Assembly (NCBI RefSeq): GCF_900112675.1
Contig: NZ_FOMQ01000007.1
Coordinates: forward strand, 162,750-226,749
Length of the DNA stretch: 64,000 bases
Source of the DNA: Paracidovorax konjaci
GTDB lineage: Bacteria > Pseudomonadota > Gammaproteobacteria > Burkholderiales > Burkholderiaceae_C
Direction of reading: 5' to 3'
The notes under the pieces: model-generated
Databases searched by the model: none
Seen by the model: the letters and a program-made list of their open reading frames with translations, nothing else
Told to the model about the DNA's origin: nothing
In this document: positions 1-64,000 of the stretch, in pieces
Numbering within the stretch: position 1 is the first letter of the stretch
Layout of the letters: every line of letters starts with the position of its first letter
Program-made: the position numbers and the translations under genes

Positions 1-494
1 TACTGGCGCTTGTATTCCTTGCGCTGGTAGATGCCCTTGATGTCGAGCGCGGCGATCTTCTGCCCCAGCTCCCAGTCGAGCTGGCGCTTGATCCAGACGA
101 AGGTCTTGTCTTCGTCTGCCAAGCGCGACTGCAGCGCCGGCAGCGGCATCTCCAGCAGCTTGGCCAGCTCCTGCAGCTTGGCGCGCACTTCCGGCTTGTC
201 CTGCTCCACGTCCTCGGGAATGGCCCAGATGCTCGCGGCCGGCACGCTGGAGGCCAGGATCAGGCCATTGCGGTCCACGATGCGGCCGCGGTTGGCGGGC
301 AGTTCGAGCGTGCGGGCGAAACGCACTTCGCCCTGCCGCTGGAAGAACGCGTTGCCGAACACCTGCACATAGGCCGCGCGCCCCCCCAGGGCCAGGAAGC
401 CCAGCGCCACCATGGCGACGATGAACTTGCTGCGCCACACGGGCGTCTTGCTCGCGAGCAGCGGGCTGGAGGTGTAGAGGACGCTGCGGCTCAT
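1..494 (-). CDS. ftsI: Peptidoglycan D,D-transpeptidase FtsI (PBP3), N-terminal part; the gene runs off the window start
   Basis: Reverse-strand translation from ATG at 494 gives MSRSVLYTSS...IVDRNGLILASS...IKGIYQRKEYKRQY, typical of the PBP3 N-terminus. It lies directly downstream of ftsL in dcw-cluster order. The 3' part is outside the window. Confidence 0.8.
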   Translation of the reverse strand, partial: MSRSVLYTSSPLLASKTPVWRSKFIVAMVALGFLALGGRAAYVQVFGNAFFQRQGEVRFARTLELPANRGRIVDRNGLILASSVPAASIWAIPEDVEQDKPEVRAKLQELAKLLEMPLPALQSRLADEDKTFVWIKRQLDWELGQKIAALDIKGIYQRKEYKRQ

Positions 495-829
495 CGGCGC
501 GCTCCCGCAGAGGCGGCACTCACGGAGGCGCCCGCCATGGGCGCGGCAGCCGTCACGACGGGCGTGCCGTCGTCGGCCACGTACTGCGTGATCGCAGGCG
601 TGGCCGTGCGCATGTGCAGTCGGTCGCGCGCGAGCTTTTCCACGCGCAGCGGCGTGGCCTGGGCGCGCTTCTCCACCTGCAGGCGCTGGTGTTCCGTTTC
701 CAGCCGGCGGGACTCGGCGATGGCGCGGTCCAGCTCGGTGAAGAGGCGGCGCGACTCGTATTGCGTGTGCACGAGATAGAGCGCGCTGGCCAGCACGGCC
801 AGCAGCAGGACGAGGCTCAGCCGGGTCAT
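491..829 (-). CDS. ftsL: Cell division protein FtsL
   Basis: 112-aa ORF with an N-terminal transmembrane segment (LSLVLLLAVLASALYLV) and a coiled-coil region. It sits between rsmH and ftsI; its stop overlaps the ftsI start (ATGA). Confidence 0.75.
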   Translation of the reverse strand: MTRLSLVLLLAVLASALYLVHTQYESRRLFTELDRAIAESRRLETEHQRLQVEKRAQATPLRVEKLARDRLHMRTATPAITQYVADDGTPVVTAAAPMAGASVSAASAGARR

Positions 830-887
830 GGCAGCAGCCCCGCTGTCGCACGCCGCGCCGCCGGGCCCGCCCGGAAAAAGGCCGCGT

Positions 888-1826
888 TCATGCCGCCACC
901 TCGGTGCGTTCGGCCACGCGCATCACGGCACTGCGCGCACGCGGATTGGCCTCCACTTCGGCGGCGCCGGGCTTGATGCGCTCCAGGGCCCGCAAGCGCA
1001 TCGGCTGGGGCGCGGCGAACGGCGCTCGGCGGTCGTAGACCTCCTTGGAGTGCTGCGCGATGAATTGCTTGGCGATGCGGTCTTCCAGCGAATGGAAGCT
1101 GATGACCACCAGCCGCCCACCCGGGGCGAGCACGCGCAGGCTGGCTTCCAGCGCTACCTGCAGCTCTTCCAGTTCAGCGTTGATGAAAATCCGAAGAGCT
1201 TGAAAGGTCCGTGTCGCGGGGTTCTGGCCAGCCTCGCGGGTCTTGACCGCGCCAGCCACGAGCTGGGCCAGCTCGGCGGTGGTGCGGAGCGGGCCGCGTT
1301 CCGTGCGCCAAGCAACAATCGCCTTTGCAATGGGGCCAGCAAACCGTTCTTCACCGTATTCACGAATCACCTCCGCAATCTGCCCCACATCGGCCGAGGC
1401 CAGCCAGTCGGCCACGCTTTCGCCGCGCGTGGTGTCCATGCGCATGTCGAGGGGGCCGTCGAAACGGAAACTGAAGCCCCGCCCGGGGCTGTCGATCTGC
1501 GGCGAACTCACGCCCAGGTCCATCAGGATGCCGGCGGCGCTGGCGGCCGGCAGGTCGGCCACGTGGCGAAAGCCCTCGTGCCGAATGGAAAAGCGCGCAT
1601 CGGTGATGCGCGCTGCTTCCTGGATGGCCTCGGGGTCCTTGTCGAACGCCACGAGGCGGCCCTGCGGCCCCAGCCTCTCCAATATCCGCCGGGAATGACC
1701 GCCCCGGCCGAAGGTCGCATCGACCCAGGTGCCGGCCGGCGACGGGCCGGCGCCCCCCAGCAGGGCGTCGACCGCTTCGTCCAGGAGGACGGTGGTGTGC
1801 CGAAGCAGCGATGTGGTGTCTTCCAT
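888..1826 (-). CDS. rsmH: 16S rRNA (cytosine1402-N4)-methyltransferase RsmH (MraW)
   Basis: Protein [22 protein letters not shown]...[10 protein letters not shown]...[12 protein letters not shown] has the RsmH signature. The start was trimmed from the long ORF 888..2108 to the MEDTT methionine at 1826. Confidence 0.9.
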
Positions 1827-1831
1827 GGCCT

Positions 1832-2260
1832 TCAGAAAGAAAAGTCCTTGAAGGCTTCGGGCATCTCGCCCTGCATGGCCTGGGCTTCCTGGGCCTCGTA
1901 GGTGGCCTTGTCCCAGAGTTCGAAATGGTGGCCCATGCCCAGCAGCATGGTGTCCTTGGAGATGCCGGCGGCCTGGCGCAGCTCGGGTGCGACGAGCACG
2001 CGGCCCGTGCCGTCCATGTCGACGTCCTGGGCGTTGCCGAGGAAGATCCGCTTCCACCACTGGGCGGACATCGGCAGTTCGGCGATGCGCTCGCGGAACT
2101 TCTCCCATTCGGGGCGGGGAAAGACCATGAGACAGCCGTGCGGGTGTTTGGTGATGGTGAGCTGGCCGCCGGCCGTCGCGCTGAGGACGTCACGATGCCG
2201 GGTGGGCACCGAAAGCCTCCCCTTTGCATCCAGACTTAGCGATGACGCCCCTTGAAACAC
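1832..2260 (-). CDS. mraZ: Transcriptional regulator MraZ
   Basis: 142 aa, [24 protein letters not shown]... with the duplicated MraZ fold. It is the first gene of the dcw cluster. Confidence 0.9.
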
Positions 2261-2326
2261 GGATCAGACCTTGACATGTTGTCGCCGCCAACGTCCGTGA
2301 AAACGGGGTTGGAAGGCACTTTTCAC

Positions 2327-2364
2327 CACTTAATTGCACTTTTTTGCACTGTATCAGGAAAAGC
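2327..2364 (-). promoter_or_regulatory. Candidate MraZ operator: four direct hexamer repeats at 10-bp periodicity upstream of mraZ
   Basis: The plus strand reads GGCACT-TTTC-ACCACT-TAAT-TGCACT-TTTT-TGCACT. On the coding (minus) strand this is AGTGCA-N4-AGTGCA-N4-AGTGGT-N4-AGTGCC, 65-100 bp upstream of the mraZ ATG. The architecture matches the MraZ-box arrays (direct repeats on one helix face) described in E. coli and Bacillus. Confidence 0.35.
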
Positions 2365-2714
2365 CCCGAGCACATGGACAGGTGCAACAAAGTTTTGCAA
2401 TGAAATCAAGGACTTAGCGCTGATTGCGCAGAGAGCAGTTTGGGGAATTTCCTTCCTGGATAAGCACTTAGCCAACCCTGTGCATGTGTTACCTGAAGGT
2501 GAGCGGCCAAATCGGAATCCGGACAGGCGCCGGCGCCGGGGGAGGATCGGCGGTGGGGCGCCCCGCCGGCCTCCGGACGTCCGGGCGGCGCAGCCCCTCT
2601 ACCGGCGATCCACGCGGCCGCAAACGGCACCGCCGCCTGGACGGTCCCGTCCGGCGGCGGCACAGAGCGGTCCGCGCCGGGGCGCCACCGCAAGTCGGGG
2701 GAAAAGAGCGCTTC

Positions 2715-4031
2715 TTACAGGATGTAGCGCGAAAGGTCTTCGTTCTGGCTGAGGCTCTCCAGGCGCCCGTCCACATACGCGGCATCGATGCGCACGGTCT
2801 GCCCGGCGAGCCGGGTGGCACCGAAGCTCACTTCGTCCAGCAGCCGCTCCATGACGGTCGAGAGGCGCCGCGCGCCGATGTTCTCGGTGCGCTCGTTGAC
2901 CTCGAAGGCGATGTGCGCAAGCCGCGTGATGCCTTCGGGCACGAACTCCAGCGTCACCCCCTCGGTGGCCAGCAGCGCCTGGTACTGCTTCACGAGCGAG
3001 GCGTGCGTCTGGGTGAGGATGGCCTCGAAGTCGCCCACGGACAGCGATTCGAGTTCGACGCGGATGGGAAAGCGCCCCTGCAGTTCGGGGATCAGGTCGC
3101 TGGGCTTGGCGAGGTGGAAGGCGCCGGACGCGATGAAGAGGATGTGGTCGGTCTTCACCATGCCGTACTTGGTGCTGACCGTGGTGCCTTCCACCAGCGG
3201 CAGCAGGTCGCGCTGCACACCCTGGCGGGACACGTCGGAGCCGCTCGCCTCCTGCCGCGTGGCCACCTTGTCGATCTCGTCGATGAAGACGATGCCGTTC
3301 TGCTCGGCGTTCTGCACGGCCCGGGTCTTGATGTCCTCTTCGTTCACCAGCTTGCCGGCCTCCTCGTCGGTGATCAGCTTGAGGGCCTCGGCGATGCGGA
3401 GCTTGCGCGTCTTGCGCCGCTCCTGGCCCATCTGGCTGAACATGCCGCGCAGTTGATCGGCCATTTCCTCCATGCCCTGCGGGCCCATGATTTCCAGCTG
3501 CGGGCGCGCGTCGGCCACGTCGATCTCGATCTCCTTGTCGTCCAGCAGGCCTTCGCGCAGCTTCTTGCGGAACACCTGGCGCGCCGTGCTGTCCGCGGGC
3601 GCCTCGCCGGTGCGCGCGGGCGGAATGAGCACATCGAGGATGCGGTCCTCGGCGGCGTCTTCAGCGCGGGTGCGCACCTTCCTGGTGTCGGCCTCGCGCG
3701 TCTGCTTCACGGCCACCTCGATCAGGTCGCGGATGATCGAATCGACGTCCTTGCCCACATAGCCCACCTCGGTGAACTTGGTGGCCTCGACCTTGATGAA
3801 AGGCGCATCCGCCAGCCGCGCGAGGCGCCGTGCGATCTCGGTCTTGCCCACGCCCGTGGGGCCGATCATGAGGATGTTCTTGGGCGTGATCTCCTGGCGC
3901 AGGCCGGCATCGACCTGCTGGCGGCGCCAGCGGTTGCGCAATGCGATGGCAACGGCGCGCTTGGCACCGGCCTGGCCGACGATGTGGCGGTCCAGTTCGG
4001 AGACGATTTCCTGGGGGGTCATGGAAGACAT
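2715..4031 (-). CDS. hslU: ATP-dependent protease ATPase subunit HslU
   Basis: [37 protein letters not shown]... closely matches the E. coli HslU N-terminus, with Walker [16 protein letters not shown]. Start set at 4031 (the ORF track extends to 4109). Confidence 0.92.
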
Positions 4032-4042
4032 GGTGGACACTG

Positions 4043-4106
4043 GAAGCAAAAGGGGCCGTATGCCGGCGGATTCATTGAATACTTTGCTATTGATAACATA
4101 GCAAAG
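4043..4106 (-). repeat. 65-bp repeat element copy A (reverse orientation) in the hslV–hslU spacer
   Basis: The reverse complement reads TTTGCTATGTTATCAATAGCAAAGTATTCAATGAATCCGCCGGCATACGGCCCCTTTTTGCTTC, the same module order as copies at 8716, 13940, 34796 and 40632. Confidence 0.8.
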
Positions 4107-4127
4107 CACGGCAGGGGCGGACGGCGG

Positions 4128-4676
4128 TCAGAGCGTCTCGACGGTGTGGTGCATGTTGGTGTAGATGCACAGCTCGCCCGCAATGGCCAGCGACTTGCGC
4201 ACGATCTCCTCGGCCGGCAGCTCGGTGTGGTTCAGCAGCGCCTTGGCGGCCGAATGCGCATAGGCACCGCCCGAACCGATGGCCACGATGCCCTGCTCGG
4301 GCTCCAGCACGTCGCCGTTGCCCGTGATGATCAGCGAGGCGCTGGTGTCGGCCACGGCCAGCATGGCCTCCAGGCGGCGCAGCACCCGGTCGGTACGCCA
4401 GTCCTTGGTGAGCTCGATGGCGGCGCGGGTCAGGTGGCCTCCGTGCTTTTCGAGCTTGGCCTCGAAGCGCTCGAACAGCGTGAACGCATCGGCCGTGGCG
4501 CCCGCGAAGCCCGCGAGCACCTTGCCGTGGTGGAGCTTGCGCACCTTGCGCGCCGAGCCCTTGACGACGATGTTGCCGAGGGTGACCTGCCCGTCGCCGC
4601 CGATGGCGACCTGGATGGTGCCGTCCGCGGCCTGCCGGCGGACGCTGAGGATGGTGGTGCCGTGAAACTGTTCCAT
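4128..4676 (-). CDS. hslV: ATP-dependent protease subunit HslV
   Basis: [14 protein letters not shown]...[22 protein letters not shown] is the canonical HslV N-terminus (Thr active site after Met removal). Start trimmed to 4676. Confidence 0.9.
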
Positions 4677-4775
4677 AGCGTCCGGACTTGGGGGTGGACG
4701 CCGGGATTGCAACAGGGCGGCGGAGCACCGTACCCGCCAGGGACGCCGCCCTGCCGGAACGGCCGGAACGCCGGT

Positions 4776-6569
4776 TCAGTTCTTGCGCGGAACGATGCGC
4801 GCGTGCTCGTTGACGCCGATCACGTTGAAGAACACCGCCACCAGGCGCTGCACCTGCGTGAAATGCACCACGTTGCCCAGGGCCTGCTGCGCGGCAGCCC
4901 AGTTCAGCACCGAGCCGGCGGCCGCGAAATCGACGCGCGCCAGCCGGTCGCAGCCAATGGCGAAAGGCACGCCGCTGCGCAGGTGCGCCTCCAGGGGCTC
5001 CAGCATGGGCGTGGCGTCTCCCTCGATGTGCCCGGACAGCAGCGCGGCCGGCACGGCGGGCTCCAGGCCGCCCGACTGCGAGGCCGGATCGCCGAAGCCC
5101 GAGACGAAGGAATCGACCTCGAAGCCGGGCGCCGCGGCGGCGGCTTCGGGCACACCGCCCCCGTCATCCGAGTAGCTGCACCGCGGAGGCGCCCAGGACG
5201 GCGGCGACACCTCGTAGGTGACGCAGTAGTCCAGCGCGACCAGTTCGAATTCGTCGGGCTTGCCCATGAGCCGCAGCGCCGCCATGCGCAGGCGCCACCA
5301 TTCGGGCGAGATGTCCCGGTCGCCCGACGGGGTGCGCGCCTCCAGCAGGCTCACGAGCGCATCCACGCCCTTGAACACGATGGTGTCGGTGCGGTCCGCC
5401 CATTGGCCGAAAAGCTGCGCCAGGCCCGGCACGGCCGGCTCCTCGATGGTCATGAGGCGCGCCCAGGCGAAGGTCCAGGGCGGGGCGGAACGCGCGATGG
5501 CCGCCTGCAGCGCCGCCACCGACTGGGTGGCGAGCACGGACGGCGCGTTCCACAGGAATTCGCGCTGCGGTGCGGCCAGCGCGGCGGCGCTCGCTGCGGC
5601 CGGCACCTGCAGGCCGAGCAGTTCGGGCATGGAGAACCACAGTGGGGCCGAGCGGCCGAACCGCGCCGCGAAATCGATCGCGAGCGCGTCGAAGCGCTCG
5701 TGCTCCCCGATGGCGCGGTAGAGGTCGAACAGCGCCATCCAGAACTCGGCCTGGCGCTCCAGGTCGTCGCCCTCGTGCTGGGAGAGCACTTCGAGCAGGC
5801 CCGATTCAGCCCCGGCATAGTCGCCGTTCGCGAAGCGGATGGCGGCCTCTTCCAGGTCGGGCTCGTGGACGAAGGGCGGCGGCTCGGGTGCCACGAACAC
5901 GGGAGGGACCGGGTCGGCGCGCTCGGTGAGCATCGGCGGCACGAGCGGCCGGGCGCCCTCGGGCTGGCCGGCGCCGGGCAGCGGCAGGGGCACCGTGGCG
6001 GCCGCGAAGTCCGCGGCCGGCGGCAGGCTGTCGCCGGAGAAAAGGGGGTGGACGCCCGCGCCGGCCGCCAGCCCCGCCGGCAGGCTGGCCGGCGCGGTGG
6101 GGGCGAACGCGCGCGCATGCGCGTCGGTGGTGGAATCGGGGGCGCCGAGCGATGCCGGCTCGGTGGGCGCCAGCGCGCCGGGCGCCGTGGCGCCGGTGGC
6201 GGGCTGCTTGCTCTTCCACCACTGCTGGGACATCTGCGCCTCGATCTCGTCGATCTTCTTGAGCGTGACCGCCCGGTCGTCCGGGGAGGTCATGCTGGTA
6301 TGGAAGAACGAGGGGCGCGCGGTCTGGTCGTCCGAGCGCTGGCCGTGCAGCGCCTCGCGCTGGCGCAGCTTGCGCAACTGATCGAATTCGCGGCGCCGCA
6401 CGAAATCGTTGCGGCGCTTGCGCTCGATCATCTCCTTGAGCATCTGCTTGCTGTACTGGCTCTCGCGGTCCTCGTTGATCGAGTCGAGTTCGTTCCAGTT
6501 GACGGTGGGGTTGCGCACGAAGCGCACCACCTTGGACAGCAGGCCGCGGGAGGATTCTTCCTTGCTCAT
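4776..6569 (-). CDS. Hypothetical protein (597 aa) with a C-terminal STAS-like domain
   Basis: Long ORF with a charged N-terminus, a Pro/Ala-rich low-complexity linker, a helical-repeat-like middle, and a C-terminal segment (...PFAIGCDRLARVDFAAAGSVLNWAAAQQALGNVVHFTQVQRL...) that resembles STAS/anti-sigma-antagonist folds. No confident family assignment by eye. Confidence 0.55.
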   Translation of the reverse strand: MSKEESSRGLLSKVVRFVRNPTVNWNELDSINEDRESQYSKQMLKEMIERKRRNDFVRRREFDQLRKLRQREALHGQRSDDQTARPSFFHTSMTSPDDRAVTLKKIDEIEAQMSQQWWKSKQPATGATAPGALAPTEPASLGAPDSTTDAHARAFAPTAPASLPAGLAAGAGVHPLFSGDSLPPAADFAAATVPLPLPGAGQPEGARPLVPPMLTERADPVPPVFVAPEPPPFVHEPDLEEAAIRFANGDYAGAESGLLEVLSQHEGDDLERQAEFWMALFDLYRAIGEHERFDALAIDFAARFGRSAPLWFSMPELLGLQVPAAASAAALAAPQREFLWNAPSVLATQSVAALQAAIARSAPPWTFAWARLMTIEEPAVPGLAQLFGQWADRTDTIVFKGVDALVSLLEARTPSGDRDISPEWWRLRMAALRLMGKPDEFELVALDYCVTYEVSPPSWAPPRCSYSDDGGGVPEAAAAAPGFEVDSFVSGFGDPASQSGGLEPAVPAALLSGHIEGDATPMLEPLEAHLRSGVPFAIGCDRLARVDFAAAGSVLNWAAAQQALGNVVHFTQVQRLVAVFFNVIGVNEHARIVPRKN

Positions 6570-6674
6570 GGGTCGTCGTGGCTCAGGGGCAGGCGCCGCG
6601 GCGCATGGGTCGGAGGAAAGGGACGGACGGGCGGGAAGCGATGCCGTGCGGAGCGGGCGGCAGGCGGGGGCCTG

Positions 6675-7172
6675 TCAGTCCCCGAACATCTTCTGCTTCA
6701 GCTCGCGGCGCTGCTGTGCCTCCAGGGACAGGGTGGCCGTGGGGCGGGCCAGCAGGCGGCCCACGCCGATGGGTTCGCCGGTTTCGTCGCAGTAGCCGTA
6801 GTCGCCCGCATCGATGCGGCCGATGGACTGCTCGATCTTCTTGAGCAGCTTGCGCTCGCGGTCGCGGGTGCGCAGCTCCAGGGCGTGCTCTTCCTCGATG
6901 GTGGCGCGGTCGGCGGGATCGGGCACCACGACGGTGTCCTCACGCAGGTGCTCGGTGGTCTCGCCGGCGTTGTTGTGCATGTCCTGCTTGAGCATGACGA
7001 GCTTGTGCCGGAAGAAGGCCAGCTGCTTCTCGTTCATGTATTCGCTGTCGGGCATGGAAAGCACTTCGGCGTCGGAGAGTTCCTCCGCCGACTTGGTCTT
7101 CCAGTTGTTGGCCAGCTTCGGGTCTTTCTTGGCGGCCGCGACGGGCGATTGCGCTTGCAGGGTCGTAGGCAT
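6675..7172 (-). CDS. dksA: DksA/TraR family RNA polymerase-binding regulator that lacks the canonical Cys4 zinc finger (DksA2-like)
   Basis: 165 aa with a coiled-coil and the DksA C-terminal region ...DAGDYGYCDETGEPIGVGRLLARPTATLSLEAQ.... Only one of the four canonical cysteines is present: the first CxxC is C-D-E-T and the second is replaced by T-L-S. Confidence 0.85.
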   Translation of the reverse strand: MPTTLQAQSPVAAAKKDPKLANNWKTKSAEELSDAEVLSMPDSEYMNEKQLAFFRHKLVMLKQDMHNNAGETTEHLREDTVVVPDPADRATIEEEHALELRTRDRERKLLKKIEQSIGRIDAGDYGYCDETGEPIGVGRLLARPTATLSLEAQQRRELKQKMFGD

Positions 7173-7477
7173 GATGTGTATTGGCTGGCTGTGCCGGCGA
7201 GGGTGGCCGGCTGTGGTGCCGTGGATGGTACGGTCAATTGCTCCAAACGGGAAGAAGGCCGACTCCTATGCCCTCCCCCTTTTTCGCAGAGCGGGTTCGC
7301 AGGCGCGGAGTACCGCATTCCGCCCGGGCATCCGGCGGTCCGGGAAACGGACGGGGTGGCTTCTCTCCCCCGGTTTTTGCCGGGGCGCGATTGTATACAT
7401 CCACCCCCGCTGCGCGCGGCCGTCCCGATAGAAGTAGTGGTTATCCTACAAGCCCGGTCCGGCCACCGCCGCAGCCC

Positions 7478-8572
7478 TCAGGCCAGGCACTGTTCCAGCC
7501 CCTGCTGGAAGATGTCCTGCGGCAGGTCGATGCCGATGAAGACCATCTTGCTCTGGCGGCGCTCGCCCTCGGCCCACTGCGGGCCCAGGTCGCTGCCCAT
7601 GAGCTGGTGCACGCCCTGGAAGATCACCTTGCGCTCGGTGCCCTGCATGTTCAGCACGCCCTTGTAGCGCAGCATGCGGGGGCCGTAGATGTTGACGATG
7701 GCGCCCAGGAAATCCTCCAGCTTGGCGGGATCGAACGGGCGGTCGGCGCGGTAGACGAAGCTCTTTACATCGTCGTCGTGGTGATGGTGGTGGCCGTGGC
7801 TGCCGTGCTGGTGCGAAGGATGGCTGCACTGCTCGCCGTGCGCATGGTCGTGGTCGTGGTCATGGCCGTGCGCATGGTCACCATGGTCATGGTCATGGTC
7901 ATGGTGGCCGCCCTCTTCCTTGAGGAAGTCGGGATCGATGTCGAGCTTGGCGTTCAGGTTGAAGCCCCGCAGGTCCAGCACCTCGGAGATCGGCACTTCG
8001 CCGAAGTGCACGGCCTTCATCGGCGCGCGCGGGTTCATGTGCTTGAGGCGGTGGATCAGCGCGTCGGTCTCCTGCGCGGTCACCAGGTCGGTCTTGGACA
8101 GGAAGATCTGGTCCGCGAAGCCCACCTGGCGGCGCGCTTCCTGGCGGTCGTTCAGCTGCTGCGCCGCGTGCTTGGCGTCCACGAGCGTGATGATGGAGTC
8201 GATGAGGTAGGTCTCGGCGATCTCCTCGTCCATGAAGAAGGTCTGCGCGACCGGGCCCGGATCGGCCAGGCCCGTGGTCTCGATGACGATGCGGTCGAAC
8301 TCCAGCAGGCCCTTGCGGCGCTTGGCGGCCAGCAGCTGCAGGGTCTCGCGCAGGTCTTCGCGGATGGTGCAGCAGATGCAGCCGTTGCTCATCTGGACGA
8401 TCTGCTCCTTGGAATCGGTCACCAGGATGTCGTTGTCGATATTCTCTTCGCCGAATTCGTTCTCGATGACGGCGATCTTCTGGCCGTGCGCCTCGGTGAG
8501 CACGCGCTTGAGCAGCGTGGTCTTGCCCGAGCCCAGGAAGCCCGTGAGGATGGTGGTGGGAATGAGGGACAT
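7478..8572 (-). CDS. COG0523-family metal-chaperone GTPase (CobW/YjiA/ZigA-like) with a His-rich insert
   Basis: Walker A GFLGSGKTT, the COG0523 signature GCICCT, and a His/Asp-rich stretch HHDHDHDHGDHAHGHDHDHDHAHGEQCSHPSHQHGSHGHHHHH. Confidence 0.85.
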   Translation of the reverse strand: MSLIPTTILTGFLGSGKTTLLKRVLTEAHGQKIAVIENEFGEENIDNDILVTDSKEQIVQMSNGCICCTIREDLRETLQLLAAKRRKGLLEFDRIVIETTGLADPGPVAQTFFMDEEIAETYLIDSIITLVDAKHAAQQLNDRQEARRQVGFADQIFLSKTDLVTAQETDALIHRLKHMNPRAPMKAVHFGEVPISEVLDLRGFNLNAKLDIDPDFLKEEGGHHDHDHDHGDHAHGHDHDHDHAHGEQCSHPSHQHGSHGHHHHHDDDVKSFVYRADRPFDPAKLEDFLGAIVNIYGPRMLRYKGVLNMQGTERKVIFQGVHQLMGSDLGPQWAEGERRQSKMVFIGIDLPQDIFQQGLEQCLA

Positions 8573-8715
8573 GGGGGTCTTTCAGGAAGGAAACATCGCC
8601 GCGGCGCGGGACCGGAGAGCGGCGCGGGCCGGGCTCCGGGGAGGTCTCTTCAAAGTTTAGCGATCGTGTCAAGCCCCGCGCCGGGTGCGGAATTCGGGCG
8701 CCCGGCGGGTTTTGG

Positions 8716-8780
8716 TTTGCTATTAAATATATAGCAAACTATTGAATGGATACGGCGGCATGGAGCATATTTCATGCAGC
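8716..8780 (+). repeat. 65-bp repeat element copy B (forward orientation) between rlmI and the COG0523 gene
   Basis: TTTGCTATTAAATATATAGCAAACTATTGAATGGATACGGCGGCATGGAGCATATTTCATGCAGC. The left module is a perfect 8-bp inverted repeat, TTTGCTAT-N7-ATAGCAAA. Confidence 0.8.
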
Positions 8781-8818
8781 ACATCACTTCCAGCCCCGGC
8801 GTGGCCCGCCGGGGCGCC

Positions 8819-10003
8819 TCACAGCTTGCGCATCACGGCCAGGCCCTTGAGGTACTCCCCTTCGGGGAATTCCAGCGTCATCGGGTGGTCGGGCGCGCCG
8901 CCCAGGCGTTCGAGGATGTAGCCGTCCACGTTCGCGTCCGCGCCGGCCGAGGCCACGATCTTGTGGAACAGGTCGGCACCGATGCCGCCCGAGCACGAGA
9001 AGGTGTAGAGCAGCCCGCCGGGCGCCAGCAGTTGCAGCCCCAGGCGGTTGATGTCCTTGTAGGCGCGTGCGGCGCGCTCGGCATGGGCGGCCGTGGGCGC
9101 GAACTTCGGCGGATCGAGCACGATGGCATCGAAGGTGCGGCCCTCCTGCAGGAAGCGCCGCAGGGAGGCGTTCACATCGGCGTCGAGGAATTCCGTGCGG
9201 CCGGCATCGAAGCCGTTGAGCGCCACATGGGAGCGGGCGCGCTCCAGCGCGGGGCCCGAGGAATCGATCGAGGTGACGTGCTCCGCCCCGCCCGCGAGCG
9301 CGGCCACGGTGAAGCCGCCCGTGTAGCAGTAGCAATTGAGCACGCGCTGCGCGCCCAGGCGGCGCACGGCCTCGGAGAAGCGGTGGCGGCTGTCGCGCTG
9401 GTCGAGGTAGAAGCCGGTCTTGTGGCCCTCCGCGATGCTGAGCGTCAGGCGCCAGCCGTGCTCGCGGATCGAGAGTTCCGTCGCGCCCTCGCCGCGCAGC
9501 CAGCCGGTGGCGGGCTCCAGGCCCTCCAGCTGGCGCACGTTGGCGTCGGAGCGCTCGTAGAGCTTGTCGAGGCCAGTGGACTGCAGCAGCGCATCGGCGA
9601 TGGCGGATTTCCAGCGCTCGGTGCCGGCGCTGGTGAACTGCGCCACCAGGGTGTCGCCGTAGCGGTCCACGATGAGGCCGGGCAGGCCGTCGGATTCGCC
9701 GTGCACGAGGCGCACGCCGTCGCTGTCGATGGCAAAGCGCTCCCGGGCGCGCAGGGCCCGGGCGACGGCGGCCGCGAAGAAGGCCGCGTCGATGCGCTGG
9801 GCCTCGTCGAAGCTCCAGGCGCGCGCGCGGATGCGCGAGGCCGGGCTGAACGCCGCCCAGGCGAGGAACCGTCCCTCGGCGGACTCCACGCGCACGGTCT
9901 CGCCGCTGTCGCCGCCGCCCTTGGCGATGGCCGATTCGAAGATCCAGGGGTGGCGGCGCAGGAGGGAGCGCTCCTTGCCGGGGCGCAGGCGGATGGTTTT
10001 CAT
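8819..10003 (-). CDS. rlmI: 23S rRNA (cytosine1962-C5)-methyltransferase RlmI (YccW family, class I SAM-dependent)
   Basis: 394 aa, MKTIRLRPGKERSLLRRHPWIFESAI... (PUA-like N-terminus) followed by a SAM-methyltransferase fold (VLNCYCYTGGFTVAAL...DPPKF). Confidence 0.85.
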   Translation of the reverse strand: MKTIRLRPGKERSLLRRHPWIFESAIAKGGGDSGETVRVESAEGRFLAWAAFSPASRIRARAWSFDEAQRIDAAFFAAAVARALRARERFAIDSDGVRLVHGESDGLPGLIVDRYGDTLVAQFTSAGTERWKSAIADALLQSTGLDKLYERSDANVRQLEGLEPATGWLRGEGATELSIREHGWRLTLSIAEGHKTGFYLDQRDSRHRFSEAVRRLGAQRVLNCYCYTGGFTVAALAGGAEHVTSIDSSGPALERARSHVALNGFDAGRTEFLDADVNASLRRFLQEGRTFDAIVLDPPKFAPTAAHAERAARAYKDINRLGLQLLAPGGLLYTFSCSGGIGADLFHKIVASAGADANVDGYILERLGGAPDHPMTLEFPEGEYLKGLAVMRKL

Positions 10004-10161
10004 GGGCGCGTATTGTCCCGGAGCCCGCGGCCGGCCGCCCCCGGCCGATGCGCACGGATTTGAGGATTGTTGAGAAAGTTCCGGCCCGGTTTCCCTAGGA
10101 TTCGCCCCAGCCGGTCCGGAAGGTCCGCGCCCAGACCAACAACTCTCAGAGGGGAATCCAC

Positions 10162-11772
10162 ATGCATTACATCCATCGGCTCAAGGTGTCCACGCGGCTC
10201 GGCTGGCTCCTGGCGGCCCTGTGCCTGCTGGCGGCGGGCGTCGGCGGCGCGGGTCTGCTCGGCATGGGCAACTCGAACGCCGGCCTGGTCACCGTCTACC
10301 GCGACCGCGTCGTGCCGCTGCAACAGATCAAGGTGGTGGCCGATGCCTACGCGGTGAACGTCGTGGACACGGCGCACAAGGTGCGCGACGGCGCCATGAC
10401 GCCGCAGCAGGGCCTCGACTCGGTCGCCGCGGCGCGCAAGGACATCCGCACCCAGTGGGACGCCTACCTGGCGACCGACCTGCACGCCGAGGAGCACCGC
10501 CTGCTGGCGGAGTTCCGGCCGCTGCAGGCGCGCGCCGATGCCGCCGTCCAGACCCTCGAAGCGCTGCTGCGCGCCCAGGACATCCCCGGCCTCACCGCCT
10601 TCGCCGCGCGCGAGATGTACCCGGCGCTCGATCCGCTGCAGGCGGTGCTGGCCAGCCTCACGCAGGTGCAGCTCGACACGGCGCGCAGCACGTATGAAGC
10701 CGCCGAGGCGGATTACCACGCCACCCGCCAGGGCGTGATCGCCGCGGTGCTGGCCGGCATGCTGGCCGCCATCGGCTTCGGCGCGCTGGTGGTGCGCGGC
10801 ATCCTGCGCGAACTGGGCGCCGAGCCGTCCATGGCGGCGGCGGTGGCGCGCAGCGTGGCGCAGGGCGACCTGACCGTCGCCATTCCGACGCGCGACGGCG
10901 ACGCGGCCAGCCTGATGGCGCAGCTGCGGCGCATGCGCGACCAGCTCGCGGCGATGGTGGCGGCGATCCACGAGAGCGCCGAGAGCGTGTCTTCGGCGGC
11001 GCTGCAGATCGCGCAGGGCAACAGCGACCTGTCGGCCCGCACCGAGGGCCAGGCCGGCGCCCTGCAGCAGACGGCGGCCTCGATGGAGCAACTGAACGGC
11101 ACGGTGCGCCAGAACGCGGGCAACGCCCAGGAGGCCGACCGCGTGGCACAGGCCGCCTCGCGCGTGGCGGCCCAGGGCGGCGCGGCGGTGGCCGAGGTGG
11201 TGCGCACCATGCAGGACATCAACGACAGCAGCCGGCGCATCGCGGACATCACCGGCATCATCGACACCATCGCCTTCCAGACGAACATCCTGGCGCTGAA
11301 TGCCGCGGTCGAAGCGGCGCGCGCCGGCGAGCAGGGCCGCGGCTTCGCGGTGGTGGCGGGCGAGGTGCGGCAGCTCGCCCAGCGCGCGGGCCAGGCGGCC
11401 GGCGAGATCAAGGGCCTGGTCACCGCCAGCATGGAACGCGTGAACGCAGGCACCGACCAGGTCGCCCGCGCCGGCCAGACCATGGAGAGCGTGGTGCGCT
11501 CCATCCACGGCCTCTCGCAACTGGTGGAGCAGATCACGGCCGCCAGCCAGGAACAGAGCCAGGGCGTGGACCAGATCAACGACGCGGTGACCGACATGGA
11601 CCGCTCGACCCAGCACAACGCCGCGCTGGTGGAAGAGATGGCCGCCGCGGCCGCCGCCCTGAGCCAGCGCGCCCGGGAGCTGGTGGGTGCCGTATCGACC
11701 TTCCGGCTGCCCGGCGAGGCGCTGCTGGCCGCGCCGGCGGCGGGCCCGCTGCCGCGGCTGCGGCACGGCTGA
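10162..11772 (+). CDS. Methyl-accepting chemotaxis protein
   Basis: N-terminal TM segment, periplasmic four-helix-bundle-like sensor, second TM, HAMP domain, and the highly conserved signalling domain ...[34 protein letters not shown].... Confidence 0.9.
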
Positions 11773-11791
11773 AAACAGGGTGGATGCGGCC

Positions 11792-11809
11792 GCCGCCCGA
11801 AAGGGCGGC
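11792..11809. terminator. GC-rich hairpin between convergent MCP and xerC genes (possible intrinsic terminator, no U-tract)
   Basis: GCCGCCC-GAAA-GGGCGGC: a 7-bp stem with a GAAA tetraloop, 20 nt after the MCP stop codon. Confidence 0.25.
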
Positions 11810-11823
11810 GTCTGGCCAGGGGC

Positions 11824-12837
11824 TCAGCCCGGCTTGCGCCGGGCGCGCGGATGGGCCGCGTCGTACACCTTGGCCAGGTGCTGGAAATCCAGCCGCGTGT
11901 AGACCTGGGTGGTGGTGATGTTGGCGTGGCCTAGCAGCTCCTGCACGGCGCGCAGGTCGCCGCTGGACTGCAGCAGGTGGCTGGCGAAGGAATGGCGCAG
12001 CATGTGCGGGTGCACGGGCGTGGACAGGCCCGCGAGCTGGCTGCGCTGGCGCAGCCGCGACCAGATCGACTGGCCCGTGAGCCGCGCACCGCGCCGGCCC
12101 AGGAAGAGCGCCGCATCGGCGCCGGCCGCCCGGCTGCCGAAGGGCTGCAGGCGTACCGCGAGCCAGGCGCGCAGCGCTGCGAGCGCGGCCGACCCCACGG
12201 GCACGCTGCGCCGCTTGGAGCCCTTGCCGAACACATGCGCTTCGCCGGCGTCCAGATCGACCCAGCCCCGGCCGTCGCGCTGCGTGTCCGGCCCCGGCAC
12301 GGCATCGAGCCCCGCGAGTTCGCCCACGCGCAGGCCGCAGCCGTAGAGCAGCTCGACCATCGCCGCGTCGCGCGCCTCCAGCCAGGGGTCGGTGCCGGAC
12401 GATCCCTCGAACTCCGCCAGCCGCACCGCATCGTCCACGCCGAGCGCCTTGGGCAGCGGCTTGGGCGCGCGCGGCGCACGCACGCCCTGCACGGGGTTGT
12501 GGGGCACGAGGCCCTGGCGCGCGGCCCAGGTGAAGAACCCGCGCCAGCCCGAGAGGATCAGCGCGATGCCGCGCCCGCTGCGGCCGCCGCCATGCATCTG
12601 CGCCACGAAGCGGCGGATGTGCGCGGTCTGCAGCCGCAGCAGCGGCACGCCGGCCTCGCGCGCATGGGCGGCGAGCCGCTGCAGGTCGAGCGTGTAGAGC
12701 GTGACGGTGCGCGCCGCGAGGCGCTTCTCGACCCGCACGTGCTCCAGGTAGCGCAGCACCTCGGGGTCGGGCGGCGGCGCGGCCGCCGCGGCGTCCTCGC
12801 CGGGCGGGAGGCCTTGCGCAGGCGCGCTCTTCGCCAT
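11824..12837 (-). CDS. xerC: Tyrosine recombinase XerC (chromosome dimer resolution)
   Basis: Phage-integrase-family fold with catalytic R...HxxR...Y (LGHANITTTQVYTRLD). Conserved housekeeping context dapF–DUF484–xerC, so it is not a mobile-element integrase. Confidence 0.88.
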   Translation of the reverse strand: MAKSAPAQGLPPGEDAAAAAPPPDPEVLRYLEHVRVEKRLAARTVTLYTLDLQRLAAHAREAGVPLLRLQTAHIRRFVAQMHGGGRSGRGIALILSGWRGFFTWAARQGLVPHNPVQGVRAPRAPKPLPKALGVDDAVRLAEFEGSSGTDPWLEARDAAMVELLYGCGLRVGELAGLDAVPGPDTQRDGRGWVDLDAGEAHVFGKGSKRRSVPVGSAALAALRAWLAVRLQPFGSRAAGADAALFLGRRGARLTGQSIWSRLRQRSQLAGLSTPVHPHMLRHSFASHLLQSSGDLRAVQELLGHANITTTQVYTRLDFQHLAKVYDAAHPRARRKPG

Positions 12838-12857
12838 GGGGTCTGTCTGCTTCGGCC

Positions 12858-13559
12858 TCAGCGCAGGCGCGAGAGGGCCGCGCTGGCCAGCTCGGACATG
12901 CGCACGAGGAAATCGGTGCCCATGGTCGCGTCGAAACGCTTTTCGTCGGGCGAGCCCAGTACCAGCAGTCCGAAGGCCGGCGCATCGCCGTCGAGCGCGC
13001 CTTCGCGCAGCGGCAGCAGTGCCACCGACTGCACCTGGCCGGCGTCCGGCAGCCAGCCCGCGGGCTCGAAGCCGAGGTTGGGGCCGCAGAACGGCTGGGT
13101 GAGCGACGTGGCGAAGGAGCGCGCATCGGCGCTCGCGCCCTGGGCGAACGGCGCCCCGGCGTACTGCGGCGACAGGTCCCAGAGGCGCAGCGCGGCCTGC
13201 GGCACGTCGAAGAGGCGGCGGATGCCCTGCTCCACGCGGTGGGGCAGCATGGCCGGATCGGTGGCCTGGGCGAGTTCGCGCGTCCAGTGGTGGATCTTCT
13301 GCGCGATGGCGGTGTTCTCGTGGCTGTGGCGCACCATTTCCATGATGCGCTGCTCCAGCCCCTTGATCTTCTCGCGCAGCATCTCGGCCTGGCGCTCCTG
13401 CAGGCTCACGGCGCGCTGGCCGTGCGGGCTGGTCAGGGTCACGCCGGTCAGCAGCTCGGCATGGCGCTCGAAGAAGCCCGGGGTGTTGGCGAGGAATTCG
13501 GCGATGTCGTCCTCGGTGATGGGCGGCACGGCGTGGGCGGGGGAATGCGGTGTGGTCAT
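12858..13559 (-). CDS. DUF484 family protein (YigA-like)
   Basis: 233 aa. Lies between dapF and xerC, as in the enterobacterial dapF–yigA–xerC arrangement. Confidence 0.75.
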
Positions 13560-14434
13560 GGTGCGTCGGGAATGTCGATCTGGCCTTCGAAGACGGTGGT
13601 GGCCGGCCCGGTCATGAAGACCGGATCGGCGGGGTCCCCGCTCCAGGCGATGGTGAGCAGGCCGCCGCGCGTCTGCACGTCCACGCGCGCATCGAGCAGC
13701 CCCAGGCGGATGCCGGCGGCCACGGCCGCGCAGGCGCCCGTGCCGCAGGCGAGCGTCTCGCCCGCGCCGCGCTCGTACACGCGCAGCCGCACGTGGCCGC
13801 GGTCCACGACCTGCAGGTAGCCGGCGTTCACGCGCTGCGGAAACCGCGGGTGGCCCTCGATGGCGGGGCCGGTGCGCGCGACGGGCGCGGTGTCCACGTC
13901 GTCCACGAGCTGCACGGCGTGCGGATTGCCCATGGAGACGATTGCTATGAATATAGGAGCAAACTCTTCAATGGAACCGGCGGCAAGCGGCCATTTTTGC
14001 CCTGAACCCTGGGCCACCGGCTCCAGGCCCGAGGCATCGAAGGGCAGGTCCTCGGGCGCGAAGCGCGGGCGCCCCATGTCCACGGTGACGCGGCCGTCCT
14101 CCGTGAGGCGGGGGGCGATCACGCCGGCCAGCGTCTGCACGCGGATGGTGTCCTTGGCGGTGAGGCCCTTGTCGCGCACGTAGCGCGCGAAGCACCGCGC
14201 GCCGTTGCCGCACTGCTCCACCTCGCCGCCGTCGGCGTTGTGGATCACGTATTCGAAATCGATGCCTTCGGTGGGCGATGGCCGCACGGTCAGGATCTGG
14301 TCGGCGCCGACGCCGAAGTGGCGGTCGGCCAGGAAGCGGTACTGCGCGGGCGTGAGGCCCAGGCGGTGCTGCGTTTCGTCGAGCACGACGAAATCGTTGC
14401 CCGCGCCCTGCATCTTGGTGAAGCGGATCTGCAT
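13556..14434 (-). CDS. dapF: Diaminopimelate epimerase DapF, carrying an in-frame repeat-element insertion
   Basis: [20 protein letters not shown]...CGNGARC...[10 protein letters not shown] includes both catalytic Cys motifs. Start trimmed to 14434. Its stop overlaps the DUF484 start (ATGA). Confidence 0.9.
13940..14003 (+). repeat. Repeat element copy C (diverged), lying inside the dapF reading frame
   Basis: GATTGCTATGAATATAGGAGCAAACTCTTCAATGGAACCGGCGGCAAGCGGCCATTTTTGCCC aligns along its whole length with copies B and D. On the minus strand it is translated as ...[20 protein letters not shown]... immediately before the conserved VSMGNPH motif. Confidence 0.75.
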
Positions 14435-14584
14435 CCGCGGGATTATCGTTGCGCCGGCCGGGGCATGGCCCCGCGCGGGCAAGGGCCGGGCCGCCGCGCG
14501 ATGATGGCGGCCCGCCCTCCGGCGCGCTCCGTCCCTGGAGCGCGACCAGGAGCCGCGCCCCGTTCCACGCTTTCAGGAGCCCCG

Positions 14585-15298
14585 ATGACCGACGACGCCC
14601 TCGCCGCCTTTCCGATCACGCGCAAATGGCCCGCCCGGCAGCCCGACCGGCTGCAGCTCTATTCGCTGCCGACGCCCAACGGCGTGAAGGTGTCGATCCT
14701 GCTGGAGGAGACCGGCCTGCCCTACGAGCCGCACCTCGTGCGCTTCGACCAGGACGACCAGACCTCGCCCGAGTTCCTCTCGCTCAATCCCAACAACAAG
14801 ATCCCCGCCATCCTGGACCCCCACGGGCCCGGCGGCCAGCCGCTCGCGCTGTTCGAGTCGGGCGCCATCCTGGTCTACCTGGCCGACAAGACCGGCCGCT
14901 TCCTCGCGCCGGCCGGCGCGCAGCGCTATGCGGCGCTGCAGTGGCTGATGTGGCAGATGGGCGGGGTCGGGCCGATGTTCGGCCAGCTCGGCTTCTTCCA
15001 CAAGTTCGCCGGCAAGGACTACGAGGACAAGCGCCCGCGCGACCGCTACGTGGCCGAGACGAAGCGCCTGCTCGGCGTGCTGGACCGCCACCTGGCCGAC
15101 GGCCGCGCCTGGATCGTGGGCAGCGACTACACCATCGCCGACATCGCGGTCTTCCCGTGGGTGCGCAACCTCGTGGGCTTCTACGAAGCGGGCGATCTGG
15201 TGGAGTTCGACCGCTTCACGAACGTGCGCCGGGTGCTGGACGCCTTCGTGGCGCGGCCCGCCGTGGCGCGCGGGCTGGAGATTCCGGCCCGGGCCTGA
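14585..15298 (+). CDS. Glutathione S-transferase family protein
   Basis: Thioredoxin-like N-terminal domain (LQLYSLPTPNGVKVSILLEETGLPYE...ESGAILVYLADK) plus a helical C-terminal domain. Confidence 0.8.
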   Translation: MTDDALAAFPITRKWPARQPDRLQLYSLPTPNGVKVSILLEETGLPYEPHLVRFDQDDQTSPEFLSLNPNNKIPAILDPHGPGGQPLALFESGAILVYLADKTGRFLAPAGAQRYAALQWLMWQMGGVGPMFGQLGFFHKFAGKDYEDKRPRDRYVAETKRLLGVLDRHLADGRAWIVGSDYTIADIAVFPWVRNLVGFYEAGDLVEFDRFTNVRRVLDAFVARPAVARGLEIPARA

Positions 15299-15322
15299 CG
15301 GAAGCGCCGGGCCGCGCACCGC

Positions 15323-16693
15323 TCAGAGCCGAAAGGCGAAGCCCGCGGCCCCGGCGGCCAGGATCACCGGGATGACCCCTGCCCGGTAGCGCATCAGCGC
15401 GACCGCCGCCGCCAGGCCGATCAGCACCGAGGGCCCATCGATGCCGCCGGACAGCCCGCCCGGCCAGAAGACGTGCCAGGCGAAGAACACGGCCAGGTTC
15501 ACGATCACGCCGACCACCGCCGCGGTGATGCCCGTCAGGGGCGCCGTGAACCGAAGGTTGCCGTGCGTGGATTCGATGAACGGGCCGCCCAGCAGGATGA
15601 AGACGAACGACGGCAGGAAGGTGAAGAAGGTCACCACCACCGCCGCGGCCGCCCCGGCGAGCATCGGCGCGTCGGGGCCGAAGAGCGCCCGCGTCCAGCC
15701 GCCGACGAAGGCGACGAACGACACCACCATGATGAGCGGCCCCGGCGTGGTCTCGCCCAGCGCCAGGCCATCGATCATCTGGGCCGGCGTGATCCAGTGG
15801 AAATGCTCGACGGCGCCCTGGTAGACATACGGCAGCACCGCATAGGCGCCCCCGAAGGTCATCAACGCCGCCTTGGTGAAGAACCATCCCATCTGCACGA
15901 GGACCGAGTTCCAGCCGAAAGCCGCGCACAGGCCTCCCATGGCGAGGAGCCAGACCCCCAGCCCGGCCACGAGCACATTGCGCAGCCGCCGCCACGAGAA
16001 CTGCGCATGGGGCGGCGCGGGCGTGTCGTCGTCGATCAGCGCGCTCCCGCCCGTCGCGGCCCGCCCCGCATGCCCTGCCGGCGCCGGGCCGGCCCGCGCT
16101 CCGAAGGCCTCGGGGCGCCACCGCCCCCCCGCATGGCCCAGCACGGCCGCGGCCACCACGATCGCCGGGAACGGCACGTCGAAAGCGAAGAGCGCCACGA
16201 AGGCGGCGACGGCGATCGCCGCCAGCCAGCCGTTGCGCAGCGACCGCGAGCCCACCCGCACGGCGGCTTGCGCCACCAGCGCCGTCACCGCCGGCTTGAT
16301 GCCGTAGAAGATGCCCGCCACCGCGGGCGTGCTGCCATGGGCCATGTACAGCCATCCCAGCGCCAGCATGATGAACAGCGACGGCAGCACGAAGAGCGCG
16401 CCCGCCAGGATCCCGCCCCAGGTGCGGTGCAGCAGCCAGCCGAGGTAGGTGGCGAGCTGCTGCGCCTCCGGCCCGGGCAGCAGCATGCAGTAGTTGAGGG
16501 CATGCAGGAACCGCCGCTCCGAAATCCAGCGGCGGCGCTCCACCAGTTCGTCGTGCATGAGCGCGATCTGGCCGGCCGGGCCGCCGAAGCCGATGAACCC
16601 GAGCTTCAGCCAGAAGCGCAGGGCTTCGGGCAGGGAGACGGAATGGGGGAGGGCGCGCGCCGGATCGGCGGCGGAGGGCGGCAAGGTGTCCAT
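15323..16693 (-). CDS. chrA: Chromate efflux transporter ChrA
   Basis: 456 aa, duplicated CHR domains (GFIGFGGPAGQIALMHDELVERRRWISERRF...). Polytopic membrane protein. Confidence 0.85.
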   Translation of the reverse strand: MDTLPPSAADPARALPHSVSLPEALRFWLKLGFIGFGGPAGQIALMHDELVERRRWISERRFLHALNYCMLLPGPEAQQLATYLGWLLHRTWGGILAGALFVLPSLFIMLALGWLYMAHGSTPAVAGIFYGIKPAVTALVAQAAVRVGSRSLRNGWLAAIAVAAFVALFAFDVPFPAIVVAAAVLGHAGGRWRPEAFGARAGPAPAGHAGRAATGGSALIDDDTPAPPHAQFSWRRLRNVLVAGLGVWLLAMGGLCAAFGWNSVLVQMGWFFTKAALMTFGGAYAVLPYVYQGAVEHFHWITPAQMIDGLALGETTPGPLIMVVSFVAFVGGWTRALFGPDAPMLAGAAAAVVVTFFTFLPSFVFILLGGPFIESTHGNLRFTAPLTGITAAVVGVIVNLAVFFAWHVFWPGGLSGGIDGPSVLIGLAAAVALMRYRAGVIPVILAAGAAGFAFRL

Positions 16694-16837
16694 GGAAACT
16701 CCGATGAGTCGCTCCAGCGCTTGGACGGGACACCGTCTACCCTCGCGGGACGGGAGGCTGTTTTCCCGGATAGGCGGATTCTAGTGCGCCCCGGCACGGC
16801 CTCACCAGCCCTCATCCCCCTTCCGGATGCCGCTGCC

Positions 16838-17860
16838 CTACTCTTCCGACGAGAAGCCCGAGGCGGCCACGACCGGCGCCCAGCGGTCGCGCTCCTGGGC
16901 CAGCTGGCGCGCGAACTCCTCGGGCGTGCCCGAGGCGGGCTCGAAGCCCAGCTTGGCGAGCGCCTCCACCACCGCCGGATCGCGCACCGCCTGCCGGGCG
17001 GCGTCGGCCCAGCGCTCCACCACCGCGGCGGGCGCCCGCGCGGGCAGGTAGAGGCCGTAGCTCTCCACGCCCTGGATGCCGGCGAAGCCCTGCTCGGCGA
17101 ACGTGGGCACATCGGGCAGGAAGCGCGAGCGGCGCGTGTCGCTCACGGCCAGCACGCGCACGCGGCCCGTGGGAATGTGCGGCAGGCAGTCGCCGACGCT
17201 GAAGCAGCCAGAGGCCACCTGCCCGCCCATCAGGTCCTGCAGCCCCGGCGCGGCGCCGCGGTAGGGCACGTGCGTGAGCGCGATGCCGGCGGCATGCGCG
17301 AACTGGTTGCCGATGAAATGCGGCATGGCCCCGGCGGCCGGCGATGCGTAGCCCTCGGGCTCGGCGCGGCCCTTGGTCCATTCGGCGAACTGGCGCAGGG
17401 TCTTCACCGACTCGGGCACCTTGGGGCCCACCATGAAGCCGCAGGTGGACAGCGCCACCGGCGCCACGGCGGCGAAATCGGTGGCCGGCCGGTACTGCAG
17501 GCGCTTGTAGACGTGCGGGTAGATCGTGAGCATGGACGACGGGCTCAGCACCATCGTGAGCCCGTCGGGCGGCGCGTCCTTGAGCGCAGTGAGCGCGATG
17601 CGCCCCCCCGCGCCGACGCGGGATTCGACCACGGTGGTCGCGCCGGTGCGCGCGCGCCAGCTCTCGGCCAGCCGGCGCGCCACCACATCGATGGAGCCCC
17701 CCGCAGGGAAGCCGACCAGGATGCGCTGAACGCCCTGCTGCGCCGCGGCAGGCCCGCCCGCGCCCAGGCACAGCGCGGCCATCGCGAGGCCGGCCTCGCG
17801 GCGGCGGATGCCCGGGGGCGGCACGTTGCGGGCCCGCGCCCGCGAGGAATTCATAGCCAT
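16838..17860 (-). CDS. Tripartite tricarboxylate transporter substrate-binding protein (Bug/TctC family), orphan
   Basis: Signal peptide followed by a Bug-family core (...PDGLTMVLSPSSMLTIYPHVYK...GVESYGLYLPARAP...). Start trimmed to MAMNSS at 17860, with a GGAGA RBS upstream. Confidence 0.8.
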   Translation of the reverse strand: MAMNSSRARARNVPPPGIRRREAGLAMAALCLGAGGPAAAQQGVQRILVGFPAGGSIDVVARRLAESWRARTGATTVVESRVGAGGRIALTALKDAPPDGLTMVLSPSSMLTIYPHVYKRLQYRPATDFAAVAPVALSTCGFMVGPKVPESVKTLRQFAEWTKGRAEPEGYASPAAGAMPHFIGNQFAHAAGIALTHVPYRGAAPGLQDLMGGQVASGCFSVGDCLPHIPTGRVRVLAVSDTRRSRFLPDVPTFAEQGFAGIQGVESYGLYLPARAPAAVVERWADAARQAVRDPAVVEALAKLGFEPASGTPEEFARQLAQERDRWAPVVAASGFSSEE

Positions 17861-17940
17861 GTTGTTGTCTCCTTTGGGGGTCGAATCATGCCGGACGGGC
17901 GCGCTGCCCGCCGGCCCTTTGCAGCCCGGGGCGGGCACCT

Positions 17941-18513
17941 TCAGCCCGGGTTCTCCGTGCGGGCCAGCCGGTCCAGCAGGGGCCGCAGCGCCGCGCCCTC
18001 CGGCCCGAGCGCGGCGAGCATGGCGGCATCGTGCGCCTGCACGCGGGCAGAAATCGCGGCCAGCGCCGCCTCGCCTCCCGGAGTGGGGTGCAGCGTCCAG
18101 GAGCGGCGGTCCTGCGGGTCGGCCGCGCGCTGCACCCAGCCCTGTCGGACCAGCCAGTCCACGAGGCGCATGCCGCCGCTGCGGTGCAGCCCCATGGCTT
18201 CGGCCAGCAGGCCCTGGCGCAGGCCCGGATTGCCCACCACCAGCACCAGCGCGGCGAACCGCTGCGGGCTCACGTCGTCCCCCACGGCCCGCTGGAAATC
18301 CAGGTAGAGCGCGTTCTGCGCGCGGCGCAGTGCATACCCCATCAGCGCATCCAGAACGCCGTAGCGCAGGCCGGGCACGGGCCGCAGCGGCCCTTCGGTC
18401 GCATCGCCGGGCTGTGCCGGCGGATGCGCCTGCGCCGCTCGGGGACACGGAGGCACCGTGCCGAGCCGTGCGGCGTCACCACGGGTTTTTGCGGAGCGTG
18501 GATTTTGTTGCAT
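17941..18513 (-). CDS. MarR family transcriptional regulator
   Basis: Winged-helix MarR core (...LVLVVGNPGLRQGLLAEAMGLHRSGGMRLVDWLVRQGWVQRAADPQDRRS...). Start trimmed to MQQNP at 18513. Confidence 0.8.
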   Translation of the reverse strand: MQQNPRSAKTRGDAARLGTVPPCPRAAQAHPPAQPGDATEGPLRPVPGLRYGVLDALMGYALRRAQNALYLDFQRAVGDDVSPQRFAALVLVVGNPGLRQGLLAEAMGLHRSGGMRLVDWLVRQGWVQRAADPQDRRSWTLHPTPGGEAALAAISARVQAHDAAMLAALGPEGAALRPLLDRLARTENPG

Positions 18514-18523
18514 GGCGCAACAA
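18505..18523. promoter_or_regulatory. Perfect 7-bp inverted repeat overlapping the marR start codon (putative MarR operator)
   Basis: TTGTTGC-ATGGC-GCAACAA. It lies in the divergent region between marR and the monooxygenase gene; the marR ATG (minus strand) falls in the spacer. Confidence 0.4.
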
Positions 18524-18590
18524 TAGGAGCACACATTGACCGGCGTCAAGCGGCAAGACCCTGAGACGCCCCCCCCTGCGGACCTCTGCC

Positions 18591-19907
18591 ATGACCTCCT
18601 CCCCCACCACGCCCTCCGCCGCCGCGCAGACACCGCGCCCCCTGGACATCGTGATCGCCGGCGGCGGCATCGGCGGCCTGGCCGCCGCGCTGGCGCTGCA
18701 CGAACAGGGGCACCGGGTCACTGTCTGCGAAGCCGCCGCGCGGCCCCAGCCGCTGGGCGTGGGCATCAACCTGCTGCCGCATGCCGTGGAGGTGCTGGAC
18801 AGCGTGGGCCTGCTGCCCGCGCTGGACGGCATGGCCGTGCGCACGCGGGCGCTGGTGTTCGCCAACCGCCACGGCCAGCCGATCTACGAAGACCTGCGTG
18901 GCGCGGAAGCGGGCTACAGCCACCCGCAGTTCAGCGTGCACCGCGGCGACCTGCAGATGCTGCTGTGGAACACCTGCCTGCAGCGGCTGGGCGCGCACCA
19001 GGTGCGTGCCGGCATCCGCGTCACGGGCTGCGTGCAGGAGGCAGATGGGCGCGTGCTGGCGCAGGCCGATCTGGCGGACGGCGGCACGGCCGCGCTGCGC
19101 TGCGATCTGCTGATCGGCGCGGACGGCATCCACTCGGCCCTGCGGCGGCAGTTCCATCCCCGCGAGGGCGCTCCGCGATGGAACGGCATGATGATGTGGC
19201 GCGGCACCACCTGGGCCCGGCCCTTCCTGGACGGGCGCACCATGGTGCAGGCGGGCCACCGCCGCGCGAAGTTCGTGGTCTACCCCATCGCCCCGCCGCG
19301 CGCGGACGGCCTGCAGCTCATCAACTGGGTGGCCGACCGCCGGTTGCGCGAGGACGGCTTCGGCGGCGGCCTGGAGGCGCCCGGCCGCGAGGACTGGAGC
19401 CGCCCGGGCTCGGTGGACGACCTGCTGCCCACCTTCGGCAACTGGCGCTTCGGCTTCGTGGACGTGCCCGGGCTCATCGCTGGCGCCACCCAGATCCTCG
19501 AATGGCCCATGGTGGACCGCGATCCGCTGCCGCGATGGCGCCAGGGCCGGGGCGTGACGCTGCTGGGCGATGCCGCGCACCCGATGTACCCGATCGGCTC
19601 CAACGGCGCCACCCAGGCGCTGCTGGATGCGCGCGCGATAGCCGATGCGCTGGCCCGGCACCCGCACGACCTGCCCGCGGCCCTCGACGCCTACGAAGCC
19701 GGCCGCCGCCCGATGACGGCGCGCATCGTGGAACTCAACCGTGCCGAAGGGCTGGACGCCATCCTCGACATGGTGGAAGAGCGTGCGCCCGAGGGCTTCG
19801 AGCGCATCGGGGACGTGCTCGACCCGGCCGTGCTCGCCGGCTGGGTGCGCGACTACAAGACGGCGGCCGGGCACCGGCAGGCCGCACCCCGCGCGGCAGC
19901 GGGCTGA
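18591..19907 (+). CDS. FAD-dependent aromatic-ring monooxygenase (salicylate/3-hydroxybenzoate hydroxylase-like)
   Basis: GxGxxG FAD motif LDIVIAGGGIGGLAAALAL, a DG motif LLIGADGIHSALR, and a C-terminal FAD-binding GD motif LLGDAAHPMYPIGSNGA. Confidence 0.85.
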   Translation: MTSSPTTPSAAAQTPRPLDIVIAGGGIGGLAAALALHEQGHRVTVCEAAARPQPLGVGINLLPHAVEVLDSVGLLPALDGMAVRTRALVFANRHGQPIYEDLRGAEAGYSHPQFSVHRGDLQMLLWNTCLQRLGAHQVRAGIRVTGCVQEADGRVLAQADLADGGTAALRCDLLIGADGIHSALRRQFHPREGAPRWNGMMMWRGTTWARPFLDGRTMVQAGHRRAKFVVYPIAPPRADGLQLINWVADRRLREDGFGGGLEAPGREDWSRPGSVDDLLPTFGNWRFGFVDVPGLIAGATQILEWPMVDRDPLPRWRQGRGVTLLGDAAHPMYPIGSNGATQALLDARAIADALARHPHDLPAALDAYEAGRRPMTARIVELNRAEGLDAILDMVEERAPEGFERIGDVLDPAVLAGWVRDYKTAAGHRQAAPRAAAG

Positions 19908-19971
19908 TCCGGCCGCCGGGCCGGGAAGGCCCCTCTCCCGCAGCGGGAGGGCCGCTGCCGATAATCGCCCG

Positions 19972-21645
19972 ATGCCCCGCCCCTCCCAACAACTCCATCC
20001 CCACCGCGAACCCGCCGCCACCCGCGCGGCGGCGACCGTGCTGCTGCTGCGCGATGCGCCCGGCGGCACGGGCCTCGAAGTGCTCATGACGCGGCGCTCG
20101 CCGCAGGCCAGCTTCGCGCCGGGCGCCTACGTTTTCCCCGGCGGCGCCATCGATGCACTGGACGGCGAGCCCGCCACGCAGGCCCTGGCCGACCGACGCC
20201 CCGCGCAGACGCACGAACGCACCACCCAGGCGATCGCGGCCATCCGCGAAAGCTTCGAAGAACTGGGCGTGCTGCTCGCGCGCCGCGCGGACGGCCGCTT
20301 TGCCGGGGCCGACGACATCGCCGCGCTCGACCGCGGCGCGCCCTTCGCCGCGCAGTGCGCCGCGCGCGGCCTGCGCCTCGCGGCCGATGCCGTGTTCCTG
20401 CTCGCGCACTGGACCGCCGACCGCGACCTGCCCAAGCGCTTCGACGTGCCGTTCCTGGTCGCGCGCATGCCCGAGGGGCAGGAGCCCGTGGCCGACGAGA
20501 CCGAGCAGTTCGAACCCGTGTGGCTGCGCCCGCAGGACGCACTGGACCGCCATGCGGCCGGGCAGTTCTTCATGATCTTCCCCACCATCCGCACGCTGGA
20601 GCGGCTGGCGGCGTTCGCCAGCGCCGATGCGGTGCTGGCCGCCGTGGCGCACGAGCAGCCGCTGTGGACGAGCTGCCCGCGCGCGGGCCTGCTCGGTGGG
20701 CGCGAGGCGCGCTACATGGAGCACGAGCCGCCCTACGGCGAACTCGCCCTGGTCTGCCCGGATGGGCAGATCGTGCACCCGCTCGACTGGCAGCCAGAGC
20801 GCCCGGTGGCGCTGCTGAAGAACCTGCAGCGCCTGACTGCGCCCAACCCCGGGGCGATGACCGGCCCGGGTACGAACAGCTACCTGGTGGGCGACCCGTC
20901 CACCGGCTACATCGCCATCGACCCCGGCCCGGCCGACGAGGCCCACCTCGAACGCCTCTGGCATGCCGCGGGCGGCGACATCCGCGCCATCGTCTGCACC
21001 CATTCCCATGCCGACCACGCCCCCGGCGCCGCGCCGCTCGCGGAGCGCGTGGCGGCCACGGGCCGTTCCCGGCCCTCCGTGCTGGGCCTGGCGTCGGCGC
21101 CCACCGCGCGTGCGGCCAGCCGCTTCGTGCCCGACCGGCCGCTGGCGGACGGAGAGCGCCTCACGCTCACCGGACACCGGCTGGAAGGCGATGTCACGCA
21201 CACCCTCGAAGTGGTGCACACGCCCGGCCACGCGGCCAACCACCTCTGCCTGCTGCTGCGGGAGGACGGCCTGCTCTTCAGCGGCGACCACATCCTGAAC
21301 GGCAGCACCACCGTGATCGACCCACCCGACGGCAACATGGACGACTACCTCGCATCGCTCGACCGGCTGGACGCGCTCTGCGCGCAGCATGGCGCCGAAT
21401 TCATCCTGCCGGCGCACGGATACGCGCTGGCCGACGCGCGCGGCGCCATCGCCCGGCTGAAGGCCCACCGCATGGCGCGCGAGTCGAAGGTGCTGGCGGC
21501 CATGCAGGCGCTGCCGGAAGGCAGCATGGACGACTGGGTCCGGCAGGCCTATGCCGATGTGCCCGAGCGCCTGTGGCCCGTGGCGCAGCGTTCGCTGCTG
21601 GCGCATGTGGAGCGCATCCGCGCGATGGAGGCAGGCCATGCGTGA
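19972..21645 (+). CDS. Fusion protein: N-terminal Nudix hydrolase domain plus C-terminal MBL-fold metallo-hydrolase
   Basis: N-terminus with Nudix-box-like AAIRESFEELGVLLA. C-terminus with the beta-lactamase-fold motif CTHSHADH plus downstream His/Asp ligands. Start trimmed to MPRPSQQ at 19972. Confidence 0.75.
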   Translation: MPRPSQQLHPHREPAATRAAATVLLLRDAPGGTGLEVLMTRRSPQASFAPGAYVFPGGAIDALDGEPATQALADRRPAQTHERTTQAIAAIRESFEELGVLLARRADGRFAGADDIAALDRGAPFAAQCAARGLRLAADAVFLLAHWTADRDLPKRFDVPFLVARMPEGQEPVADETEQFEPVWLRPQDALDRHAAGQFFMIFPTIRTLERLAAFASADAVLAAVAHEQPLWTSCPRAGLLGGREARYMEHEPPYGELALVCPDGQIVHPLDWQPERPVALLKNLQRLTAPNPGAMTGPGTNSYLVGDPSTGYIAIDPGPADEAHLERLWHAAGGDIRAIVCTHSHADHAPGAAPLAERVAATGRSRPSVLGLASAPTARAASRFVPDRPLADGERLTLTGHRLEGDVTHTLEVVHTPGHAANHLCLLLREDGLLFSGDHILNGSTTVIDPPDGNMDDYLASLDRLDALCAQHGAEFILPAHGYALADARGAIARLKAHRMARESKVLAAMQALPEGSMDDWVRQAYADVPERLWPVAQRSLLAHVERIRAMEAGHA

Positions 21646-21682
21646 ACACCAGGATGGAACCGGGGGCGCCGACGGGGACAGC

Positions 21683-22438
21683 ATGCGCCTGGCCAAGCGC
21701 GTGGCGGAGCTGCAGGGCTGCTCGCGCCGCGAAGCCGAATGGCTGGTCGAGGGCGGCTCTGTGCAGGTCGATGGGCAGGTGAGCGAACTGCCGGGCGCGC
21801 GCGTTCGGCCGGACCAGGCCATCGTGGTCGCCGCCGGCGCCCGGGCGCAGGAGATTCCGCCCGTCACGCTGCTGCTGCACAAGCCGGCGGGCTGGGAAGC
21901 CGGCCTCGGCCAGGGCCCCGCCGGCGATCCGCGGCATGCCCGCGGCAGCGGGGCGCCCGATGCCGTCGCGCTGCTGGAGCCCGCCGCGCGGTATGCCGGC
22001 GACAGCCCGCCGGTGCGCGTGCTGCAGCGGCACTTCCGCCAACTGGAATGCTTCACGCCGCTCGCCTCCGCGGCCAGCGGGCTCGTGGTCTTCACGCAGG
22101 ACCGCCGCATGGCCCGGCGTCTGGAGGAAGACATCGAGACGCTGGAGCAGGAATGCGTCGTGACGGTGGAAGGCCGCATCGCCGAAGGCGGCCTCGCACG
22201 GCTGTGCCAGGGGCTGGAATTCAACGGCCGCCCCCTTCCGCCGGCCAAGGTGAGCTGGCAGAGCGAGACCCGGCTGCGCTTTGCGGCGAAGGGCATCCGC
22301 CCCGGGCAGATTCCCGCCATGTGCGAGGCCGTGGGGCTGCGCGTCACCGCCCTCAAACGCCTGCGCATCGGGCGCGTTGCGCTCGCCAAGCTGCCCGAGG
22401 GGCAATGGCGCTATCTGCTGCCCTGGGAACGGTTCTGA
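21683..22438 (+). CDS. Pseudouridine synthase (RsuA/RluB/RluF-type) with an N-terminal S4 domain
   Basis: MRLAKRVAELQGCSRREAEWLVEGGSVQVDGQ (S4 domain) followed by a pseudouridine-synthase catalytic core. An alternative start at 21638 overlaps the stop of the previous gene. Confidence 0.75.
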   Translation: MRLAKRVAELQGCSRREAEWLVEGGSVQVDGQVSELPGARVRPDQAIVVAAGARAQEIPPVTLLLHKPAGWEAGLGQGPAGDPRHARGSGAPDAVALLEPAARYAGDSPPVRVLQRHFRQLECFTPLASAASGLVVFTQDRRMARRLEEDIETLEQECVVTVEGRIAEGGLARLCQGLEFNGRPLPPAKVSWQSETRLRFAAKGIRPGQIPAMCEAVGLRVTALKRLRIGRVALAKLPEGQWRYLLPWERF

Positions 22439-22572
22439 GCCGCGGTGCCGGCATTCGCTATCAAAACGATAGCTGCCTGCGCCCGCAGGATGGCGGCTGT
22501 GCGGCCGCGCAACGCCATCCTGCGCGGCCGTGCTGCGCTACACTGCCCGGCTCTTCGAGGGGGGTCAATTCC

Positions 22573-23814
22573 ATGGATCAACGCGTCGAGCCCCATCCGG
22601 GCCGCATGTCGTCATCGTTCGCATCGCACGGCATCGAGCCGCATCCGCTCCGGTTCACGGGCAGCGGTGGCGAATATTTCCGCGTCTGGATCGTCAACGT
22701 GCTGCTGGGCATCGTCACGCTGGGGCTCTACACGCCCTGGGCACGACGGCGCACCGCGCAGTATTTCTACGGCCACACCCTGGTGGCCGGCAGCCCGCTC
22801 GAATTCACGGGCCAGCAGCGGCGCATGGTGTTCGGCTTCCTGGTGCTGGTGGGCATCACGGCGGCCTACCAGATCGCCGCGCGCTCGGGGCAGGACACGG
22901 CCGTGGGCCTGTTCATCATCGCCGGCGCCCTGCTCTCGCCGCTCATCTGGGGCAGCGCGATGCGCTTCCGGCTCGGCAACACGCGCTGGCGCGGCCTGCG
23001 CCTGCAGTTCACCGCGAATTGGCGCCAGGTCTATGCCGCCAGCTGGCCGGTGTTCGCCATCGCGGCCGTGTGGCTGGTGGCCGTTTTCGGCCTGCGCGCC
23101 ATTGCGCCGGAGGCGCAGATCGGCCCCTCGGGCCGCAAGCTTCCGCAGGTCACCGGCGCCATGTGGGGCCTGATCGCCGTGGCGCTGGCGATCACGGTGC
23201 TGTGCTTCATCCGGCTCGAATACAACTACCGCAGCATGCTGGTGCTGCATTCCCGCCTGGGCAGCGAGCCGGGGCGCTGGAAGCCGGTGTACATGGATTT
23301 CGTGAAGGTATGGCTCGCCACGGTGGCGGTGTTCATCCTCTCCGTGCTGCTGATCGGCGCCGTGCTCGGCGTGGCCTTCGGCGGCTCGTGGATGCTGATC
23401 GCCGGCAAGGTGCAGCGCCTCGGGATGTGGCTGTTCGTGTTCATCGTCGCCGGCATCTTCCTCTTCGGCTTCCTGATGCTGCTGGCCTCCGCGCCGGCCC
23501 GCGCCTACCGCGAGGCCCGCATGTTCCAGCTCACCTGGGACCAGATCGGCGTGAGCCGCATGGCCCGCTTCAAATGCAACCTGCGCGCGGGCCGTTTCGT
23601 GGGGCTGAGGATCAAGAACCTCTTCCTCACGCTGCTCACGCTCGGCTTCTACCGGCCCTTCGCCCGCGTGAGCGAATACCGCATGAAGCTCGAATCCGTC
23701 ACGCTGCACGTCAAGGGCGGCGTGGACCAGGTCACGGGCCAGCTCGTGCGGCAGCAACAGAGCGGCGTGGGCGACGCCCTGGCGGACGCTGCGGGGCTGG
23801 ACCTCATCGGCTGA
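22573..23814 (+). CDS. DUF898 (YjgN-like) inner-membrane protein
   Basis: FTGSGGEYFRVWIVNVLLGIVTLGLYTPWARRRTAQYFYGHT is the DUF898 hallmark. Multiple TM helices, duplicated architecture. Confidence 0.75.
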   Translation: MDQRVEPHPGRMSSSFASHGIEPHPLRFTGSGGEYFRVWIVNVLLGIVTLGLYTPWARRRTAQYFYGHTLVAGSPLEFTGQQRRMVFGFLVLVGITAAYQIAARSGQDTAVGLFIIAGALLSPLIWGSAMRFRLGNTRWRGLRLQFTANWRQVYAASWPVFAIAAVWLVAVFGLRAIAPEAQIGPSGRKLPQVTGAMWGLIAVALAITVLCFIRLEYNYRSMLVLHSRLGSEPGRWKPVYMDFVKVWLATVAVFILSVLLIGAVLGVAFGGSWMLIAGKVQRLGMWLFVFIVAGIFLFGFLMLLASAPARAYREARMFQLTWDQIGVSRMARFKCNLRAGRFVGLRIKNLFLTLLTLGFYRPFARVSEYRMKLESVTLHVKGGVDQVTGQLVRQQQSGVGDALADAAGLDLIG

Positions 23815-23832
23815 ACGGCCACGCCCGCTCCC

Positions 23833-25080
23833 ATGGCGCACCCGTCCCCGCCCGCTTCCCACGCCCGCACCGATGACGCCGGGGGGCCGGCGCTTCCGGT
23901 GCCCGCGCGCTGGTTCGACGGGCGCGGCAGCCAGGGCCAGGCCGTGCTGGCAGCCATCGCTCCCGGCCCCCGCGGCCCCACGCTCGCACTGCACCCGGTG
24001 GGCCAGCCCGCAGCGGCGACGGAGCGTTTCGCACACGGCGCGGTGGACTGGCCGGAGCCCTGGAACCCCCGCCGCCCGCCCCCGCGGCTGGTGGTGGACC
24101 TGGGCGACCGCGGCAGCCTCGAAGTCGCGGGCGATGCCGTCGCCCGCTGGCACGAAGCCCTGCAGGCGGCGGGCCACCGCGCCGGCATCGCGCAGCGCAT
24201 GCAGACCCGCTGGCCGGCGTTCGTCGCGGTGCTGCTCGCCTCCGTGCTGGCGCTCGTGCTCTTCTACCGGTACGGCACGCCGTGGCTCGCAACGCAGCTC
24301 ACGCGGCACGTTCCCCTGGCCTGGGAAACCACGCTCTCGCAGGAGACGCTGGAACGCATGGACCACGGCACCCTGAAGCCCTCGCGCCTGGCGCGGGAGC
24401 GCCAGGACCAGTTGCGCGCACGCTTTGATGCGCTCGTGCGGGGGATGCCGGCCTCGCTGCAGCGCTATCCGGGCTATGCGCCCGCGCTGCGGCTCGAATT
24501 CCGCCGCGGGCTCGGCGCCAATGCCCTGGCCCTGCCGGGAGGCACCGTGGTGATGACCGACGGCCTCGCCGAAACCGCTCAGCGCATCGGGCTTGGAGAC
24601 GACGCGCTGATGGGCGTGCTCGCGCACGAGGTGGGCCATGTCGTGCACCGCCACACCACGCGCACGGTGGTCGAGCAGGGCGTGCTCAACGTGGGGCTGG
24701 GGTTGGCGCTGGGCGATGTGTCGAGCCTGGTGTCGATGGGCGGTGCCATGCTCACCGGCTTCGCGTACAGCCGCGCGCACGAACGCGAGGCCGACTGCCA
24801 TGCCATCGCGCTCATGGCCCATGCCGGCCTGCCGACGGCGCCCATGGCGGATCTGCTGCTCGCCGTATCGCACGACGCGCAAGAGGCCGCCGGAACCGGC
24901 ACCGATGCCAAGGACGGCGCGAAGCAACCCCCACGGGAGCGCGCCAGCGGCGCATCGGCGGCGCGCGCCGCGCCCACGGACGACACCGGCCTGCTCGCCT
25001 TGCTGGCCACGCACCCCGGCACGCAGGAGCGCGCCGAACAGTTGCGGGCGGGCCGCGCCCCACACTGCGCGCGGCCATGA
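23833..25080 (+). CDS. M48-family zinc metallopeptidase
   Basis: HEVGHVVHRH zincin motif, downstream E ligand, and an N-terminal TM segment. Immediately follows the DUF898 gene. Confidence 0.8.
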   Translation: MAHPSPPASHARTDDAGGPALPVPARWFDGRGSQGQAVLAAIAPGPRGPTLALHPVGQPAAATERFAHGAVDWPEPWNPRRPPPRLVVDLGDRGSLEVAGDAVARWHEALQAAGHRAGIAQRMQTRWPAFVAVLLASVLALVLFYRYGTPWLATQLTRHVPLAWETTLSQETLERMDHGTLKPSRLARERQDQLRARFDALVRGMPASLQRYPGYAPALRLEFRRGLGANALALPGGTVVMTDGLAETAQRIGLGDDALMGVLAHEVGHVVHRHTTRTVVEQGVLNVGLGLALGDVSSLVSMGGAMLTGFAYSRAHEREADCHAIALMAHAGLPTAPMADLLLAVSHDAQEAAGTGTDAKDGAKQPPRERASGASAARAAPTDDTGLLALLATHPGTQERAEQLRAGRAPHCARP

Positions 25081-25127
25081 AAAACGGCCCGTGCCCGCGC
25101 GGCAGCGGGACAGGCCGTGATGGAACC

Positions 25128-25474
25128 CCAAAGTGTGAAGCGCGCCGATAAGCCGGATTCTGTGCATGCGGTCGCCCGCATGTGACCGCCATTACTCTGG
25201 GCCGGGGGTCGCCCACCCGGCTCGATGCTACCTACCCGCCAGCTCCGCGGAACCACGTCAACGCTGGCCTACTTGGTATTGCTGCGCGTAGAGATTGCCC
25301 GTTTCACCCCGGCTGGTCTACCTTGCGGTACTCCCGCCGGACTCGTCTCTGTTGCTCTGATCCTCACCTCGCGGTGGACAGCCGTTAGCTGCTACGCCGT
25401 CCTGTGCAGTCCGGACGTTCCTCCAGTGCCTGGTTTCCCAGATCGCACCAGCGGCGGTCTGGCGCGCTTCACGG
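25128..25474 (-). ncRNA. rnpB: RNase P RNA (bacterial type A)
   Basis: Reverse complement contains GGAGGAACGTCCGGACTGCACAGG (P4 5' strand region, cf. GGAAAGTCCGGGCT), ...ACAGAATCCGGCTTATCGG... (P4 3' strand) and complementary P1 ends CGTGAAGCGCGCC / GGCGCGCTTCACA. Length is about 347 nt. Confidence 0.8.
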
Positions 25475-25512
25475 GCGGGATTATCCCCCAGCCCGGGGGG
25501 CGCCCGCAGGAT

Positions 25513-25857
25513 TCAGCCGGCCCCGGGCTTGCGGCCCCGCGTTGCCGGCCTGGCCAGAACGCTCGCGCCGTATTCGGTCCACCAGCGCGTGAGCGCTTCC
25601 ATCGTGGGGCCGAGCCCGCGGGCCTTGGCGGTGATCGCGTACTCCACGCGCGGAGGCACTTCGGCGAAAACGGTGCGCGACACCAGGCCATCGGCCTCCA
25701 GCTCCCGCAATTGCGCCGTCAGCATGTGCTGGGTGATGCCCGGGATGGCCTTGCGCAGCTCGCCGAAGCGGTAGACCCGCTGGTTGAGCAGCCACATGAT
25801 TTCGAGCTTCCATTTGCCGGAAAGCAGCGCGAATGCCCTGCGCATCTGCTCGTGCAT
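25513..25857 (-). CDS. HxlR-family winged-helix transcriptional regulator
   Basis: LSGKWKLEIMWLLNQRVYRFGELRKAIPGITQHMLTAQLRELEADGLVSRTVFAEVPPRVEYAIT is a typical HxlR/YtcD core. Confidence 0.75.
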   Translation of the reverse strand: MHEQMRRAFALLSGKWKLEIMWLLNQRVYRFGELRKAIPGITQHMLTAQLRELEADGLVSRTVFAEVPPRVEYAITAKARGLGPTMEALTRWWTEYGASVLARPATRGRKPGAG

Positions 25858-25954
25858 GTTGCCCGCGAGCATCCGCTCGGCGCCAGGGATCAGCGCCGGC
25901 TGAGCCGCACGAGGCATCGCCCACCGAGCAGGGCGGGCGGCAGCGGTGGATTCC

Positions 25955-27736
25955 TCAGAAGGTTTCCCATTCGCCGTTGTCCTTGCTCGCCTGGCTGCTG
26001 GCCGCCGCCTTCGGTGCATTCGCAGAGGCGAGCGCGGGCCGCGGTGCTGCGGCAGGCCGCGGCAGCGGGGCCGGCGCGGGGCGCTTGCCCGCCTGCGCCG
26101 GGAGTGCCCGGGCCTGCGGCCGGGCAGCGCCGGGCACTGCCGCGGCAGGCGGCCGTGGCGCGGCGGGTGCCGCGTCGTCGATCTTGAACACGTCCACGGC
26201 CGCGACCAGTTGCTTGACCTGCAGGTTGAGGCTGTCGGCGGCGGCGGCAGACTCTTCCACCAGCGCGGCATTCTGCTGCGTGACCTGGTCGATCTGCATC
26301 ACCGCTTCATTGATCTGGCTGAGCCCGGAGGTCTGCTCCTGCGTGGCCGACGTGATCTCCTGGATCAGGTTGCTGACCCTGCGGACCTGCCCGACGATGT
26401 CTTCCATGGAAGTGCCCGCCGCATTCACGAGCTGGCCTCCGTTGGCCACCTTCTCCACGCTGTCGTGGATCAGCGTCTTGATTTCCTTGGCGGCTTCGGC
26501 GCTCTTCTGGGCCAGGCTGCGCACCTCGCTCGCCACCACCGCGAAGCCGCGGCCCTGCTCACCGGCGCGCGCGGCTTCGACCGCGGCGTTGAGCGCCAGG
26601 ATGTTGGTCTGGAACGCGATGCCATCGATCACGCCGATGATGTCGGCGATCTTCTGGGAGGATGTGTTGATCTCCCCCATCATCGACACGACCTGCCCGA
26701 CCACCTCGCCGCCCCTCTGGGCGGCCTGGCTCGCAGACTGGGCCAGCTCCGCCGCCTGCCTTGCCGTGTCGGCACTGCTCATCACCGTGCTGGTCAGCTC
26801 TTCCATCGATGCCGCGGTTTCCTCCAGGTTGCTGGCCTGCTCTTCGGTCCGCTGGGACAGGTCGGCATTGCCCGTGGCGATCTGGGTGGCGCCCACGGCG
26901 ATGTTGCCGCTGCTGCTGCGGACCGTCCCCACCACTTCGCGCAACGAGGCCTGCATCCTCTGCATCGCGGAAACCACGCTGCCGGGCTTCGCGCGCGACA
27001 CGTCGATCGGGTAGGTGAGGTCTCCGCGCGCGATGGCGCCGGCCACCAGCGCCACGTCCGCCGGCTCGCCGCCCAACTGGCCGGTGAGACCGCGCGTCAG
27101 CAGGGCCCCGATGGCCACGCCCAGGATCACGCCGCCGACCGTGAGGCTGATCAGGATCAGGCGCACCCGCTGGTAGATCACGCTCGTCTGGTCGTTCAGT
27201 TCCTTGGCGTTGAGCTTCTTGCGGTCGACCAATTGCCCCAGCAGCTCATCGGCCTTGTCCGCGATCTGCCGGACCTCGTTGATTTTCAGCATGGAAGCGC
27301 GCGTGTTCGACAGATCCTCGGTCTGCAGCAGCGCCAGGACCGACTGCAGGCCGGCGTCGTAGGCCTGCACGGCCTGCTGGGTCTCCAGGACGCGGGCCCT
27401 GCCTTCGTCGGTGACGAAGAAGTTCCCGGTCTTGGCCAACTCCTCGTGCATGGCCTTCAGGCGCATCTGCACCGAGGCGATGTGCGCGCGCCGCTCGTCC
27501 TGCGTGACGGCCAGCACCGCGCTGCGGATCGCCCGGCTGGCACCGATCAACTGGATGTTGGCCTCGGAGGCGTGCGACAGGCCCGCGATCTCGCGGTCAT
27601 ACATGAGGTCGGCAAGGTCGTTGATCTCGCTGGAACGCAGGATCCCGGCGGTTCCGATCAGGGCACCGATCGCCGCCACGGCCAGAAACCCGGCGATGAG
27701 CTTGGTGCCTACCTTCAGTCGTTTGAACCATTCCAT
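25955..27736 (-). CDS. Methyl-accepting chemotaxis protein
   Basis: [23 protein letters not shown]... (TM1), sensor domain, TM2, HAMP, conserved signalling domain [34 protein letters not shown], and a C-terminal Pro/Ala-rich tail. Confidence 0.88.
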
Positions 27737-27945
27737 TTTCTGGTTGCCTTGTTTGAAAGAGGTTGCTGTTGCAAGGGCACGCGGGCCTGCGTGCATGGGC
27801 AGTTGCCTGCCCGCTGGCGCCGCCCGGAGCGTCGAGTTCAGAGGTACGACAAGAAGAAGCGCGTCCCATCAGGGTGCGTTGACCGTGGCCCCTCCCACCA
27901 CCGGCTCTTCCATGATGTAACCAAGGATTTCAAATGCTAGCACCG

Positions 27946-27967
27946 AATGAAACTTATTCGTTTCATT
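27946..27967. other. Perfect 8-bp hairpin within an AT-rich intergenic island upstream of the MCP gene
   Basis: AATGAAAC-TTATTC-GTTTCATT, flanked by an A-run on the plus strand. Local GC is far below the window average. Confidence 0.3.
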
Positions 27968-28194
27968 AAAAACTGTCATGCGGAATTTGCGCAGAGAAAA
28001 CAACACGCCATACCGCCCTGTCGCGAAATGCCTGCGGACGGGCTCGGAAAAGAGCCCTGCCGCGCCGGCAAGAGACGGCGACGGCGAGGCAGGGACGCGG
28101 CGTCATATGTGCCTTTCGGCAAGGGGCGGTCACGGCCGGCAAGCCGCGCAGGAGGGCAGGCGCAGCGACCCGTCCGCCGGCCGCGGAGGCAGGC

Positions 28195-28848
28195 TCAGGC
28201 CTTGGAGCAGCCGGCGAGGAACAGGACCGCGGCTTTCCGGATGAAGTCCGCCTGCTCCTCCCGGGACCCGGGCGGCAGGGAGAACGTGACGAGGTTGTGG
28301 GCCGGCGCCGAGATCAAGGTGGCGAAGATCTTCACCGCGGCGGGGAAGTCATCCACGCGCAGTGATTCGCTGGCCAGTGCCGGCGCCAGCATCCGGGCCA
28401 GCAGCTCCAGATACTGTTCGATCAACGCATGGACGAACGGGGCCAGTTCGGGGCGTTGCGCAATGCCGCCGATGGCGAATCGGAGCCAACGCTGCATATC
28501 GGGATGCAGCAAGGTGTCGTTCATCTCCATCCCGATCCGCTCCAGCTTTTCCTGGGCTCCGAGACCGGGAAGGAACTCGGGCTCGAGCCGCAATGCCGGC
28601 AGCGCCGCGGTCGTCAGCACTTCGCGCAGCAGGTTTTCCTTGGACGCGAAGCGCGAGTAGATCGTCCGTTTGGTGACGCCGGCTGCCGCTGCGATGGCAT
28701 CGATGCTGGTGCCTTCGTAGCCGCTCTGGAGCATGAGCGCGGACGCCACTTCGATGATGGTCTGCCGCAGTTCCTGCGCCCGCTGCGCGGTGGGGCGGCC
28801 CCGGGGAGAGGGGCGCGTGGACTTCTCACGACCTTCGGTTTTCGGCAT
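28195..28848 (-). CDS. TetR/AcrR family transcriptional regulator
   Basis: N-terminal HTH (RTIIEVASALMLQSGYEGTSIDAIAAAAGVTKRTIYSRFASKENLL) plus a helical ligand-binding domain. Confidence 0.85.
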   Translation of the reverse strand: MPKTEGREKSTRPSPRGRPTAQRAQELRQTIIEVASALMLQSGYEGTSIDAIAAAAGVTKRTIYSRFASKENLLREVLTTAALPALRLEPEFLPGLGAQEKLERIGMEMNDTLLHPDMQRWLRFAIGGIAQRPELAPFVHALIEQYLELLARMLAPALASESLRVDDFPAAVKIFATLISAPAHNLVTFSLPPGSREEQADFIRKAAVLFLAGCSKA

Positions 28849-28926
28849 GGCTTCTGGTCATGGGAACTCGGTGATGTACGAATGCTACGCCTGCGTCAAA
28901 GACACCGGAGGGGGTAAACCCTTCAT

Positions 28927-28940
28927 GGCGGCATGCCGCC
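28927..28940. promoter_or_regulatory. Perfect 14-bp palindrome upstream of tetR (candidate operator)
   Basis: GGCGGCATGCCGCC, about 80 bp upstream of the tetR start. Degenerate direct repeats (CCATTGCTCGG / CCGTTGCTCGA) follow it. Confidence 0.25.
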
Positions 28941-29069
28941 GACAGGCATGCGGCTCGGCCATTGCTCGGCCATTACCCGACCGTTGCTCGACCTTGAAAG
29001 GCCGCCCCCATGCGTTCGGCGCAAGCCCGCGCGCCGCTCACCGCGGTCGCGAGACGCCGTCGCAAGCCC

Positions 29070-30686
29070 TCACGACAACCGGTCCCACGCCAGCCCGAAA
29101 CGGCCCAGGTATTTGCGCAGGCGGTCCGCATCGTTGACGGCCGTGCGCTGCGCACGCGAGGCCTGGAACAGTTGCCGCCCCGCATCCGACAGGCTGCGCG
29201 ACTGCCGGCACACCCGCACCACGGCCGCGAGCTGCAGGCGATCGAACAGGTCCAGCGCGTCCATCTGCGCGGGCCCCAGCAGGGCTTCGAGTTCAGGCAG
29301 CCCGTCCGTGCCCGCGGAATGCGCCCCCTGCGGCGGCTGCGCCGGCTGCCACAGCCAACGCAGCCGGGCGATCTCGGCCTCCACCAGCGCGAGCCCGATG
29401 CGCCCGCCTTCGGCCAGGGTCGCCAGGCGCACCACACTCGCAGACAGGTCGCGGAAGTTGCCGGACCAGAGCGCTTCCGGCGACTGCGCATAGCGCAGGT
29501 AGCCCTGCCGGGCCTCGGCCGAAAAGCGCACGCTGCGGCCCAGTTCCTCGCCGGCCCGGGCCAGCAGGTGGTCCACGTTGGGTTCGATGTCTTCCGGCCG
29601 CTGCGCCAGCCCCGGCAACTGGTAGCTCCAGAGGTTGATGCGCGCGAACAGGTCTTCGCGGAAGCGGCCTTGCGCCACTTCCGCGCGCAGGTCGCGGTTG
29701 GTGCCGGCGATGAGCTGGAAATCGCTCTCCACCTCGCGGTCGCTGCCCATCGGATAGAAGCGCTTTTCCTCCACGGCCTTGAGCAGCATGGCCTGCTCGT
29801 CCAGGCCCAGTTCACCGATCTCGTCGAGGAACAGCACACCGCCGTGGGCCGAGCGCAGCAGGCCCGCCCGGTCGGCTGCTGCGCCGGTGAAGGCACCCTT
29901 GCGGTGGCCGAACAGCGTGGATGCGGCGCCATCGCCGCGCAGCGTGGCGCAGTTGACCTCGACGAACCCGCCCTCCACCTGGTGCCGGGATTTCTTCAGT
30001 TCGTACATGCGCCGCGCGAGGTGCGACTTGCCCGCACCCGTGGGACCGGTGAAGAGGATGGGCGCGCGCGATCGCACCGCCACGCGTTCCACCTCCTCGA
30101 TGAGCGCGTTGAACGCCGGGTTGCGCGTGGCGATGCCGCTTTTGAGAAAGTCCAGCGCATCGCGCTGCTCCGCCTGGAAGCGCTGGGCCAGCGCGTCGTA
30201 GCGGGACAGATCCAGGTCGATGAGCGCGTAGCTGCCCGGGTCGCCCTCGCGCTGGCGCCGGGGCGGCGCCGTCTGCGCGAGCACACCCGGGATGCGGCGC
30301 GATTCCACCAGCAGGAAAAGGCAGATCTGCGCCACGTGCGTGCCGGTGGTGATGTGCACCCAGTACTCCTCGCGCTCCATGCGGAAGCGATAGGCCTGCA
30401 CCCAGTCGTACAGCGCGCCGTACACCTCGCCGAAATCCCACGGATCGCCGATGTCCAGCGACACCAGGCGCACGTCGGTTTCCGGCGACACCGCAGCCAG
30501 GTCGGCCTTCACCTGCGCGGCCAGGGGCGCGTGCGCCGGTGTATGGAGCAGCTCCATCCGGCGCACGACCACGTCCTCGTGCTGGGCGAGCGACACCGTG
30601 GGCCGCCATTTCTCCCACCGACCGGCGCCCTTGCCTGCATCCAGTTGGGTGCCGATGAAGCCGATGACCACTTTGCTTTTTGCCAT
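29070..30686 (-). CDS. rtcR: Sigma-54-dependent transcriptional activator RtcR (CARF sensor domain, AAA+ domain, HTH)
   Basis: N-terminal RtcR/CARF-type domain (MAKSKVVIGFIGTQLDAGKG...), AAA+ sigma-54 activator core with the GAFTGA motif (GHRKGAFTGAAADRAGLL) and Walker A GPTGAGKSHLAR. Divergent from an rtcB/rtcA operon. Confidence 0.9.
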   Translation of the reverse strand: MAKSKVVIGFIGTQLDAGKGAGRWEKWRPTVSLAQHEDVVVRRMELLHTPAHAPLAAQVKADLAAVSPETDVRLVSLDIGDPWDFGEVYGALYDWVQAYRFRMEREEYWVHITTGTHVAQICLFLLVESRRIPGVLAQTAPPRRQREGDPGSYALIDLDLSRYDALAQRFQAEQRDALDFLKSGIATRNPAFNALIEEVERVAVRSRAPILFTGPTGAGKSHLARRMYELKKSRHQVEGGFVEVNCATLRGDGAASTLFGHRKGAFTGAAADRAGLLRSAHGGVLFLDEIGELGLDEQAMLLKAVEEKRFYPMGSDREVESDFQLIAGTNRDLRAEVAQGRFREDLFARINLWSYQLPGLAQRPEDIEPNVDHLLARAGEELGRSVRFSAEARQGYLRYAQSPEALWSGNFRDLSASVVRLATLAEGGRIGLALVEAEIARLRWLWQPAQPPQGAHSAGTDGLPELEALLGPAQMDALDLFDRLQLAAVVRVCRQSRSLSDAGRQLFQASRAQRTAVNDADRLRKYLGRFGLAWDRLS

Positions 30687-30815
30687 ATCCCATTTTCTAT
30701 TTATTTATCTTTTTATATCAACTAAGAACCAACCAGTAAAGTCCGAAATCCGAGGCGCTGAGAAATATCCTTTGCAGATCAATCACTTGCAGGCAGTTCG
30801 CCCCAGATCCAGGAG

Positions 30816-30834
30816 CTGGCACGCATCTCGCAAT
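30816..30834 (+). promoter_or_regulatory. Sigma-54 (-24/-12) promoter reading toward the rtc operon
   Basis: CTGGCACGCATCTCGCAAT: TGGCAC-N5-TCGC with canonical -24 GG / -12 GC spacing (cf. glnAp2 TGGCACAGATTTCGC). It lies about 130 bp from rtcR and is preceded by an AT-rich tract (30700-30780) typical of a UAS/IHF region. Confidence 0.6.
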
Positions 30835-31007
30835 GACAAGGAGGCCAGAGACCCGTGGCGACGCTCACAGGTTGAGGGTTGTGGCGAAACGCCAGCCCTT
30901 CCGGTGCGGTGCATCCGCCGCGGGCCATCCCGCCCGGACGTCGATGCACCGCATGCCGCCCGCCACCGGGTCGCTGGCACGGCCTGCAGGTTGCAGCCCT
31001 CCGGGGT

Positions 31008-31110
31008 GCTCCGGTTCGATTCCGGGAAGGCCACTTCTGTAGCTCAGAGGTAGAGCAGCCTTGTGTCCCAAGGCCTGGCGCAGGTTCGACTCCTGCCGGA
31101 AAAACCGACC
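31008..31110 (+). ncRNA. tRNA-like structured RNA in the rtc operon leader (Y-RNA/YrlA-like candidate); not a canonical tRNA
   Basis: D-arm-like TAGCTCAGAGGTAGAGC; anticodon-arm-like GCCTT-GTGTCCC-AAGGC; T-arm-like GCAGG-TTCGACT-CCTGC. A second T-arm-like hairpin TCCGG-TTCGATT-CCGGG lies just upstream. No pairing 7-bp acceptor stem could be found. Confidence 0.45.
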
Positions 31111-31433
31111 CGGTTTCACCGCCGGGACCTTAGACGGTCGCAAGACCACCCCGCCGGACGCGGGTGCAGCGCCACGGAGCGGCCCCGCCGCCACGGTGCT
31201 GCACCCGTCAGAGGCGGCGGTTCGTGCCAGACCCGGGCACGGCCCGCGCAAGCAGCCAGCCACTCCGCAGCCCCCAGGGCCCGCGGACACGGCGCACTGC
31301 GATGCCCGTGCCGCGCCCCCTGGCTCCACCGCCACCGCTGTAACGGCACCTATTTTTGGGAACGGGCTCGTCGCCGCCAGCGGCAGCTCTCCCCTGCAGG
31401 CCGCAACGCAAGAAAGACAAAGAGGAAACCACC

Positions 31434-32567
31434 ATGCTGAAGATCCAACGCATCAAGAAGAACGAACGCGCGCTGCTGCTGCGCAACGGCGACTTCGAGC
31501 GCGTGCTGCACAGCGGCGCGCACTGGCTCTTCGCCGGCACCGACCAGCTGCGCGTGGAGACCTTCGCGCTGGAGCAGCCCGCCTTCACCCACGGCCTGGC
31601 CGATTACCTGATGGCCCGTGAACCCGAGGTGGTGGCCCGCGAGTTCGTGCGTGCCGAACTGACCGAAACCCAGGCGGGCCTGCGCACCGAGAACGGCGTG
31701 CTGGTCGAGATCCTGCCGCCGGGCACCCGGCGCCTCTACTGGAAGGGGCTGGTGGACGTGGCCGTGGAGGTGGTGGACCTGTCGCAGGGCGTGGACGTGC
31801 CCGCCGCGCTGGCCGCGCGGCTGGTGCAGACGCAGCTGCGCCACAAGCCCGTGGCCGGCCTGAACGGCGTGCTGCAGGTGCAGGTGCCCGAGGCGATGTG
31901 CGCCATCCTCACCATCGACGGCAAGGTCGAGCGGCTGCTGGGCGCCGGAATGCACGCGTTCTGGAAGTTCGGCCGCCACATCGGCGCGGAGCTGGTGGAC
32001 CTGCGCCTGCAGACGCTGGACGTGTCGGGCCAGGACATCATGACGCGCGACAAGGTCGGCCTGCGGATCAACCTGTGCGCCACCTGGCGCTACGCGGACG
32101 TTCTGCTGGCGCACCGGCGCCTGCCCAAGCCTGCCGATCACCTCTACCGCGAGCTGCAGTTCGCGCTGCGCTCCGCCGTGGGCACCCGCACGCTCGACGA
32201 GCTGCTGGAGGACAAGACGGCGATCGACGACGTGGTGCGCGCGCACCTGGTCGGCAAGCTGCCGGCCTACGGCATGGAACTCGACGGCGTGGGCGTGAAG
32301 GACATCGTGCTGCCCGGCGACATGAAGGCCATCCTGACCCAGGTGGTGCAGGCGGAAAAGCAGGCCCAGGCCAACGTGATCCGCCGCCGCGAGGAAACCG
32401 CCGCGACGCGCTCGCTGCTCAACACCGCCAAGGTGATGGAAGACAACCCCGTGGCCCTGCGCATGAAAGAGCTGGAAACGCTCGAGCGCGTGGCCGAACG
32501 CATCGACAAGATCTCCGTGTTCGGCGGGCTGGACCAGGTGCTGAACGGCCTGGTGAAGATGCGCTGA
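31434..32567 (+). CDS. SPFH/band-7 (stomatin/prohibitin/flotillin-like) domain protein, first gene of the RtcR-controlled operon
   Basis: C-terminal half GVKDIVLPGDMKAILTQVVQAEKQAQANVIRRREETAATRSLLNTAKVMEDNPVALRMKELETLERVAE is a typical SPFH core plus coiled-coil. AAGAGGA RBS before the ATG at 31434. Confidence 0.8.
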   Translation: MLKIQRIKKNERALLLRNGDFERVLHSGAHWLFAGTDQLRVETFALEQPAFTHGLADYLMAREPEVVAREFVRAELTETQAGLRTENGVLVEILPPGTRRLYWKGLVDVAVEVVDLSQGVDVPAALAARLVQTQLRHKPVAGLNGVLQVQVPEAMCAILTIDGKVERLLGAGMHAFWKFGRHIGAELVDLRLQTLDVSGQDIMTRDKVGLRINLCATWRYADVLLAHRRLPKPADHLYRELQFALRSAVGTRTLDELLEDKTAIDDVVRAHLVGKLPAYGMELDGVGVKDIVLPGDMKAILTQVVQAEKQAQANVIRRREETAATRSLLNTAKVMEDNPVALRMKELETLERVAERIDKISVFGGLDQVLNGLVKMR

Positions 32568-32618
32568 CCGACCGCCGTCGCCGCCCTGCGGCGCCGGCAC
32601 CCCAGAAAGAAGACGACC

Positions 32619-33467
32619 ATGAACAAGAAGAAAGCCATGGCACCCGGCGCCGGGCCCCAGCCGCCGCGGGAGGGCCTGCAGGCCGCGCTGGACGCGTCCA
32701 TCGAAGCGGCCTACCGCGTGTTCGGCGCGTACCGCGCGCCCGCCGGGCTGCTGGATGTGTGCACGGCCTGCTGCATGAACGCGGCCCTGGAACGCGAGAT
32801 GCGCAGCCGCCCCCTGCGCTCGCTCACCGAGCGGCATTTCTACGAATACAACGACAGCGCGAAAAGCGCCACCCAGCCCGCGGACGAGATCAAGTACCTG
32901 CTGCCCCGGCTGCTGGAACTGCTTGTCCAGGGCGCGCGGCTGCACCATTCGACCGAGCTGTACATCGACCGCGTGGGCCGTTGCGAACCGGGCGCCTTCT
33001 CCGCACGCGAGCAGCAGGCGCTGCAGGACGTCGCACTGGCGCACTTCGCGCTGGGCCTGGAGCAGTGGGCCGAGCCGGACCAGGGCGTCTTCCAGAAGGA
33101 CGATGCCTTCACGGTGCTGCTCATGTGGGACCATGCCGGCGTGGATCTCGCGCCGCTGCTGGACCACTGGCTCGCCTGCGACAGCGACTCGTCCGCGCTG
33201 CATTACGTGGATGCCTCGTACTGGGGCTTCGTGCTGAACGGCCGGCAGATCGGCGGCGCCTTCTCGAAGGACCGCCCGCGCTACCGCGAAGCCGTGGAGC
33301 ACTGGCTGACGGCCCCGGAGCACCAGGACCGGTTCACGGCCAAGCTGCTGCAGATGATGGACCGCCGCCCCGCGGATGGCTGGCTGCCGCCGGGCACGCC
33401 CGAATGCGGCTGCCACTCCACGCTGAACGACCGCATCGACGCCGTGTTCGACACCATCGCGCGATGA
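32619..33467 (+). CDS. Hypothetical Cys-rich protein (282 aa) between the SPFH gene and rtcB
   Basis: No recognisable domain by eye. Contains CTACCMNAA and PECGCH motifs. Same strand, with short spacers to neighbours (52 bp and 59 bp). Confidence 0.55.
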   Translation: MNKKKAMAPGAGPQPPREGLQAALDASIEAAYRVFGAYRAPAGLLDVCTACCMNAALEREMRSRPLRSLTERHFYEYNDSAKSATQPADEIKYLLPRLLELLVQGARLHHSTELYIDRVGRCEPGAFSAREQQALQDVALAHFALGLEQWAEPDQGVFQKDDAFTVLLMWDHAGVDLAPLLDHWLACDSDSSALHYVDASYWGFVLNGRQIGGAFSKDRPRYREAVEHWLTAPEHQDRFTAKLLQMMDRRPADGWLPPGTPECGCHSTLNDRIDAVFDTIAR

Positions 33468-33526
33468 CCCGTCCACGGACCGGCGCCGCGCTCTCCCCCC
33501 GATCCCCTCGAAATTTCCGAAGAACC

Positions 33527-34774
33527 ATGAACGAACCACAGAACCATCCCTCCGCCCCCTCCCACCAGGTCCACCGCGTCGAAGGCGGCGTGCCCGTGAA
33601 GATGTGGACGCAGGGCGTGCCCGTCGAGGACGAGGCGCGCCAGCAGCTCGAGAACGCCGCGCGCCTGCCCATCGTGTTCAAGCACATCGCGGCCATGCCC
33701 GACGTGCACTACGGCATCGGCGCCACCGTGGGCTCGGTGATCCCGACCTTCAAGGCCATCATCCCGGCCGCCGTGGGCGTGGACATCGGCTGCGGCATGA
33801 TGGCCTGCAAGACCACGCTGCACGCGAACGACCTGCCCGACAACCTGGGCCCGCTGCGCTCGGCCATCGAGCGGGCGGTACCGCACGGCAGCAACCCGAA
33901 GCGCCAGGGCCGCGACAAGGGTGCGTGGGACACCCCGCCGGACGAGACCGACCGCGCCTGGGCCGGCCTGAAGGACGAGTTCGACCGCCTCTGCGAGGAC
34001 TATCCGCGCCTGGCGAACACCAACAACCACAAGCACCTGGGCACGCTCGGCACCGGCAACCACTTCATCGAGGTGTGCCTGGACGAGCACGGCGCCGTGT
34101 GGTTCATGCTGCACTCGGGCTCGCGCGGGGTGGGCAACGCCATCGGCACGCACTTCATCGAACTGGCGAAGAAGGATGCCGAACTGCACCAGCGCAACCT
34201 GCCGGACCGCGACCTCGCGTACTTCGAGGAAGGCGCCCGCTACTTCGGCGACTACGTGCGCGCCGTCGGCTGGGCGCAGAAGTTCGCGCGCGCCAACCGC
34301 GAGGTGATGATGCACCGCCTGATCGGCGCCGTGCGCTCGGTGATCGCCAAGCCGTTCGAGACCCACCTCGAAGCGGTGAACTGCCACCACAACTACGTGA
34401 GCCGCGAGACGCATTTCGGCGAAGACGTGCTCGTCACCCGCAAGGGCGCCGTGAGCGCCAAGGCCGGCGAGCTGGGGATCATCCCCGGAAGCATGGGCGC
34501 CAAGAGCTACATCGTGCGCGGCAAGGGCAACCCCGAGAGCTTCATGAGCTGCAGCCACGGCGCAGGCCGCAAGATGAGCCGCACCAAGGCGAAGAAGCTC
34601 TACAGCGTGGCCGACCAGATCGCCGCGACCGAGGGCGTCGAGTGCCGCAAGGATGCCGACGTGATCGACGAGATCCCGATGGCCTACAAGGACATCGACG
34701 CCGTGATGGCGGCCCAGAAGGACCTGGTGGACGTGGTGTACACGCTCAAGCAGGTGGTGTGCGTGAAGGGATAG
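33527..34774 (+). CDS. rtcB: RNA-splicing ligase RtcB (3'-phosphate/2',3'-cyclic phosphate RNA ligase)
   Basis: 416 aa with the hallmark metal/GTP-binding motifs (...GTLGTGNHFIEV..., ...HSGSRGVGN..., ...CHHNY..., ...SHGAGR...). Confidence 0.92.
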   Translation: MNEPQNHPSAPSHQVHRVEGGVPVKMWTQGVPVEDEARQQLENAARLPIVFKHIAAMPDVHYGIGATVGSVIPTFKAIIPAAVGVDIGCGMMACKTTLHANDLPDNLGPLRSAIERAVPHGSNPKRQGRDKGAWDTPPDETDRAWAGLKDEFDRLCEDYPRLANTNNHKHLGTLGTGNHFIEVCLDEHGAVWFMLHSGSRGVGNAIGTHFIELAKKDAELHQRNLPDRDLAYFEEGARYFGDYVRAVGWAQKFARANREVMMHRLIGAVRSVIAKPFETHLEAVNCHHNYVSRETHFGEDVLVTRKGAVSAKAGELGIIPGSMGAKSYIVRGKGNPESFMSCSHGAGRKMSRTKAKKLYSVADQIAATEGVECRKDADVIDEIPMAYKDIDAVMAAQKDLVDVVYTLKQVVCVKG

Positions 34775-34795
34775 ACGGAACGCCTTCCCAGACGT

Positions 34796-34859
34796 TCGCT
34801 ACATATTTAATAGCAAACTATTGAATGAATCCGGCGGCATGAGGCCATTTTTATGCAAC
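34796..34859 (+). repeat. Repeat element copy D (forward, left arm partly missing) between rtcB and rtcA
   Basis: GCTACATATTTAATAGCAAACTATTGAATGAATCCGGCGGCATGAGGCCATTTTTATGCAAC. Its terminal ATGCAAC is the first ATG of the rtcA ORF called in the ORF track (34853). Confidence 0.75.
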
Positions 34860-34903
34860 AACAAGAAGAATTCCCGCGATCGGCGCATCCGATCGCCCCG
34901 GAC

Positions 34904-36046
34904 ATGCGCGTGGAATCTCCGCAAGGCGTTACCGTCCACCGCGGCGGACCGGGGGGTGCCGTGGCGCTTTCTCCGCAACCCCTGGTCCTCGACGGCTCGC
35001 ACGGCGAGGGCGGCGGGCAGATCCTGCGCACGGGCCTGGCGCTCTCGATGGTGACGGGGCGCCCGCTGCGGATCGACCGCATCCGCGCCGGGCGGCCCAA
35101 GCCCGGGCTCATGCGCCAACACCTCGCGTGCGTGCAGGCCGCCGCCGAGGTCTGCGGCGCGCAGGCCGAGGGCGCCGAGCCGGGATCGACCGCCCTGCAT
35201 TTCAGGCCCGGTGCCGTGCGCGCGGGCGACTACCGGTTCGCGATCTCGGGCGCCGGCAGTTGCCTGCTGGTGCTGCAGACCGTGCTGCCCGCGCTGCTGC
35301 TGGCGCAGGCGCCGAGCCGCGTGCAGCTCACGGGCGGCACGCACAACCCGATGGCGCCGCCGTTCGACTTCCTGGAGCTGGCCTTCGCGCCGCTGGTGCG
35401 GCGGCTGGGCGCGGGGCTGGACCTCACGCTGCGCCGCCGGGGTTTCTACCCCGCGGGCGGCGGCGAGGTGCAGGCCACCGTCACACCCGCCGCCACGGGG
35501 CTGGAGCCTTTCGACCTGCTCGATCGCGGCCCCTGCCGCGGTGCCTGGGCGCAGGCGGTGGCGCCGGGGCTGGCGCGCGGGATCGCGCGGCGCGAACTGG
35601 AAGCGCTGCGCCGCCACCTCGGCTGGCCGGGCGACCTGGCGGCCGGGCAACTGCGGGTGGCTCCCGCCCGGCAGAACGAAGGGCCCGGCAACGCGCTGCT
35701 CGCCGTGCTGGAGCACGGCGGGGTGACCGAGGTGTTCTGCGCGCTGGGCGAGCGCGGCGTCTCCGCCGAGGCCGTGGCGCACACGCTGGCCGCCGAGGTC
35801 ATCGGCTACCGGCAAGGCGGCGGCGCGGTGGGCCCGCACCTGGCCGACCAGTGGATGCTGCCGCTCGCGCTGGCCGTCTGGCGCAGCGGGCGCAGCGCCG
35901 CCTACACCGCCACGCAGGCCACCCTGCACACGCGCACGCATGCCGAACTGATTCCCCGGGGGCTGCCCGTGCGGATCACGCTGACGGAGCAGGCCGGGGG
36001 AACGCGCATCGACATCGCCCCGGCGGAGGGCCCGGCGCCGGCATAA
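34904..36046 (+). CDS. rtcA: RNA 3'-terminal phosphate cyclase RtcA
   Basis: ...[46 protein letters not shown]... matches the RtcA N-terminus. Start is uncertain: an in-frame ATG at 34853 lies inside the repeat element, and the ATG at 34904 is used here. Confidence 0.85.
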
Positions 36047-36150
36047 CCATATGCGGACGGGTTCGAAGGAGTGGTCCAAAATGCCCCGTTCCCTTTTGTC
36101 CCTCCCCTGGCCCGGCCCTGCCGGAACCCCCTTCCCACCCTGGAGACGCC

Positions 36151-37068
36151 ATGAAAATCGACAGCATCCTGCAATCCATCGGCAACACGCCGCACGTGCG
36201 CATCAACCGCCTCTTCGGCGCGGGAGCGAACGTCTGGGTCAAGTCCGAGCGCAGCAACCCGGGCGGCTCCATCAAGGACCGCATCGCGCTCTCCATGGTC
36301 GAGGACGCGGAGCGCTCCGGCGCGCTGCAGCCCGGCGGCACGATCATCGAGCCCACCTCGGGCAACACCGGCATCGGCCTCGCGCTGGTCGCCGCGGTGA
36401 AGGGCTACCGGCTCATCCTCGTGATGCCCGACAGCATGAGCATCGAGCGCCGCCGCCTGATGCTGGCCTACGGAGCGCAGTTCGACCTGACCCCGCGCGA
36501 GAAGGGCATGAAAGGCGCCATCGCGCGTGCGCAGGAACTGGCCGCGCAGACGCCCGGCGCCTGGGTGCCGCAGCAGTTCGAGAACCCCGCCAACATCGAC
36601 GTGCACGTGCGCACCACGGCGCAGGAGATCCTGGCCGACTTCCCCGAGGGCTTCGACGCGCTCATCACCGGCGTGGGCACGGGCGGCCACATCACGGGCG
36701 TGGCGCGCGTGCTGAAGGCGCAGTTCCCCCAGCTCAAGGTGTTCGCCGTGGAGCCCGTCGCCTCGCCGGTGATCTCCGGCGGCCAGCCCGCACCGCACCC
36801 GATCCAGGGCATCGGCGCGGGCTTCGTGCCGAAGAACCTCGACACCAGCCTGCTCGACGGCGTGGTGCAGGTCGATGCCGAACCCGCGCGCGAATACGCC
36901 CGCCGTGCCGCGCGCGAGGAAGGCCTGCTCGTGGGCATCTCGTCGGGCGCCACGCTGGCGGCCATCGCCCAGAAGCTGCCCGAACTGCCGCAGGGCGCGC
37001 GCGTGCTGGGCTTCAACTACGACACGGGCGAGCGCTACCTGTCGGTCGAAGGCTTCCTGCCGGGGTGA
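36151..37068 (+). CDS. cysK: Cysteine synthase (O-acetylserine sulfhydrylase, CysK/CysM family)
   Basis: PLP-binding Lys motif [11 protein letters not shown], glycine-rich loop [13 protein letters not shown] motif. Confidence 0.9.
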
Positions 37069-37408
37069 CAGGGGAGCATCCCCCTGAGGCGCTTCGCGCC
37101 TTCCCCCTTCTCTCGCCGCGCTGCGCGCTGCGGGAAGGGGAACGACGCCAGTGGCCGGGCGGAGCCCGTTCCACGGCGTCTGCTGGCTTGGCCTGCTCCG
37201 CGGCCTTCTGAAGGGGTGGCGCCGGGCCGGGCCGGTGCGTGCGCCGCGTGCGATGCGCAGGCAAACGCCCGCTCTCGGGCCGTCGCGCGCTCCACAAGCG
37301 GTCGGCCCACCGTCCTACAGCACGGCCGTGTCGCCATCGGAACAATCGATTCGAACCCTGCGCCGCGGCCGCCGGCCTCCCGCCCTGGCCTGCGGTGCCT
37401 CTACTTCG

Positions 37409-38188
37409 ATGGCATCCATGGCTTCTCACGCAGAAACACCCTCCTCCGTCGCGTTCAAGGTGCTCACCGTGAACGTGCACAAGGGCTTCACTTCCTTCAA
37501 CCGCCGTTTCATGCTCCACGAGCTGCGCGAAGCCGTGCGCGGCGTGGGGGCGGACCTCGTCTTCCTCCAGGAAGTGCTGGGCACGCACCAGCGCCACGCC
37601 AACCGCGTCGCCAACTTCCCGCAGGAGCCCCACTACGAATTCCTGGCCGACACGATCTGGGGCCAGTACGCCTACGGCCGCAACGCCGTGTACGACAGCG
37701 GCCACCACGGCAATGCGCTGCTCTCCAAGTTCCCCATCGTCCATTACGAGAACCACGACATCTCCGTGAGCGGCCCCGAGCGGCGGGGCATGCTGCACTG
37801 CGTGCTGCAGCCGCCCGGCCATGCGCGCCAGGTGCATGCGATCTGCGTGCATCTGGGCCTGCAGGAGGCGCACCGCCAGCGCCAGCTGCGGCGCGTGTGC
37901 GATCTGGTGGGCACCTTTCCGCCCGAAGACCCGGTGATCGTGGCGGGCGATTTCAACGACTGGCGCGGCCGTGCGCACGAGGTGCTGCGCAAGGGCGCGG
38001 GCCTGAACGAGGTGTTCGTGCATGCGGGCGGCCGGGCCGTGCGCACGTTCCCCGCCTCGATGCCGCTGCTGGCGCTCGACCGCATCTACGTGCGCAACGC
38101 GGCCGTGCATGCGCCGGTGGTGCTGCCGCGCAAGCCCTGGCACAAGCTGTCGGACCATGCGCCGCTGGCCGCGGAGATCGCGCTGTGA
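37409..38188 (+). CDS. Endonuclease/exonuclease/phosphatase (EEP) family protein, YbhP-like
   Basis: EEP motifs (VLTVNVHKG..., LVFLQEV..., GDFNDW..., SDHAPL). Its stop overlaps the clsB start. Confidence 0.8.
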
Positions 38189-39567
38189 GGCCGGTGCGCC
38201 GCTCCTCCCGGTGGGTGCCGGGCAACCGCTTCGATCTGCTGGAAAACGGCGAGGCGTTCTTCCCCCGCGTGTTCGAGGCGATCGCTGGCGCGCGGCGCGA
38301 GGTGCTGCTGGAGACCTTCATCCTGTTCGACGACAAGATTGGCCAGGGGCTGCACGCCGCGCTGCTGAAGGCCGCGCACAATGGTGCCGAGGTGCACGTG
38401 CTCGTGGACGGCTTCGGTTCGCCCGACCTCTCCGAATCCTTCATCGGCCCGCTGGTGGCGGCGGGCGTGCGCTTTCGCATCTTCGATCCGGGCGGCCTGC
38501 GCCTGTTCGGCCAGCGCCTGAACGTGCTGCGCCGCATGCACCGCAAGATCGTGGTGGTGGACGGCGAAGTCGGCTTCATCGGCGGCATCAACTACTCGGC
38601 CGACCACGTCGCGGATTTCGGGCCCGAGGCCAAGCAGGACTATTCCGTCGAAGTGCGCGGTCCCATAGTGGCGCAGATGCGCGCCTTCGCCCGCAGCGTG
38701 GTCGAGAAGGGCGACAAGGGCCGCCGCACGAACCCGCAGGCGACGACCACCGCCGAACCCGCGCCCGATGCGGCCGGGGCGCCGGCCCCTGATGCCGCGC
38801 AGGCCGGGGCGCCGCGGGCGGCGCGCCGCAAGTGGCCGTTCGGCGCGCGCGCCGCCGATGCGCAGCACCCTGCGGCCGGCCCGGCCGACGCCATCTTCGT
38901 CACGCGCGACAACCATGCGCACACCAACGACATCGAGCGCCACTACCGCGTGGCGCTGCGCGCGGCGCGCGAGCGCGTGGTGATCGCCAATGCGTATTTC
39001 TTCCCGGGCTACCGCTTCATCCGCGAGATGCGCCGCGCCGCGCGCCGCGGCGTCGAGGTGCGGCTGATCCTGCAGGGCCAGCCCGACATGCCGATCGTGC
39101 GCACGGCGGCCAGCATGCTCTACGACCACCTCATCCGCGGCGGCGTGCGCATCTACGAATACTGCGACCGCCCACTGCACGGCAAGGTGGCGCTGGTCGA
39201 CAGCGAATGGTCCACGGTGGGGTCGAGCAACCTCGACCCGCTCAGCCTGTCGCTGAACCTGGAGGCCAACGTGGTCATCCGCGACCGCGCGTTCAACGCC
39301 ACGCTGCACGAGCGCCTGTCGCACCTCATGGACAACAGCTGCCGGCAGGTCGAGCCCACCCCGCCCGGCCGCTGGGACGGGCTGCGCCTGCTGCGCAGCT
39401 ACTGCCTCTTCCACCTGATGCGCTGGTTCCCCGCCTGGGCGGGGTGGCTGCCGCGCCACGAGCCGGAAATCTCCCTGGTGCAGCCCGAGGCCGCCGCCAC
39501 CGCCGCGGCTGCCGGTGCGGCCCCCGTGCCCGGCAGCGACGGCGGCCGCTGGCCTTCTGCCACCTGA
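38185..39567 (+). CDS. clsB: Cardiolipin synthase ClsB (PLD superfamily, two HKD motifs)
   Basis: Strong colinearity with E. coli ClsB (...ILETFI..., [40 protein letters not shown]...). GTG start overlapping the upstream stop (GTGA). Confidence 0.85.
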
Positions 39568-39593
39568 GCCCCGCCACCGCACCGCCGCACCCC

Positions 39594-40676
39594 ATGTCCT
39601 CCGCCTCGCACGCCCCCGCCCTGCCCGACGAATCTGCCGGCCCGCAGGGCGACGGCACGCCCCCCAGCCGCTGGCAGCGGCTGCGCTCGCAGCGCTGGTG
39701 GCCCTGGGCCATGACGCTGGTCACCGGCGCCTTCGTGGTCTTCGTCGTCGGCCTGCTGGTGCGGCAGGCGCGCACCGTGGACTGGGGCGCCGTGTGGGAG
39801 GCCTTCCTCGCGCTGCCCCCGGCCACGCTGGCCGTGGGCGGTGCGCTGGCGCTCGCGAGCCACGGGCTCTACAGCACCTTCGACCTCTTCGGCCGGCATT
39901 TCACGCGGCACGGCCTGTCCGTGGGGCGCACGGTGGGCATCACGCTCATCGCCTATCCGTTCACGCTGAACCTCGGTTCGATCATCGGCGGAGTGAGCGT
40001 GCGCTACCGCCTCTATTCACGCCAGGGCGTGTCCGTCGGCGCGATCGGGCAGGTGATCGGGCAAAGCATCGTCACCAACTGGCTGGGCTACTTCGTGCTC
40101 GCGGGCGCGGTGTTCTGGGTCTGGTCGCCACGGCTGCCGGAGGGCTGGCACGTGGGCCCCGGCGAGCTGCGCTGGATCGGCACCGCGCTGGCGGCCATCA
40201 CGGTGGCGTACGTCGCCGCCTGCGCGGTCCGGCGCGGCAGGCCCCTGGCCTGGCGGGGGCACGACTTTCCGCTGCCGGGCTGGCGCGTGGCGCTGCTGCA
40301 GGTGGCCGTGTCGTCCGTGAACTGGATGGTGATGGGGGCTGCCGTGTGGGCCCTCACGGGCTACCAGCCGCCCTATGCCGCCGCGCTGGCCACCGTGCTG
40401 CTGGGCGCCGTGGCCGGGCTGATCTCCCGCATCCCGGCGGGCCTGGGCGTGCTGGAGGCCGTGGGCACCGCCGTGCTGTCGGCCTACATGCCCGCCTCCC
40501 AGGCGCTGGCGGCGGTGCTGGCCTACCGCGCCCTCTACTTCTTCGCGCCGCTGGTGCTGGCGGCGCTGGCCTTCGGCGCGGTCGAATGGGCCGGCCGCGG
40601 CGCGCCGGCCCCGGAAACGGACGCCCACAAGGAATCCGATGAAAATCAGCCCCATGCCGCCGGATCCATTCAATAG
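39594..40676 (+). CDS. YbhN-family membrane protein (lysylphosphatidylglycerol-synthase-like TM region, UPF0104)
   Basis: Polytopic membrane protein directly after clsB, as in the E. coli ybhP–clsB–ybhN operon. The last ~15 codons and the stop codon lie inside repeat copy E. Confidence 0.8.
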   Translation: MSSASHAPALPDESAGPQGDGTPPSRWQRLRSQRWWPWAMTLVTGAFVVFVVGLLVRQARTVDWGAVWEAFLALPPATLAVGGALALASHGLYSTFDLFGRHFTRHGLSVGRTVGITLIAYPFTLNLGSIIGGVSVRYRLYSRQGVSVGAIGQVIGQSIVTNWLGYFVLAGAVFWVWSPRLPEGWHVGPGELRWIGTALAAITVAYVAACAVRRGRPLAWRGHDFPLPGWRVALLQVAVSSVNWMVMGAAVWALTGYQPPYAAALATVLLGAVAGLISRIPAGLGVLEAVGTAVLSAYMPASQALAAVLAYRALYFFAPLVLAALAFGAVEWAGRGAPAPETDAHKESDENQPHAAGSIQ

Positions 40677-40697
40677 TTTGCTATAAATAATAGCAAA
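40632..40697 (-). repeat. Repeat element copy E (reverse orientation) overlapping the 3' end of the ybhN-like gene
   Basis: The reverse complement reads TTTGCTATTATTTATAGCAAACTATTGAATGGATCCGGCGGCATGGGGCTGATTTTCATCGGATTC. On the plus strand it encodes ...KESDENQPHAAGSIQ-stop. Confidence 0.8.
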
Positions 40698-40802
40698 CCG
40701 AGCCCTGCGGCCACCCGCATGCGCGGTGACAGCGCGGGGGGCTGCGGCGTATCATCGCGGCCGTTTTCCTGCACCGCCCGATCGACACGGGCCGCACACC
40801 CC

Positions 40803-42530
40803 ATGATCCGCCTCTCCGAAATCAAGCTGCCGCTGGCCGCCCTGCCGGCCGACGGCACGCAGCACCCCGAACCCGCCCTGCGCGCCGCCGCCGCGCGCAT
40901 CCTGGACATCGCCCCCGGCGACATCGCCCGGCTCCAGGTGTTCAAGCGCAGCTTCGACGCGCGCAAGGCCGAACTGCTGGCCGTCTACATCGTCGATCTC
41001 GACCTGCCCGACGCCGCGCAGGCGGCCGCGCTGCTGGCCCGGCACGCCGGCCACCCGCACATCCTGCCCACGCCCGACATGGCCTGGAAGCCGGTCGGCC
41101 AGGCGCCTGCCGGCCTCTCCGAGCGCCCGGTGGTCGTGGGTTTCGGCCCCTGCGGCATCTTCGCCGCACTGGTGCTCGCGCAGATGGGGCTGCGCCCCAT
41201 CGTGCTGGAGCGCGGCCGGGCGGTGCGCGAGCGCACCCAGGACACCTGGGGCCTGTGGCGCCGCCGCGAACTGCAGGCGGAATCGAACGTGCAGTTCGGC
41301 GAAGGCGGGGCCGGAACGTTCAGCGACGGCAAGCTCTACAGCCAGATCAAGGACCCGCGCCACCTGGGCCGCAAGGTGATGCAAGAGTTCGTGCAGGCCG
41401 GCGCGCCGCCGGAGATCCTCTACGCCGCGCACCCCCACATCGGCACCTTCAAGCTCGTGAAGGTGGTGGAGACGCTGCGCGAGCAGATCATCGCCCTGGG
41501 CGGCGAGGTGCGCTTCGGCCAGCGCGTGGTCGATGTGGCGGTGGAGGAAGACGCCGCCGGCCGCCGGCACCTGCGGGGCCTGCGCGTGCTCGACCAGGCG
41601 GCGGGGCAGGAATACGACCTTGCCGCCTCGCAGGCCGTGATCGCGCTGGGCCACAGTGCGCGCGACACCTTCGCGATGCTGTATGCGCGCGGCGTCCACA
41701 TGGAATCCAAGCCGTTCTCGGTGGGCTTTCGCATCGAGCACCCGCAGGGGCTGATCGACCGCGCCCGCTGGGGCCGGCACGCCGGCCATCCGCTGCTGGG
41801 CGCGGCCGACTACAAGCTGGTGCACCACGCGAGCAACGGGCGCGCGGTGTACAGCTTCTGCATGTGCCCGGGCGGCACCGTGGTGGCCGCCACCAGCGAG
41901 CCCGGCCGCGTGGTGACGAACGGCATGAGCCAGTATTCGCGCAACGAGCGCAACGCCAACGCGGGCATGGTGGTGGGCATCGACCCGCGCGATTACCCCT
42001 CCGACCCTGCCGCCTTCGAAGCCGCGCTAGGCGCCACCCACGGGGTCGAATCGCTGCCGGCCGGCGCGGCCCATCCGCTGGCCGGCATCGTGCTGCAGCG
42101 GCAGCTCGAATCCGGCGCCTATGCGCTGGGCGGCGGCGACTACAACGCGCCCGGCCAACTGGTGGGCGACTTCATCGCGGGGCGCGCATCGCAAGGCTTC
42201 GGCGAGGTCGAGCCCTCGTACCGGCCCGGTGTCACGCCCACCGACCTGGCGGCCGCCCTGCCCGGCTACGCCATCGCGGCGCTGCGCGAAGCCTTGCCAG
42301 CCTTCGGCCGCAAGATCCAGGGCTTCGACCGCCACGACGCGGTGCTGACGGGCGTGGAGACGCGCACCTCGTCACCGCTCAAGATCGGCCGGGGCGAGGA
42401 TTTCCAGAGCCTCAACACCGCCGGCCTCTACCCCGCGGGCGAAGGCGCCAGCTACGCGGGCGGCATCCTGTCGGCCGGTGTGGACGGCATTAAGGTGGGC
42501 GAAGCCGTCGCCCGTGCGCTGCTGCAGTGA
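40803..42530 (+). CDS. NAD(P)/FAD-dependent oxidoreductase (COG2509-like, uncharacterised FAD-dependent dehydrogenase)
   Basis: Rossmann motif VVVGFGPCGIFAALVLAQMG...ERG and a C-terminal GEGASYAGGILSAGVDG motif. Confidence 0.8.
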   Translation: MIRLSEIKLPLAALPADGTQHPEPALRAAAARILDIAPGDIARLQVFKRSFDARKAELLAVYIVDLDLPDAAQAAALLARHAGHPHILPTPDMAWKPVGQAPAGLSERPVVVGFGPCGIFAALVLAQMGLRPIVLERGRAVRERTQDTWGLWRRRELQAESNVQFGEGGAGTFSDGKLYSQIKDPRHLGRKVMQEFVQAGAPPEILYAAHPHIGTFKLVKVVETLREQIIALGGEVRFGQRVVDVAVEEDAAGRRHLRGLRVLDQAAGQEYDLAASQAVIALGHSARDTFAMLYARGVHMESKPFSVGFRIEHPQGLIDRARWGRHAGHPLLGAADYKLVHHASNGRAVYSFCMCPGGTVVAATSEPGRVVTNGMSQYSRNERNANAGMVVGIDPRDYPSDPAAFEAALGATHGVESLPAGAAHPLAGIVLQRQLESGAYALGGGDYNAPGQLVGDFIAGRASQGFGEVEPSYRPGVTPTDLAAALPGYAIAALREALPAFGRKIQGFDRHDAVLTGVETRTSSPLKIGRGEDFQSLNTAGLYPAGEGASYAGGILSAGVDGIKVGEAVARALLQ

Positions 42531-42629
42531 GGCGCGAGGGCGCCCGCCGTTCGCCCTGAAGGGGACGGTGGCCGCCGGCCCGGAACGGCCCGTCCACCGG
42601 CGATCCCGCGGCGGGCAGGCAGCGCGGTG

Positions 42630-43019
42630 TCAGCGTGGCGCCCAATGGCCGGGCCGCATGTGCCATCCGCCCGGACCCGGCTCCCAGCGGTGCGGCACCC
42701 AGGCCCAGCCTGCGCGCGGCGGCGCAGCCCAGTGGCCAGGGCGCCAGGCGTAGCGGCCGCCCCCCCATTCCCAGAAGCCGCCCACCCACACATGCACGGG
42801 CGAGGGAGCGACGGTCACGGTTTCCACATACGGCACCGGGGGCGCCATGGGCGCGACCACCACGGGGCCCTGCTGCTCCACCACCACCTGCCGCGCGGGG
42901 GGGGCGACCACGCAGCCCGAGAGGGCCGCCGCGGCGGCGAGGCCCAGGCCCCAACGCAGTGCAGTGGTACGGGCAGGGGCCCGGGGCGAGGGGTTGCGAT
43001 CGCGGGAGAGGAAAAGCAT
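42630..43019 (-). CDS. YXWGXW-repeat lipoprotein (small, Trp/Gly/Pro-rich)
   Basis: Signal peptide with lipobox LSGC and repeated W-x-W-G/HWAAP motifs (GGFWEWGGGRYAWRPGHWAAP...). Confidence 0.65.
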   Translation of the reverse strand: MLFLSRDRNPSPRAPARTTALRWGLGLAAAAALSGCVVAPPARQVVVEQQGPVVVAPMAPPVPYVETVTVAPSPVHVWVGGFWEWGGGRYAWRPGHWAAPPRAGWAWVPHRWEPGPGGWHMRPGHWAPR

Positions 43020-43156
43020 CGGGAAGCTCCAGAGTCGAGGGTGCTTGCTGAACGCGCGCGCCCCCGCGCACTGTTGACTTCCGGCGTGTAAAGAAAAGGC
43101 CGCGTTGTGTGAACGGCGCAGGAAACCGGTGCGGTCCGGTGGACCGCGAAACCGTC

Positions 43157-44764
43157 TCAGCGCAGCCGCGCCACGCCCGGAGCGCCTGGCAGGGCGCCGC
43201 CGCCAGCGGCCCCTTCCGGCAGGCGGAAGGCCGCCACCAGGTCGGCCAGCTGCTGCGCCTGCATGCGCAAGCCCTGCGCCGCGGCGGACGACTCCTCCAC
43301 CAGCGCGGCATTCTGCTGCGTCATCTGGTCGAGCTGGCTCACCGCCTCGCCGACCTGGCCCAGCCCCGTGCTCTGCTCGCGCGCGGCGGTGCTGATCTCT
43401 CCGATGATGGTCGCCACCTGTTCCACCGACCCGACGATCTCGCCCATCGTGCCGCCGGCGGCATGCACCTGCTGCGTGCCTTCGTCCACCTTGCGCACGC
43501 TGTCGCCGATCAGCGCGCCGATTTCCTTGGCGGCCGTGGCCGAGCGCTGCGCGAGGCTGCGCACCTCGGCCGCCACCACCGCGAAGCCCCGGCCCTGCTC
43601 GCCCGCGCGCGCGGCCTCCACGGCGGCATTGAGCGCCAGGATGTTGGTCTGGAAGGCGATGCCGTCGATCACGCTCGTGATGTCGGCGATCCTGCGGGAC
43701 GATTGCGCGATGCCGTCCATCGTGCCCACCACCCGCTCCACCGCATCGCGGCCCCGGCGGGCCACGTCGCTCGCGGTGCCGGCCAGGCTGCTGGCCTGCT
43801 GCGCCGCATCGGCGCTGTGGCGCACGGTAGCGATCAGCTCCTCCATGCTGGCGGCGATCTCCTCCAGGTTGGAGGCCGTCTGCTCGGTGCGCGCCGAGAG
43901 GTCGGAATTGCCCGCGGCGATCTCGGCGCTGGCGCCCGCCACCGAGGCGCTGGCCTGGCGCATGCCCACCACGAGGCTTGCGAGCCGATGCTGCATTCCG
44001 CCCAGGCGCGCCAGCAGCGCGCTCACCTCGTCGCGGTTGCCCTCGCTCGCCGGGGGAACCACGGAGGTGAGGTCGCCCTCGGCGATGCGGTCCGACACGG
44101 ACGAGGCACCGGACAGCGGCTTCAGGATGGAGCGCGAGAGCAGCAGCGCACAGCCCAGGCTGAGCAGCAGCCCCAGCAGGGAGCCCCCCACGAGCAGCGC
44201 GATGCCCTGGCGCTCGCTGGCCTCGGCCTCCGCGCGCGCCTGGATGACGCGCTTGCGCTGGTACTCCGCCAGCTCGTCCACCGCGGCGGCGTAGCGGTCG
44301 GCCGCGGGCCGCAGCAGCTTGCCCACGGCTTCGGGCGGAAGCACCTCACCGGCCTTGCGGCGCTTGACCAGGTCGTCGCGCGCCGCACGGAAGGCATTGC
44401 CCGTGGTGTCGATGGTCTCGAAGATGCGCTTCGATTCGGCGTCCTCGGCCAGGGCTTCGAGCCGCTTGCGCACCTCGGAGGAGCGCGCCGAGGTGAGCTT
44501 GCGGTCGGCCTCGATGCGCGCCGCGTAGGCGGGGTTGTCGATTTCCAGCAGCGTCTCGGCGCGCACGGAGCTGAGCACCACGATGGAATGCAGCTCGCGC
44601 GCGAGCAGCGCACGCTCGGACGACGCGCCGCCCAGGTCATCGGTGATGTCCTGCAGTTCCGAGAGCCGCCAGACCCCCACGGCCGCGGACAGGGACATCA
44701 CGACACAGATCGCGCCGAAGGCGATCGCGAGGCGGAAGGACAGGCGGGCGTTGTGCAGTTTCAT
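43157..44764 (-). CDS. Methyl-accepting chemotaxis protein
   Basis: [23 protein letters not shown]... (TM1), helical sensor, TM2, HAMP, and the conserved signalling domain [34 protein letters not shown]. Start trimmed to 44764. Confidence 0.88.
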
Positions 44765-44887
44765 GGCGTGCGGTACGTGGCGGTCGGTGGGGCAGAAAGA
44801 ATACCGGCTCCCGGTGACGCGGCTGGACCGCAGGCGGGGTTTTGGCTTTATCGGCGCCCCCACATCGAACTTGAACGCCCCGTGCCC

Positions 44888-45874
44888 CTATTCCGCCACC
44901 ACTCCGGCCGACTGGATCACCCGGGCCCACTTGGCGGTCTCCGCCGCGATGAAGGCATTGCATTCCTGCGGGGTGGAGCCTTCGGGAAAGGTTCCCATGG
45001 TCTGCTCCAGCCGACGCGAGACCTCCGGGCTGCGGACGATGCGCGCCACCTCTTCGGACATGCGCTGCACGATCTCGGGCGGCGTGCCTGCGGGGGCCAG
45101 CATGGCCGCCCAGGTGCTGCCGACCAGCGCCGGATAACCCAGCTCGCCGAACGTGGGCACCTCCGGCAGCGCAGGCACGCGCTTGTCGCTGGCCACGCCG
45201 ATCAGCCGGATCTTGCCCGCCTTGGCCGGCTGGATCAGGTTGGGCGGCGGATCGAGGAAGAGCGGCACCTGCCCGCCCATGAGGTCGGCCAGGGCGGGCG
45301 ACGCGCCCTTGTACGGCACATGCACCATCTCGACGCCGGTGACCATGCGCATCAGCTCCGAAGTGAGGTGCGCAGCCGAGCCGCTGCCCGACGAGGCATA
45401 GCTGATCTTGCCGGGGTGGGCGCGGCCGTAGGCCACCAGTTCGGCCAGGGTCTTGAAGGGCGCGTTCATCGACACCGCCGCCACCAGCGGCGACACACCC
45501 ATGAGCGATACACCCGTCAGGTCCTTCTTCGGGTCGTAGGGCAGCTTGGGATAGAGCGTGGTGTTGGCGGCATAGGCGGCGATGAACACGCCGAAGGTGG
45601 TGCCATCCGGCGCGGCCTTCGCCACCGCGTCCACTCCGATGATGCTGTTGGCGCCGGGCTTGTTGTCCACGATGACGGGCTGGCCCAGGCGCTGCTGCAG
45701 GCCCACCTGCAGCAGGCGCGCCATCTGGTCGGTGAAGCCGCCGGCCGTATAAGGCACGACGATGCGGATGGGTTTGGCGGGCCAGGGGCTCTGCGCTCGG
45801 GCCGGCAGCGCGGCGCCCGCCGCCAGGGCCGAGCCCGCGTGCAGGAAGGCGCGGCGGGAGGGGTTCGATTGCAT
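44888..45874 (-). CDS. Bug/TctC-family periplasmic substrate-binding protein (orphan)
   Basis: Tat/Sec-like signal sequence, then IRIVVPYTAGGFTDQMARLL...PDGTTFGV..., a typical Bug-family fold. Confidence 0.8.
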   Translation of the reverse strand: MQSNPSRRAFLHAGSALAAGAALPARAQSPWPAKPIRIVVPYTAGGFTDQMARLLQVGLQQRLGQPVIVDNKPGANSIIGVDAVAKAAPDGTTFGVFIAAYAANTTLYPKLPYDPKKDLTGVSLMGVSPLVAAVSMNAPFKTLAELVAYGRAHPGKISYASSGSGSAAHLTSELMRMVTGVEMVHVPYKGASPALADLMGGQVPLFLDPPPNLIQPAKAGKIRLIGVASDKRVPALPEVPTFGELGYPALVGSTWAAMLAPAGTPPEIVQRMSEEVARIVRSPEVSRRLEQTMGTFPEGSTPQECNAFIAAETAKWARVIQSAGVVAE

Positions 45875-45920
45875 GGTGCTGTCGTCTCCTGCGTTTTTTG
45901 GGATGCAACGGGTGCCGGGA

Positions 45921-46700
45921 TCAGTTCCTGTAGCTGGGGTCGATGCGGTCGAGCCGGCGCAGCAGCCCCGGCCACGCGAGGCCCGCGCCCTTGCCCTTGG
46001 TCACCTGGCGCGATTGCTCCAGCGAGGTGGCGACGATGTCGGCCGGGATGCGCGTGAGCGCGCCCCCGCCGGCCTGTGCCAGGATCTGGATGCGGCAGGC
46101 CGATTCGAGCGTGTACATGGCCAGCAGGGCCTCGGGCACACTGCGGCCGCAGGTCAGCAGGCCGTGGTTGCGCAGGACCAGGTAGTTGCCGGTTCCCAGG
46201 TCGGCCACCAGGCGCGGCCGCTCGTCGTCGCGCAGGGCCACGCCTTCGTAGTCGTGATAGGCCAGTTGCGCGAGCGGAAAGATGGATTGCTGCGAGATCG
46301 GCAGCAGCCCGCCTTCCTGCGCGGACACCGCCACGCCGTACTGCGTGTGCGTGTGCAGCACGCACTGCACTTCGGGGCGGCCGTCATGGATGGCGCTGTG
46401 GATCAGGAAGCCGGCCGGGTTCACGTCGTAGTCGGTGGCCATCACGGGCTCGCCGTGGTGGTCCACCTTGACCAGGCTGGAGGCCGTGATCTCGTCGAAC
46501 AGCATGCCGTAGGGGTTGATGAGGAATCGATCGGGCTCACCCGGCACGCGGGCCGAGATGTGCGTGAAGATCAGATCGTCCCAGCCGAAGTGGGCCACCA
46601 GCCGGTAGGCGGCGGCCAGTTCGATGCGGGTCTGCCATTCCTGGGGCGAGACCTGGCCGCGCACATCGGGGGCGGTGGCGTGGGCGGTGGTTGCATTCAT
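45921..46700 (-). CDS. Class II aldolase/adducin-family protein
   Basis: ...HTHTQYGVAVS..., ...RNHGLLTCGRSVPEA..., metal-binding His motifs of the class II aldolase fold. Start set at MNATT (46700) with a GGAG RBS. Confidence 0.8.
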   Translation of the reverse strand: MNATTAHATAPDVRGQVSPQEWQTRIELAAAYRLVAHFGWDDLIFTHISARVPGEPDRFLINPYGMLFDEITASSLVKVDHHGEPVMATDYDVNPAGFLIHSAIHDGRPEVQCVLHTHTQYGVAVSAQEGGLLPISQQSIFPLAQLAYHDYEGVALRDDERPRLVADLGTGNYLVLRNHGLLTCGRSVPEALLAMYTLESACRIQILAQAGGGALTRIPADIVATSLEQSRQVTKGKGAGLAWPGLLRRLDRIDPSYRN

Positions 46701-46773
46701 GGAAATCACTCCTGAAAAAGAGACAAGGGAGCCGCCCCTGGCGGCTCCGGCCCTGGCACTGCGGCGGGCGCCG

Positions 46774-47781
46774 TCAGTCCAGCCTGGCGCCAGCAGCGTC
46801 GACCAGCGCCTTCCAGACCGGCATGTCGCGGCGGTAGTTCTCGCGGAAAGCCTCGGGCGTGTTCATCAGCGGCATGAAGCCTGCGCCGGCGATGCGCTCC
46901 AGCACCTTCGGATCCTTCGCGATTTCGCGCAGGTGCTGCTGGAGTGCCTCCATCACGTCGCGCGGCAGGTTCGCCGGGCCGCCCATGGCCACCCAGCCGA
47001 AGATGGCGTAGGCATCGTCGGTCACGCCCTGCTCGTGGATCGTGGGCACCTGGGGCAGGATGTCCATGCGCCGAAGTCCGGTGACGCCGATGGCCTTCAG
47101 GCGGCCCGAATCGATGAAGGGCTTGGTGTTCTGCGCGCTGGAAAAGCAAAGCTGCAGCTGGCCGCCGATCAGGTCCTGGATCATCGGCGCCTCGCCTTTG
47201 TAGGCGACGTGGGCCATGTCGGCATCCTGCGTCTTGCCCATGTAGGCCCCGGCCAGATGCGCATAGGAGCCCACGCCCCAGGAACCGTACGAGAGCTTGC
47301 CCCGGTTCGCCTTCGCATAGGCCAGCAGCTCCTTCATGTTGCCGGCGGGCACGGAGGGGTGCACCACCAGCGTGACGGGCGCTGCGGCGATCTGGGTGAT
47401 CAGCGTCAGGTCCTTCTGCGGGTTGTAGGGCAGGCTGGTGTAGAGGAACTGGTTGATCAGCATCGACGTGCTGAGCGAGAGCAGCAGCGTGTAGCCGTCC
47501 GGCGCCGCCTTGGCCACCGCGTCGGTGCCCAGGATGCCGGCCGCGCCGCCCCGGTTGTCCACCACCACCGGCTGGCCCACGCGCTGCGACAGGGCGTCGC
47601 CCACGGTGCGGGCGATGATGTCGGTGGCGCCGCCTGCATTGAACGGCACGATCAGCCGGATGGGTTTGGACGGCCACGCCGCCTTGGCCGTCTGGGCCGA
47701 GGCGGAGCCCAGCCAGCTGCCGCCTCCGAGGGCGGCCAGGCCGCACAGCACGGTGCGGCGGTGGAATCGGGAACCTGTCAT
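46774..47781 (-). CDS. Bug/TctC-family periplasmic substrate-binding protein (orphan)
   Basis: MTGSRFHRRTVLCGLAALGGGSWLGSASA (Tat-like signal), then IRLIVPFNAGGATDIIARTV...PDGYTLLL.... Start trimmed from ORF 46774..48486; RBS GGAGACAAAGCC before the ATG. Confidence 0.8.
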   Translation of the reverse strand: MTGSRFHRRTVLCGLAALGGGSWLGSASAQTAKAAWPSKPIRLIVPFNAGGATDIIARTVGDALSQRVGQPVVVDNRGGAAGILGTDAVAKAAPDGYTLLLSLSTSMLINQFLYTSLPYNPQKDLTLITQIAAAPVTLVVHPSVPAGNMKELLAYAKANRGKLSYGSWGVGSYAHLAGAYMGKTQDADMAHVAYKGEAPMIQDLIGGQLQLCFSSAQNTKPFIDSGRLKAIGVTGLRRMDILPQVPTIHEQGVTDDAYAIFGWVAMGGPANLPRDVMEALQQHLREIAKDPKVLERIAGAGFMPLMNTPEAFRENYRRDMPVWKALVDAAGARLD

Positions 47782-47870
47782 GGCTTTGTCTCCTGGGGTT
47801 CTCTCACGAAAGAAGCCGGCCCCGTTGCGCCGTCTGCGCGGCATGCATGGCACGGGGCCGGCAGCGGAAA

Positions 47871-49130
47871 TCAGGCGTGCGGCGGTGCCTCCGGCAGGGT
47901 GAGCACGCCGCGCTGTTGCAACTGCTGCAGTTCCTCGTCGCTCATCTGCAGGAGCCGCTGCAGCACATCGCGCGTGCCTTCCCCCAGCGTGGGCGGCGCA
48001 TGGCGGATCGGCAGGCGCTGGCCGTCGATGCGGTAGGGCGGGGCGAACACCGGCGTGGTGCCCACGACGGGGTGCGGCATGTCCTGCAGCAGGCCGCCGC
48101 GGCGCGTGCGCTCGCTGGTCAGCGCCTCGTGCAGGCCGGCCACCTTCCCGCAGGGAATGCCGCAGGCGGTCATGCGCTCCAGCAGCAGGTCGCGCGGGAA
48201 GGCGCGGATCAGCGCGGTCAGCATCGGGCCGATCACCTGCCGGTTCTTCGCGCGCTCCACGTTGGTGGCGAAGCGCGGGTCTTCCACGATGTCGGGCCGT
48301 TCGATCACCTGGCGGCAGAACTTGTCGAACTGCGCGTTGTTGCCCACGGCGATGATGAGCGGGCCATCGGCCGCATCGAACATGCCGTAGGGCACGATGG
48401 AGGGGTGCGCATTGCCGTAGCGCGCCGGGTCTTGGCCCAGCTGCATGGCGTCGAGACCGTAGTAGCCGGTGACCATCAGGCCGCAATCGTAGAGCGCCAT
48501 CTCGATCAGCCGTCCGCGGCCCGTGCGCCCGCGCTGGAAAAGCGCCGCCAGCACGGCCTGCGCGGCGTACATGCCGGTCATCAGGTCCACCACCGCCACG
48601 CCGAACTTCAGCGGCGGCTGCGCGGCTTCGCCGTTCAGCGCCATCAGGCCGGCCTCACCCTGGATCACCAGGTCGTAGCCGGGCCGCTTCGCCTCGGGGC
48701 CGGTCACGTCGTAGCCGGCCACCGCGCAGTAGATGAGGTCGGGCTTGATCGCCCTGAGCTGCTCGTAGCCCAGCCCCAGCTTCTCGGCGCCGCCGGTCTT
48801 GAAGTTGTGGATCACCACGTCGAACTGCGGCAGCAGATCGTGCACGATGCGCACGCCCTCGGGGCTTTGCAGGTCCAGCGTGACCGACCGCTTGTTGCGG
48901 TTCATGCTGTTGTAGTAGGTGGTCTCGGTCCGGCCGATGCGCATGCCCCAGTCGCGCGTGTCATCGCCGCGGCCGGGGTGTTCCACCTTTACCACCTCGG
49001 CACCGAAGTCGGCCAGCACCTGGCCGCACAGCGGACCGGCGAAGACGCGCGACAGGTCGAGGACGCGCACGCCTTCGAGGGGGAAGTCGATGCCGCCGGC
49101 GGTGGCGTCGGCAGGGGAAGCGGCGTTCAT
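47871..49130 (-). CDS. CoA-transferase family III (CaiB/BaiF) protein
   Basis: ...GVRVLDLSRVFAGPLCGQVLADFGAEVVKVE... and the conserved Asp region of family III CoA transferases. Confidence 0.85.
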   Translation of the reverse strand: MNAASPADATAGGIDFPLEGVRVLDLSRVFAGPLCGQVLADFGAEVVKVEHPGRGDDTRDWGMRIGRTETTYYNSMNRNKRSVTLDLQSPEGVRIVHDLLPQFDVVIHNFKTGGAEKLGLGYEQLRAIKPDLIYCAVAGYDVTGPEAKRPGYDLVIQGEAGLMALNGEAAQPPLKFGVAVVDLMTGMYAAQAVLAALFQRGRTGRGRLIEMALYDCGLMVTGYYGLDAMQLGQDPARYGNAHPSIVPYGMFDAADGPLIIAVGNNAQFDKFCRQVIERPDIVEDPRFATNVERAKNRQVIGPMLTALIRAFPRDLLLERMTACGIPCGKVAGLHEALTSERTRRGGLLQDMPHPVVGTTPVFAPPYRIDGQRLPIRHAPPTLGEGTRDVLQRLLQMSDEELQQLQQRGVLTLPEAPPHA

Positions 49131-49210
49131 GTTCTTGTCTCCAATGCTCATGTGTCAGGGGACCAGGCCCCGGCGCTGCGCGGGCGCATGTCGCCGCGCG
49201 CGCCTTCGTC

Positions 49211-50350
49211 TCACTGCTGCCGGCCGAGCGCGATGTAGCGCGCCAGGTGGTGGTCTTCATCGCCCAGTTGGTGGTCGATCATGACCAGCCGCTTGGCATA
49301 GTGCGCCAGCGGCAGTTCCCAGGTCATGCCGATGCCCCCGTGCATCTGGATGCTTTCCTCGGCCACCCGCGTGCCGATGCGGCCGATGCTGTACTTGGCG
49401 GCCGACAGCGCCTTTTCGCGCGCGATGCGGTCCACCGCATCGATGGCGGCGGCCGCATTGATGACCGCCGAGCGGGCTTGCTCCACTTCCAGCAGCAGAT
49501 CGGCCATGCGGTGCTGCAGCGCCTGGAAGCTGCCGATGGGCACGCCGAACTGCTTGCGCATGCGCAGGTATTCCAGCGTGTGCTGCTTGGCCACCTCCAT
49601 CGCGCCCACGGCCTCGGCGCAGAGCGCCAGCACGCCCCAACCCACGGCCCGCTCCAGCAGCGCGGCGCCCTGGCCTTCCGCGCCCAGCAGCGCATCGGCC
49701 CCCACGGCCACATTCCTGAACACCAGCTCGGCCGTGCGGCCGCCGTCGATGCGGCCATGGCCCTGGCGTGCCAGACCCGCGGCATCGCCGGGCACCAGGA
49801 ACAGGGAGATGCCTCCTTCGTCGAATGTGCCGCCGCTCGTGCGGGCCGACACCAGCAGCCAGTCGGCCCCGTCGCCGAACAGCACCACGCCCTTGGCGCC
49901 ATCGATGGCCCAGCCGCCGCCCGAGCGGCGCGCGGTGGCCGCCACGCGTGTCGGCTCGTAGTGCCCACCCGGCTCGCCATGCGCCAGCGCGGCCACGGCC
50001 GCTCCCGCCATCAGCGGCGCCAGCACGGCATCCTTCTGCGCAGCGGTGCCGGCGGCCGCGACGGCGCGGCCCACCATCAGCGCATCCAGCAAGGGCTCGG
50101 CCACCAGGCCCCGGCCCAGGCTCTCGAACACCACGCTCACGTCGAAGCCGGCGCCGCCGAAGCCGCCGTCGGCGTCGGCGAAGAGCGCGCCGATGGTGCC
50201 CAGATCGGCGAACCGGCGGTACAGATCGGGGCTGTGGCCCGCGGCGCCGTATGCGGCGCGGTTGCGATGTTCGATGCCGGACTGCCCGGCAATGAAGCGG
50301 TCCAGCGTGTCCGCCAGCATGCGGCGGTCTTCCGTGTGCTCGAAGTTCAT
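49211..50350 (-). CDS. Acyl-CoA dehydrogenase family protein
   Basis: ACAD three-domain architecture. C-terminal ...QMHGGIGMTWELPLAHYAKR.... Confidence 0.85.
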   Translation of the reverse strand: MNFEHTEDRRMLADTLDRFIAGQSGIEHRNRAAYGAAGHSPDLYRRFADLGTIGALFADADGGFGGAGFDVSVVFESLGRGLVAEPLLDALMVGRAVAAAGTAAQKDAVLAPLMAGAAVAALAHGEPGGHYEPTRVAATARRSGGGWAIDGAKGVVLFGDGADWLLVSARTSGGTFDEGGISLFLVPGDAAGLARQGHGRIDGGRTAELVFRNVAVGADALLGAEGQGAALLERAVGWGVLALCAEAVGAMEVAKQHTLEYLRMRKQFGVPIGSFQALQHRMADLLLEVEQARSAVINAAAAIDAVDRIAREKALSAAKYSIGRIGTRVAEESIQMHGGIGMTWELPLAHYAKRLVMIDHQLGDEDHHLARYIALGRQQ

Positions 50351-50354
50351 GGCG

Positions 50355-51551
50355 TCATAGCCCCAGGATCATCTTGGAGATGATGTTTTTCTGGATTTCG
50401 TTGGAGCCGCCGAAGATCGACAGCTTGCGGTAATTGAAGTAGTTCGCCGCGGCCGCGGAGGCGCCCTCGGGGCCCACGGCCAGCGCTTCATGGCCTGCGT
50501 GCAGCGCATCTTCCTCGAAGGGCAGCGCATACGGTCCCATGGCGCGACGCGTGAGCGACAGGATCTCCTGCCGGATCTCGGTGCCGCGGATCTTCAGCAT
50601 GGAGCTTTCCGCCCCCGGCACGCCGCCGCCCTCCACGGCGGCGATCACGCGCAGGTTGGTGGTCTTCATGTTCTCCAGGTCGATCTCCACCCTTGCGAGG
50701 CGCGCGGCAAAGAGCGGATCGTGCGCCAACGGCTGGCCATTGCACTGCACCGTGGCGGCCACGCGCCTGAGCTTCGCCAGCGCCGCCACCGAGAAGCCCA
50801 CGCCAGCGATGTTGGTGCGCTCGTAGGTGAGCAGGTACTTGGCGTAGGTCCAGCCCTTGTTCTCCTCGCCCACCAGGTTGGCGGCGGGCACCTTCACATC
50901 GGTGAAGAACACCTCGTTCACCTCGTGCTCGCCGTCCAGCGTGATGATGGGGCGCACCTCCACGCCGGGGGAATGCATGTCCACCAGCAGGAAGCTGATG
51001 CCCGCCTGCGCCTTGGCCTCGCGGTGGGTTCGCACCAGGCAGAAGATCATGTTGGCGTGCTGGCCCAGCGTGGTCCAGGTCTTCTGGCCGTTGACGACGT
51101 AATGGTCGCCCTGCAGGACGGCCGTGGTCTTGACCGAAGCCAGGTCCGAGCCCGCGCCAGGCTCCGAGTAGCCCTGGCACCACCAGTCGTCGCCGTTCAG
51201 GATGCGCGGCAGCCAGTACTGTTTCTGGGCCTCGCTGCCGTACTGGATGAGCACCGGCCCCAGCATGTTGACGCCGAAGGGAACGATGCGCGGGGCACCG
51301 GCCAGCGCACACTCGTTCTCGAAGATGAACTTCTGCACGGCGCTCCAGCCCGGGCCCCCGTATTGCTCGGGCCAGTGGTTGGCCAGCCAGCCGCGGGCGT
51401 TGAGGATGGCGTGCCAACGCTCCAGGTCGGCCTTGTCCAGCCGCAGGCCGGCTTGCACCTTGTGCGACAGGTCGGCGGGCAGATGCGCTGCCAGGAAGGC
51501 CTGCACTTCGTCGCGAAAGGCCTGTTCTCGGGGGGTGAATTGCAGATCCAT
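50355..51551 (-). CDS. Acyl-CoA dehydrogenase family protein
   Basis: ...WWCQGYSEPGAGSDLASVKTTA... and ...IFGGSNEIQKNIIS..., hallmarks of ACADs. Confidence 0.85.
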   Translation of the reverse strand: MDLQFTPREQAFRDEVQAFLAAHLPADLSHKVQAGLRLDKADLERWHAILNARGWLANHWPEQYGGPGWSAVQKFIFENECALAGAPRIVPFGVNMLGPVLIQYGSEAQKQYWLPRILNGDDWWCQGYSEPGAGSDLASVKTTAVLQGDHYVVNGQKTWTTLGQHANMIFCLVRTHREAKAQAGISFLLVDMHSPGVEVRPIITLDGEHEVNEVFFTDVKVPAANLVGEENKGWTYAKYLLTYERTNIAGVGFSVAALAKLRRVAATVQCNGQPLAHDPLFAARLARVEIDLENMKTTNLRVIAAVEGGGVPGAESSMLKIRGTEIRQEILSLTRRAMGPYALPFEEDALHAGHEALAVGPEGASAAAANYFNYRKLSIFGGSNEIQKNIISKMILGL

Positions 51552-51570
51552 GTCGTCCTTCGCAGGGTGG

Positions 51571-53703
51571 TCAACGCGCTTCGACGGCCGCGCGGTTCAG
51601 GCTGTCGAAGTAGCGGCCGTCGGCCACCAGCCGTTCCAGCAGCGGCGCGGGTTGCCAGAAAAGCGGGTCCTGCCGTGCGAATTCCCGGATGTCGGCCAGG
51701 ATCCTCGGCAGGCCCACCGTGTCGGCGTAGTGCATCGGCCCGCCCCGGAAGCGCGGAAAGCCGTAGCCCGACAGAAAAGTCACGTCCACGTCCAGCGGCC
51801 GCAGGGCGATGCCCTCGGCCACCACCTTCGCGCCTTCGTTGACCATGGCCGCCAAGTAGCGGCGCAGGATTTCGTCCGGCGTGAAGCTGCGCGGCGCGAT
51901 GCCTTTCCTGACGCGCTCGGCATCGACGATGGCCAGCACTTCCGGATCGGGCTGCCCGGTGCGGGCACCTTCGGGATAGAGGTAGAAGCCGCGCCCCGTC
52001 TTCTGGCCGAACCAGCCGCGCTCGCAAATGCGGTCGGCGATCTCCACATAGCGCGCCCTCGGGTCGCGCGTGGCGGCGCGCCGCTTGCGCGTGGCCCATC
52101 CGATGTCGCCTCCCGCCAGGTCGGTCACCTGGAAAGGTCCCATCGGGTAGCCGAAGCCGCGCAGGGCCGCGTCAATCTCGTAAGGAGACGCTCCGTCTTC
52201 CATCAGGTAATCGGCCGCCTGCTTGTAAACGGCCAGGATGCGGTTGCCGATGAAGCCGTCGCACACGCCGGCGCGCACGGGTACTTTCTTCAATTGCTTC
52301 GCCAGCTCGAAGGCGGTGGCGACCACGTCGGCACTCACCTGGGCCGGCACCACGATCTCCAGCAGCTTCATGATGTTGGCGGGGCTGAAGAAGTGCAGGC
52401 CGATCACGTCCTGCGGGCGTTGGGTGACCTCCGCGATCGCGTCGATGTCGAGGTACGAGGTGTTCGTGGCGAGCACGGCGCCGGGTTTGCAGACGCGGTC
52501 CAGTTCGCGGAAGACGGCCTTCTTGACCTCCAGGTCTTCGAACACGGCCTCGATCACCAGATCGGCCCCGGCAATGTCTTCGTAGCGCGTGCTGCCGGTG
52601 TAGCGCGCCATGACGGCGGCTTTGTCCTCGGCCGCCATGCGCCCCTTGGCGACCAGCGCGTCGTAGACCTTTTCGACATGCGCGCGGCCCCGGGCCAGCG
52701 ACGCGTCATCGCGCTCGATCATGGTCACGGGCAGGCCGGAATCCAGCGCCGATACGGTGATGCCCGCGCCCATGGTGCCGCCGCCGATGACGGCGATGGA
52801 GGCCACGGTGCGCGGCGCGGCGGCCTGGGCCTCCGGCACCTTGGCGACTTCCCGTTCGGCGAAGAAGGCATGGATCAGGCCGGCGCGCTGGGGGCTGGCC
52901 AGGCACTCCGCGAATGCGGCGCGCTCGCGCTGCATGCCTTCGTCGAAAGGCAGCTCGACGGCGTTGCGCACGCACTCGACGATTTTCTGCGGCGAGATCA
53001 GGCCACGCGACTTCTTGGCCGTCTCGGCCGCCAGTGCGTCCAGTTCGGCCAGCGCAGCGGCGGGCTCGGCGATGGCCCGGTCGCGCGTGCGGCGCACCGG
53101 CGCTCGCGCAGCCAGCAGTTGCCGCACATAGTCCAGTCCCGCGGCGGTGGGGTCCGAGCCTTCTCCGCATTGGTCGATGAGCCCGGCCACCAGCGCCGCC
53201 CTGGCACCCAGAGGCTTGCCGCTGAGCATCAGCTCGGCGGCCGCCCTGGCACCCATCAGGCGCGGAGCCCGCTGCGTGCCGCCGGCACCCGGCAAGAGGC
53301 CCAGGTTCACCTCCGGCAGGCCCAGTTGGGCGGCAGGCAAAGCCAGGCGGTAGTGCGCCGACAGCGCCACTTCCAGCCCGCCGCCCAGCGCAGCGCCGTG
53401 GATGGCGGCCACCACCGGCTTGCTGCACGACTCGATGCGCTCGCAGACCTCGGGCAGCGACGGCAGCACGGCGGGCTTGCCGAATTCGCGGATATCGGCA
53501 CCGGCGATGAAGGCCTTGCCCGCGCCGACGATCAGCACCGCCTGCACGCCTGCCTGCGCCTGCGCCCTTTCCATGGCGGCGACCAGTCCCTGCCGCACGG
53601 TGGCGCCCAGCGCATTCACCGGCGGGTTGTCGATGCGTACGACCAGGACGTTGCCCTGCTCATGGAATTGCACGGGCGATGCCGTTGCCGCTTCAAAGGC
53701 CAT
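51571..53703 (-). CDS. Fatty-acid oxidation multifunctional protein (enoyl-CoA hydratase + 3-hydroxyacyl-CoA dehydrogenase, FadB/FadJ-like)
   Basis: N-terminal crotonase fold (...AFIAGADIREF..., ...AAIHGAALGGGLEVAL...), then NAD-binding VIGGGTMGAGI and a 3HCDH C-terminal domain. Start trimmed to MAFEAAT at 53703 with a GGAGACAAGG RBS. Confidence 0.88.
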   Translation of the reverse strand: MAFEAATASPVQFHEQGNVLVVRIDNPPVNALGATVRQGLVAAMERAQAQAGVQAVLIVGAGKAFIAGADIREFGKPAVLPSLPEVCERIESCSKPVVAAIHGAALGGGLEVALSAHYRLALPAAQLGLPEVNLGLLPGAGGTQRAPRLMGARAAAELMLSGKPLGARAALVAGLIDQCGEGSDPTAAGLDYVRQLLAARAPVRRTRDRAIAEPAAALAELDALAAETAKKSRGLISPQKIVECVRNAVELPFDEGMQRERAAFAECLASPQRAGLIHAFFAEREVAKVPEAQAAAPRTVASIAVIGGGTMGAGITVSALDSGLPVTMIERDDASLARGRAHVEKVYDALVAKGRMAAEDKAAVMARYTGSTRYEDIAGADLVIEAVFEDLEVKKAVFRELDRVCKPGAVLATNTSYLDIDAIAEVTQRPQDVIGLHFFSPANIMKLLEIVVPAQVSADVVATAFELAKQLKKVPVRAGVCDGFIGNRILAVYKQAADYLMEDGASPYEIDAALRGFGYPMGPFQVTDLAGGDIGWATRKRRAATRDPRARYVEIADRICERGWFGQKTGRGFYLYPEGARTGQPDPEVLAIVDAERVRKGIAPRSFTPDEILRRYLAAMVNEGAKVVAEGIALRPLDVDVTFLSGYGFPRFRGGPMHYADTVGLPRILADIREFARQDPLFWQPAPLLERLVADGRYFDSLNRAAVEAR

Positions 53704-53791
53704 TGCCTTGTCTCCTTCTGGGTGCGCCGGCGCGCTGCACTGCGAAGGGCATTCTTGCGGCGACAATCTTTTCTGACAATCCCATCAATCA

Positions 53792-53806
53792 TTGACAGAC
53801 TGTCAA
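53792..53806. promoter_or_regulatory. LysR-type T-N11-A palindrome in the divergent LysR/fad-like intergenic region
   Basis: TTGACAG-A-CTGTCAA: a perfect 7-bp inverted repeat, 30 bp upstream of the lysR ATG and about 90 bp upstream of the divergent operon start. Confidence 0.4.
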
Positions 53807-53835
53807 ATGATTTAGACCAATCAAAACCCTGCACC

Positions 53836-54762
53836 ATGGACCTGCCATCCCTGACGCTGCTGGTCGAGATCATCGACAGCGGCAACCTGAGCCAGGCCGC
53901 GCGCAAGCTGAAGATGACGCGTGCCAACGTGAGCTACCACCTCACCAAGCTGGAGAAGGCCGTGGGCGTGCAGTTGGTGCAGCGCACCACGCGCCGGGTC
54001 GAACCCACCGAGATCGGGCTGCGCCTGTACGAACACGGCCGCACCATCCGCAACGAAATGCGGGCTGCGCAGGAGGCCGTCACCACGCTGGGCCAGGGCC
54101 TGCAGGGTCGCGTGGGCCTCAGCGTGCCCAGCGGCTATGGGCAGATCGTGATGGGCGACTGGCTGATCGAATTCAAGCGCACCTATCCCGGCATCGTGCT
54201 GGACGTGCTGTTCGAGAACCGCGCCGACAACCTGCGCGACGAAGTGGACATCGCCATCCGCGTGGTGCAGGAGCCTCCGCTGTCGCTGGTGGCCCGCAGC
54301 ATGGGCACCGTGCGCTACCTGGCCTGCGCATCGGCCGACTACGCAGGCCGGCACGGCCTGCCGCGCACGTTGCATGCGCTGCGCGCCAGCCCGGTCATCA
54401 CGGCCGGCGTGACCGGGCGGCAACTGCGCCTGTCGGCCTACCGGGGCAGCGAGCGGCACGAAGTGATGCTGGAGCCCACCCTGATCTCGGAACACTTTCC
54501 GTTCCTGCGCCAGGGCATCCTGGCCGGGCTGGGCGTGGGACTGGTGCCCGACTACGTGGTGCAGGACAAGCTGGCGACCGGCGAGGTGCTGACCACGCTG
54601 GACGAATACCGCCTCAGCATCTTCGGCACGCACATGTACCTGCTGTATCTGCCGAACCGCCACCAGACGCGGGCGGTCCGCACCTGCATCGACTTCCTGC
54701 TGGACAAGGCGCAAGGCGGCGAGCACGGCGGTATGCCGCAGGGCGCTGCGGCAGTTGGTTGA
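53836..54762 (+). CDS. LysR family transcriptional regulator
   Basis: N-terminal HTH (LTLLVEIIDSGNLSQAARKLKMTRANVSYHLTKLEKAVGVQLVQR) and a LysR substrate-binding domain. Confidence 0.85.
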   Translation: MDLPSLTLLVEIIDSGNLSQAARKLKMTRANVSYHLTKLEKAVGVQLVQRTTRRVEPTEIGLRLYEHGRTIRNEMRAAQEAVTTLGQGLQGRVGLSVPSGYGQIVMGDWLIEFKRTYPGIVLDVLFENRADNLRDEVDIAIRVVQEPPLSLVARSMGTVRYLACASADYAGRHGLPRTLHALRASPVITAGVTGRQLRLSAYRGSERHEVMLEPTLISEHFPFLRQGILAGLGVGLVPDYVVQDKLATGEVLTTLDEYRLSIFGTHMYLLYLPNRHQTRAVRTCIDFLLDKAQGGEHGGMPQGAAAVG

Positions 54763-54804
54763 GCTGCCTCGCACCGCCGCAACGCGGTCGCTGGCGCGCA
54801 AATG

Positions 54805-54833
54805 AAAAAGCCCCGGCCGTGGAGGGCCGGGGC
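54805..54833 (-). terminator. Rho-independent terminator downstream of htpX (minus strand)
   Basis: GCCCCGGCC-GTGGAG-GGCCGGGGC, a 9-bp GC stem, followed on the minus strand by TTTTT. It sits between convergent lysR and htpX. Confidence 0.5.
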
Positions 54834-54889
54834 TCGGGACAGGTGGGCACCGCGTTCCGCGCTGGCGGCAGGGCCGCAGCGCCGGCGCA

Positions 54890-55768
54890 TTACCGGCCCT
54901 GGGCGTTTTGCAGGGCAGCGATCCGCTCCTCGATGGGAGGATGGGTGCTGAACAGCTTGCCGATGCCGCCAGCAATGCCCATGGCCTGCATGCCCTTCGG
55001 CAATTCGGCGGGGTGCATGCCGCCCAGGCGGGCCAGGGCGTTGATCATCGGTTGCTGGCGGCCCATCAGCTTGGCAGCGCCCGCATCGGCACGGAACTCG
55101 CGCTGGCGGCTGAACCAGGCAACGATCATCGAAGCCAGGAAGCCCAGCACGATATCGAGCACCAGCGTCGTGACCATGTAGCCGATGCCGGGGCCGGAGC
55201 TGTTCTCGTCGTTCTTGCGCAGGAAGCTGTCCACCGCATAGCCGATGACGCGCGAGAGGAAGACCACGAAGGTGTTCATCACGCCCTGGATGAGGGTCAT
55301 GGTGACCATGTCGCCGTTGGCGATGTGGGCCACCTCATGGCCGATCACGGCCTCGACTTCTTCTCGGGTCATGCCCTGCAGCAGGCCGGTGGAAACGGCC
55401 ACGAGGGCGTTGTTCTTGAAGGCGCCGGTGGCGAAAGCGTTGGGATCGCCCTCGAAGATGCCGACCTCGGGCATGCCGATGCCGGCCTGGTCGGCGAACT
55501 TGCGGACGGTCTGGACGATCCAGGCCTCATCGGCCGAGCCCGTGCCGTCGATCACCCGCACACCGGAACTCCACTTGGCGACGGGCTTGCTGATGAGCAG
55601 CGAGATGATGGCGCCGCCAAAGCCCATGATGAAGGCGAAGCCGAGCAGCGCCCCCAGGTTGAGCCCGTTGGATGTCAGGTACCGGTTGACGCCCAACAGG
55701 CTGGCGACGACGCCCAGCACCGCCACGACGGCAAGGTTGGTCAGCAGAAATAGCGCGATTCGTTTCAT
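54890..55768 (-). CDS. htpX: Heat-shock membrane zinc protease HtpX (M48B)
   Basis: [15 protein letters not shown]..., [12 protein letters not shown] zincin motif, four TM segments. Start set at MKRIA (55768). Confidence 0.88.
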
Positions 55769-55843
55769 CGAAGGTTTCTCCACGAAGGGGAAGTGTGTTT
55801 GGGTGCGGGGTCATCGGCGATGCCGCGCCGCTACACGACCGGA

Positions 55844-55872
55844 AGGTGGGGATGGCGGGCGGGCGTTCAAGC
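55844..55872 (-). promoter_or_regulatory. Candidate sigma-32 (heat-shock) promoter for htpX
   Basis: The minus strand reads CTTGAAC-N13-TCCCCACCT (consensus CTTGAAA-N13-15-CCCCATNT), about 75 nt upstream of the htpX ATG. Confidence 0.4.
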
Positions 55873-56673
55873 CGCCGTTGCAGCGCGGAGGGACCCCTGT
55901 TGTGTACTTTGTGCGGGGCGGGCGCTGCGGAATACGGAAGAGTCATCATAGAAGCAAAAGTTCTCGTTATCCGCGCACCAGCCCGGCACCCCCAGCACCG
56001 GCAGGGGCGCAAACGGCTTTTCCCGCAGCAGCGCCGGGTCGAGCGCACCGGCCAGCCAGGCGTCCAGGTCCGCGGTATCTACCGGTGTGCACGCCCCCAT
56101 GAGCACATGGGCCGTGAGGGATTTGCGCGGCGCGGCGAGTTGCTCCAGGAGCGCGTGGCCGAAGATCGCCAGACGCGCCTCCTTCCACAGCGGACGCAGA
56201 TCCACGAACAGCCGGCGCCAGGCCCGCGCTGCGAGCGCCTCCTGCAACGCGGCCGGCGCCAGCAGGACCGCTCCGTTCTCGTCGAACACCGTGATCGCAT
56301 CCCGCAGCGGCCCGCGGACGGCGCCGATGCCCTGCGCCGCGATGGCTTCGGCCTGCCAGCGGTTCAATAGCCGCTTGGTCTGCGGATAGTGCAGCCAGAT
56401 GACCCCGTTGAAAAAGTCGTGCAGATTGTCGCGGGTCGGTACGGTGCCGGTCGCATGGACGAATTGCTCATAGGGCACGCCCTTTCCCAATGCGGCCTGG
56501 GGTGCGAAGCGAACGCTGCAGAGGCCGGCGCCCCGGGCCGCAGCGACAGGCCCAGCCAGACGGTTCAACGCACCAGACACCGGCAGGCCGGCGCGCCACT
56601 GTGCCTCCACCTGCGCTCCCACGGCAGCCAATGGCTCCAGCCACGGGGATGCGGGACCGAAGAGGGGTTGCAT
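55867..56673 (-). CDS. DUF3025 domain-containing protein
   Basis: 268-aa conserved hypothetical immediately downstream of pyrC. Start chosen at MQPLFG (56673), 8 nt after the pyrC stop. Confidence 0.6.
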   Translation of the reverse strand: MQPLFGPASPWLEPLAAVGAQVEAQWRAGLPVSGALNRLAGPVAAARGAGLCSVRFAPQAALGKGVPYEQFVHATGTVPTRDNLHDFFNGVIWLHYPQTKRLLNRWQAEAIAAQGIGAVRGPLRDAITVFDENGAVLLAPAALQEALAARAWRRLFVDLRPLWKEARLAIFGHALLEQLAAPRKSLTAHVLMGACTPVDTADLDAWLAGALDPALLREKPFAPLPVLGVPGWCADNENFCFYDDSSVFRSARPAQSTQQGSLRAATAA

Positions 56674-56681
56674 CCGGACGC

Positions 56682-57770
56682 CTATGCGCCCACCACGCGC
56701 CACGGCAAAGCCTCGCCCGAGCGCAGCGGCTTCAACTGCGCTTCGCCGAACGGGAAGCTCTCGGGCGGCACCCAGGATTCGCGGCGCAGGGTCAGCGTTC
56801 CCTGGTTGCGCGGCAGGCCGTAGAAGGCCGGGCCGTGGACGCTTGCGAAGCCCTCCAGCTGGTGCAGGGCGCCCGCGTTGTCGAAAGCCTCGGCATACAG
56901 CTCCATGGCCGCATGCGCGCTGTAACAGCCGGCACAGCCGGTGGCATGCTCCTTGAGGTGCGCGGCATGGGGTGCGCTGTCGGTGCCCAGGAAGAACTTG
57001 GCGCTGCCGCTGGTCGCTGCCTCCACCAGCGCGAGCCGGTGGGTTTCACGCTTGAGCACGGGCAGGCAGTAGTAATGGGGACGGATACCGCCGGTGAAGA
57101 TCGCATTGCGGTTGAACAGCAGATGCTGGGGCGTGATCGTGGCGGCCGTGAAACCATCGCTGGAAGCCACGTACTGAGCGGCGTCGCGCGTGGTGATGTG
57201 CTCGAAGACAATCTTCAGTTCCGGGAAATCGCGGCGCAGAGGGATGAACTGCCGCTCGATGAAAACGGCCTCACGGTCGAAAAGATCGACCTCGCTGCCC
57301 GTGACCTCGCCATGCACCAGCAACAGCAAACCGGCTTTCTGCATGGCTTCCAGCACCGGGTAGATCTTGCGCAGCTCGGTCACGCCGGCATCGCTGTTGG
57401 TCGTCGCTCCAGCGGGATAGAGCTTGCAGGCCACGATGCCGGCCTCTTTCGCGCGGGCGATTTCCTCGGGCGGAAGGTTGTCGGTGAGGTAGAGCGTCAT
57501 AAGCGGCTCGAAGGACACGCCGGCCGGCACGGCCGCGAGAATGCGCTCCTTGTAGGCCAGGGCCTGCGCTGCGGTGGTGACCGGAGGCCGCAGGTTGGGC
57601 ATGATCACGGCGCGCCCGAACTGCGCGGCGGTATGGGGAACCACGGTCAACAGGGGCTCGCCATCGCGCACGTGCAGATGCCAGTCGTCTGGACGGGTGA
57701 TCGTGAGGGTATCCACCGGCGCGGAGCCAGCGGGGACGGATGGAGTGGGGGATGGTGCGGCAGCGGTCAT
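56682..57770 (-). CDS. pyrC: Dihydroorotase PyrC (class II, homodimeric type)
   Basis: ...[14 protein letters not shown]... (HxH metal site), ...VMPNLRPP..., ...[11 protein letters not shown]..., ...FLGTDSAPH.... Start trimmed to MTAAAP at 57770. Confidence 0.88.
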
Positions 57771-57909
57771 GGGGCGGGATTCTCCCACCAGACCCGCCGC
57801 AAGCCCTTCACCTTCCGGACGCGGCCTCCTCCAATAAAAAACCCTGTCCGCCGGTGGGCGAACAGGGTGAAACCCCAGAGGTTGGGGTGAGGGGGGATCG
57901 GTCGGCGAA

Positions 57910-58395
57910 TCAGCAGCCGGAGGGGCGGTTGGTTCGCATGGGCACAACGCCCGAAACAGTGAGGCGGTCGCCCGAGCCATCGGTGGCCGTGAGTGTCTTG
58001 CTCACGATACGGACTTGGTTGGCATCGCGGACCACCGAGGTGTCGCTCCAGTCCGACGCGCTGAACTCGCGCCCGGCAAAGGTCAGGAATGCAACGTACA
58101 GCCGGGTGGCATTCGGCTCGTAGCGGACATCGCCAAACGCCTGTCCACTCGCGCCCACCTTGTTGGCGCCATCGAAACGGAAAGCGCAGACTTCCGGCGC
58201 GGAGCCGATGGGGTTGCGCTTCTCTACATCGGTGAGGTTGATATTGCCGTCACCGTAGACACCGTTCAGTCCGGACGCTGTAGACCCGGTGACGGTGAAG
58301 ACACCTGCCTGGTCGCTGGGCGTTGGATCGTCGTCGTTGCCACCTCCGCAGGCACTCAGCAGCGCGGCGGTGGCCAGGACGGCACAGGTCTTCAT
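57910..58395 (-). CDS. Hypothetical lipoprotein
   Basis: Signal peptide with lipobox LLSAC. No recognisable domain. Confidence 0.55.
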
Positions 58396-58593
58396 CAGGG
58401 CAGAGGGCATTGTTCGTTCTTGGATAGGGATGAATCTGTGTGGGCGACGTATCGCTCACGGCAGCTGCCATCGTAGAAACCGCCCCCGTTCGCCCCTGTG
58501 GTCCGTGGGCGGCACGCCCTGTAGGACTCGGTGCCGCCCACCGGCACGCACTCATCCGGAACCGGGTGCCCAGCGCCAGGCTCGCCAGGCCCG

Positions 58594-59748
58594 TCAGGCG
58601 GCCAGAGGGAAAACGGCAGTGAACCGCGCGCCACCCTCTGCGCGGTTTTCCACGTGCACACGGCCGCTCTGCCGCTGCACCAGGGCCTGCACGATCGAGA
58701 GCCCGAGCCCGGATCCCTCGCCGCGCCGCCCGGGTTCGTGGGGAAATCGCTCGAAAGGACGTTTCAGCAGCCGCGGCGGCAGGCCCGGCCCCGCGTCACT
58801 GACGACCAGCACCACCCACGACTCCTCCACGGCCACATCCACCCCCAACCAGCCACCGGCTGCCGCGTGGCGCAGCACGTTCTCCACTAGGTTGAAGAGG
58901 ATCTGGCGCATGCGGTCCGGATCGAGCACCACACGCGCCGCTCCGTCCACCTCCGGCAGGCGCAGGTCGAGCCGCACGCCGTGGTCGGCGATGCGCTGCG
59001 CGTGGCCGGCCAGCGCATCGCGGACCAGCTCGGCCAGATCCACGGTGAAGGTCTCCAGAGACAGCTGGCCGGCTTCCGCCATCGACAGGGTGTGCAGGTC
59101 GCCCACGAGCCGCCCCAGGTATTCGACCTGGTCCAGCAACGCCCGGGATTCGGCTGCATCGGCCTCGATGACCCCATCGCAGATCGCGTGCAGGCGCGCG
59201 CGCAGCACGGTGAGCGGAGTGCGCAGCTCGTGCGATATGGATGCGGCATTGGCACGGCGCTCCTTCGCCGAGCGTTCGAGTGCATCGATCATCTGGTTGA
59301 AATGCCGCACCATCACGGCCATTTCGTCGTGGTAGCGCCCGGGCTGCGCCCGCCGCGAAAAATCCCCGACGGCCACATGCGTGGCCACCTCCGCCATCGA
59401 AGCCAGCGGCTGGGTCACGAGCCGGGATACCCAGAAACCCACCACCAGGCCGACGGGAAGGCACACGACCAGCCCGACCACGAGCGACCACTTCTCCCCG
59501 AAAAGCAGGTCGCCATGCCAGTAATGGCCGTAGATCTCCATTGCGCGCGGGCTGTCTTCCATGTCACGCTCGCGCAAGTCGTCCAGTTCGCGCTGGATGT
59601 CGGTGGGCAGGCTGCGGTAGAAGTCGCGGTATTGGACTTCGGAAAACAGCATCACGCTCGCCGTGAGCAGCGCCATCGTGGCCAGCACCGTGGCCGCGAT
59701 CCACAGCCCGAAGCGCACCCAGACCCGGTTGAACAATGACCCTTGCAT
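58594..59748 (-). CDS. Two-component sensor histidine kinase
   Basis: Two TM segments, HAMP, H-box SHELRTPLTVL, and N/G boxes of the HATPase_c domain (...VSDAGPGLPP..., GSGLGLSIV). Confidence 0.85.
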   Translation of the reverse strand: MQGSLFNRVWVRFGLWIAATVLATMALLTASVMLFSEVQYRDFYRSLPTDIQRELDDLRERDMEDSPRAMEIYGHYWHGDLLFGEKWSLVVGLVVCLPVGLVVGFWVSRLVTQPLASMAEVATHVAVGDFSRRAQPGRYHDEMAVMVRHFNQMIDALERSAKERRANAASISHELRTPLTVLRARLHAICDGVIEADAAESRALLDQVEYLGRLVGDLHTLSMAEAGQLSLETFTVDLAELVRDALAGHAQRIADHGVRLDLRLPEVDGAARVVLDPDRMRQILFNLVENVLRHAAAGGWLGVDVAVEESWVVLVVSDAGPGLPPRLLKRPFERFPHEPGRRGEGSGLGLSIVQALVQRQSGRVHVENRAEGGARFTAVFPLAA

Positions 59749-59760
59749 TGCGCGGACGCC

Positions 59761-60510
59761 TCAGGCCGGCGGGCCCTCGCCGGGCCAGAGCCGGTAGCCG
59801 ATGCCGCGTACGGTCTCGATCAGGTCGCCTTGACCGGCCTGCTGCAGCTTGCGGCGCAGCTTGGAGAGATGGGAGTCGATCACGCGGTCCAGGGCATCGC
59901 TTTCGGGAAGGCAGTGGTCGATGAGGTGGCTCCGGGAAAAACATCGCCGGGGCTGCGCCGCCAGGCAGGCGAGCAAGCGGTATTCGGTCAGCGTGAGCGG
60001 CAGGCCCAGCGCCCTGCCATCGTCGCCATGGACGAACGCCGCGTGCGCTTCCTGGTCGATCTCGATGCGTCCCACCCGGATGGGCGGGGCCGAACGCACG
60101 GGTGCCGTGGGCTGCCCCTGAGCGCGCCGCAGCACGGCGCGCACGCGTGCCACCACTTCCGGCGGGCTGAACGGCTTGACCACGTAATCGTCCGCACCCA
60201 GCCGCAGGCCCACGAGCTTGTCCACATCGTCTGCGAGCGCCGTCACCATGATGACGGGTGTCTGGCCGTCCTCCCGGATGGCGCGCAGCAGGTCCAGGCC
60301 GTCCATGCCGGGCAGATGGATGTCGAGCAGGACCATGTCGGGCTTGATCTGCCGGAAGAGGCGCAGAGCCTCCAGGCCGTCGGAGACGTGGCGCGCGCGC
60401 AGTCCGTCGCGCTGGAGATAGGCCGTGAGGATGGTGGCAATGCCCGGTTCGTCCTCGACCACGAGGACGAGGGGGCCTGAGGCCTGCGGTGCGGCGGCGG
60501 GAAGGTTCAT
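59761..60510 (-). CDS. OmpR-family response regulator
   Basis: Receiver domain (LVLVVEDEP...DMVLLDIHLPGMDGL...) plus a winged-helix output domain (...TLTEYRLLACLA...IETVRGIGYRL). Start trimmed to MNLPAAA at 60510. Confidence 0.85.
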   Translation of the reverse strand: MNLPAAAPQASGPLVLVVEDEPGIATILTAYLQRDGLRARHVSDGLEALRLFRQIKPDMVLLDIHLPGMDGLDLLRAIREDGQTPVIMVTALADDVDKLVGLRLGADDYVVKPFSPPEVVARVRAVLRRAQGQPTAPVRSAPPIRVGRIEIDQEAHAAFVHGDDGRALGLPLTLTEYRLLACLAAQPRRCFSRSHLIDHCLPESDALDRVIDSHLSKLRRKLQQAGQGDLIETVRGIGYRLWPGEGPPA

Positions 60511-60629
60511 GGCGTCGGGACGGTGCTGGCCGGAATTATCCACAGGCTCGCCGGCTGCCGGGCAATTCCCCTGCGTCTCCACGAAGCCTCCATATCCCAT
60601 GCAACGCTGCGCAAGCTTCGGGCGATCCA

Positions 60630-62129
60630 ATGCGCCACAGCCCCTTCCGCCATGGACGGCTTTTCGTCTTTTCACCTGTGACGCCGCGCGTGCCCTTCCT
60701 GCCCCCATCTCCGCATCGCCTGCGCTTCGGCCTGCTCGCCGCGGTGCTGGTGGTTCTGGCCGGCTGTACCACGCCGGCCCCCCGCCCGTCCGCAGCCCCG
60801 GCACTTCCCGGCGCCTGGACCTCGCCGCAGCCCCAGGGCACCGCCACGCCGGAGTTGCGTGCCTGGTGGACATATTTCCATGATCCGGCCCTCGACGCGC
60901 TGGTCGGCGAAGCCCTCGAACGCAATCTCGACCTGGCGATCGCCAACCGCCGGCTGCGCGAGGCCCGGCTGCAGGCCGGTCGCGCGGCGGTGCAATTCCG
61001 TCCCTCGTTCAGTGCGGGCGCGCGGACACTGCAGGACATTGCCGCCACGGACACCTACTTCCACGCCAGCATCGACATGGTGTGGGAGCTGGGGCTGTTC
61101 GGCGCCGCGGACGGCGTGCGCGAAGCAGCCGAAGCCGATGTGGAGGCCTCCGCCGCAGACCGCCAGGGCACTCGCGTTGCCGTCGTGGCCGACGTGGTAC
61201 GCAACTATCTGGACCTGCAGGCGGCGCGCCGGCAGCTCCGCCTGATCGACCGGTTGGTGCAGATCGACGACCGCGCCCTGCAACTGGCGGAAGTGCGGCG
61301 GCGCACGTCGACCGGCACTGCCGAAGAGACCGCCCAGGCGCGCGTGCGCCGCGCGCAGGCGCTGGCGGCACGCGCCGTTCCCGAAGAGGCCCGCGCCCGT
61401 GCCGCCCAGGCCCTGTCGGTGTTGCTGGGCCGCATGGCCCCGGACCCGGCGTGGGGCACCACCGGACCGGGCGAGCCGCCCGCCCTCGCGCCCTTTGCCT
61501 TTGCGTCGCTGCCCGCCGACCTGCTGCGCACGCGGCCCGACGTGCAGGCGGCCGAGGCCGACGTGCGCAAGGCCGCCGCCGAACTGGGCCTGGCCCGCTC
61601 CGAGCTGTTTCCGCGGATCTCGATCATGGGATCGCTGCTGTATTCGTACAACCTCACGCGCAACCGCCGCACGACCAGCGACAACGCCCCGGCCATCGGC
61701 CCCGCGATCGACATCCCGCTGTTCGACTGGGGCCGCCGCCGCATGCAGGTCGATGCACGGCAGGAAGCGCTGGAAGGCGCGTCGCTGGCCTATGAGCGTG
61801 CCGTGCGCGGTGCGGTCGCCGAGGCCGAAGGCGCACTGGCCGCCCTGGCGGCGCAGCAAGGCCGTGCGGACGCCCTGGCGCAGGCGCAGCCGGCCCTGGC
61901 GGAGCGTGTCCGGGTGGGCCGCATACAGGCCCGCCTCGGCCTGTCCAGCGAATACGACACCCTGACCGCACAGCGTGCGGCATTGCAGGGCGAGGCGGAA
62001 TGGTCCACCGCGCAGGATGCCCGGTCTCTGGCATTCGTCGCGCTCTACAAGGCGCTGGGGGGAGCGCCGCTGCCCCCGGCGGAAACCGCGGCAGCACCGC
62101 CTTCCGAAACGCCTCGGGAGACGCCGTGA
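60630..62129 (+). CDS. Efflux outer-membrane factor lipoprotein (NodT/OprM/TolC family)
   Basis: Lipobox LAGC and tandem TolC-like repeats. The N-terminal 46 aa before the lipobox Cys are unusually long, so the true start may be an internal non-ATG codon. Confidence 0.75.
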   Translation: MRHSPFRHGRLFVFSPVTPRVPFLPPSPHRLRFGLLAAVLVVLAGCTTPAPRPSAAPALPGAWTSPQPQGTATPELRAWWTYFHDPALDALVGEALERNLDLAIANRRLREARLQAGRAAVQFRPSFSAGARTLQDIAATDTYFHASIDMVWELGLFGAADGVREAAEADVEASAADRQGTRVAVVADVVRNYLDLQAARRQLRLIDRLVQIDDRALQLAEVRRRTSTGTAEETAQARVRRAQALAARAVPEEARARAAQALSVLLGRMAPDPAWGTTGPGEPPALAPFAFASLPADLLRTRPDVQAAEADVRKAAAELGLARSELFPRISIMGSLLYSYNLTRNRRTTSDNAPAIGPAIDIPLFDWGRRRMQVDARQEALEGASLAYERAVRGAVAEAEGALAALAAQQGRADALAQAQPALAERVRVGRIQARLGLSSEYDTLTAQRAALQGEAEWSTAQDARSLAFVALYKALGGAPLPPAETAAAPPSETPRETP

Positions 62130-63265
62130 TCGCGCTGGCCCGCAAGACACTGGTCCATGAGTGGCGCCGCTTCGTGCCCGCGGTGTTCGCGGTGGGGTTC
62201 TCGTGCGTGCTGCTCGTCGTACAGGCTGCGCTCGTGCTGGGCATCTTCGGCAGCGCGGCGCTGTATGTGCGGGCGTCGGGTGCGGACCTGTGGGCCGGCT
62301 ATCCGGGCACGCAGAGCGTGAACTTCGGCCGGGCGATCGGCCGCGACGTGGACCTGCGCCTCGCCATGGACCCCGCTGTCAGCGCCACCGAACCCTACCT
62401 CTGGGTGGATGGAGACTGGCGCAGCAGCCGGGCCGGCGGCGGTGGCGTGTCGATCTACCTCTCCGGAATTCGCACCGCACCGGACGGCATGCTGTTCTCG
62501 CGCCTGCTCAATGACTGGCAACGTGCGGCACTCAGGGACCCGGGCGCGGTCATCGTGGACCACGAGGACATGGGCACCCTGGGTACGCGGGTGGGCGGTA
62601 CGGCCTGGATCAACGCACGCCCCGTCCGCGTGGTGGCGGCGGTGGACGGGCTGCGCGGCCTGGGCGGCGTCAACGTGCTGGCCTCGCTCGATACCGCACG
62701 CGAGATCGCCGGCGCGGAGGCCGCCGCGGCAGGGCCGACCTACGTCGTCGCCCGGACCCACACGCCCGCACAGGCGGCACAGGCGCAGGCCCGGCTGTCC
62801 GCGGGCGCCCCGGGGTTCGGCCCCTTCGAGGTCTGGACGGCGCCCCAGTTCGCGCGCCGCTCCCAGCTCTACTGGCTGCTGGACACGGGCGCGGGCGTGG
62901 CCGTACTGTTCATGGTGGGCATCGTGTGCCTCGTCGGCACGGTGGTCACCAGCCAGTCGCTGATGGGCATCGTGGCCGGCTCGGCGCGCGAATATGCCGT
63001 GCTCAACGCGCTCGGGGTCAGCCGCCGCGCACTGGGCCGGCTGGTGGTCGAGCAGGCATGCTGGATCGGCGGACTCGGCCTGCTCCTGGGCGCCGCTGCC
63101 AGTGCCGCGCTGCTCTGGCTGGCCGGGGTGCAGGGCGTGCCGGTGGCGATGACGCCGGCCATCGCGCTGGCCTGCGCGGCGCTCGTGGCACTCGTTTCGC
63201 TGCTTTCGGGCCTTCTGGCCATGCGCGGCCTCATGGCGGCGGACCCTGCACTGCTCCTGCGATGA
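62126..63265 (+). CDS. ABC transporter permease, FtsX/MacB-like (one N-terminal TM, large periplasmic domain, three C-terminal TMs)
   Basis: GTG start overlapping the upstream stop (GTGA). Topology inferred from hydrophobic segments at residues ~15-40 and ~280-380. Confidence 0.7.
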   Translation: MIALARKTLVHEWRRFVPAVFAVGFSCVLLVVQAALVLGIFGSAALYVRASGADLWAGYPGTQSVNFGRAIGRDVDLRLAMDPAVSATEPYLWVDGDWRSSRAGGGGVSIYLSGIRTAPDGMLFSRLLNDWQRAALRDPGAVIVDHEDMGTLGTRVGGTAWINARPVRVVAAVDGLRGLGGVNVLASLDTAREIAGAEAAAAGPTYVVARTHTPAQAAQAQARLSAGAPGFGPFEVWTAPQFARRSQLYWLLDTGAGVAVLFMVGIVCLVGTVVTSQSLMGIVAGSAREYAVLNALGVSRRALGRLVVEQACWIGGLGLLLGAAASAALLWLAGVQGVPVAMTPAIALACAALVALVSLLSGLLAMRGLMAADPALLLR

Positions 63266-64000
63266 ACGAGACCCCCCTCCCCCGCTCCCGGGCCGCGGAA
63301 CGCAGCGCGCCCAGCCTGCAGGCCGTGGACCTGCACAAGTCCTTCGTGTCCGGCGTGGTGCAGGTCCCTGTCCTGCGCCAACTGAGCCTGTCCATCCAGC
63401 CGGCAGAACTGACGCTCATTTCGGGCCCTTCCGGATGCGGCAAGAGCACGCTGCTGTCGCTGCTGTCCGGCCTGCAGAAGCCGGATGCCGGCCATGCCCT
63501 GGCGCTGGGCGAAGACCTGGGCACGCTCGGCCCGCGGGCGCTGGAGCGCTTCAGGCTCCAGCACACGGGGTTCGTTTTCCAGGGCTTCAACCTGTTTCCG
63601 GCGCTCACCGCCCTGGAGCAGGTGCAGTTGCCCCTGGGCTACCTGGGCCTGGACGCGCGCGAAAGCGCACGCCGCGCCCGGCAGGCGCTGGACGAGGTGG
63701 GCCTGACGCAGCGGGTGCACATGCGCCCGGCCCAGCTCTCGGGCGGCGAGAAGCAGCGCGTCGCCATCGCACGCGCCATCGCCAAGTCGCCGCAACTGCT
63801 GTTCGCCGACGAGCCCACCAGCGCGCTGGATGCCGACAGCGGCCAGCGCGTGATCGACATCCTTCACCGCATCGCGCGCATCCATGGCACCACCGTGCTT
63901 TGCGTGAGCCACGACCCGCGCCTCGTGCGCCATGCCGACCGCGTGCTCGGCATGGAGGACGGCGCCATCCGCAGCGACTGGCGCCAACCGGACGCCACCA
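63262..64000 (+). CDS. ABC transporter ATP-binding protein (partial, runs off the window end)
   Basis: Walker [11 protein letters not shown]-loop, signature [14 protein letters not shown], Walker [13 protein letters not shown]. The ATG overlaps the permease stop (ATGA). Confidence 0.85.

Follow-up and report, generated by a model that had tools for sequence, protein, structure and literature searches.

REP and REPIN sequences are repetitive extragenic palindromes of gamma- and beta-proteobacteria that are mobilised by RAYT Y1 transposases, and REP hairpins stabilise or process mRNA. The element of Paracidovorax konjaci described here resembles them in being a short, non-coding sequence organised around an imperfect palindrome and located in intercistronic spacers or at the 3' ends of core genes. 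Like REP/REPIN, it has no terminal inverted repeats (TIRs) or target-site duplications (TSDs), has a lineage-specific consensus and has been retained for a long time at orthologous positions. REP are about 20-40 nt long with a GTAG or GTGG head, whereas the element is about 65 bp long, with a 40-nt tail and no conserved GTAG. It also differs in being AT-rich in a GC-rich genome and in having one copy in coding sequence, and its copies in the window (the whole 64-kb stretch of DNA that was analyzed) are single and not inverted doublets like REPINs.

The presence of one copy translated within the essential enzyme DapF, in a surface-variable segment and conserved across species, while other copies are intergenic, is reminiscent of the Rickettsia palindromic elements (RPEs). 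However, RPEs are 100-150 bp long, add 30-50 residues and are largely palindromic throughout; the element leaves DapF at 292 aa, is palindromic at one end and has one of five copies wholly in a gene. No homology to RPE families or to other database entries was found. Correia/NEMIS and other MITEs are likewise small dispersed repeats that affect neighbouring gene ends and transcript context, but the 26-bp TIRs, the TA duplication and the defined promoter and IHF sites of Correia elements are all missing here. The ends of IS200/IS605 and PATEs share with the element a subterminal hairpin and the lack of TIRs and a TSD, which would fit hairpin-guided single-strand mobilisation. PATEs bear a hairpin at each end, and their adjoining target of 4-5 nt is fixed, in contrast to the single conserved hairpin and lack of a conserved tetranucleotide in the element. 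The repeat is real, apparently undescribed, and dispersed through core genes of P. konjaci and its close relatives.

Structure and genomic context of the five copies

Five copies of the AT-rich element of about 65 bp were found in the P. konjaci window, where none is expected by chance. The number, positions and mixed orientation given in a preliminary description of this DNA were borne out by core matches, by a pattern-free repeat search and by nhmmer. The copies are as follows.

4041-4111, minus strand: copy 1, hairpin at 4083-4105 (CTTTGCTAT-N7-ATAGCAAAG), core towards lower coordinates (core match 4061-4088)
8712-8783, plus strand: copy 2, perfect hairpin at 8716-8738 and core (core match 8733-8760), antisense to transcription
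13936-14008, plus strand: copy 3, inside dapF (13556-14434, minus strand) in antisense orientation (core match 13958-13985)
34790-34860, plus strand: copy 4, hairpin at 34795-34817 with two mismatches, and core (core match 34812-34839)
40632-40702, minus strand: copy 5, hairpin at 40677-40697 (TTTGCTAT-AAATA-ATAGCAAA) (core match 40655-40682)

The degenerate core AGCAAANTNTTNAATGNANNCGNCGGCA, with 21 specified bases, matched the window exactly five times and had no match in 100 dinucleotide shuffles; as the pattern was built from the same five copies, the shuffle result is non-independent evidence. Independent support for the family came from the pattern-free search of the window, which recovered it, and from a core scan of a genome collection, which matched at least one locus, in P. 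anthurii, with a sixth copy that is not orthologous to the five. With an nhmmer profile, E values of 1e-19 to 1e-21 were obtained for each window copy, and no further copies were detected in the 64 kb.

The element consists of a hairpin, TTTGCTAT-N5-7-ATAGCAAA, followed by CTATTSAATGRATCCGGCGGCATG and then by GGCC and a T-run. The AT-rich stem of 9 bp is located at one end, and the tail of about 40 nt, which ends in GGCC and the T-run, is non-palindromic. The G+C content is roughly 40%, compared to 70% for the genome, and the mean column identity of the five window copies including flanks is 69%. In an alignment of 16 copies the 9-bp stem was paired in 87% of the cells and the outer pair covaried (GC/CG/AU), so the stem is kept while the loop sequence is variable. 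In folding, z-scores went down to -3.7. A second stem, GCATG...CATGC, was present in only two of the five copies. The perfect 8-bp inverted repeat with a 7-nt spacer that had been ascribed to all copies holds for copies 1 and 2; in copy 5 it is perfect with a 5-nt spacer, in copy 4 it has two mismatches and in the dapF copy it is eroded. The 42-nt consensus proposed earlier was found to fit copy 4 only, within three mismatches.

Gene contexts were assigned by Pfam or orthologue annotation, and all five that had been proposed were correct. Copy 1, co-directional with transcription, occupies most of the 96-nt hslV-hslU spacer; 9 nt separate its end from the hslU ATG (4031). Copy 2 is located between the 3' end of an RlmI-like methyltransferase gene (8819-10003, minus strand) and the start of a COG0523/CobW gene (7478-8572, minus strand), 144 nt upstream of the latter. 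Copy 4, also co-directional with transcription, lies between rtcB and rtcA, in the 78-nt gap from the rtcB stop (34774) to an ATG at 34853, and its GAGG and T-run coincide with the ribosome-binding site position of the next ORF. In the ybhN-like gene (39594-40676, plus strand), the core of copy 5 is translated as ...NQPHAAGSIQ and a stop, the copy thus supplying the last 11 codons and the TAG stop codon (40674-40676) of a YbhN/LPG_synthase_TM protein.

A perfect palindrome and the location of some copies just upstream of start codons (hslU and rtcA, and cobW at 144 nt) could suggest an operator or promoter common to a regulon, where the palindrome would be bound by a transcription factor. This explanation is most improbable. 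The copies have unrelated flanks, as the preliminary description had noted, their neighbouring genes are unrelated in function, and they point in both directions. One of them lies inside dapF and another at a 3' end, the 40-nt non-palindromic tail is co-conserved with the palindrome, and the same genes occur without the element in P. citrulli and in two other genomes (L005 and L014). No sigma70-like promoter common to the copies was found, with no shared -35/-10, nor was a common intrinsic terminator. From reading of the sequence, the spacing does not fit a sigma54 -24/-12 promoter, and an IHF-like core ATTCAATAGTTTG, one mismatch from WATCAANNNNTTR, was rejected since it is not conserved in copies with TTCAATG.

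Searches for known families were in agreement with the earlier view that the family was undescribed. An Rfam scan of the window at gathering threshold gave no match for the element, its hits being limited to RNase P, chrB-b and a tRNA, and permissive Rfam scans of two copies gave only noise (E > 0.6). Literature searches on Acidovorax MITEs, P. konjaci repeats and the element sequence returned nothing relevant. A protein search with the concatenated element-encoded peptides gave no candidate new loci. Scans of viral contigs found nothing, and a metagenome match was rejected as a lone chance 21-mer without hairpin in a contig of 58% G+C.

Occupied and empty sites in related genomes

Orthologous loci of up to about 42 kb per genome were compared, and the counts apply to the window sites covered. 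All five sites were occupied in Acidovorax sp. NCPPB 4044 (JAMCOS01), as were the four examined in NCPPB 2350 (CP097268; sites 2-5) and the two examined in P. anthurii (sites 2-3). No copy was present at the covered sites in P. citrulli (L008) and three other Comamonadaceae genomes (L005, L013 and L014). In P. valerianellae site 4 was empty and the hairpin alone was found at site 5; a full-length old copy at this site was rejected, because the core alignment was equalled by 888 of 2000 shuffles and only the hairpin was significant. One P. anthurii locus (L001) contained two extra, non-orthologous copies, inverted and 2.8 kb apart, by hydrolase, metY-like and aroC genes; the two copies flank the hydrolase and metY-like genes, with no transposase there. 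No lineage-specific gain or loss of copies was seen in the loci compared. Nothing in these loci therefore points to recent mobility, as every window copy that they cover has an orthologue and no insertion confined to one lineage was observed.

Occupied sites were not 65 bp longer than the empty orthologous sites. The hslVU spacer is 96 nt when occupied and 114 and 87 nt when empty (L005/L014), and the spacer from rtcB to the next ATG is 78-79 nt occupied versus 99 nt empty. In the outgroups, the corresponding positions of the hslV-hslU and rtcB-rlaP spacers were taken up by unrelated GC-rich palindromes.

The element is not a classical MITE, although its size, its scattered copies of either orientation and their preference for intergenic sites would suit one. 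The preliminary description had pointed to the size, the terminal palindrome and the tolerance of in-frame insertion as a resemblance to MITE-like elements such as RPEs and Correia elements. A Correia/NEMIS-like deletion derivative of an insertion sequence, inserted with a TSD and bounded by TIRs, is largely refuted and very unlikely. The ends of the element are not mutually complementary in alignments of 5 and then 17 copies, the sole inverted repeat being the hairpin at one end. Six independent copies showed no consistent direct repeat in their flanks, and the aligned copies have no conserved flank next to the hairpin, including any conserved tetranucleotide. Besides the lack of length gain and of insertion polymorphism, a plasmid search gave no matches, and a phage search gave only noise (E of about 0.5). 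A transposase was sought in the window and in all fetched loci, including L001, and none was found.

The tolerance of in-frame insertion proposed earlier, comparable to that of RPEs, was only partly upheld. The dapF copy is translated in frame, giving about 20-21 residues, but as a length-neutral replacement and not as an insertion: 44 nt were replaced by 44 nt, and DapF has the same length in all Comamonadaceae sampled. The replaced DapF segment has the ancestral form ALDGQASAATLLVAV. In solved DapF structures, the counterpart of the element-derived part is a variable segment that precedes the MGNPH motif, and the element-encoded stretch is conserved in four lineages. The consensus TAG (CAATAG) is altered to GAAGAG in the dapF copy, which removes the stop codon. 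The stop-removing CTCTTC is common to the dapF copies of three lineages, which points to a single ancestral event. At one junction the ancestral AARTGGCCGCT resembles the element end AAATGGCCCCAT, the other junction being GC..TCGT, and a weak profile hit to the end of the element was observed in the empty dapF of L014.

Divergence between copies

Elements of P. konjaci and NCPPB 4044 differ by about 6%, a roughly neutral value given the 8.1% at third codon positions. The orthologues in NCPPB 2350 and P. anthurii are heavily decayed, with 18-31 bits versus 55-70, while the flanking genes are retained. Within the 25-nt core, copies 2, 4 and 5 and the P. anthurii L001 copy are 88-96% identical, whereas the NCPPB 2350 orthologues are only 44-80% identical, despite equal branch lengths. 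This similarity of paralogues, set against diverged orthologues, is not predicted by a purely neutral model of selfish relics. The copies show signs of non-independent evolution. In NCPPB 2350, the copies at sites 4 and 5, which are 6.5 kb apart and inverted, share seven identical derived bases in 25 nt (P = 0.0006-0.002 under independent evolution, by simulation). Parallel G/C changes in P. konjaci and NCPPB 4044 were also considered as evidence of conversion, but in a rough count they were not beyond chance.

The derived bases shared by the two NCPPB 2350 copies would fit a repeat that spreads by recombination, through gene conversion or microhomology-mediated patch replacement, without a transposase; same-length patches would overwrite spacer hairpins, and even a coding loop, and be homogenised within the genome. 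Conversion-driven spread, if true, would explain the length neutrality, the lack of TIRs and TSDs, and paralogues closer than orthologues, and it is consistent with the 44-for-44-nt replacement in dapF, the element-like ancestral sequence at the junction and occupied spacers no longer than empty ones. It is nevertheless improbable. The number of supporting copies is small, with a single significant pair, and 10-25 bp is little as an anchor for conversion that depends on RecA. Spacer lengths change quickly in any case, and the core similarity in P. valerianellae is not significant.

The cores of the konjaci paralogues and the P. anthurii non-orthologue are within 4-12% of one consensus, despite a third-codon divergence of about 22% between the two species. 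An explanation could be selection on a functional host module with one trans-acting partner, for example a stem-loop, intercistronic or at a 3' end, with a role in mRNA stability or processing, or an AT-rich docking site for a nucleoid-associated protein. The conserved stem with its covarying outer pair, the retention of every copy in all lineages examined, and the GC-rich palindromes of the outgroups, as if a hairpin were needed in these spacers, are consistent with such a module. We consider it possible but rather unlikely, as copies run both with and against transcription and one sits in a coding loop, the divergence from NCPPB 4044 is roughly neutral, decay of the orthologues is heavy in NCPPB 2350 and P. 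anthurii while the flanking genes are retained, and the searches for an Rfam family and for promoter or terminator signals were negative.

Origin and significance of the family

The five copies are probably a lineage-restricted, old and non-autonomous dispersed repeat of the REP/RPE type, which entered in the clade ancestor and has been at fixed positions since. The common ancestor of P. konjaci, NCPPB 4044, P. anthurii and NCPPB 2350 would have acquired the family, in spacers of the core genome and in one coding loop. Entry may have occurred at more than one time, since the hairpin of site 5 is already present in P. valerianellae while site 4 is empty there. The copies would have kept their positions after entry and now appear essentially immobile. 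No transposase, master copy or polymorphic insertion was seen between close genomes, so dispersal is the one observation that argues for mobility. The spread could have involved a trans-acting enzyme that recognises the hairpin, such as a HUH/Y1-type transposase, or microhomology-mediated recombination. The absence of TSDs and the unlengthened occupied sites fit replacement better than simple insertion. Gene conversion or constraint may account for the similarity of some copies.

The copies presumably persist as tolerated or locally useful sequences. In hslVU and rtcBA they provide an intercistronic hairpin, and elsewhere the ybhN stop codon, the rtcA translation-start context and 15 residues of a variable DapF beta-hairpin; the coding sequence, stop codon and start context have probably been co-opted. 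That the copies face either way with respect to the neighbouring genes speaks against a cis-regulatory role that depends on orientation.

Nothing in these findings upsets what is currently understood about bacterial repeats. With the element, the plant-pathogen genus Paracidovorax gains an apparently undescribed family of small repeats. The dapF copy is also an example, rare beyond Rickettsia, of a repeat translated in an essential enzyme, with the length of the enzyme unchanged. For annotators, it is relevant that the element provides the stop codon of ybhN and the start contexts of rtcA and hslU. The copies are usable as markers of the konjaci/anthurii clade, and, being fixed at orthologous positions, they constitute a small natural experiment on repeat decay versus maintained similarity.

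Repeat family and its anatomy

The five-copy repeat reported in the preliminary description was confirmed at the places named there. A degenerate core pattern with 21 specified bases, AGCAAANTNTTNAATGNANNCGNCGGCA, matched five times in the window, against none expected in shuffled sequences.

Core matches of the element and their contexts
4061-4088, - strand: copy 1, in the 96-nt hslV-hslU spacer, mostly filled by the element
8733-8760, + strand: copy 2, between an RlmI-like methyltransferase gene and a COG0523/CobW gene
13958-13985, + strand: copy 3, within dapF
34812-34839, + strand: copy 4, filling the 78-nt gap from rtcB to the next ATG
40655-40682, - strand: copy 5, giving a YbhN-like protein its last codons (…PHAAGSIQ) and TAG stop

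The pattern was built from these five copies themselves and is not independent evidence. Independent support came from a repeat search of the window without the pattern, which recovered the family on its own (repeats D6, I3 and I5), and from a scan of one genome per species, in which at least one further copy, a sixth and non-orthologous one, was found in Paracidovorax anthurii. The fetched P. anthurii locus L001 holds one near-consensus and one degenerate copy, adjoining hydrolase, metY-like and aroC genes, and the family is therefore dispersed beyond the window. Using an nhmmer profile, every window copy scored E = 1e-19 to 1e-21 and no sixth copy was detected within the 64 kb. The window is core chromosome (ftsL-rsmH, hslVU, dksA, cobW, dapF-xerC, RNase P RNA, rtcR-rtcBA, fatty-acid oxidation genes and two-component systems) with no transposase, and its DapF is 100% identical to that of P. 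konjaci.

The element is about 65 nt long and strikingly AT-rich in a genome of 70% G+C. It consists of a hairpin (G/C-TTTGCTAT, an AT-rich loop of 5-7 nt, ATAGCAAA-C/G), a core, CTATTSAATGRATCCGGCGGCATG, and RGGCC with a T-run after it and, in most cases, GC. Two of the copies are oriented forward, and three in reverse, relative to transcription. The 42-nt consensus proposed earlier turned out to be copy 4, the remaining copies being more than three bases away, and copies 1, 2 and 5 have a perfect 8-bp palindrome, whereas in copy 4 it has two mismatches and in copy 3 it is eroded. The stem is kept while the loop sequence varies from copy to copy; in 16 copies drawn from five genomes, pairing is kept in 87% of stem cells, and GC, CG and AU are all represented at the outermost pair. 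A second small stem, GCATG...CATGC, was present in only two copies.

In aligned copies neither end is an inverted repeat of the other, and the flanks show no consistent duplication. The suggested likeness to RPE holds in that the dapF copy is read in frame, but lacking terminal inverted repeats and target-site duplications the element is very improbable as a classical MITE. A search of the copies gave neither a sigma70-type promoter nor an intrinsic terminator shared among them, and a regulon operator, for which the copies would be binding sites, is even harder to credit. Our searches likewise gave no described family: no Rfam family matched, plasmids, phages, viral contigs and JGI metagenomes yielded no match, and no paper was found that gives the sequence or reports a repeat of this kind in Acidovorax or Paracidovorax.

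Occupied and empty sites in relatives

Orthologous 20-kb loci were retrieved via DapF and YbhN homologues. NCPPB 4044 carries all five copies, about 6% different from those of P. konjaci, at a third-codon divergence of 8.1%. All sites covered by the fetched loci are occupied in NCPPB 2350 (sites 2-5) and in P. anthurii (sites 2-3), with strongly diverged copies scoring 18-31 bits versus 55-70 bits. No copy was found in the fetched loci of P. citrulli (L008) or of three other Comamonadaceae (L005, L013 and L014). In P. valerianellae site 4 is empty and the sole trace at site 5 is the hairpin TTGCTACATATTTAATAGCAA, without significant core similarity. From this occupancy, colonisation of the sites predates the konjaci/anthurii split and probably did not happen at one time. 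Over the stretches of orthologous sequence that were compared, there was no sign of a copy gained or lost in a particular lineage.

The P. valerianellae hairpin (L012 11144-11176, directly downstream of ybhN) has a 12-13-bp stem. Its central 21 nt match the NCPPB 4044 copy-4 hairpin exactly and the P. konjaci copy with one mismatch. It is bordered on both sides by GGCC and an A/T-run in inverted orientation and lacks the family core, and may represent an earlier or a different version of the element.

Replacement accounts for the site lengths better than simple insertion does: no occupied site compared is 65 bp longer than its empty counterpart. The hslVU spacer measures 96 nt occupied versus 114 nt (L005) and 87 nt (L014) empty, and the spacer downstream of rtcB 78-79 nt versus 99 nt in P. 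valerianellae. In dapF the element stands exactly in place of ancestral sequence, 44 nt for 44 nt, and DapF has 292 residues in P. konjaci as in Diaphorobacter, Simplicispira and other Acidovorax. The ancestral segment …ALDGQASAATLLVAV… is replaced by a 15-residue element-encoded stretch, which aligns with a variable segment immediately preceding the MGNPH motif in solved DapF structures. Ancestral dapF already reads AARTGGCCGCT where the element has AAATGGCCCCAT, and the empty L014 dapF gives a weak profile match. The consensus CAATAG, with its in-frame TAG, reads GAAGAG in all dapF copies, which on sequence grounds points to a single event in an ancestor and to later selection for an open frame.

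Element-free genomes have unrelated GC-rich palindromes, e.g. GGCGCC-GC-GGCGCC and GCGCTT-N7-AAGCGC, at the same hslV-hslU and rtcB-rlaP spacer positions (L005 19948-20063; L014 17061-17149; L012 4677-4777), which suggests that a stem-loop may itself be conserved there. A hairpin module selected by the host, the reading on which this bears, is nevertheless considered unlikely.

Neighbouring features

Other features of the window
16714-16769, - strand: chrB-b RNA motif (Rfam RF03086, 41.6 bits)
25133-25470, - strand: bacterial RNase P RNA class A, full-length match, 200 bits
31033-31106, + strand: tRNA-Asp(GTC)-like gene (Rfam 38 bits; also ARAGORN)
26203-26886, 43243-43926 and 11232-11485: repeats of 130-300 nt, 71-79% identity

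At 34853-34900, the beginning of an ORF that starts at the right end of copy 4 is like that of rlaP. This gene lies between rtcB and rtcA in NCPPB 2350 (L009 4559-5395) and P. valerianellae (L012 4777-5631) and is missing in P. konjaci and NCPPB 4044, so that a 5' remnant of rlaP, joined to rtcA, seems to remain in the window; the probable true start of rtcA is the ATG near 34901. The tRNA-Asp(GTC)-like gene stands alone between rtcR (29070-30686, - strand) and the Band_7/rtcB/rtcA operon; the corresponding place in P. valerianellae is occupied by a Ro60/TROVE gene. The window gene could encode either a true tRNA or a tRNA-like module belonging to the RNA-repair operon. The chrB-b motif closely precedes the start of an ORF on the minus strand (15323-16693); in NCPPB 4044 the orthologue of this ORF is a chromate-transporter gene. 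Since two of the three longer repeats overlap ORFs with methyl-accepting chemotaxis protein (MCP) signalling domains, they look like paralogous MCP genes and not mobile repeats.

Rates of change and origin

Rate arguments were based on 5-17 short sequences. With L005 and L008 as outgroups, third-codon branches were of equal length (P. konjaci 10.6%, NCPPB 2350 9.6%), and the element copies deviate from this clock. Over the 25-nt core, P. konjaci paralogues have a mean identity of 81% (copies 2, 4 and 5, 88-96%) and the P. anthurii L001 copy shares 96% identity with copy 2, whereas P. konjaci-NCPPB 2350 orthologues reach only 68, 80, 44 and 56%. The NCPPB 2350 copies at sites 4 and 5 (L009 4494-4565 and 11025-11096) have in common the variant core CAAnnTAGAAnnnACGnCGACnT, seven positions off the P. 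konjaci consensus; seven identical derived bases have P ~0.0006-0.002 under independence. From these departures, some copies appear to be held near a consensus or refreshed, and others to be overwritten or to decay. CGAC instead of the P. konjaci CGGC was observed in all examined NCPPB 2350 and P. anthurii orthologues and in the NCPPB 4044 hslVU copy. A second subfamily, gene conversion or a mutational hotspot could explain the variant core and CGAC pattern. A repeat driven by recombination or conversion is, as a reading of the family, rather improbable. For the close pair P. konjaci and NCPPB 4044, the rate of element change is roughly that of silent sites, and strong recent constraint is not in evidence.

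With a single hairpin and neither terminal inverted repeats nor target-site duplications, the element would have spread through a hairpin-recognising enzyme acting in trans, or through recombination. We favour, with some reserve, an old, non-autonomous, REP/RPE-like dispersed repeat that is probably now essentially immobile and locally co-opted.

Follow-up and report, generated by a model that had tools for sequence, protein, structure and literature searches.

The dapF gene of P. konjaci, which encodes diaminopimelate epimerase, carries within its reading frame a segment resembling a short repeat that is dispersed through the neighbouring DNA, raising the question of whether a mobile element has been inserted into a housekeeping gene or whether the gene came to resemble the repeat in some other way. 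The original prediction took the former view and described an in-frame MITE insertion of ~20 residues. We examined the window, i.e. the whole 64,000-nucleotide stretch, together with a panel of loci (given as L numbers) sampled at ±10 kb around dapF in each genome, which comprises contig-scan matches at ≤85% identity and close relatives from an exact-protein look-up. The features of the gene that concern us are as follows.

13556..14437, minus strand: dapF (diaminopimelate epimerase), an intact open reading frame of 292 aa.
13940..14003, minus strand, sense with dapF: copy C of the repeat, residues 146-165, located by profile match and translation.
13958..13983, minus strand: middle module of copy C, reading CCGCCGGTTCCATTGAAGAGTTTGCT on the sense strand and encoding the loop AGSIEEFA.
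13964..13966, minus strand: GAG codon of Glu157, corresponding to an in-frame TAG in copies B, D, and E and to TAC in copy A.

The repeat is a dispersed unit of ~60 nt, of which the window holds five copies, A to E, plus a sixth of an older type. Those outside dapF are located as follows.

4045..4109, plus strand: copy A, in the hslV-hslU spacer.
8714..8779, minus strand: copy B, between an rlmI-like gene (8819-10003) and a cobW-like gene (7478-8572).
22453..22498, minus strand: the sixth copy, which has the older form 'GCAGCTAT' and an orthologous counterpart at L084:1928.
34793..34857, minus strand: copy D, upstream of rtcA.
40640..40700, plus strand: copy E, in the spacer between two plus-strand genes.

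The DapF encoded in the window is 100% identical to the P. konjaci DapF of NCBI and matches DapF structures in the PDB with E~1e-90; its catalytic residues, Cys75 and Cys230, occupy nearly invariant columns of the DapF alignment, and its AlphaFold model has a mean pLDDT of 95.7. Copy C lies wholly within this gene as 20 codons free of stops on the coding strand, with VSMGNPH immediately after, as had been predicted. The G+C content of the segment is 50%, while that of dapF overall is ~72-78%. In a nhmmer search of the 64-kb window, copy C was matched with E=5.4e-10 and 35 bits by a konjaci profile, which was built from copies A, B, D, and E plus two copies from relatives and from which dapF sequences were excluded. 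A family profile likewise built without dapF sequences matched it with E=1.2e-5. The exact 63-mer, with up to 3 mismatches allowed, had 0 matches in 100 shuffles, and dapF-free profiles matched the dapF segment in at least 31 independent loci, at the same place and on the same strand every time. In addition, the dapF peptide mirrors AAGSIQ*FAI, the translation of copies B, D, and E in the dapF register, in which the stop is TAG. Against this evidence, the idea that an A+T-rich patch of dapF merely resembles the repeat by chance or composition has a virtually negligible probability, although copy C is, as originally noted, the most diverged copy (35 bits vs 58-67 for the others) and its terminal hairpin is degraded. 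The GAG of dapF at the position of this TAG also bears out the earlier suggestion that selection has kept the frame open.

Copy C is, however, no net insertion, and fills 20 codons of a hairpin that is common to every DapF. An equal-length segment is present in all 120 of the 120 closest DapF proteins, and the distance from MGxP to MGNPH is 48 aa in every Comamonadaceae DapF examined, including repeat-free ones and those of Variovorax, Hydrogenophaga, and others. The DapF of L083, which is 89% identical, has the segment at the same position and with equal length, although its 21 kb of syntenic DNA contains zero repeat copies (no repeat match of ≥30 nt even at E≤10); an orthologue carrying the segment without the repeat is the very case that had been named as speaking against an insertion. 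In the nearest outgroups (66% and 61% identity), the MGxP-to-MGNPH distance is 44-45 aa, i.e. 3-4 residues shorter, and the WPLAL...VAVV beta-hairpin is already there (...LWPLALPGGAGVEVAVVSMGNPH). Contrary to the claim that E. coli has no equivalent, its DapF has the hairpin YIMRAAEQTILCGVV; the E. coli-type distance is 37 aa, 11 shorter, of which by eye ~3-4 residues fall in the hairpin. Since the length is the same in repeat-free relatives and the hairpin is already present in outgroups, the insertion reading fails.

The predicted structure leads to the same conclusion. In the AlphaFold model, copy C corresponds to a strand (145-150), a loop (151-160, pLDDT ~71), and a second strand (161-167), the conserved ends of the repeat encoding both strands (QKWPL and IFIAIV) and its variable middle encoding the loop. 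Deleting the 60 nt would thus remove two core beta-strands, which argues against an insertion. The surface loop that had been proposed for the segment is therefore right for the middle residues, which form a low-confidence surface loop, and wrong for the 20 codons as a whole, which also include the two strands. Altogether, it is extremely improbable that a mobile MITE entered dapF in frame in this lineage and added ~20 residues to a surface loop, even though copy C is genuine and in frame, its middle is a loop of lower confidence, and E. coli DapF is shorter here. This position of dapF resembles the repeat in at least ~30 genomes, which belong to several genera, and attempts to align a clean empty site failed, the hslV-hslU spacer (copy A) and the region upstream of rtcA (copy D) being too diverged for such an alignment. 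The name MITE is not established either, as inspection of the aligned copies revealed no target duplications and no terminal inverted repeats: the left end, AAATYGGCC, is no inverted counterpart of the right end, RTAGC, and the only palindromes are internal hairpins. The window-wide repeat search, with its minimum length of 25, was unsuited to short terminal repeats.

The repeat family spans the Comamonadaceae, and its presence in dapF is ancient rather than specific to P. konjaci. Loci whose dapF matches the profile mostly hold 2-4 further copies within ±10 kb, while those with a G+C-rich dapF segment hold no other copies in the same range, with four exceptions; the density around dapF (±10 kb) is 0.06-0.25 copies per kb. 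The hslV-hslU spacer also holds copies in L084, L001, L006, L007, L008, and L014, and copy B has orthologues in L084 and L081. Copy D is found in L087 and is missing at the same spot in NCPPB 2350 (L086), which has a rtcB-RlaP copy, a sign of gain and loss of copies among close relatives. As well, the middle module of copy E differs from that of its NCPPB 2350 orthologue, copy E carrying the konjaci consensus module in konjaci only.

Nor is dapF the only gene that contains the repeat. Genic status was claimed only where protein homology validates a copy, and such copies were found in dapF, rlmI, a gene for an MBL-fold hydrolase, lpxK, and a gene for an FAD-dependent protein. The length of an open reading frame is a poor guide in G+C-rich DNA, where the hslV-hslU spacer copy, for instance, sits in a spurious reading frame of 1731 codons. 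The second of these genes has its repeat position in the window as well.

9722..9793, minus strand: rlmI site, repeat-free and G+C-rich in the window, encoding IDAAFFAAAVARALRARERFAIDS.

This site bears the repeat in about 20 other genomes. The identity of rlmI was confirmed with Pfam and with E. coli RlmI (3c0k), relative to which the repeat adds no length. Similarly, the repeat-bearing MBL-fold hydrolase gene has the same length as that of repeat-free L083, and indirect support suggests that the lpxK copy is length-neutral too. The coding copies use the rare codons AGA, AGG, ATA, CAA, and AAA in G+C-rich genomes.

How the copies of one genome came to resemble each other is best seen in the middle module. 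Copies at different sites of the same genome are 0.62 alike in this module vs 0.57 for orthologous sites across genomes, and the repeat ends show the opposite (0.47-0.52 within genomes vs 0.74-0.75 between orthologous sites). When the comparison is restricted to the three coding sites, the excess of the module within genomes remains (p=2e-4, 1.6e-3, and 9e-3), and because it is missing from both ends, an effect of composition is argued against. The window dapF module has an identity of 0.81 to the best copy of its own genome and a mean of 0.32 to foreign copies, only 1 of 67 of which, from the close relative L084, matches it as well as the own-genome copies do. By eye, ~22-23 of its 26 bases (13958-13983) agree with the consensus of the local repeats, and its resemblance to the general dapF type of Simplicispira is slight. 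In L063, dapF and rlmI have in common an otherwise unique module, GGTCCTTGTCGSACGGTCA, and the RlmI peptide is altered accordingly. The mean excess is modest (0.05-0.09), being strong in the window, L084, L063, L060, L024, L004, L016, and L051 and absent from L049, L061, and L043. Moreover, the dapF module of P. anthurii is closer to the konjaci consensus than to the nearby copies of P. anthurii itself, from which it follows that homogenisation is not continuous.

We lean, with somewhat more confidence than doubt, towards the reading that copy C, which is translated, is a long-standing member of the family, and that its ~26-nt cassette is copied non-reciprocally among the copies of a genome and filtered by selection on the protein. 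The middle ~26 nt would be copied from one copy to another in a gene-conversion-like or template-switch event, leaving the site-specific ends unmoved. The lineage's own variant may have overwritten the dapF cassette (13958-13983) in the common ancestor of P. konjaci and P. anthurii, which would have replaced the loop ...LDGQAQAAT... by a translated variant with AGSIEEFA, and presumably only an overwritten version with the change from TAG to GAG could persist. Membership in the family, the unchanged length, the spread across the family, the sharing of the middle module within genomes, and the loss of the stop are shown by the data; the copying mechanism and its direction are what we infer. The flanking ends of different sites are only ~45-60% identical, which is too little for ordinary RecA-dependent gene conversion, so an unusual mechanism must be assumed. 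As to the older history, the dapF hairpin may have become repeat-like via replacement or via the birth of the family from a gene.

Another suggestion is that the direction was reversed, with a coding copy in dapF or rlmI as the master and the intergenic copies as its short-lived recent progeny. Such an origin would suit L034, in which 85 nt of the dapF segment, SMGNP codons included, recur 1.2 kb away (79% identity, E=4e-17), and it would also suit the conserved left end GGCCTCTAGCGCTT, which reads WPLAL in the dapF frame, a motif already found in outgroup DapF. Likewise, the core of the general type is antisense to a conserved RlmI peptide (AACARAIRARARFD), and repeats are mostly missing where the dapF segment has decayed. 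However, at least three validated coding sites have the genome-specific module and only one could be the master, the RlmI peptide of L063 is itself altered to fit the module, and at several positions the four intergenic window copies share a base that dapF lacks, with TAG in copies B, D, and E where dapF has GAG. A coding master is therefore decidedly improbable in our view.

Non-reciprocal copying, as we prefer it, has to be weighed as well against a dedicated enzyme, for example a single-strand transposase (RAYT or IS200-like) or a recombinase that targets the GCTAT-N7-ATAGC hairpin, which instead of general recombination would excise the old module and paste the active variant into the same scaffold. 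Intergenic copies form two hairpins. Of all features of the repeat, the terminal hairpin (GCTAY-N7-RTAGC, in which GCTAT:ATAGC and GCTAC:GTAGC alternate) is conserved best, with pairing in 83% of cells; for the module hairpin the figure is 63%, and compensatory changes occur. Hairpin covariation was 0.241 vs 0.192 in shuffled data, a value reached by 1 of 500 shuffles, and the DNA fold z was -4 to -5 in copy B of the window and in L004, which fold strongly, and near zero in others, e.g. copy D and L060. The conserved hairpin, the exchange of the module between retained non-homologous ends, and the gain and loss of copies between close relatives (copy D and the rtcB-RlaP copy) would all fit an enzyme, and so would the occurrence of 'TTTGCTAT'-like subfamilies in lineages as unrelated as L063 and the konjaci clade, which looks like a variant moving together with its cognate factor. 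Yet neither Y1_Tnp nor any other such gene was seen among those called in L081-L087, the dapF loci (±10 kb) yielded no nuclease, transposase, or template gene, and we recognised neither a cleavage motif nor a GTAG tag nor inverted REP pairs. Furthermore, the excision intermediate would be a non-functional dapF. On balance, we regard a dedicated enzyme as unlikely. A link to the neighbouring xerC via a dif-like site was also considered, but the hairpin arms do not seem to resemble the dif sequence.

Several other readings of the repeat were tried and rejected. A candidate promoter antisense to dapF, TTGCTA-17 nt-TATTGA, was not supported by a consensus scan, which found neither promoter-like nor terminator-like sites at copies A-C. 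A structured RNA or riboswitch was rejected because no Rfam family matched at gathering score window-wide, the only matches being at chance level in copy D (E 0.65 and 4.1), and because the konjaci dapF copy, folded as a single strand, did no better than shuffles (z -0.7). A phage or other mobile source of the konjaci variant was not supported by any exact match in viral contigs, and mutagenic homing of the DGR type disagrees with the differences among copies, which on inspection are not limited to adenines.

Finally, the copies might be sites of one trans-acting factor with drifting specificity (for instance a protein that binds DNA or RNA, a guide RNA, or a bias akin to that of uptake signals), at which substitutions accumulated independently as in uptake sequences. 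In accordance with this, coding copies lie in either orientation with length unchanged, keep orthologous positions, form lineage 'dialects', and introduce rare codons into G+C-rich genomes, and in some lineages (e.g. L004 and L007) the stems are kept while the loops vary. Nevertheless, the near-identity over ~26 arbitrary bases in konjaci and the wholesale differences between lineages are too much for point substitutions, the 60-nt unit far exceeds known protein recognition sites, the density of about 0.1-0.2 per kb is below the about 1 per kb of uptake sequences, copies A-C show neither a promoter-like nor a terminator-like consensus, and no Rfam family matches. Independent substitution under an external constraint is thus quite unlikely.

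If cassettes are indeed copied in the manner that we favour, concerted evolution can act on dispersed 60-nt units without flanking homology, which calls for an undescribed mechanism, and protein loops can be reshaped by a non-coding repeat, as in konjaci DapF, whose loop reads as the translation of the repeat minus its stop. Translated copies would then serve as natural, datable markers for the rate and direction of copying, and repeat-masking such genes or annotating an 'insertion' in them would mislead. More speculatively, the Comamonadaceae might harbour an as yet undescribed sequence-rewriting drive. A ~25-nt cassette would then be overwritten time and again at hundreds of fixed scaffolds, including sites within essential genes (dapF, lpxK, and rlmI), by a dedicated system, for example a nuclease that promotes repair templated by ectopic copies, or single-stranded DNA or RNA that is abundant and serves as template. 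We consider this possible but doubtful; if true, it would mean that protein loops are edited in place by a selfish repeat that never alters the length of a gene.

Concerted evolution has been discussed in the older literature on palindromic units. Our literature search returned no description of this element, nor of repeats of this kind evolving in concert within genes of Comamonadaceae, and the surveys of REP-type repeats by Di Nocera and by Nunvar do not mention Comamonadaceae genera. Like REP/BIME and REPIN-RAYT systems, the present family consists of short hairpin repeats with a high copy number, long vertical persistence, and species-specific variants. REP sequences are extragenic by definition, whereas the Comamonadaceae repeat occurs in at least five protein-coding genes, and the inverted REP pairs, GTAG/CGTC tag, and RAYT gene of a REPIN-RAYT system were not found in the dapF loci (±10 kb). 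Small non-autonomous repeats such as ERIC/RU and Correia-type MITEs are occasionally found inside open reading frames, where they supply peptide segments (Delihas 2007, PMC2759123). These elements differ from the present repeat in their terminal inverted repeats, their target duplications, and their lengthening or fusion of reading frames, none of which was found here.

The uptake sequences of Pasteurellaceae (USS) and Neisseriaceae (DUS) resemble the repeat in being overlaid on coding DNA in either orientation without a change of length, in having 'dialects', and in being placed where the protein tolerates them, with orthologous sites conserved. USS and DUS have cores of 9-12 nt, occur about once per kb, and spread by point mutation and uptake bias. 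In contrast, the Comamonadaceae unit is ~60 nt long with hairpins, occurs at about 0.15 per kb, and has ~26 arbitrary bases common to its copies, which requires templated copying.

The last comparison is with the Rickettsia palindromic elements (RPE), which are reportedly true insertions of 30-50 residues absent from orthologues. Both are short, palindrome-bearing, dispersed repeats that are translated in frame within intact housekeeping genes, are tolerated at a surface feature, and occupy orthologous positions in related species, although they have no sequence relationship and belong to different host families. Dispersed bacterial repeats are usually viewed as extragenic or, if genic, as insertions; unlike RPE, the Comamonadaceae repeat adds no length in dapF, rlmI, or the MBL-fold hydrolase gene, and occupies fixed, length-neutral genic positions throughout the family, where its ends encode pre-existing core strands and its middle changes with the other copies of the genome.

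DapF as encoded in the window is 100% identical to the NCBI Paracidovorax konjaci protein, and its gene harbors one copy of a dispersed repeat.

13556-14437, minus strand, dapF
4045-4109, copy A, in the hslV-hslU spacer
8714-8779, copy B
13940-14003, copy C, inside dapF
34793-34857, copy D
40640-40700, copy E
22453-22498, a sixth copy of an older type

The stretch 13940-14003 is characterized by a G+C content of 50% (72-78% in the surrounding dapF) and reads on the dapF coding strand as 20 residues without a stop, followed by VSMGNPH. With a profile built only from copies A, B, D, E and two relatives' copies, copy C was found at E=5.4e-10 and 35 bits, compared with 58-67 bits for the other copies. 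Copy C is a true repeat copy far beyond chance, which confirms the original prediction that a real copy, the most diverged of the five, is translated in frame inside dapF; chance resemblance is effectively excluded, with hardly any probability left to it.

The original prediction also regarded copy C as an insertion of ~20 residues with no equivalent in E. coli DapF, and this part failed. A segment of equal length, typically QKWPLALDGQAQAATVLIAVV-SMGNPH, occupies this position in 120/120 of the closest DapF proteins (Paracidovorax, Acidovorax, Diaphorobacter, Simplicispira, Giesbergeria, and Verminephrobacter). Likewise, the relative L083, whose DapF is 89% identical to that of the window, carries the equal-length segment QTWPLELGAGQDRETVQVAVV and shows no repeat match of at least 30 nt in 21 kb of syntenic DNA, even at E<=10; this is the very observation that the original prediction had named as counting against it. 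Moreover, in PDB alignments the copy C segment lines up with the hairpin YIMRAAEQTILCGVV of E. coli DapF. Among whole-family DapF representatives, MGxP and MGNPH lie 37 residues apart in the E. coli type, 44-45 apart in the closest representatives from outside the Comamonadaceae (e.g., ...ELWPLALPGGAGVEVAVVSMGNPH at 66% identity), and 48 apart in Comamonadaceae, whether their DNA is repeat-like or not; the net excess over these outgroups amounts to some three residues of the loop rather than twenty. An insertion is effectively excluded as highly improbable. In the AlphaFold model (mean pLDDT 95.7), a strand (residues 145-150) is followed by a loop (151-160, pLDDT ~71) and a strand running into SMGNPH (161-167), so the surface loop that had been predicted is present at 151-160, the remaining residues form two strands, and removal of the 60 nt would cost DapF two core strands. 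The only length variation seen beside the repeat is three extra codons (…APVWVAPVSMGNPH) between the repeat and SMGNPH in the dapF of loci L056 and L060. As well, the dapF hairpin loop of a Rhodoferax MAG (L066, ~433-500 in the locus) contains an in-frame TAA (…WPLVLDPP*QNTTVLVAVVS); an error in sequencing may explain it, as may a pseudogene or a disruptive change that struck the same cassette recently.

The same 60-72 nt dapF segment was taken from 85 related loci, the sampling per genome covering ±10 kb around dapF, plus one 15-kb and one 5.7-kb locus. The genome scan did not capture the closest relatives, which were added through exact protein matches. The segment is A+T-rich in many genera and resembles repeats elsewhere in its own locus. 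A 68-position nhmmer profile of non-dapF copies only matched it in 31 loci, with neither the position nor the sense orientation ever varying. Loci with a matching segment mostly possess 2-4 more copies within ±10 kb, while those with a G+C-rich segment have no further copies, with four exceptions, and the repeat-like segment is thus strongly associated with nearby copies. On the DapF tree, repeat-positive lineages (including the Acidovorax/Simplicispira/Giesbergeria, Rhodoferax, Polaromonas, and Curvibacter groups) are scattered among negatives such as Variovorax and Hydrogenophaga, a distribution that suggests an old feature lost several times.

Other genes carry the element as well. The rlmI orthologue holds it in ~20 loci at a fixed position, antisense to the gene, where the overlay encodes IDAPFFIAACARAIRARARFDI with the rare codons AGA, AGG, and ATA; the segment length is constant in 41/41 loci where the site was found, and there is no insertion relative to E. 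coli RlmI (3c0k), which is two residues longer. In an MBL-fold hydrolase gene the element is present in ~16 loci, also at a fixed position, and the segment is as long as in repeat-free L083. Further copies are located inside lpxK (L030:3268; LpxK Pfam 8e-99 in a single stretch over profile positions 1-327 of 328), inside an FAD-dependent protein gene (L056:3721; FAD-depend_C Pfam 9e-72), and in the hslV-hslU spacer of at least seven genomes, copy A included. A copy at L077:1677 lies inside an ORF identified, by eye only, as an aldehyde oxidase/cytochrome c fusion.

In dapF sense, the repeat unit consists of AAATYGGCC-TC, a ~22-27-nt middle module, and AG-(C/T)AGCTAY-N7-RTAGC. Pairing holds in 83% of cells for the terminal hairpin of intergenic copies and in 63% for their module hairpin, the latter with compensatory changes (e.g., GCGCTT/AAGCGC vs GTGCTT/AAGCAC); covariation was 0.241 vs 0.192 in shuffled alignments and was matched by 1/500 shuffles. 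Inspection of the aligned copies revealed no terminal inverted repeats, copies A-C showed no promoter- or terminator-like consensus, and the repeat had no match in Rfam. The RNAs at the Rfam gathering score in the window are listed below.

16714-16769, minus strand, chrB-b RNA upstream of the chromate transporter gene
25133-25470, minus strand, RNase P class A
31033-31104, plus strand, tRNA

The rtcA ORF as listed (34853-36046) encodes 397 aa, of which homologues cover only ~87-89%; translation probably begins ~40 codons further downstream, which would place copy D ~100 nt upstream of rtcA rather than abutting its start codon. In addition, 26203-26886 and 43243-43926, together with the inverted 11232-11485, share ~130-300-nt stretches of 71-79% identity at constant spacing (17040), probably paralogous genes unrelated to the repeat.

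The repeat ends and the middle behave oppositely. The ends score 0.74-0.75 between orthologous sites across genomes and 0.47-0.52 between different sites within a genome, while the middle module scores 0.57 and 0.62, respectively, and 0.47 for unrelated pairs. At the three validated coding sites, to which the p values are restricted, the dapF and rlmI modules are more similar within the same genome (0.664) than between genomes (0.574, p=2e-4), and a same-genome excess was also obtained for dapF-MBL (p=1.6e-3) and rlmI-MBL (p=9e-3). Neither repeat end showed such an excess at these sites, which argues against a composition artefact. Genomes differ in this signal, which is strong in some and missing from others. 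Strikingly, dapF and rlmI of L060 have GGCCTCTAGCCCTCACRGAAYGTGCGCAAGCAGCTA in common almost exactly, and the MBL copy there agrees on either side (GGCCTCTAGCCCTC and GCGCAAGCAGCT) but not in the centre; in L063, dapF and rlmI share the otherwise unique module GGTCCTTGTCGSACGGTCA, and the RlmI peptide is changed to IDATFIIANIDRATRTRARFDI. A 'CATGYCGSC…TTTGCTAT' subfamily occurs in both L063 and the konjaci clade, unrelated lineages with DapF ~70% identical; a variant that spread horizontally may account for this, as may an old polymorphism.

The window dapF copy is itself a mosaic. Its outer stretches, CAAAAATGGCCGCTTGC and CCTATATTCATAGCAATC, are similar to the general dapF type found in Simplicispira, and its central 26 nt, CCGCCGGTTCCATTGAAGAGTTTGCT (13958-13983), agree with the local consensus CCGCCGGATCCATTCAATAGTTTGCT at ~22-23/26 positions by eye. 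Its module scores 0.81 to the best own-genome copy vs 0.32 on average to foreign copies, and 1/67 foreign copies, from the close relative L084, equals the own-genome match. Translation of copies B, D, and E in the register of dapF gives ...AAVSIQ*FAI, ...AAGFIQ*FAI, and ...AAGSIQ*FAI; where the repeat has TAG, dapF has GAG (13964-13966). P. anthurii and Acidovorax sp. NCPPB 2350 retain the dapF patch in a decaying form (...VADSIEESAP...), so the overwrite would be older than their split from konjaci. In NCPPB 2350 (L086; copies at 6036-6098 and 12578-12635), the positional orthologue of copy E has the same terminal hairpin and a different middle module, so that of the two E copies only that of konjaci has the konjaci consensus module; copy D is absent from its site upstream of rtcA, and a copy lies between rtcB and RlaP instead. 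Assemblies typically break at high-copy repeats, and a close relative's 5.7-kb short-read contig (L087) has its two ends within orthologues of copies D and E (1-45 and 5696-5720), which suggests many copies per genome.

The best-supported reading, which we favor without strong conviction, makes the dapF segment an old, translated repeat-family member whose middle has been overwritten from other copies. The DapF protein would keep the ends in place, since these code for the two strands, while the loop-encoding middle would periodically be overwritten by non-reciprocal templated copying, and selection would remove frame-breaking variants. Inter-site flanking homology is too low for ordinary RecA conversion, and we infer templated copying that might proceed by template switching at hairpins, by short single-strand annealing, or through an enzyme specific to the element. 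No gene for such an enzyme was seen in the sampled DNA, mostly ±10 kb around dapF, and a cassette swap driven by an enzyme appears rather unlikely. A coding copy acting as master is supported once, by an 85-nt copy in Polaromonas glacialis (L034:8779-8863) of its own dapF segment (10430-10514; 79% identical, E=4e-17), located 1.2 kb upstream of dapF and including the flanking SMGNP codons; these dapF-specific flanks hint that copying can also run outward from the gene, and as a general account such a master is very unlikely.

Compared with known systems, the repeat resembles Rickettsia RPEs in being in frame and translated, but RPEs are true insertions, unlike the konjaci dapF repeat. REP/REPIN repeats also form hairpins and come in species-specific variants, but they lie outside genes. 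USS/DUS are also length-neutral signals in coding DNA with dialects, and a common trans-acting constraint of this uptake-signal kind might act on all copies; uptake signals, however, are short, dense, and not templated, and we consider such a constraint quite unlikely. The repeat fails at least one defining feature each of RPE, REP/REPIN, and USS/DUS. No description of this repeat was found in the literature searched, and there is a real chance that the mechanism behind its overwriting is new.

Follow-up and report, generated by a model that had tools for sequence, protein, structure and literature searches.

An RtcR-controlled RNA-repair operon of Paracidovorax konjaci that probably belongs to the Band-7/tRNA-like-RNA class of RtcB operons

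Introduction

The RtcR/sigma-54-controlled rsr-yrlBA-rtcBA operon of Salmonella combines RNA-repair enzymes with a Ro60 ortholog and Y RNAs that possess a tRNA-like domain (PMC7790460; 10.1101/312249). In a 64,000-nucleotide stretch of the Paracidovorax konjaci genome (hereafter, the window), the same enzymes and regulator occur together with an SPFH (Band-7) protein and a 282-residue protein. Which kind of RNA-repair system does this locus encode, and what does its SPFH protein work with? The initial annotation had proposed an undescribed, membrane-associated RNA-damage response. Operons of this kind have, however, already been predicted. As relayed by papers citing it, the 2016 comparative genomics study of Burroughs & Aravind predicted operons that comprise the RtcB ligase, a soluble Band-7/SPFH protein, and a tRNA-like RNA, the "band 7-associated tRNA". 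Since both Wang et al. and PMC13404743 cite that study for such RtcB operons, the first part of the proposal does not stand. Bacterial homologs of the major vault protein (MVP) are also said to share operons with noncoding RNAs and RtcB (PMC13404743, citing Burroughs & Aravind 2016), and redundancy between the Band-7/b7a-tRNA/RtcB class and Ro/YrlA is proposed (10.1101/312249). The latter source describes b7a-tRNA as lacking experimental validation as of 2018, which counts against the reading that we favor below.

Results

Organization and conservation of the operon

The initial annotation had predicted a single RtcR-controlled unit, and all of its parts (rtcR, a promoter, a tRNA-like element, the SPFH gene, the 282-residue protein gene, rtcB, and rtcA) were recovered at or close to their assigned positions. 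The gaps between the operon genes are 51, 59, and 78–207 nt, and no terminator-like site was found on the plus strand in 30500–36400, so the organization is compatible with one transcript. The idea of one unit holds, as judged from these sequence features.

We compared the neighborhoods of 80 related Burkholderiales loci. A conserved order was seen, with the leader RNA first, then SPFH, rtcB, and rtcA, and with a variable slot on either side of rtcB. The SPFH gene is followed by rtcB in 64 of the 80, across two different regulatory contexts. A divergent rtcR is found in 36–37 of the fetched loci (L001 included), nearly all of which have rtcA downstream. In other Burkholderiales loci, the RNA-SPFH-RtcB cassette occurs without rtcR and is preceded by 3–15 tRNA genes in tandem and by a gene for an HNH nuclease. 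The slot between rtcB and rtcA is occupied by RlaP in 12 related loci. Adjacency to rtcB, which had been suggested for both additional genes, extends beyond this lineage for the SPFH gene, being present in P. aeruginosa as well (PMC13086221). The 282-residue protein gene is present in only 8 of the 80 loci.

The regulator and the sigma-54 promoter

The rtcR gene (29070–30686, minus strand) is divergent from the operon and encodes a 538-residue protein with an N-terminal CARF-type sensor domain and an AAA+ sigma-54 activator domain. The assignment made in the initial annotation is confirmed by the Pfam scores of RtcR (PF06956, 272 bits) and Sigma54_activat (PF00158, 170 bits) and by the NCBIfam model RNA_repair_RtcR (NF038308, 825 bits against a cutoff of 650). 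All other features described here are on the plus strand. A pattern search located a near-consensus -24/-12 promoter, TGGCACGCATCTCGCA (TGGCAC-N5-TCGCA), at 30817–30832, with the GG at 30818–30819, the GC at 30830–30831, and a predicted transcription start near 30843. The pattern has two matches in the 64 kb, compared with 0.22 expected by chance. The promoter is further borne out by its conservation: of the 37 related loci in which rtcR is divergent, 36 have an equivalent motif before the operon, compared with none of 44 loci without rtcR. In 27 of the divergent-rtcR loci, the first conserved RNA block (see below) follows this motif at a fixed spacing of 46–49 nt. A putative IHF-like site, ATCAATCACTTG, can be read at 30778–30789, ~35 nt before the -24 element. 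The IHF consensus is WATCAANNNNTTR, and the ATCAANNNNTTG block recurs in other leaders with a divergent rtcR.

RtcR is activated by damaged tRNA or tRNA fragments (PMC7790460). By extension from this established Salmonella and E. coli work, RNA breaks with 2',3'-cyclic phosphate ends would activate the CARF domain of RtcR and switch on the sigma-54 promoter.

Repair enzymes and the absence of Ro

The rtcB gene (33527–34774) encodes a 415-residue RNA 3'-phosphate/2',3'-cyclic phosphate ligase (Pfam RtcB, 431 bits, residues 40–415), and rtcA (34853–36046) encodes an RNA 3'-terminal phosphate cyclase (Pfam RTC, 252 bits; NCBIfam NF003246, 389 bits against a cutoff of 352). The start codon of rtcA is uncertain within 34853–34982; because the family model matches from residue ~44 of the longest open reading frame, the true start may lie at 34904–34982. 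All five genes, rtcR plus the four of the operon, could be assigned, and none of them has a Ro/TROVE match in Pfam, in agreement with the absence of Ro noted initially. No YrlA or Y RNA was detected in the window at the Rfam gathering score, the best partial match reaching 18.8 bits against 69 (E=0.43). In one related Rhizobacter locus, a leader RNA of the type described below and a YrlA-like RNA (60 bits) occur together.

A large structured RNA precedes the SPFH gene

The region between the promoter and the SPFH gene contains a conserved structured RNA of ~490 nt (30864–31350, from GCTCACAGG to GCTGTAACGGCACC), the structure of which was derived from an alignment of 49 loci. The RNAalifold consensus comprises 76–117 pairs in 18 helices, and of the 117 pairs, 88 show changes on both sides. 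Paired cells amount to 88.4%, compared with 36–48% when the partners were slid, and the covariation score is 0.406, compared with 0.08–0.10 for slid and 0.169 for shuffled alignments; none of 500 shuffles reached the observed value. The leader RNA is thus shown to be under strong structural selection. With nhmmer, it was detected in Burkholderia cenocepacia and in all loci whose upstream sequence was long enough, and no Rfam family other than tRNA matches it.

The 5' domain (30870–30957) consists of hairpin P1 (30870–30879/30895–30902), with compensatory changes in 5 of 8 pairs, and the long hairpin P2 (30903–30919/30937–30957), with compensatory changes in 12 of 17. It is followed by two tRNA-like modules (helices 3–9) and by helix 10 (31136–31147), a GGTC-GCAA-GACC hairpin with a GNRA tetraloop that alternates between GCAA and GAAA among relatives. 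The 3' domain (31153–31350; helices 11–18) includes two long-range helices, 31209–31221/31328–31340 and 31240–31255/31297–31313, which covary in 10 of 13 and 15 of 15 pairs, respectively. An invariant GCCG at 31153–31156, or alternatively at 30954–30957, may pair with CGGC at 31344–31347, the choice of partner being ambiguous because this pairing never varies.

Whatever the promoter type, the RNA directly precedes the SPFH start codon in every locus; only ~85 nt separate its 3' boundary and the ATG, with no terminator-like site in between. A purely cis-acting leader would also fit this arrangement: the structure, read for instance by tRNA-processing or tRNA-binding factors, would mainly govern how the SPFH-rtcB mRNA is translated, stabilized, or processed, and no free cofactor would be produced. 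The T-arm and ACCA elements that precede other genes in L001, L002, and L003, which resemble RNA punctuation of a polycistronic message, are in keeping with such a role. We nevertheless regard it as rather unlikely, given that 18 covarying helices and two tRNA mimics far exceed the needs of such known leaders, that the parallel Ro system employs free Y RNAs (PMC7790460; 10.1101/312249), and that the Rhizobacter locus has the leader RNA alongside a YrlA-like RNA.

Two modules that mimic tRNA

Module 1 (30981–31032; helices 3–5) has an acceptor-like stem (30981–30986/31027–31032) in which all six pairs covary, a small hairpin, and a T-arm, GGTTCGATTCC (31010–31014/31022–31026), but no D-arm. This region gives weak partial Rfam matches to YrlA and tRNA-Sec. 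A CCA, mostly as ACCA, directly follows module 1 in 42 of 49 relatives; the window copy has AC only, and this missing CCA counts against the reading that we favor. Small T-arm and ACCA elements were also observed 5' of other operon genes, at 6076–6141 in L003, 5901–5988 in L001, and 2727–2815 in L002.

Module 2 (31033–31106; helices 6–9), which ends 328 nt upstream of the SPFH start and is conserved in all 49 aligned leaders, is a cloverleaf with a short acceptor, a D-arm, an anticodon-like arm, and a T-arm. It matches Rfam tRNA at 31033–31104 (38.3 bits against a gathering score of 29) and is called by ARAGORN as tRNA-Asp(GTC) at 31033–31106, the sole tRNA-like call in the 64 kb. The initial annotation of a tRNA-like element in the leader is upheld by both programs, although the element is 74 nt long rather than ~100 nt. 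A decoding tRNA gene was considered for this module and rejected. The acceptor has 4–5 pairs instead of seven, with the two outer pairs flagged as non-standard, the anticodon-like loop takes 32 different sequences among the 49 orthologous leaders, and a GNRA tetraloop replaces it in 11 of the 49 relatives. On these features of the sequences, module 2 mimics the tRNA shape without decoding.

The anticodon-like arm could instead point to decoys or sensors for tRNA-cleaving toxins, in which the modules would either absorb anticodon nucleases or be cleaved into cyclic-phosphate fragments that activate RtcR. A 7-nt loop is kept in 38 of the 49 relatives, typically with U33 and with very diverse anticodons, tRNA fragments are known to trigger RtcR (PMC7790460), and a 'sponge' role has been proposed for stress-induced tRNAs in a study of the Anabaena tRNA operon (PMC8421152). 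We consider this explanation improbable. The GNRA tetraloop, found also in Burkholderia, removes the usual nuclease target; the RNA is conserved equally in 44–46 loci that have no rtcR; and the tRNA-like YrlA of Salmonella is left uncut by the nuclease that activates the operon (PMC7790460).

A soluble SPFH protein

The SPFH/Band-7 ('slipin') gene (31434–32567, ATG start, with a longer TTG open reading frame from 31356) encodes a soluble protein of 377 residues composed of an N-terminal domain of ~150 residues, the SPFH domain (Pfam Band_7, 102 bits, residues 150–321), and a highly conserved C-terminal helix. More than 7800 relatives were found at E<=1e-10. The N-terminal 150 residues are polar, and a Kyte-Doolittle scan found no hydrophobic segment in the protein (maximum 19-residue mean, 1.28), which confirms the predicted lack of an N-terminal transmembrane segment. 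In the structural model, which is poor (pLDDT 59), the SPFH domain is followed by a long C-terminal helix at residues 295–337. With this query, the top Foldseek matches are stomatin (E=3e-14), HflK/C, prohibitin, erlin, and MVP; the MVP chains align over 430–490 columns with E of about 1e-9 to 1e-10, the N-terminal part of the model having a pLDDT of 35–49. Stomatin, HflK/C, prohibitin, and MVP all assemble into rings or cages. Given the low confidence of the model, the analogy with cages and vaults is one of domain family only.

These matches bear on the proposal of an undescribed membrane-associated response, in which the SPFH protein would organize a membrane microdomain or regulate a protease. 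Characterized SPFH proteins are mostly membrane scaffolds, stomatin and HflK/C give the best structural matches, and in six related loci, all without rtcR, a ClpP-like SDH protease/NfeD-N gene directly follows the SPFH gene. The protein studied here shares the SPFH domain and C-terminal helix with the membrane scaffolds stomatin, HflK/C, flotillin, and QmcA, but has neither their transmembrane segment or hairpin nor, in the window operon, an NfeD or protease partner gene. In the absence of any transmembrane or hydrophobic anchor, its sequence gives no indication of membrane microdomains. As the class, according to the citing papers, was already described in 2016, we hold this proposal to be very improbable.

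A sporadic accessory protein

The 282-residue product of the gene at 32619–33467 is all-alpha and has an invariant CxxCC motif that, together with a conserved HH and C, may form a zinc site. It had been described as having no recognizable domain, and Pfam, NCBIfam, and PADLOC all returned no match; it had also been called Cys-rich, which 7 Cys in 282 residues hardly justify. With its limited distribution (see above), the family is a sporadic accessory and no fixed part of the system. All close relatives examined are at rtc or SPFH-RNA loci, almost always beside rtcB. One relative is fused to the RlaP nucleotidyltransferase, and another adjoins an AAA_33 kinase/T4 Rnl1-type RNA ligase. Distant members of the family occur in contexts unrelated to RNA repair, which weighs against the interpretation that we favor. 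The protein probably serves RNA ligases as an optional accessory, with an adaptor function or the inhibition of an RNA-cleaving toxin as possible roles.

The rarity of this gene and the unrelated contexts of its distant family would also be expected if it and the SPFH gene were passengers between rtcR and rtcBA, with no functional link to RNA repair. The lack of a phenotype in general assays upon deletion of PaFlo8, the P. aeruginosa ortholog of the SPFH protein, points the same way and counts against our favored reading. However, the conserved SPFH-rtcB neighborhood, seen in two regulatory contexts, largely refutes passenger status for the SPFH gene; in Anabaena, the slipin and rtcB are co-induced even though the genes are not adjacent (PMC10272220); and the 282-residue family has links to both RlaP and a T4-type ligase. 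The passenger explanation is scarcely credible.

Discussion

Comparison with known systems places the locus closest to the Band-7/b7a-tRNA class, as far as that class is described in the citing papers. There, RtcB adjoins a Band-7 protein and a predicted noncoding RNA strongly resembling tRNA, the two stand in for Ro and Y RNA, and a role as scaffold or cofactor in RNA ligation is proposed. Relative to these descriptions, the window has two tRNA-like modules within a ~490-nt, 18-helix RNA and an additional accessory gene. The rtc locus of P. aeruginosa, comprising rtcR, PaFlo8 (SPFH), rtcB, RlaP, and rtcA (PMC13086221; PMC12776372), likewise has a divergent rtcR, an embedded SPFH gene, rtcB followed by rtcA, and a variable slot filled by an accessory gene. 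That gene is RlaP in P. aeruginosa, where it separates rtcB from rtcA, whereas the window has no RlaP and places the 282-residue protein between SPFH and rtcB.

With the Salmonella operon, the locus shares the regulator, the promoter type, the enzymes, and a tRNA-mimicking noncoding RNA 5' of rtcB. The likeness of its T- and D-arms to those of YrlA gives rise to weak matches (18.8 bits in the window, 27–37 bits in L001 and L002). In contrast to Salmonella, the locus has no Ro/TROVE protein and no YrlA above the gathering score; its RNA is ~4 times longer, and its partner is a protein from another fold family. In Anabaena under translational stress, a slipin, rtcB, an HNH gene, and a tRNA operon were found experimentally to be co-induced (PMC10272220; PMC8421152), and the rtcR-less sister cassettes of Burkholderiales similarly pair tRNA genes and HNH with SPFH-rtcB; the window lacks the tRNA array and the HNH gene and has RtcR/sigma-54 instead. 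The eukaryotic vault also combines an SPFH-family protein without a membrane anchor, MVP with its SPFH-like shoulder domain, and a small structured RNA. MVP is among the Foldseek matches, but stomatin, HflK/C, and prohibitin outscore it, and the N-terminal domain of the model is unreliable.

On balance, we favor assigning the locus to the Band-7(SPFH)/tRNA-like-RNA class of RtcB RNA-repair operons, as a member under RtcR/sigma-54 control in which the structured RNA would partner the SPFH protein. We propose, with moderate confidence, that the RNA is co-transcribed with the operon genes and probably released by tRNA-processing enzymes cutting at the tRNA-like modules. The freed RNA would then pair with a soluble SPFH oligomer in the form of a ring or cage, comparable to Y RNA and Ro or to vault RNA and MVP, itself an SPFH-containing protein. 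Broken substrates of tRNA shape would be held by, or presented on, such a particle for RtcA to heal their ends and RtcB to seal them. Within a class of operons that is already predicted, two aspects of this locus look less well described: the embedding of a tRNA-like piece in a conserved structured RNA of ~490 bases, and the large uncharacterized family of the 282-residue protein, which adjoins several different RNA-repair enzymes.

Gene content of the locus

The initial annotation described the region correctly as to its gene calls, promoter and tRNA-like element, and every gene that it named was recovered in our ORF listing and profile searches. The rtcR gene (29070–30686, minus strand) encodes an RtcR/CARF domain and a sigma-54 AAA+ domain, and its product scores 825 bits against the NCBIfam RtcR equivalog (cutoff 650). 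Divergent from it lie a Band_7/SPFH gene (31434–32567), a 282-aa ORF (32619–33467) without a match in Pfam or NCBIfam, rtcB (33527–34774), and rtcA (34853–36046). These four genes are all on the plus strand with short gaps between them, and no terminator-like site was found on that strand in 30500–36400. Because matching to the family model begins only at residue 44, the true rtcA start is probably 50–130 nt further in. Acidovorax and Paracidovorax supply the nearest protein relatives, at 98% identity to the SPFH protein and 90% to the 282-aa protein. The G+C content of the window is 70%; despite this, the spacer between the rtcB stop and the first possible rtcA start (34775–34852) is AT-rich (e.g., ACATATTTAATAGCAAACTATTGAATGAA). 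Its position is that of a second variable cargo slot in related loci, often occupied there by RlaP.

The same annotation regarded this gene set as an undescribed variant of RtcR-controlled RNA repair. That view fails, as comparative genomics had already predicted the class to which the locus belongs as a regular member. The abstract of Burroughs and Aravind (2016) reportedly assigns a role as scaffolding cofactors to SPFH/Band-7 modules and to a novel tRNA-like molecule. In Wang et al., the combination of Band-7 and a tRNA-like RNA (b7a-tRNA) is credited to Burroughs and Aravind, b7a-tRNA is considered possibly redundant in function with the Y RNA YrlA, and experimental validation is said to have been lacking at that time (10.1101/312249). 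A 2026 preprint, citing Burroughs and Aravind, states that bacterial homologs of the major vault protein (MVP) share operons with ncRNAs and RtcB (PMC13404743). An SPFH protein of Pseudomonas aeruginosa, PaFlo8, is also embedded in an rtc locus (PMC13086221), and its deletion gave no phenotype in general assays. The literature searched held no experimental characterization of the Band-7/tRNA-like-RNA repair branch predicted in 2016.

Two genomic arrangements of the SPFH–RNA cassette

Relatives of the SPFH protein were scanned in one genome per species, which yielded at least 536 encoding places; the best 80 were fetched as numbered loci (L001 and so on). These are 63–90% identical and come from Burkholderiales, except for one Silanimonas contig and one contig labelled Synechococcus. 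Searching them with the five window proteins (tblastn) revealed SPFH followed by rtcB within 0–6 kb in 64 of the 80, and several of the loci without this pair are incomplete contigs. Two arrangements were distinguished. In the first (36–37 loci, the window included), a divergent rtcR is followed by the sigma-54 promoter, after which come the RNA, SPFH, one variable slot, rtcB, another variable slot, and finally rtcA. In the second (44–46 loci), rtcR is absent, and so is rtcA. One Rhizobacter genome carries both, the rtcR type at L001 and an RNA–SPFH–rtcB cassette without rtcR at L043. An ORF of L001 (8801–9646) was considered as a Ro/TROVE remnant and dropped, as Pfam gave no support.

The variable slots hold RlaP (12 loci), a 246-aa family (8 loci), the 282-aa family, a ClpP-like SDH protease/NfeD-N gene (6 loci, all without rtcR), MoxR with a vWA-metallopeptidase, a metallo-beta-lactamase-fold protein, a treble-clef zinc finger, a WD40-like protein, and, in one Vandammella locus, an ADP-ribosylglycohydrolase. 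By hhalign (probability 0.3%), the 246-aa family, which is the second commonest cargo between SPFH and rtcB, and the 282-aa family are unrelated. In Pseudomonas, RlaP lies between rtcB and rtcA (PMC12776372).

In the rtcR-less arrangement, an HNH endonuclease gene (Pfam HNH_5/HNH) lies directly upstream of the RNA in 32 of 46 loci, and 3–15 tandem same-strand tRNA genes with diverse anticodons stand ahead of that in 25 of 46. Examples of such arrays are found in L021, L026, L031 (342–2705), L035, L039, and L073 (4672–7699). These cassettes are similar both to cyanobacterial L-array tRNA operons and to the TrcR regulon of Anabaena. In cyanobacteria, long tRNA arrays repeatedly have HNH and rtcB genes beside them (PMC8421152), and in Anabaena a trcR mutation or translational stress derepresses a 26-gene tRNA operon along with slipin, rtcB, and the gene of an HNH endonuclease (PMC10272220). 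The rtcR-less arrangement of Burkholderiales resembles the Anabaena regulon in a physically clustered form.

The sigma-54 promoter TGGCACGCATCTCGCA (30817–30832, plus strand) has its GG and GC elements 12 nt apart. The pattern TGGCAC-N5-TYGCW matches twice in the 64 kb, against 0.22 matches expected by chance; the other match, likewise exact, is TGGCACTCGTTTCGCT (63186–63201, plus strand). More telling than this expectation is the conservation of the motif, an equivalent of which occurs in 36 of the 37 related loci with divergent rtcR and in none of the 44 without rtcR. In 27 of the former, it stands at a fixed 46–49 nt ahead of where the conserved blocks of the leader RNA begin. A ATCAANNNNTTG block (30778–30789), which recurs in other leaders, resembles the IHF consensus.

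Remoter SPFH relatives occur in Burkholderia (64% identity), E. coli and Citrobacter (56–57%), Photobacterium, a Firmicute, and Nostoc. In E. coli STEC639 (CP061233.1; L084, 6680–8925, between yjbD and lysC), a slipin gene with 56% identity stands behind a sigma-54 promoter, CTGGCACGCTTCTCGCAAT, that is near-identical to that of the window. Its leader is short and reduced, with a single T-arm, and a nucleotidyltransferase gene comes after the slipin gene. No rtcR was found near this slipin gene; the near-identical promoter without an adjacent rtcR suggests that some E. coli strains carry an RtcR-regulon satellite.

A large structured RNA in the leader

The tRNA-like element (31033–31106) was called both by Rfam (38.3 bits) and by ARAGORN (as tRNA-Asp GTC). 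About 70 nt upstream there is a further T-arm, GGTTCGATTCC, with weak partial matches to YrlA and tRNA-Sec; these apart, Rfam searches of 30650–36300 with E up to 5–10 detected no family besides tRNA. Elsewhere in the window, Rfam located a bacterial class A RNase P RNA (25133–25470, minus strand, 199.9 bits) about 3.6 kb from rtcR and a chrB-b RNA motif (16714–16769, minus strand, 41.6 bits against a gathering score of 36.5).

The entire leader, from GCTCACAGG through GCTGTAACGGCACC, can be aligned across related loci (49 non-redundant sequences). Single-sequence folding of 30961–31110 gave z = 0.04 against shuffles and is uninformative in DNA of 70% GC, so the case for structure was built on covariation alone. 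The number of consensus pairs returned by RNAalifold varied with the scoring, from 76 to 117. Covariation was measured on a MAFFT alignment that had not been fitted to any structure, with 3′ partners slid by 1–3 columns and 500 shuffles as controls. Standard pairs are formed in 88.4% of cells, compared with 36–48% for slid and 74.2% for shuffled partners; changes on both sides are seen in 88 of 117 pairs (56–65 slid, 63.9 shuffled), and the covariation score is 0.406 (0.08–0.10 slid, 0.169 shuffled). None of the 500 shuffles reached any of the observed values.

Judged by this covariation, the leader is a structured RNA of about 490 nt (about 30864–31350) with 18 predicted helices and two tRNA-like modules. 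Its 5′ domain (30870–30957) comprises two hairpins. Module 1 (30981–31032) consists of an acceptor-like stem, a small hairpin, and a T-arm, and lacks a D-arm; module 2 (31033–31106) has a short acceptor, a D-arm, an anticodon-like arm, and a T-arm. A GNRA hairpin (31136–31147) follows, and the 3′ domain is closed by long-range helices (31209–31221/31328–31340 and 31240–31255/31297–31313). An invariant CGGC (31344–31347) could pair with either of two GCCG blocks, both of which are also invariant.

In 42 of the 49 relatives, CCA (usually ACCA) stands right after module 1, immediately before module 2; the window copy has only AC there. The anticodon-like loop of module 2 takes 32 different sequences among the 49 and is replaced by a GNRA tetraloop in 11 of them, as well as in Burkholderia cenocepacia. 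Module 2 is therefore a mimic of tRNA shape that does not decode. The same tetraloops weaken the proposal that the leader RNA is a general bait or decoy for anticodon nucleases, which we consider unlikely.

Other tRNA-like elements lie in related operons. A YrlA-like RNA (60.4 bits against a gathering score of 69) lies just upstream of rtcB at 10739–10867 of L001 (Rhizobacter CP050901.1), an operon that also has the SPFH-associated RNA; both kinds of mimic therefore coexist in one locus. Small elements similar to the tRNA-like domain of tmRNA, each a T-arm with a 3′ strand and ACCA after it, stand directly upstream of accessory genes, 282-aa homologs included (L003 6076–6141, L001 5901–5988, and L002 2727–2815). 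Their Rfam tmRNA matches are weak (17–21 bits).

The 282-aa family and the SPFH protein

When 5.8 billion proteins were searched by word index, only 77 relatives of the 282-aa protein were returned, essentially all from Comamonadaceae-type bacteria. All those with examined context lie in an rtc locus or an SPFH–RNA cassette, nearly all of them between SPFH (or rtcR) and rtcB. An exception is L038, with neither rtcR nor rtcB within the fetched 9 kb; the metagenomic L003 has rtcR, the homolog, and rtcB, and lacks SPFH. Searching 1.84 billion cluster representatives with a profile extended the family to 2668 clusters at E ≤ 1e-3; in the family region of 10 sampled members, no Pfam domain exceeded its curated cut-off. 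In a 558-aa protein (P0335/P0371; L086 6001–7677), the family domain (residues 7–238) is fused to an RlaP nucleotidyltransferase; no RNA ligase or repair genes were found near the fusion gene, which is alone on its contigs. A Conchiformibius member lies 10 nt upstream of an AAA_33 kinase/T4 Rnl1-type RNA ligase gene, and no repair genes were found around three other sampled members. These associations (RtcB, RlaP, T4 Rnl1-type) tie the family to three RNA-repair enzymes in some lineages, not universally. An adaptor or cofactor would fit, as would an immunity-like inhibitor of RNA-cleaving toxins.

The SPFH protein has an N-terminal domain of about 150 residues, an SPFH domain, and, at its C-terminus, a helical region that hardly varies between genera. 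It contains no hydrophobic segment (maximum 19-residue hydropathy 1.28), which leaves the membrane association initially proposed unsupported. Its AlphaFold model, built on a shallow alignment, is poor overall (pLDDT 59) and acceptable within the SPFH domain, so the N-terminal domain and the MVP resemblance are beyond judging from it. Foldseek matched the model to PDB structures of stomatin, HflK/C, prohibitin, erlin, flotillin, and MVP, all of which form rings or cages, and this supports a predicted oligomeric scaffold. The fold matches fit vault-like and stomatin-like forms alike and cannot distinguish between them.

Proposed mechanism and implications

The most likely mechanism begins with RNA damage, which would activate RtcR; the sigma-54 promoter would then drive the RNA and genes together, as experiments in other species lead us to expect. 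We infer that the tRNA-shaped modules would direct processing and that the freed RNA would partner a soluble SPFH oligomer assisting RtcA and RtcB. A more far-reaching joint reading, which we hold only tentatively and think rather improbable, is that a previously undefined large RNA (~490 nt), released by tRNA-processing enzymes and loaded into a soluble SPFH cage, forms a vault-like repair particle, that the 282-aa proteins are a new zinc-binding helical family of RNA-ligase cofactors (for RtcB, RlaP, and T4 Rnl1-type enzymes), and that the cassette can be coupled to RtcR/sigma-54 control in some settings and to tRNA-array/HNH "translation rescue" islands in others.

Three findings may be new: how large the RNA is and how it is structured, how broad the 282-aa family is and how it is linked to repair, and that the cassette has two alternative genomic settings. 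This branch of RNA repair gains testable handles: an exact promoter, RNA boundaries, a covariation-backed structure, evidence for SPFH solubility, and a list of interchangeable accessories. The RNA appears far larger than a single tRNA mimic. If it forms a particle with SPFH, this would be a bacterial counterpart of the Ro/Y-RNA and vault particles and would go some way to explaining how, after damage by toxins or antibiotics, RtcB locates its substrates. Through the link with tRNA-array islands, RtcB repair is tied to a wider programme of rescue of the translation apparatus.

Follow-up and report, generated by a model that had tools for sequence, protein, structure and literature searches.

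Tandem tRNA-like modules in the leader of a Band-7/rtcB/rtcA operon of Paracidovorax konjaci: a candidate RNA partner

Why does the leader of an rtc operon carry something that looks like a tRNA? The question is posed by positions 31008-31110 of the window, the term used here for the whole 64,000-nucleotide stretch of Paracidovorax konjaci DNA that was analysed. An earlier note on this DNA had described the segment as a tRNA-like RNA with two T-arm-like hairpins and no acceptor stem, built like the Y RNA YrlA and perhaps serving as a decoy, sensor substrate or scaffold in connection with the regulator RtcR. Our comparison with related loci leads to a different reading, in which the segment is the tRNA-like core of a structured leader RNA of about 500 nt that is co-transcribed with Band-7, rtcB and rtcA and acts as a partner or scaffold; we hold this reading, taken as a whole, with about even confidence.

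An rtc operon with a Band-7 gene

The location given by the earlier note, in the leader of an RtcR/sigma-54 rtc operon, is borne out by the Pfam gene calls and by a promoter of the sigma-54 type. The parts of the locus are as follows.

29070-30686, minus strand: rtcR, a sigma-54 activator with an RtcR/CARF N-terminal domain, divergent from the leader (Pfam RtcR, 2.4e-81; Sigma54_activat, AAA+, 6e-50)
30818-30833, plus strand: sigma-54-type promoter TGGCAC-N5-TCGCA, read from the sequence, with a predicted transcription start near 30844
31434-32567, plus strand: Band-7/SPFH ('slipin family') gene, the first of the operon (Pfam Band_7, 5.1e-29)
32619-33467, plus strand: open reading frame of 282 amino acids between Band-7 and RtcB, family not found in Pfam or NCBIfam
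33530-34774, plus strand: rtcB, RNA ligase (Pfam RtcB, 6.7e-129)
34853-36046, plus strand: rtcA, RNA 3'-phosphate cyclase (Pfam RTC, 4.2e-75)

A gap of about 600 nt separates the promoter from the Band-7 gene in the window. The Band-7 protein shares 98% identity with the 'slipin family protein' of Acidovorax sp. NCPPB 4044 and has no TM-like segment (maximum KD19 hydropathy 1.28), a property of its sequence that we would count in favour of a soluble partner. An AlphaFold2 model built with 12 sequences (pLDDT 62.5, pTM 0.37) was too poor for inspection of an RNA-binding surface or of the fold. No TROVE/Ro60/Rsr gene is present in the operon, where the Pfam search of the genes gave Band_7, the reading frame without a family, RtcB and RTC.

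Several other elements were seen at this locus and its relatives. Homologues of the 282-residue reading frame lie 3' of Band-7 in 10 related loci, and between Band-7 and RtcB wherever RtcB was seen. A sigma-70-like promoter match at 30692-30721 (minus strand) immediately precedes the rtcR start in the direction of rtcR transcription. An RNase P RNA gene at 25133-25470 (minus strand; Rfam, 199.9 bits) lies ~3.6 kb beyond rtcR, and in one relative (locus L002) rnpB (1254-1605, minus strand) adjoins rtcR, which may merely reflect synteny. A chrB-b RNA motif was also found at 16714-16769 (minus strand), with 41.6 bits against an Rfam threshold of 36.5.

Two tRNA-like modules in tandem

The D arm, the 5-bp anticodon-like stem with its 7-nt loop, the T arm and the additional T arm upstream that the earlier note had picked out are all present in the sequence. 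The first three belong to a cloverleaf, which we call module 2.

31034-31104, plus strand: module 2, a cloverleaf of the type termed b7a-tRNA (see below), supported by ARAGORN, Rfam tRNA, model R1 and alignment A4
31035-39/31097-101, plus strand: short acceptor stem of 5 bp
31040-31056, plus strand: D arm UAGCUCAGAGGUAGAGC, stem 31042-45/31053-56
31058-62/31070-74, plus strand: anticodon-like stem GCCUU/AAGGC with the 7-nt loop GUGUCCC
31080-31096, plus strand: T2 arm GCAGG-UUCGACU-CCUGC, stem 31080-84/31092-96

The match of module 2 to tRNA is far beyond chance. ARAGORN calls a tRNA-Asp(GTC) at 31033-31106, its sole tRNA call within the 64-kb window; the Rfam tRNA model (RF00005) gives 38.3 bits at 31033-31104, where the gathering score is 29 (E=1.6e-4 in a search of the 64-kb window); and R1, a covariance model made from 20 relatives with the window left out, scores 62.9 bits on the window's module 2. 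In A4, a model-based alignment of 60 matches comprising 57 distinct sequences, 95.6% of cells are paired, compared with 76.3% in shuffles and 36-49% in controls with slid partners, and 13 of 19 pairs show compensatory changes, the anticodon stem covarying heavily. Covariation of the cloverleaf is thus strong; the D stem GCUC/GAGC is invariant in the 60 sequences, as are the GG and GGUUCGA. With the tandem region aligned by MAFFT alone, RNAalifold recovered no more than the T and D arms because arms of variable length were misaligned, a problem that the covariance model solved.

Module 2 is like canonical tRNA (RF00005) in its cloverleaf, its standard D and T arms and its score above the Rfam threshold, but differs from it in an acceptor of 4-5 bp instead of 7 bp, in the lack of CCA and in an anticodon that is variable or absent among orthologues. 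The earlier description of an RNA lacking an acceptor stem is accurate for a 7-bp stem, the two outermost pairs being mismatched in the window, but it overlooks the 5-bp stem, of which the four inner pairs covary and the fifth pairs in ~47% of the 57 distinct sequences. No CCA follows module 2 in the window sequence, and its position 37 is C. At orthologous loci ARAGORN reads more than 12 'anticodons' (Asp, Cys, Met, Val, Thr, Phe, Ile, Glu, Ala, Arg, Asn, Pro and Stop, with some uncallable), and loci of the Acidovorax and Pseudomonas types have a tetraloop (GNRA or UUCG-type) where the anticodon loop would be. Given that the anticodon is variable or replaced by a tetraloop while the body is kept, selection is on the body and the elbow and not on decoding, and we agree with the earlier note that this is a mimic of tRNA and not a tRNA gene. 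The elbow nucleotides (G18 G19; G53 U54 U55 C56 ... A58) are present in the D and T arms, and the invariance of the D stem together with both T-loops fits selection on the elbow.

The earlier note had placed the second T-arm-like hairpin ~55 nt upstream. The two T arms start 70 nt apart, and the upstream one is no spare hairpin: covariation assigns it to an acceptor-stem and T-arm module of its own, module 1.

30981-31033, plus strand: module 1, a mini tRNA-like unit, supported by covariation on a MAFFT-only alignment of 15 relatives
30981-85/31028-32, plus strand: acceptor-like stem GGCCU/AGGCC
30986-94, plus strand: D-like hairpin GCA-GGU-UGC
30997-31006, plus strand: hairpin CCC-UCCG-GGG
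31010-31026, plus strand: T1 arm UCCGG-UUCGAUU-CCGGG, stem 31010-14/31022-26

A31033 occupies the discriminator position of this unit. Paired T-loop motifs (GGUUCGAnnC), accepted only at a spacing of 60-90 nt, occur in 64 of 81 upstream regions, typically 68-82 nt apart. In relatives module 1 consists of a stem of 5-8 bp with its 3' strand directly against the T1 arm, a short D-like hairpin or loop containing GG, and a small tetraloop hairpin; the stem has 51 distinct sequences among the 64 loci. NCCA comes after the stem in ~42 of the 64, as an internal part of a longer transcript; the window and its clade have lost the CCA.

On its own, a helix of 5-7 bp in a GC-rich RNA is unconvincing: measured locus by locus against shuffled upstream sequence, the module 1 stem has a median p of ~0.15, and 0.31 in the window. 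The case for module 1 thus rests on covariation. In the MAFFT-only alignment of 15 Acidovorax-like loci its three helices are 94.7% paired, 8 of 14 pairs are compensatory, and for four of the five measures 0 of 500 shuffles reach the observed value. Downstream of T1, the strand pairs with one upstream of T1 (89.9% paired, with compensatory changes). The stem is GGCCU/AGGCC in the window and GGCGAU/AUCGCC in P. anthurii, a difference in which the changes on the two strands compensate. In its acceptor stem stacked on the T arm, its reduced D region with a GG loop and the NCCA that follows the stem in most relatives, module 1 resembles the tRNA-like domain of tmRNA and viral 3' tRNA-like structures; unlike tmRNA it has no tag reading frame, and ARAGORN, which searches for tmRNA, reported none.

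Four Pseudomonas loci (L074-L076 and L080, at about 3590-3760) present both modules as complete cloverleaves. There, the acceptor stem of module 1 reaches 7 bp and a D arm is present, the anticodon arms of both modules are capped by four-base loops, and both modules are called by the Rfam tRNA model (60.3 and 45.6 bits).

A structured leader of about 500 nt and its distribution

Both modules lie within a structured leader of about 500 nt which, judged from sequence comparison, runs from about 30844 to 31350 and comprises the following elements besides the tandem core.

30844-30978, plus strand: 5' structured domain (RNAalifold on 32 training leaders; held-out test A7), with a closing helix 30844-52/30970-78, a hairpin 30870-79/30895-902 and a long hairpin 30903-17/30939-57
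31109-31126, plus strand: hairpin CCCGG-UUUCACCG-CCGGG 3' of module 2, of variable sequence among relatives
31136-31147, plus strand: conserved GNRA hairpin GGUC-GCAA-GACC, 87.5% paired in the held-out set
31153-31350, plus strand: 3' structured domain (RNAalifold consensus; held-out test A8), with a closing helix GCCG/CGGC 31153-56/31344-47, a helix 31160-65/31203-08 and a long arm 31209-21/31328-40 with inner helices

The consensus structure was obtained with RNAalifold on 32 leaders and tested, in a split-half design, on 30 held-out loci and the window, the held-out set being aligned by MAFFT alone (E-INS-i). For the 5' domain (39 pairs) the held-out sequences are 82.6% paired against 71.7% when shuffled, with 28 compensatory pairs and slid controls at 31-49%; the corresponding values for the 3' domain (59 pairs) are 80.4% against 69.8%, 44 compensatory pairs and 34-44%. 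In both tests 0 of 500 shuffles reach the observed value on any of the five measures. The window RNA 30844-31352 folds at -279 kcal/mol, compared with -239 ± 7 for shuffles (z=-5.4).

Blocks of sequence on both sides of the core are conserved across orders, namely GCUCACAGG...CCGGUGC; GUCGAUG...GCAUGCCGC; ACGGUCGAAAGACCA, the block of the GNRA hairpin, which is conserved in most Burkholderiales loci; CCCGCCGAACGCGGG; GUCAGCGG...; GCAGCCAGCC; and CGCUGUAACGGCACC (31336-31350), in which the 3' domain ends. The long hairpin of the 5' domain is flanked by the conserved motifs CCGGUG and AUGCCGC. As estimated from their alignment, the window and P. anthurii are ~80% identical downstream of the promoter and align poorly upstream of it. 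The 3' end block is found in 52 of 81 loci, its median distance to the start codon being 47 nt. Across these 52 loci the conserved block CUGUAACGGCACC is followed by 10 nt that are poor in G (13% vs 31%) and rich in U (33% vs 16%), a composition that suggests a flexible single-stranded linker to the ribosome-binding site or a processing site in the region 31351-31433 of the window and its equivalents.

How widely is this arrangement kept? Through an alignment of Band-7 homologues (60-90% protein identity, one genome per species) we collected 80 loci from Burkholderiales, Rhodocyclales, Gallionellaceae, Pseudomonas and Silanimonas, so that linkage is read from Band-7 to the RNA and not conversely. 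Model R1 finds module 2 upstream of the Band-7 gene in 76 of the 80, at a distance of 250-490 nt (330 nt in the window), and in about half of them ARAGORN reports a tRNA-like element 300-490 nt upstream. An RtcB gene follows downstream, both here and in most of the related loci. A divergent rtcR with a sigma-54 promoter, as in the window, occurs at about half of the loci, and in 27 of 44 leaders of the rtcR type the sigma-54 element lies 116-165 nt from the rtcR start. The leader RNA is nevertheless kept where no rtcR occurs within 4 kb, as is the case at 27 or more of the loci; it therefore tracks Band-7 and RtcB, and not RtcR.

At least 27 rtcR-less loci (L014-L061; for example L015, 1141-3434) have an open reading frame for an HNH endonuclease directly upstream of the leader RNA on the same strand, and in most rtcR-less loci arrays of 1-13 canonical tRNA genes precede it. 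These HNH-type loci echo the TrcR regulon of Anabaena (PMC10272220), to which a tRNA operon, an HNH endonuclease, a slipin and rtcB likewise belong.

Metagenomic and viral sequences were searched as well. A metagenome scan with CATGCCGC-N(42-72)-GGTTCGANTCC was swamped by ordinary tRNA genes and left 2-3 true matches, of which the two with recognisable genes (L234 and L285) both have Band-7 downstream. A viral scan with the 14-mer GCTGTAACGGCACC gave 120 chance matches, none with an upstream T-loop, and a Band-7 search of viral contigs gave one truncated locus; in neither viral search was there any sign that the RNA is a phage element.

Known relatives, rival explanations and a proposed role

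As related in a preprint (bioRxiv 10.1101/312249), Burroughs and Aravind (Nucleic Acids Res 2016;44:8525) predicted a band-7-associated tRNA, or b7a-tRNA, a strongly tRNA-like non-coding RNA adjoining Band-7 and RtcB genes, which was proposed to parallel YrlA, was thought to be redundant with it and was, as of 2018, 'not validated experimentally'. Module 2 is like this RNA in lying directly beside a Band-7/SPFH gene with RtcB linked; b7a-tRNA has no Rfam family, and we equate the two through this secondary description and not through the authors' alignment. On that footing the segment is largely explained by the predicted b7a-tRNA class. The abstract of the 2016 paper reportedly names 'a novel tRNA-like molecule' as the cognate RNA of SPFH/Band-7 modules. 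Our literature search found no later validation or other mention of b7a-tRNA. As far as the secondary account of the original paper goes, we found no description of a second module with NCCA or of two covarying flanking domains. The larger RNA of ~500 nt is apparently undescribed in the literature, and a permissive search of Rfam 15 with the leader from this locus and four relatives returned tRNA, sub-threshold YrlA and noise, the flanking domains remaining unmatched.

YrlA (Rfam RF02553; Chen et al., 2014, PMC4201824) is a bacterial Y RNA of ~100 nt with a tRNA-like domain. Our leader shares with it tRNA-like T and D arms with elbow nucleotides and, in the RtcR-controlled rtc operons of Salmonella, the position of a co-transcribed non-coding RNA, and in function it bears comparison with the YrlA of the Salmonella rsr-yrlBA-rtcBA operon. 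The YrlA architecture claimed by the earlier note is not supported. YrlA is a permuted tRNA (T arm, closed acceptor-like hairpin, D arm) that lacks an anticodon arm and has Rsr/Ro60 as its partner, whereas here two normally ordered modules stand in an operon with a Band-7 gene and no Rsr. Sub-threshold matches might be taken to point to a YrlA/Y RNA family member whose partner, a Ro60/Rsr protein, has its gene in another part of the genome; they reach 18.8 bits in the window and 31.7, 36.6 and 41.2 in relatives, all below the gathering score of 69, and the model aligns only to the junction of T1 arm, spacer and D arm, with non-canonical pairs in the acceptor-like hairpin of the relatives. Nor is the closed hairpin of the YrlA type supported (59.6% paired vs 61.3% shuffled, 445 of 500 shuffles being as high), and the competing tandem pairing covaries. 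GGCGAA occurs at 30881-86, where it is followed by AC and not by the G of the Rsr-binding motif GNCGAAN0-1G, in a hairpin loop that varies among relatives. Family membership is refuted by the tests of score, topology and operon content, and we rate it as very improbable; a shared derivation from tRNA accounts for the resemblance. Still less credible is a degenerate tRNA-Asp gene or a tRNA remnant of mobile-element integration, suggested by the ARAGORN and Rfam calls and by the tRNA arrays near some relatives. The element keeps its place and its fold across orders, with compensatory changes but without any anticodon identity, its acceptor stem is always truncated and it is embedded in conserved flanking RNA domains, findings by which this explanation is effectively refuted.

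The main rival to a partner RNA is a folded 5' UTR that acts in cis on elongation, mRNA stability or translation of Band-7 and rtcBA, and that might autoregulate through modules that bind RtcB, Band-7 or a tRNA-processing or -modifying enzyme. The RNA always lies immediately 5' of Band-7 and co-oriented with it, and a purely cis-acting leader would look identical; no plus-strand intrinsic terminator was found between the two, the most conserved 3' block ends close before the start codon, and a ~500-nt structure has room for a sensing function. However, no conserved helix involves the Shine-Dalgarno sequence or the start codon, the sole contact in the RNAalifold structure being a 1-2-bp pairing 31034-35/31424-25, the linker to the ribosome-binding site is unstructured and variable, no alternative terminator/antiterminator pair was seen, and the tRNA-like RNAs of the analogous Salmonella operon are stable trans-acting Y RNAs; weighing these points, we consider a cis-acting leader rather unlikely. 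Improbable, in our judgement, is the idea of an RtcR-directed mimic that serves as decoy, sensor substrate or source of ligand for a CARF domain responding to tRNA halves with cyclic-phosphate ends. It gains some weight from the activation of Salmonella RtcR by damaged or nicked tRNAs and from the RtcR-dependent promoter that would make the window's RNA, but loses it again where the RNA is conserved with an HNH gene in place of rtcR, in an anticodon loop (the site of the known activating cleavages) that is unconserved or a stable tetraloop, and in the finding that the activating nuclease leaves Salmonella YrlA uncut.

By analogy with Ro and Y RNA, the likeliest role of the leader RNA would be that of a partner or scaffold for Band-7 and RtcB, the model already put forward for b7a-tRNA. 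We propose that transcription of the operon from its RtcR-dependent sigma-54 promoter also yields the RNA, which would then be cut from the mRNA in the G-poor, U-rich linker 3' of the 3' domain, to persist as a stable species. It may present one or two tRNA 'elbows', the corners of T-loop and D-loop, to a soluble Band-7 oligomer and to RtcB, which would bind it in a manner parallel to the partnering of Ro60/Rsr by the tRNA-like YrlA in Salmonella rtc operons. A bolder version, which we regard as possible and put forward tentatively, is that the ornate RNA of ~500 nt, with its 5' domain, two modules and 3' domain, is processed and assembles with a soluble SPFH/Band-7 oligomer into a particle resembling Ro/Y RNA complexes or vaults, which would work with RtcB on damaged tRNAs; during the processing, the NCCA terminus of module 1 may be uncovered by RNase P or by trimming at the 3' side.

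The wider question is what bacterial RtcB acts on and which cofactors it uses; work on these operons has dealt with their Ro60/Y-RNA arm and not with the Band-7 arm. The latter is also found in tractable organisms, among them Pseudomonas aeruginosa, whose rtc locus contains PaFlo8. Our analysis supplies the boundaries and the comparative structure of a putative RNA partner for this arm and indicates what is under selection, namely two elbows and short acceptor stems, and not the anticodon; the comparative results turn the b7a-tRNA prediction of 2016 into testable experiments. If the RNA of ~500 nt is indeed undescribed, it is a candidate for a new large structured bacterial RNA, absent from Rfam 15. 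Finally, if the bolder version is true, the HNH-type sister loci, in which the RNA, Band-7 and RtcB are combined with an HNH nuclease and spare tRNA arrays in place of RtcR, would make this cassette part of a modular response to tRNA damage.
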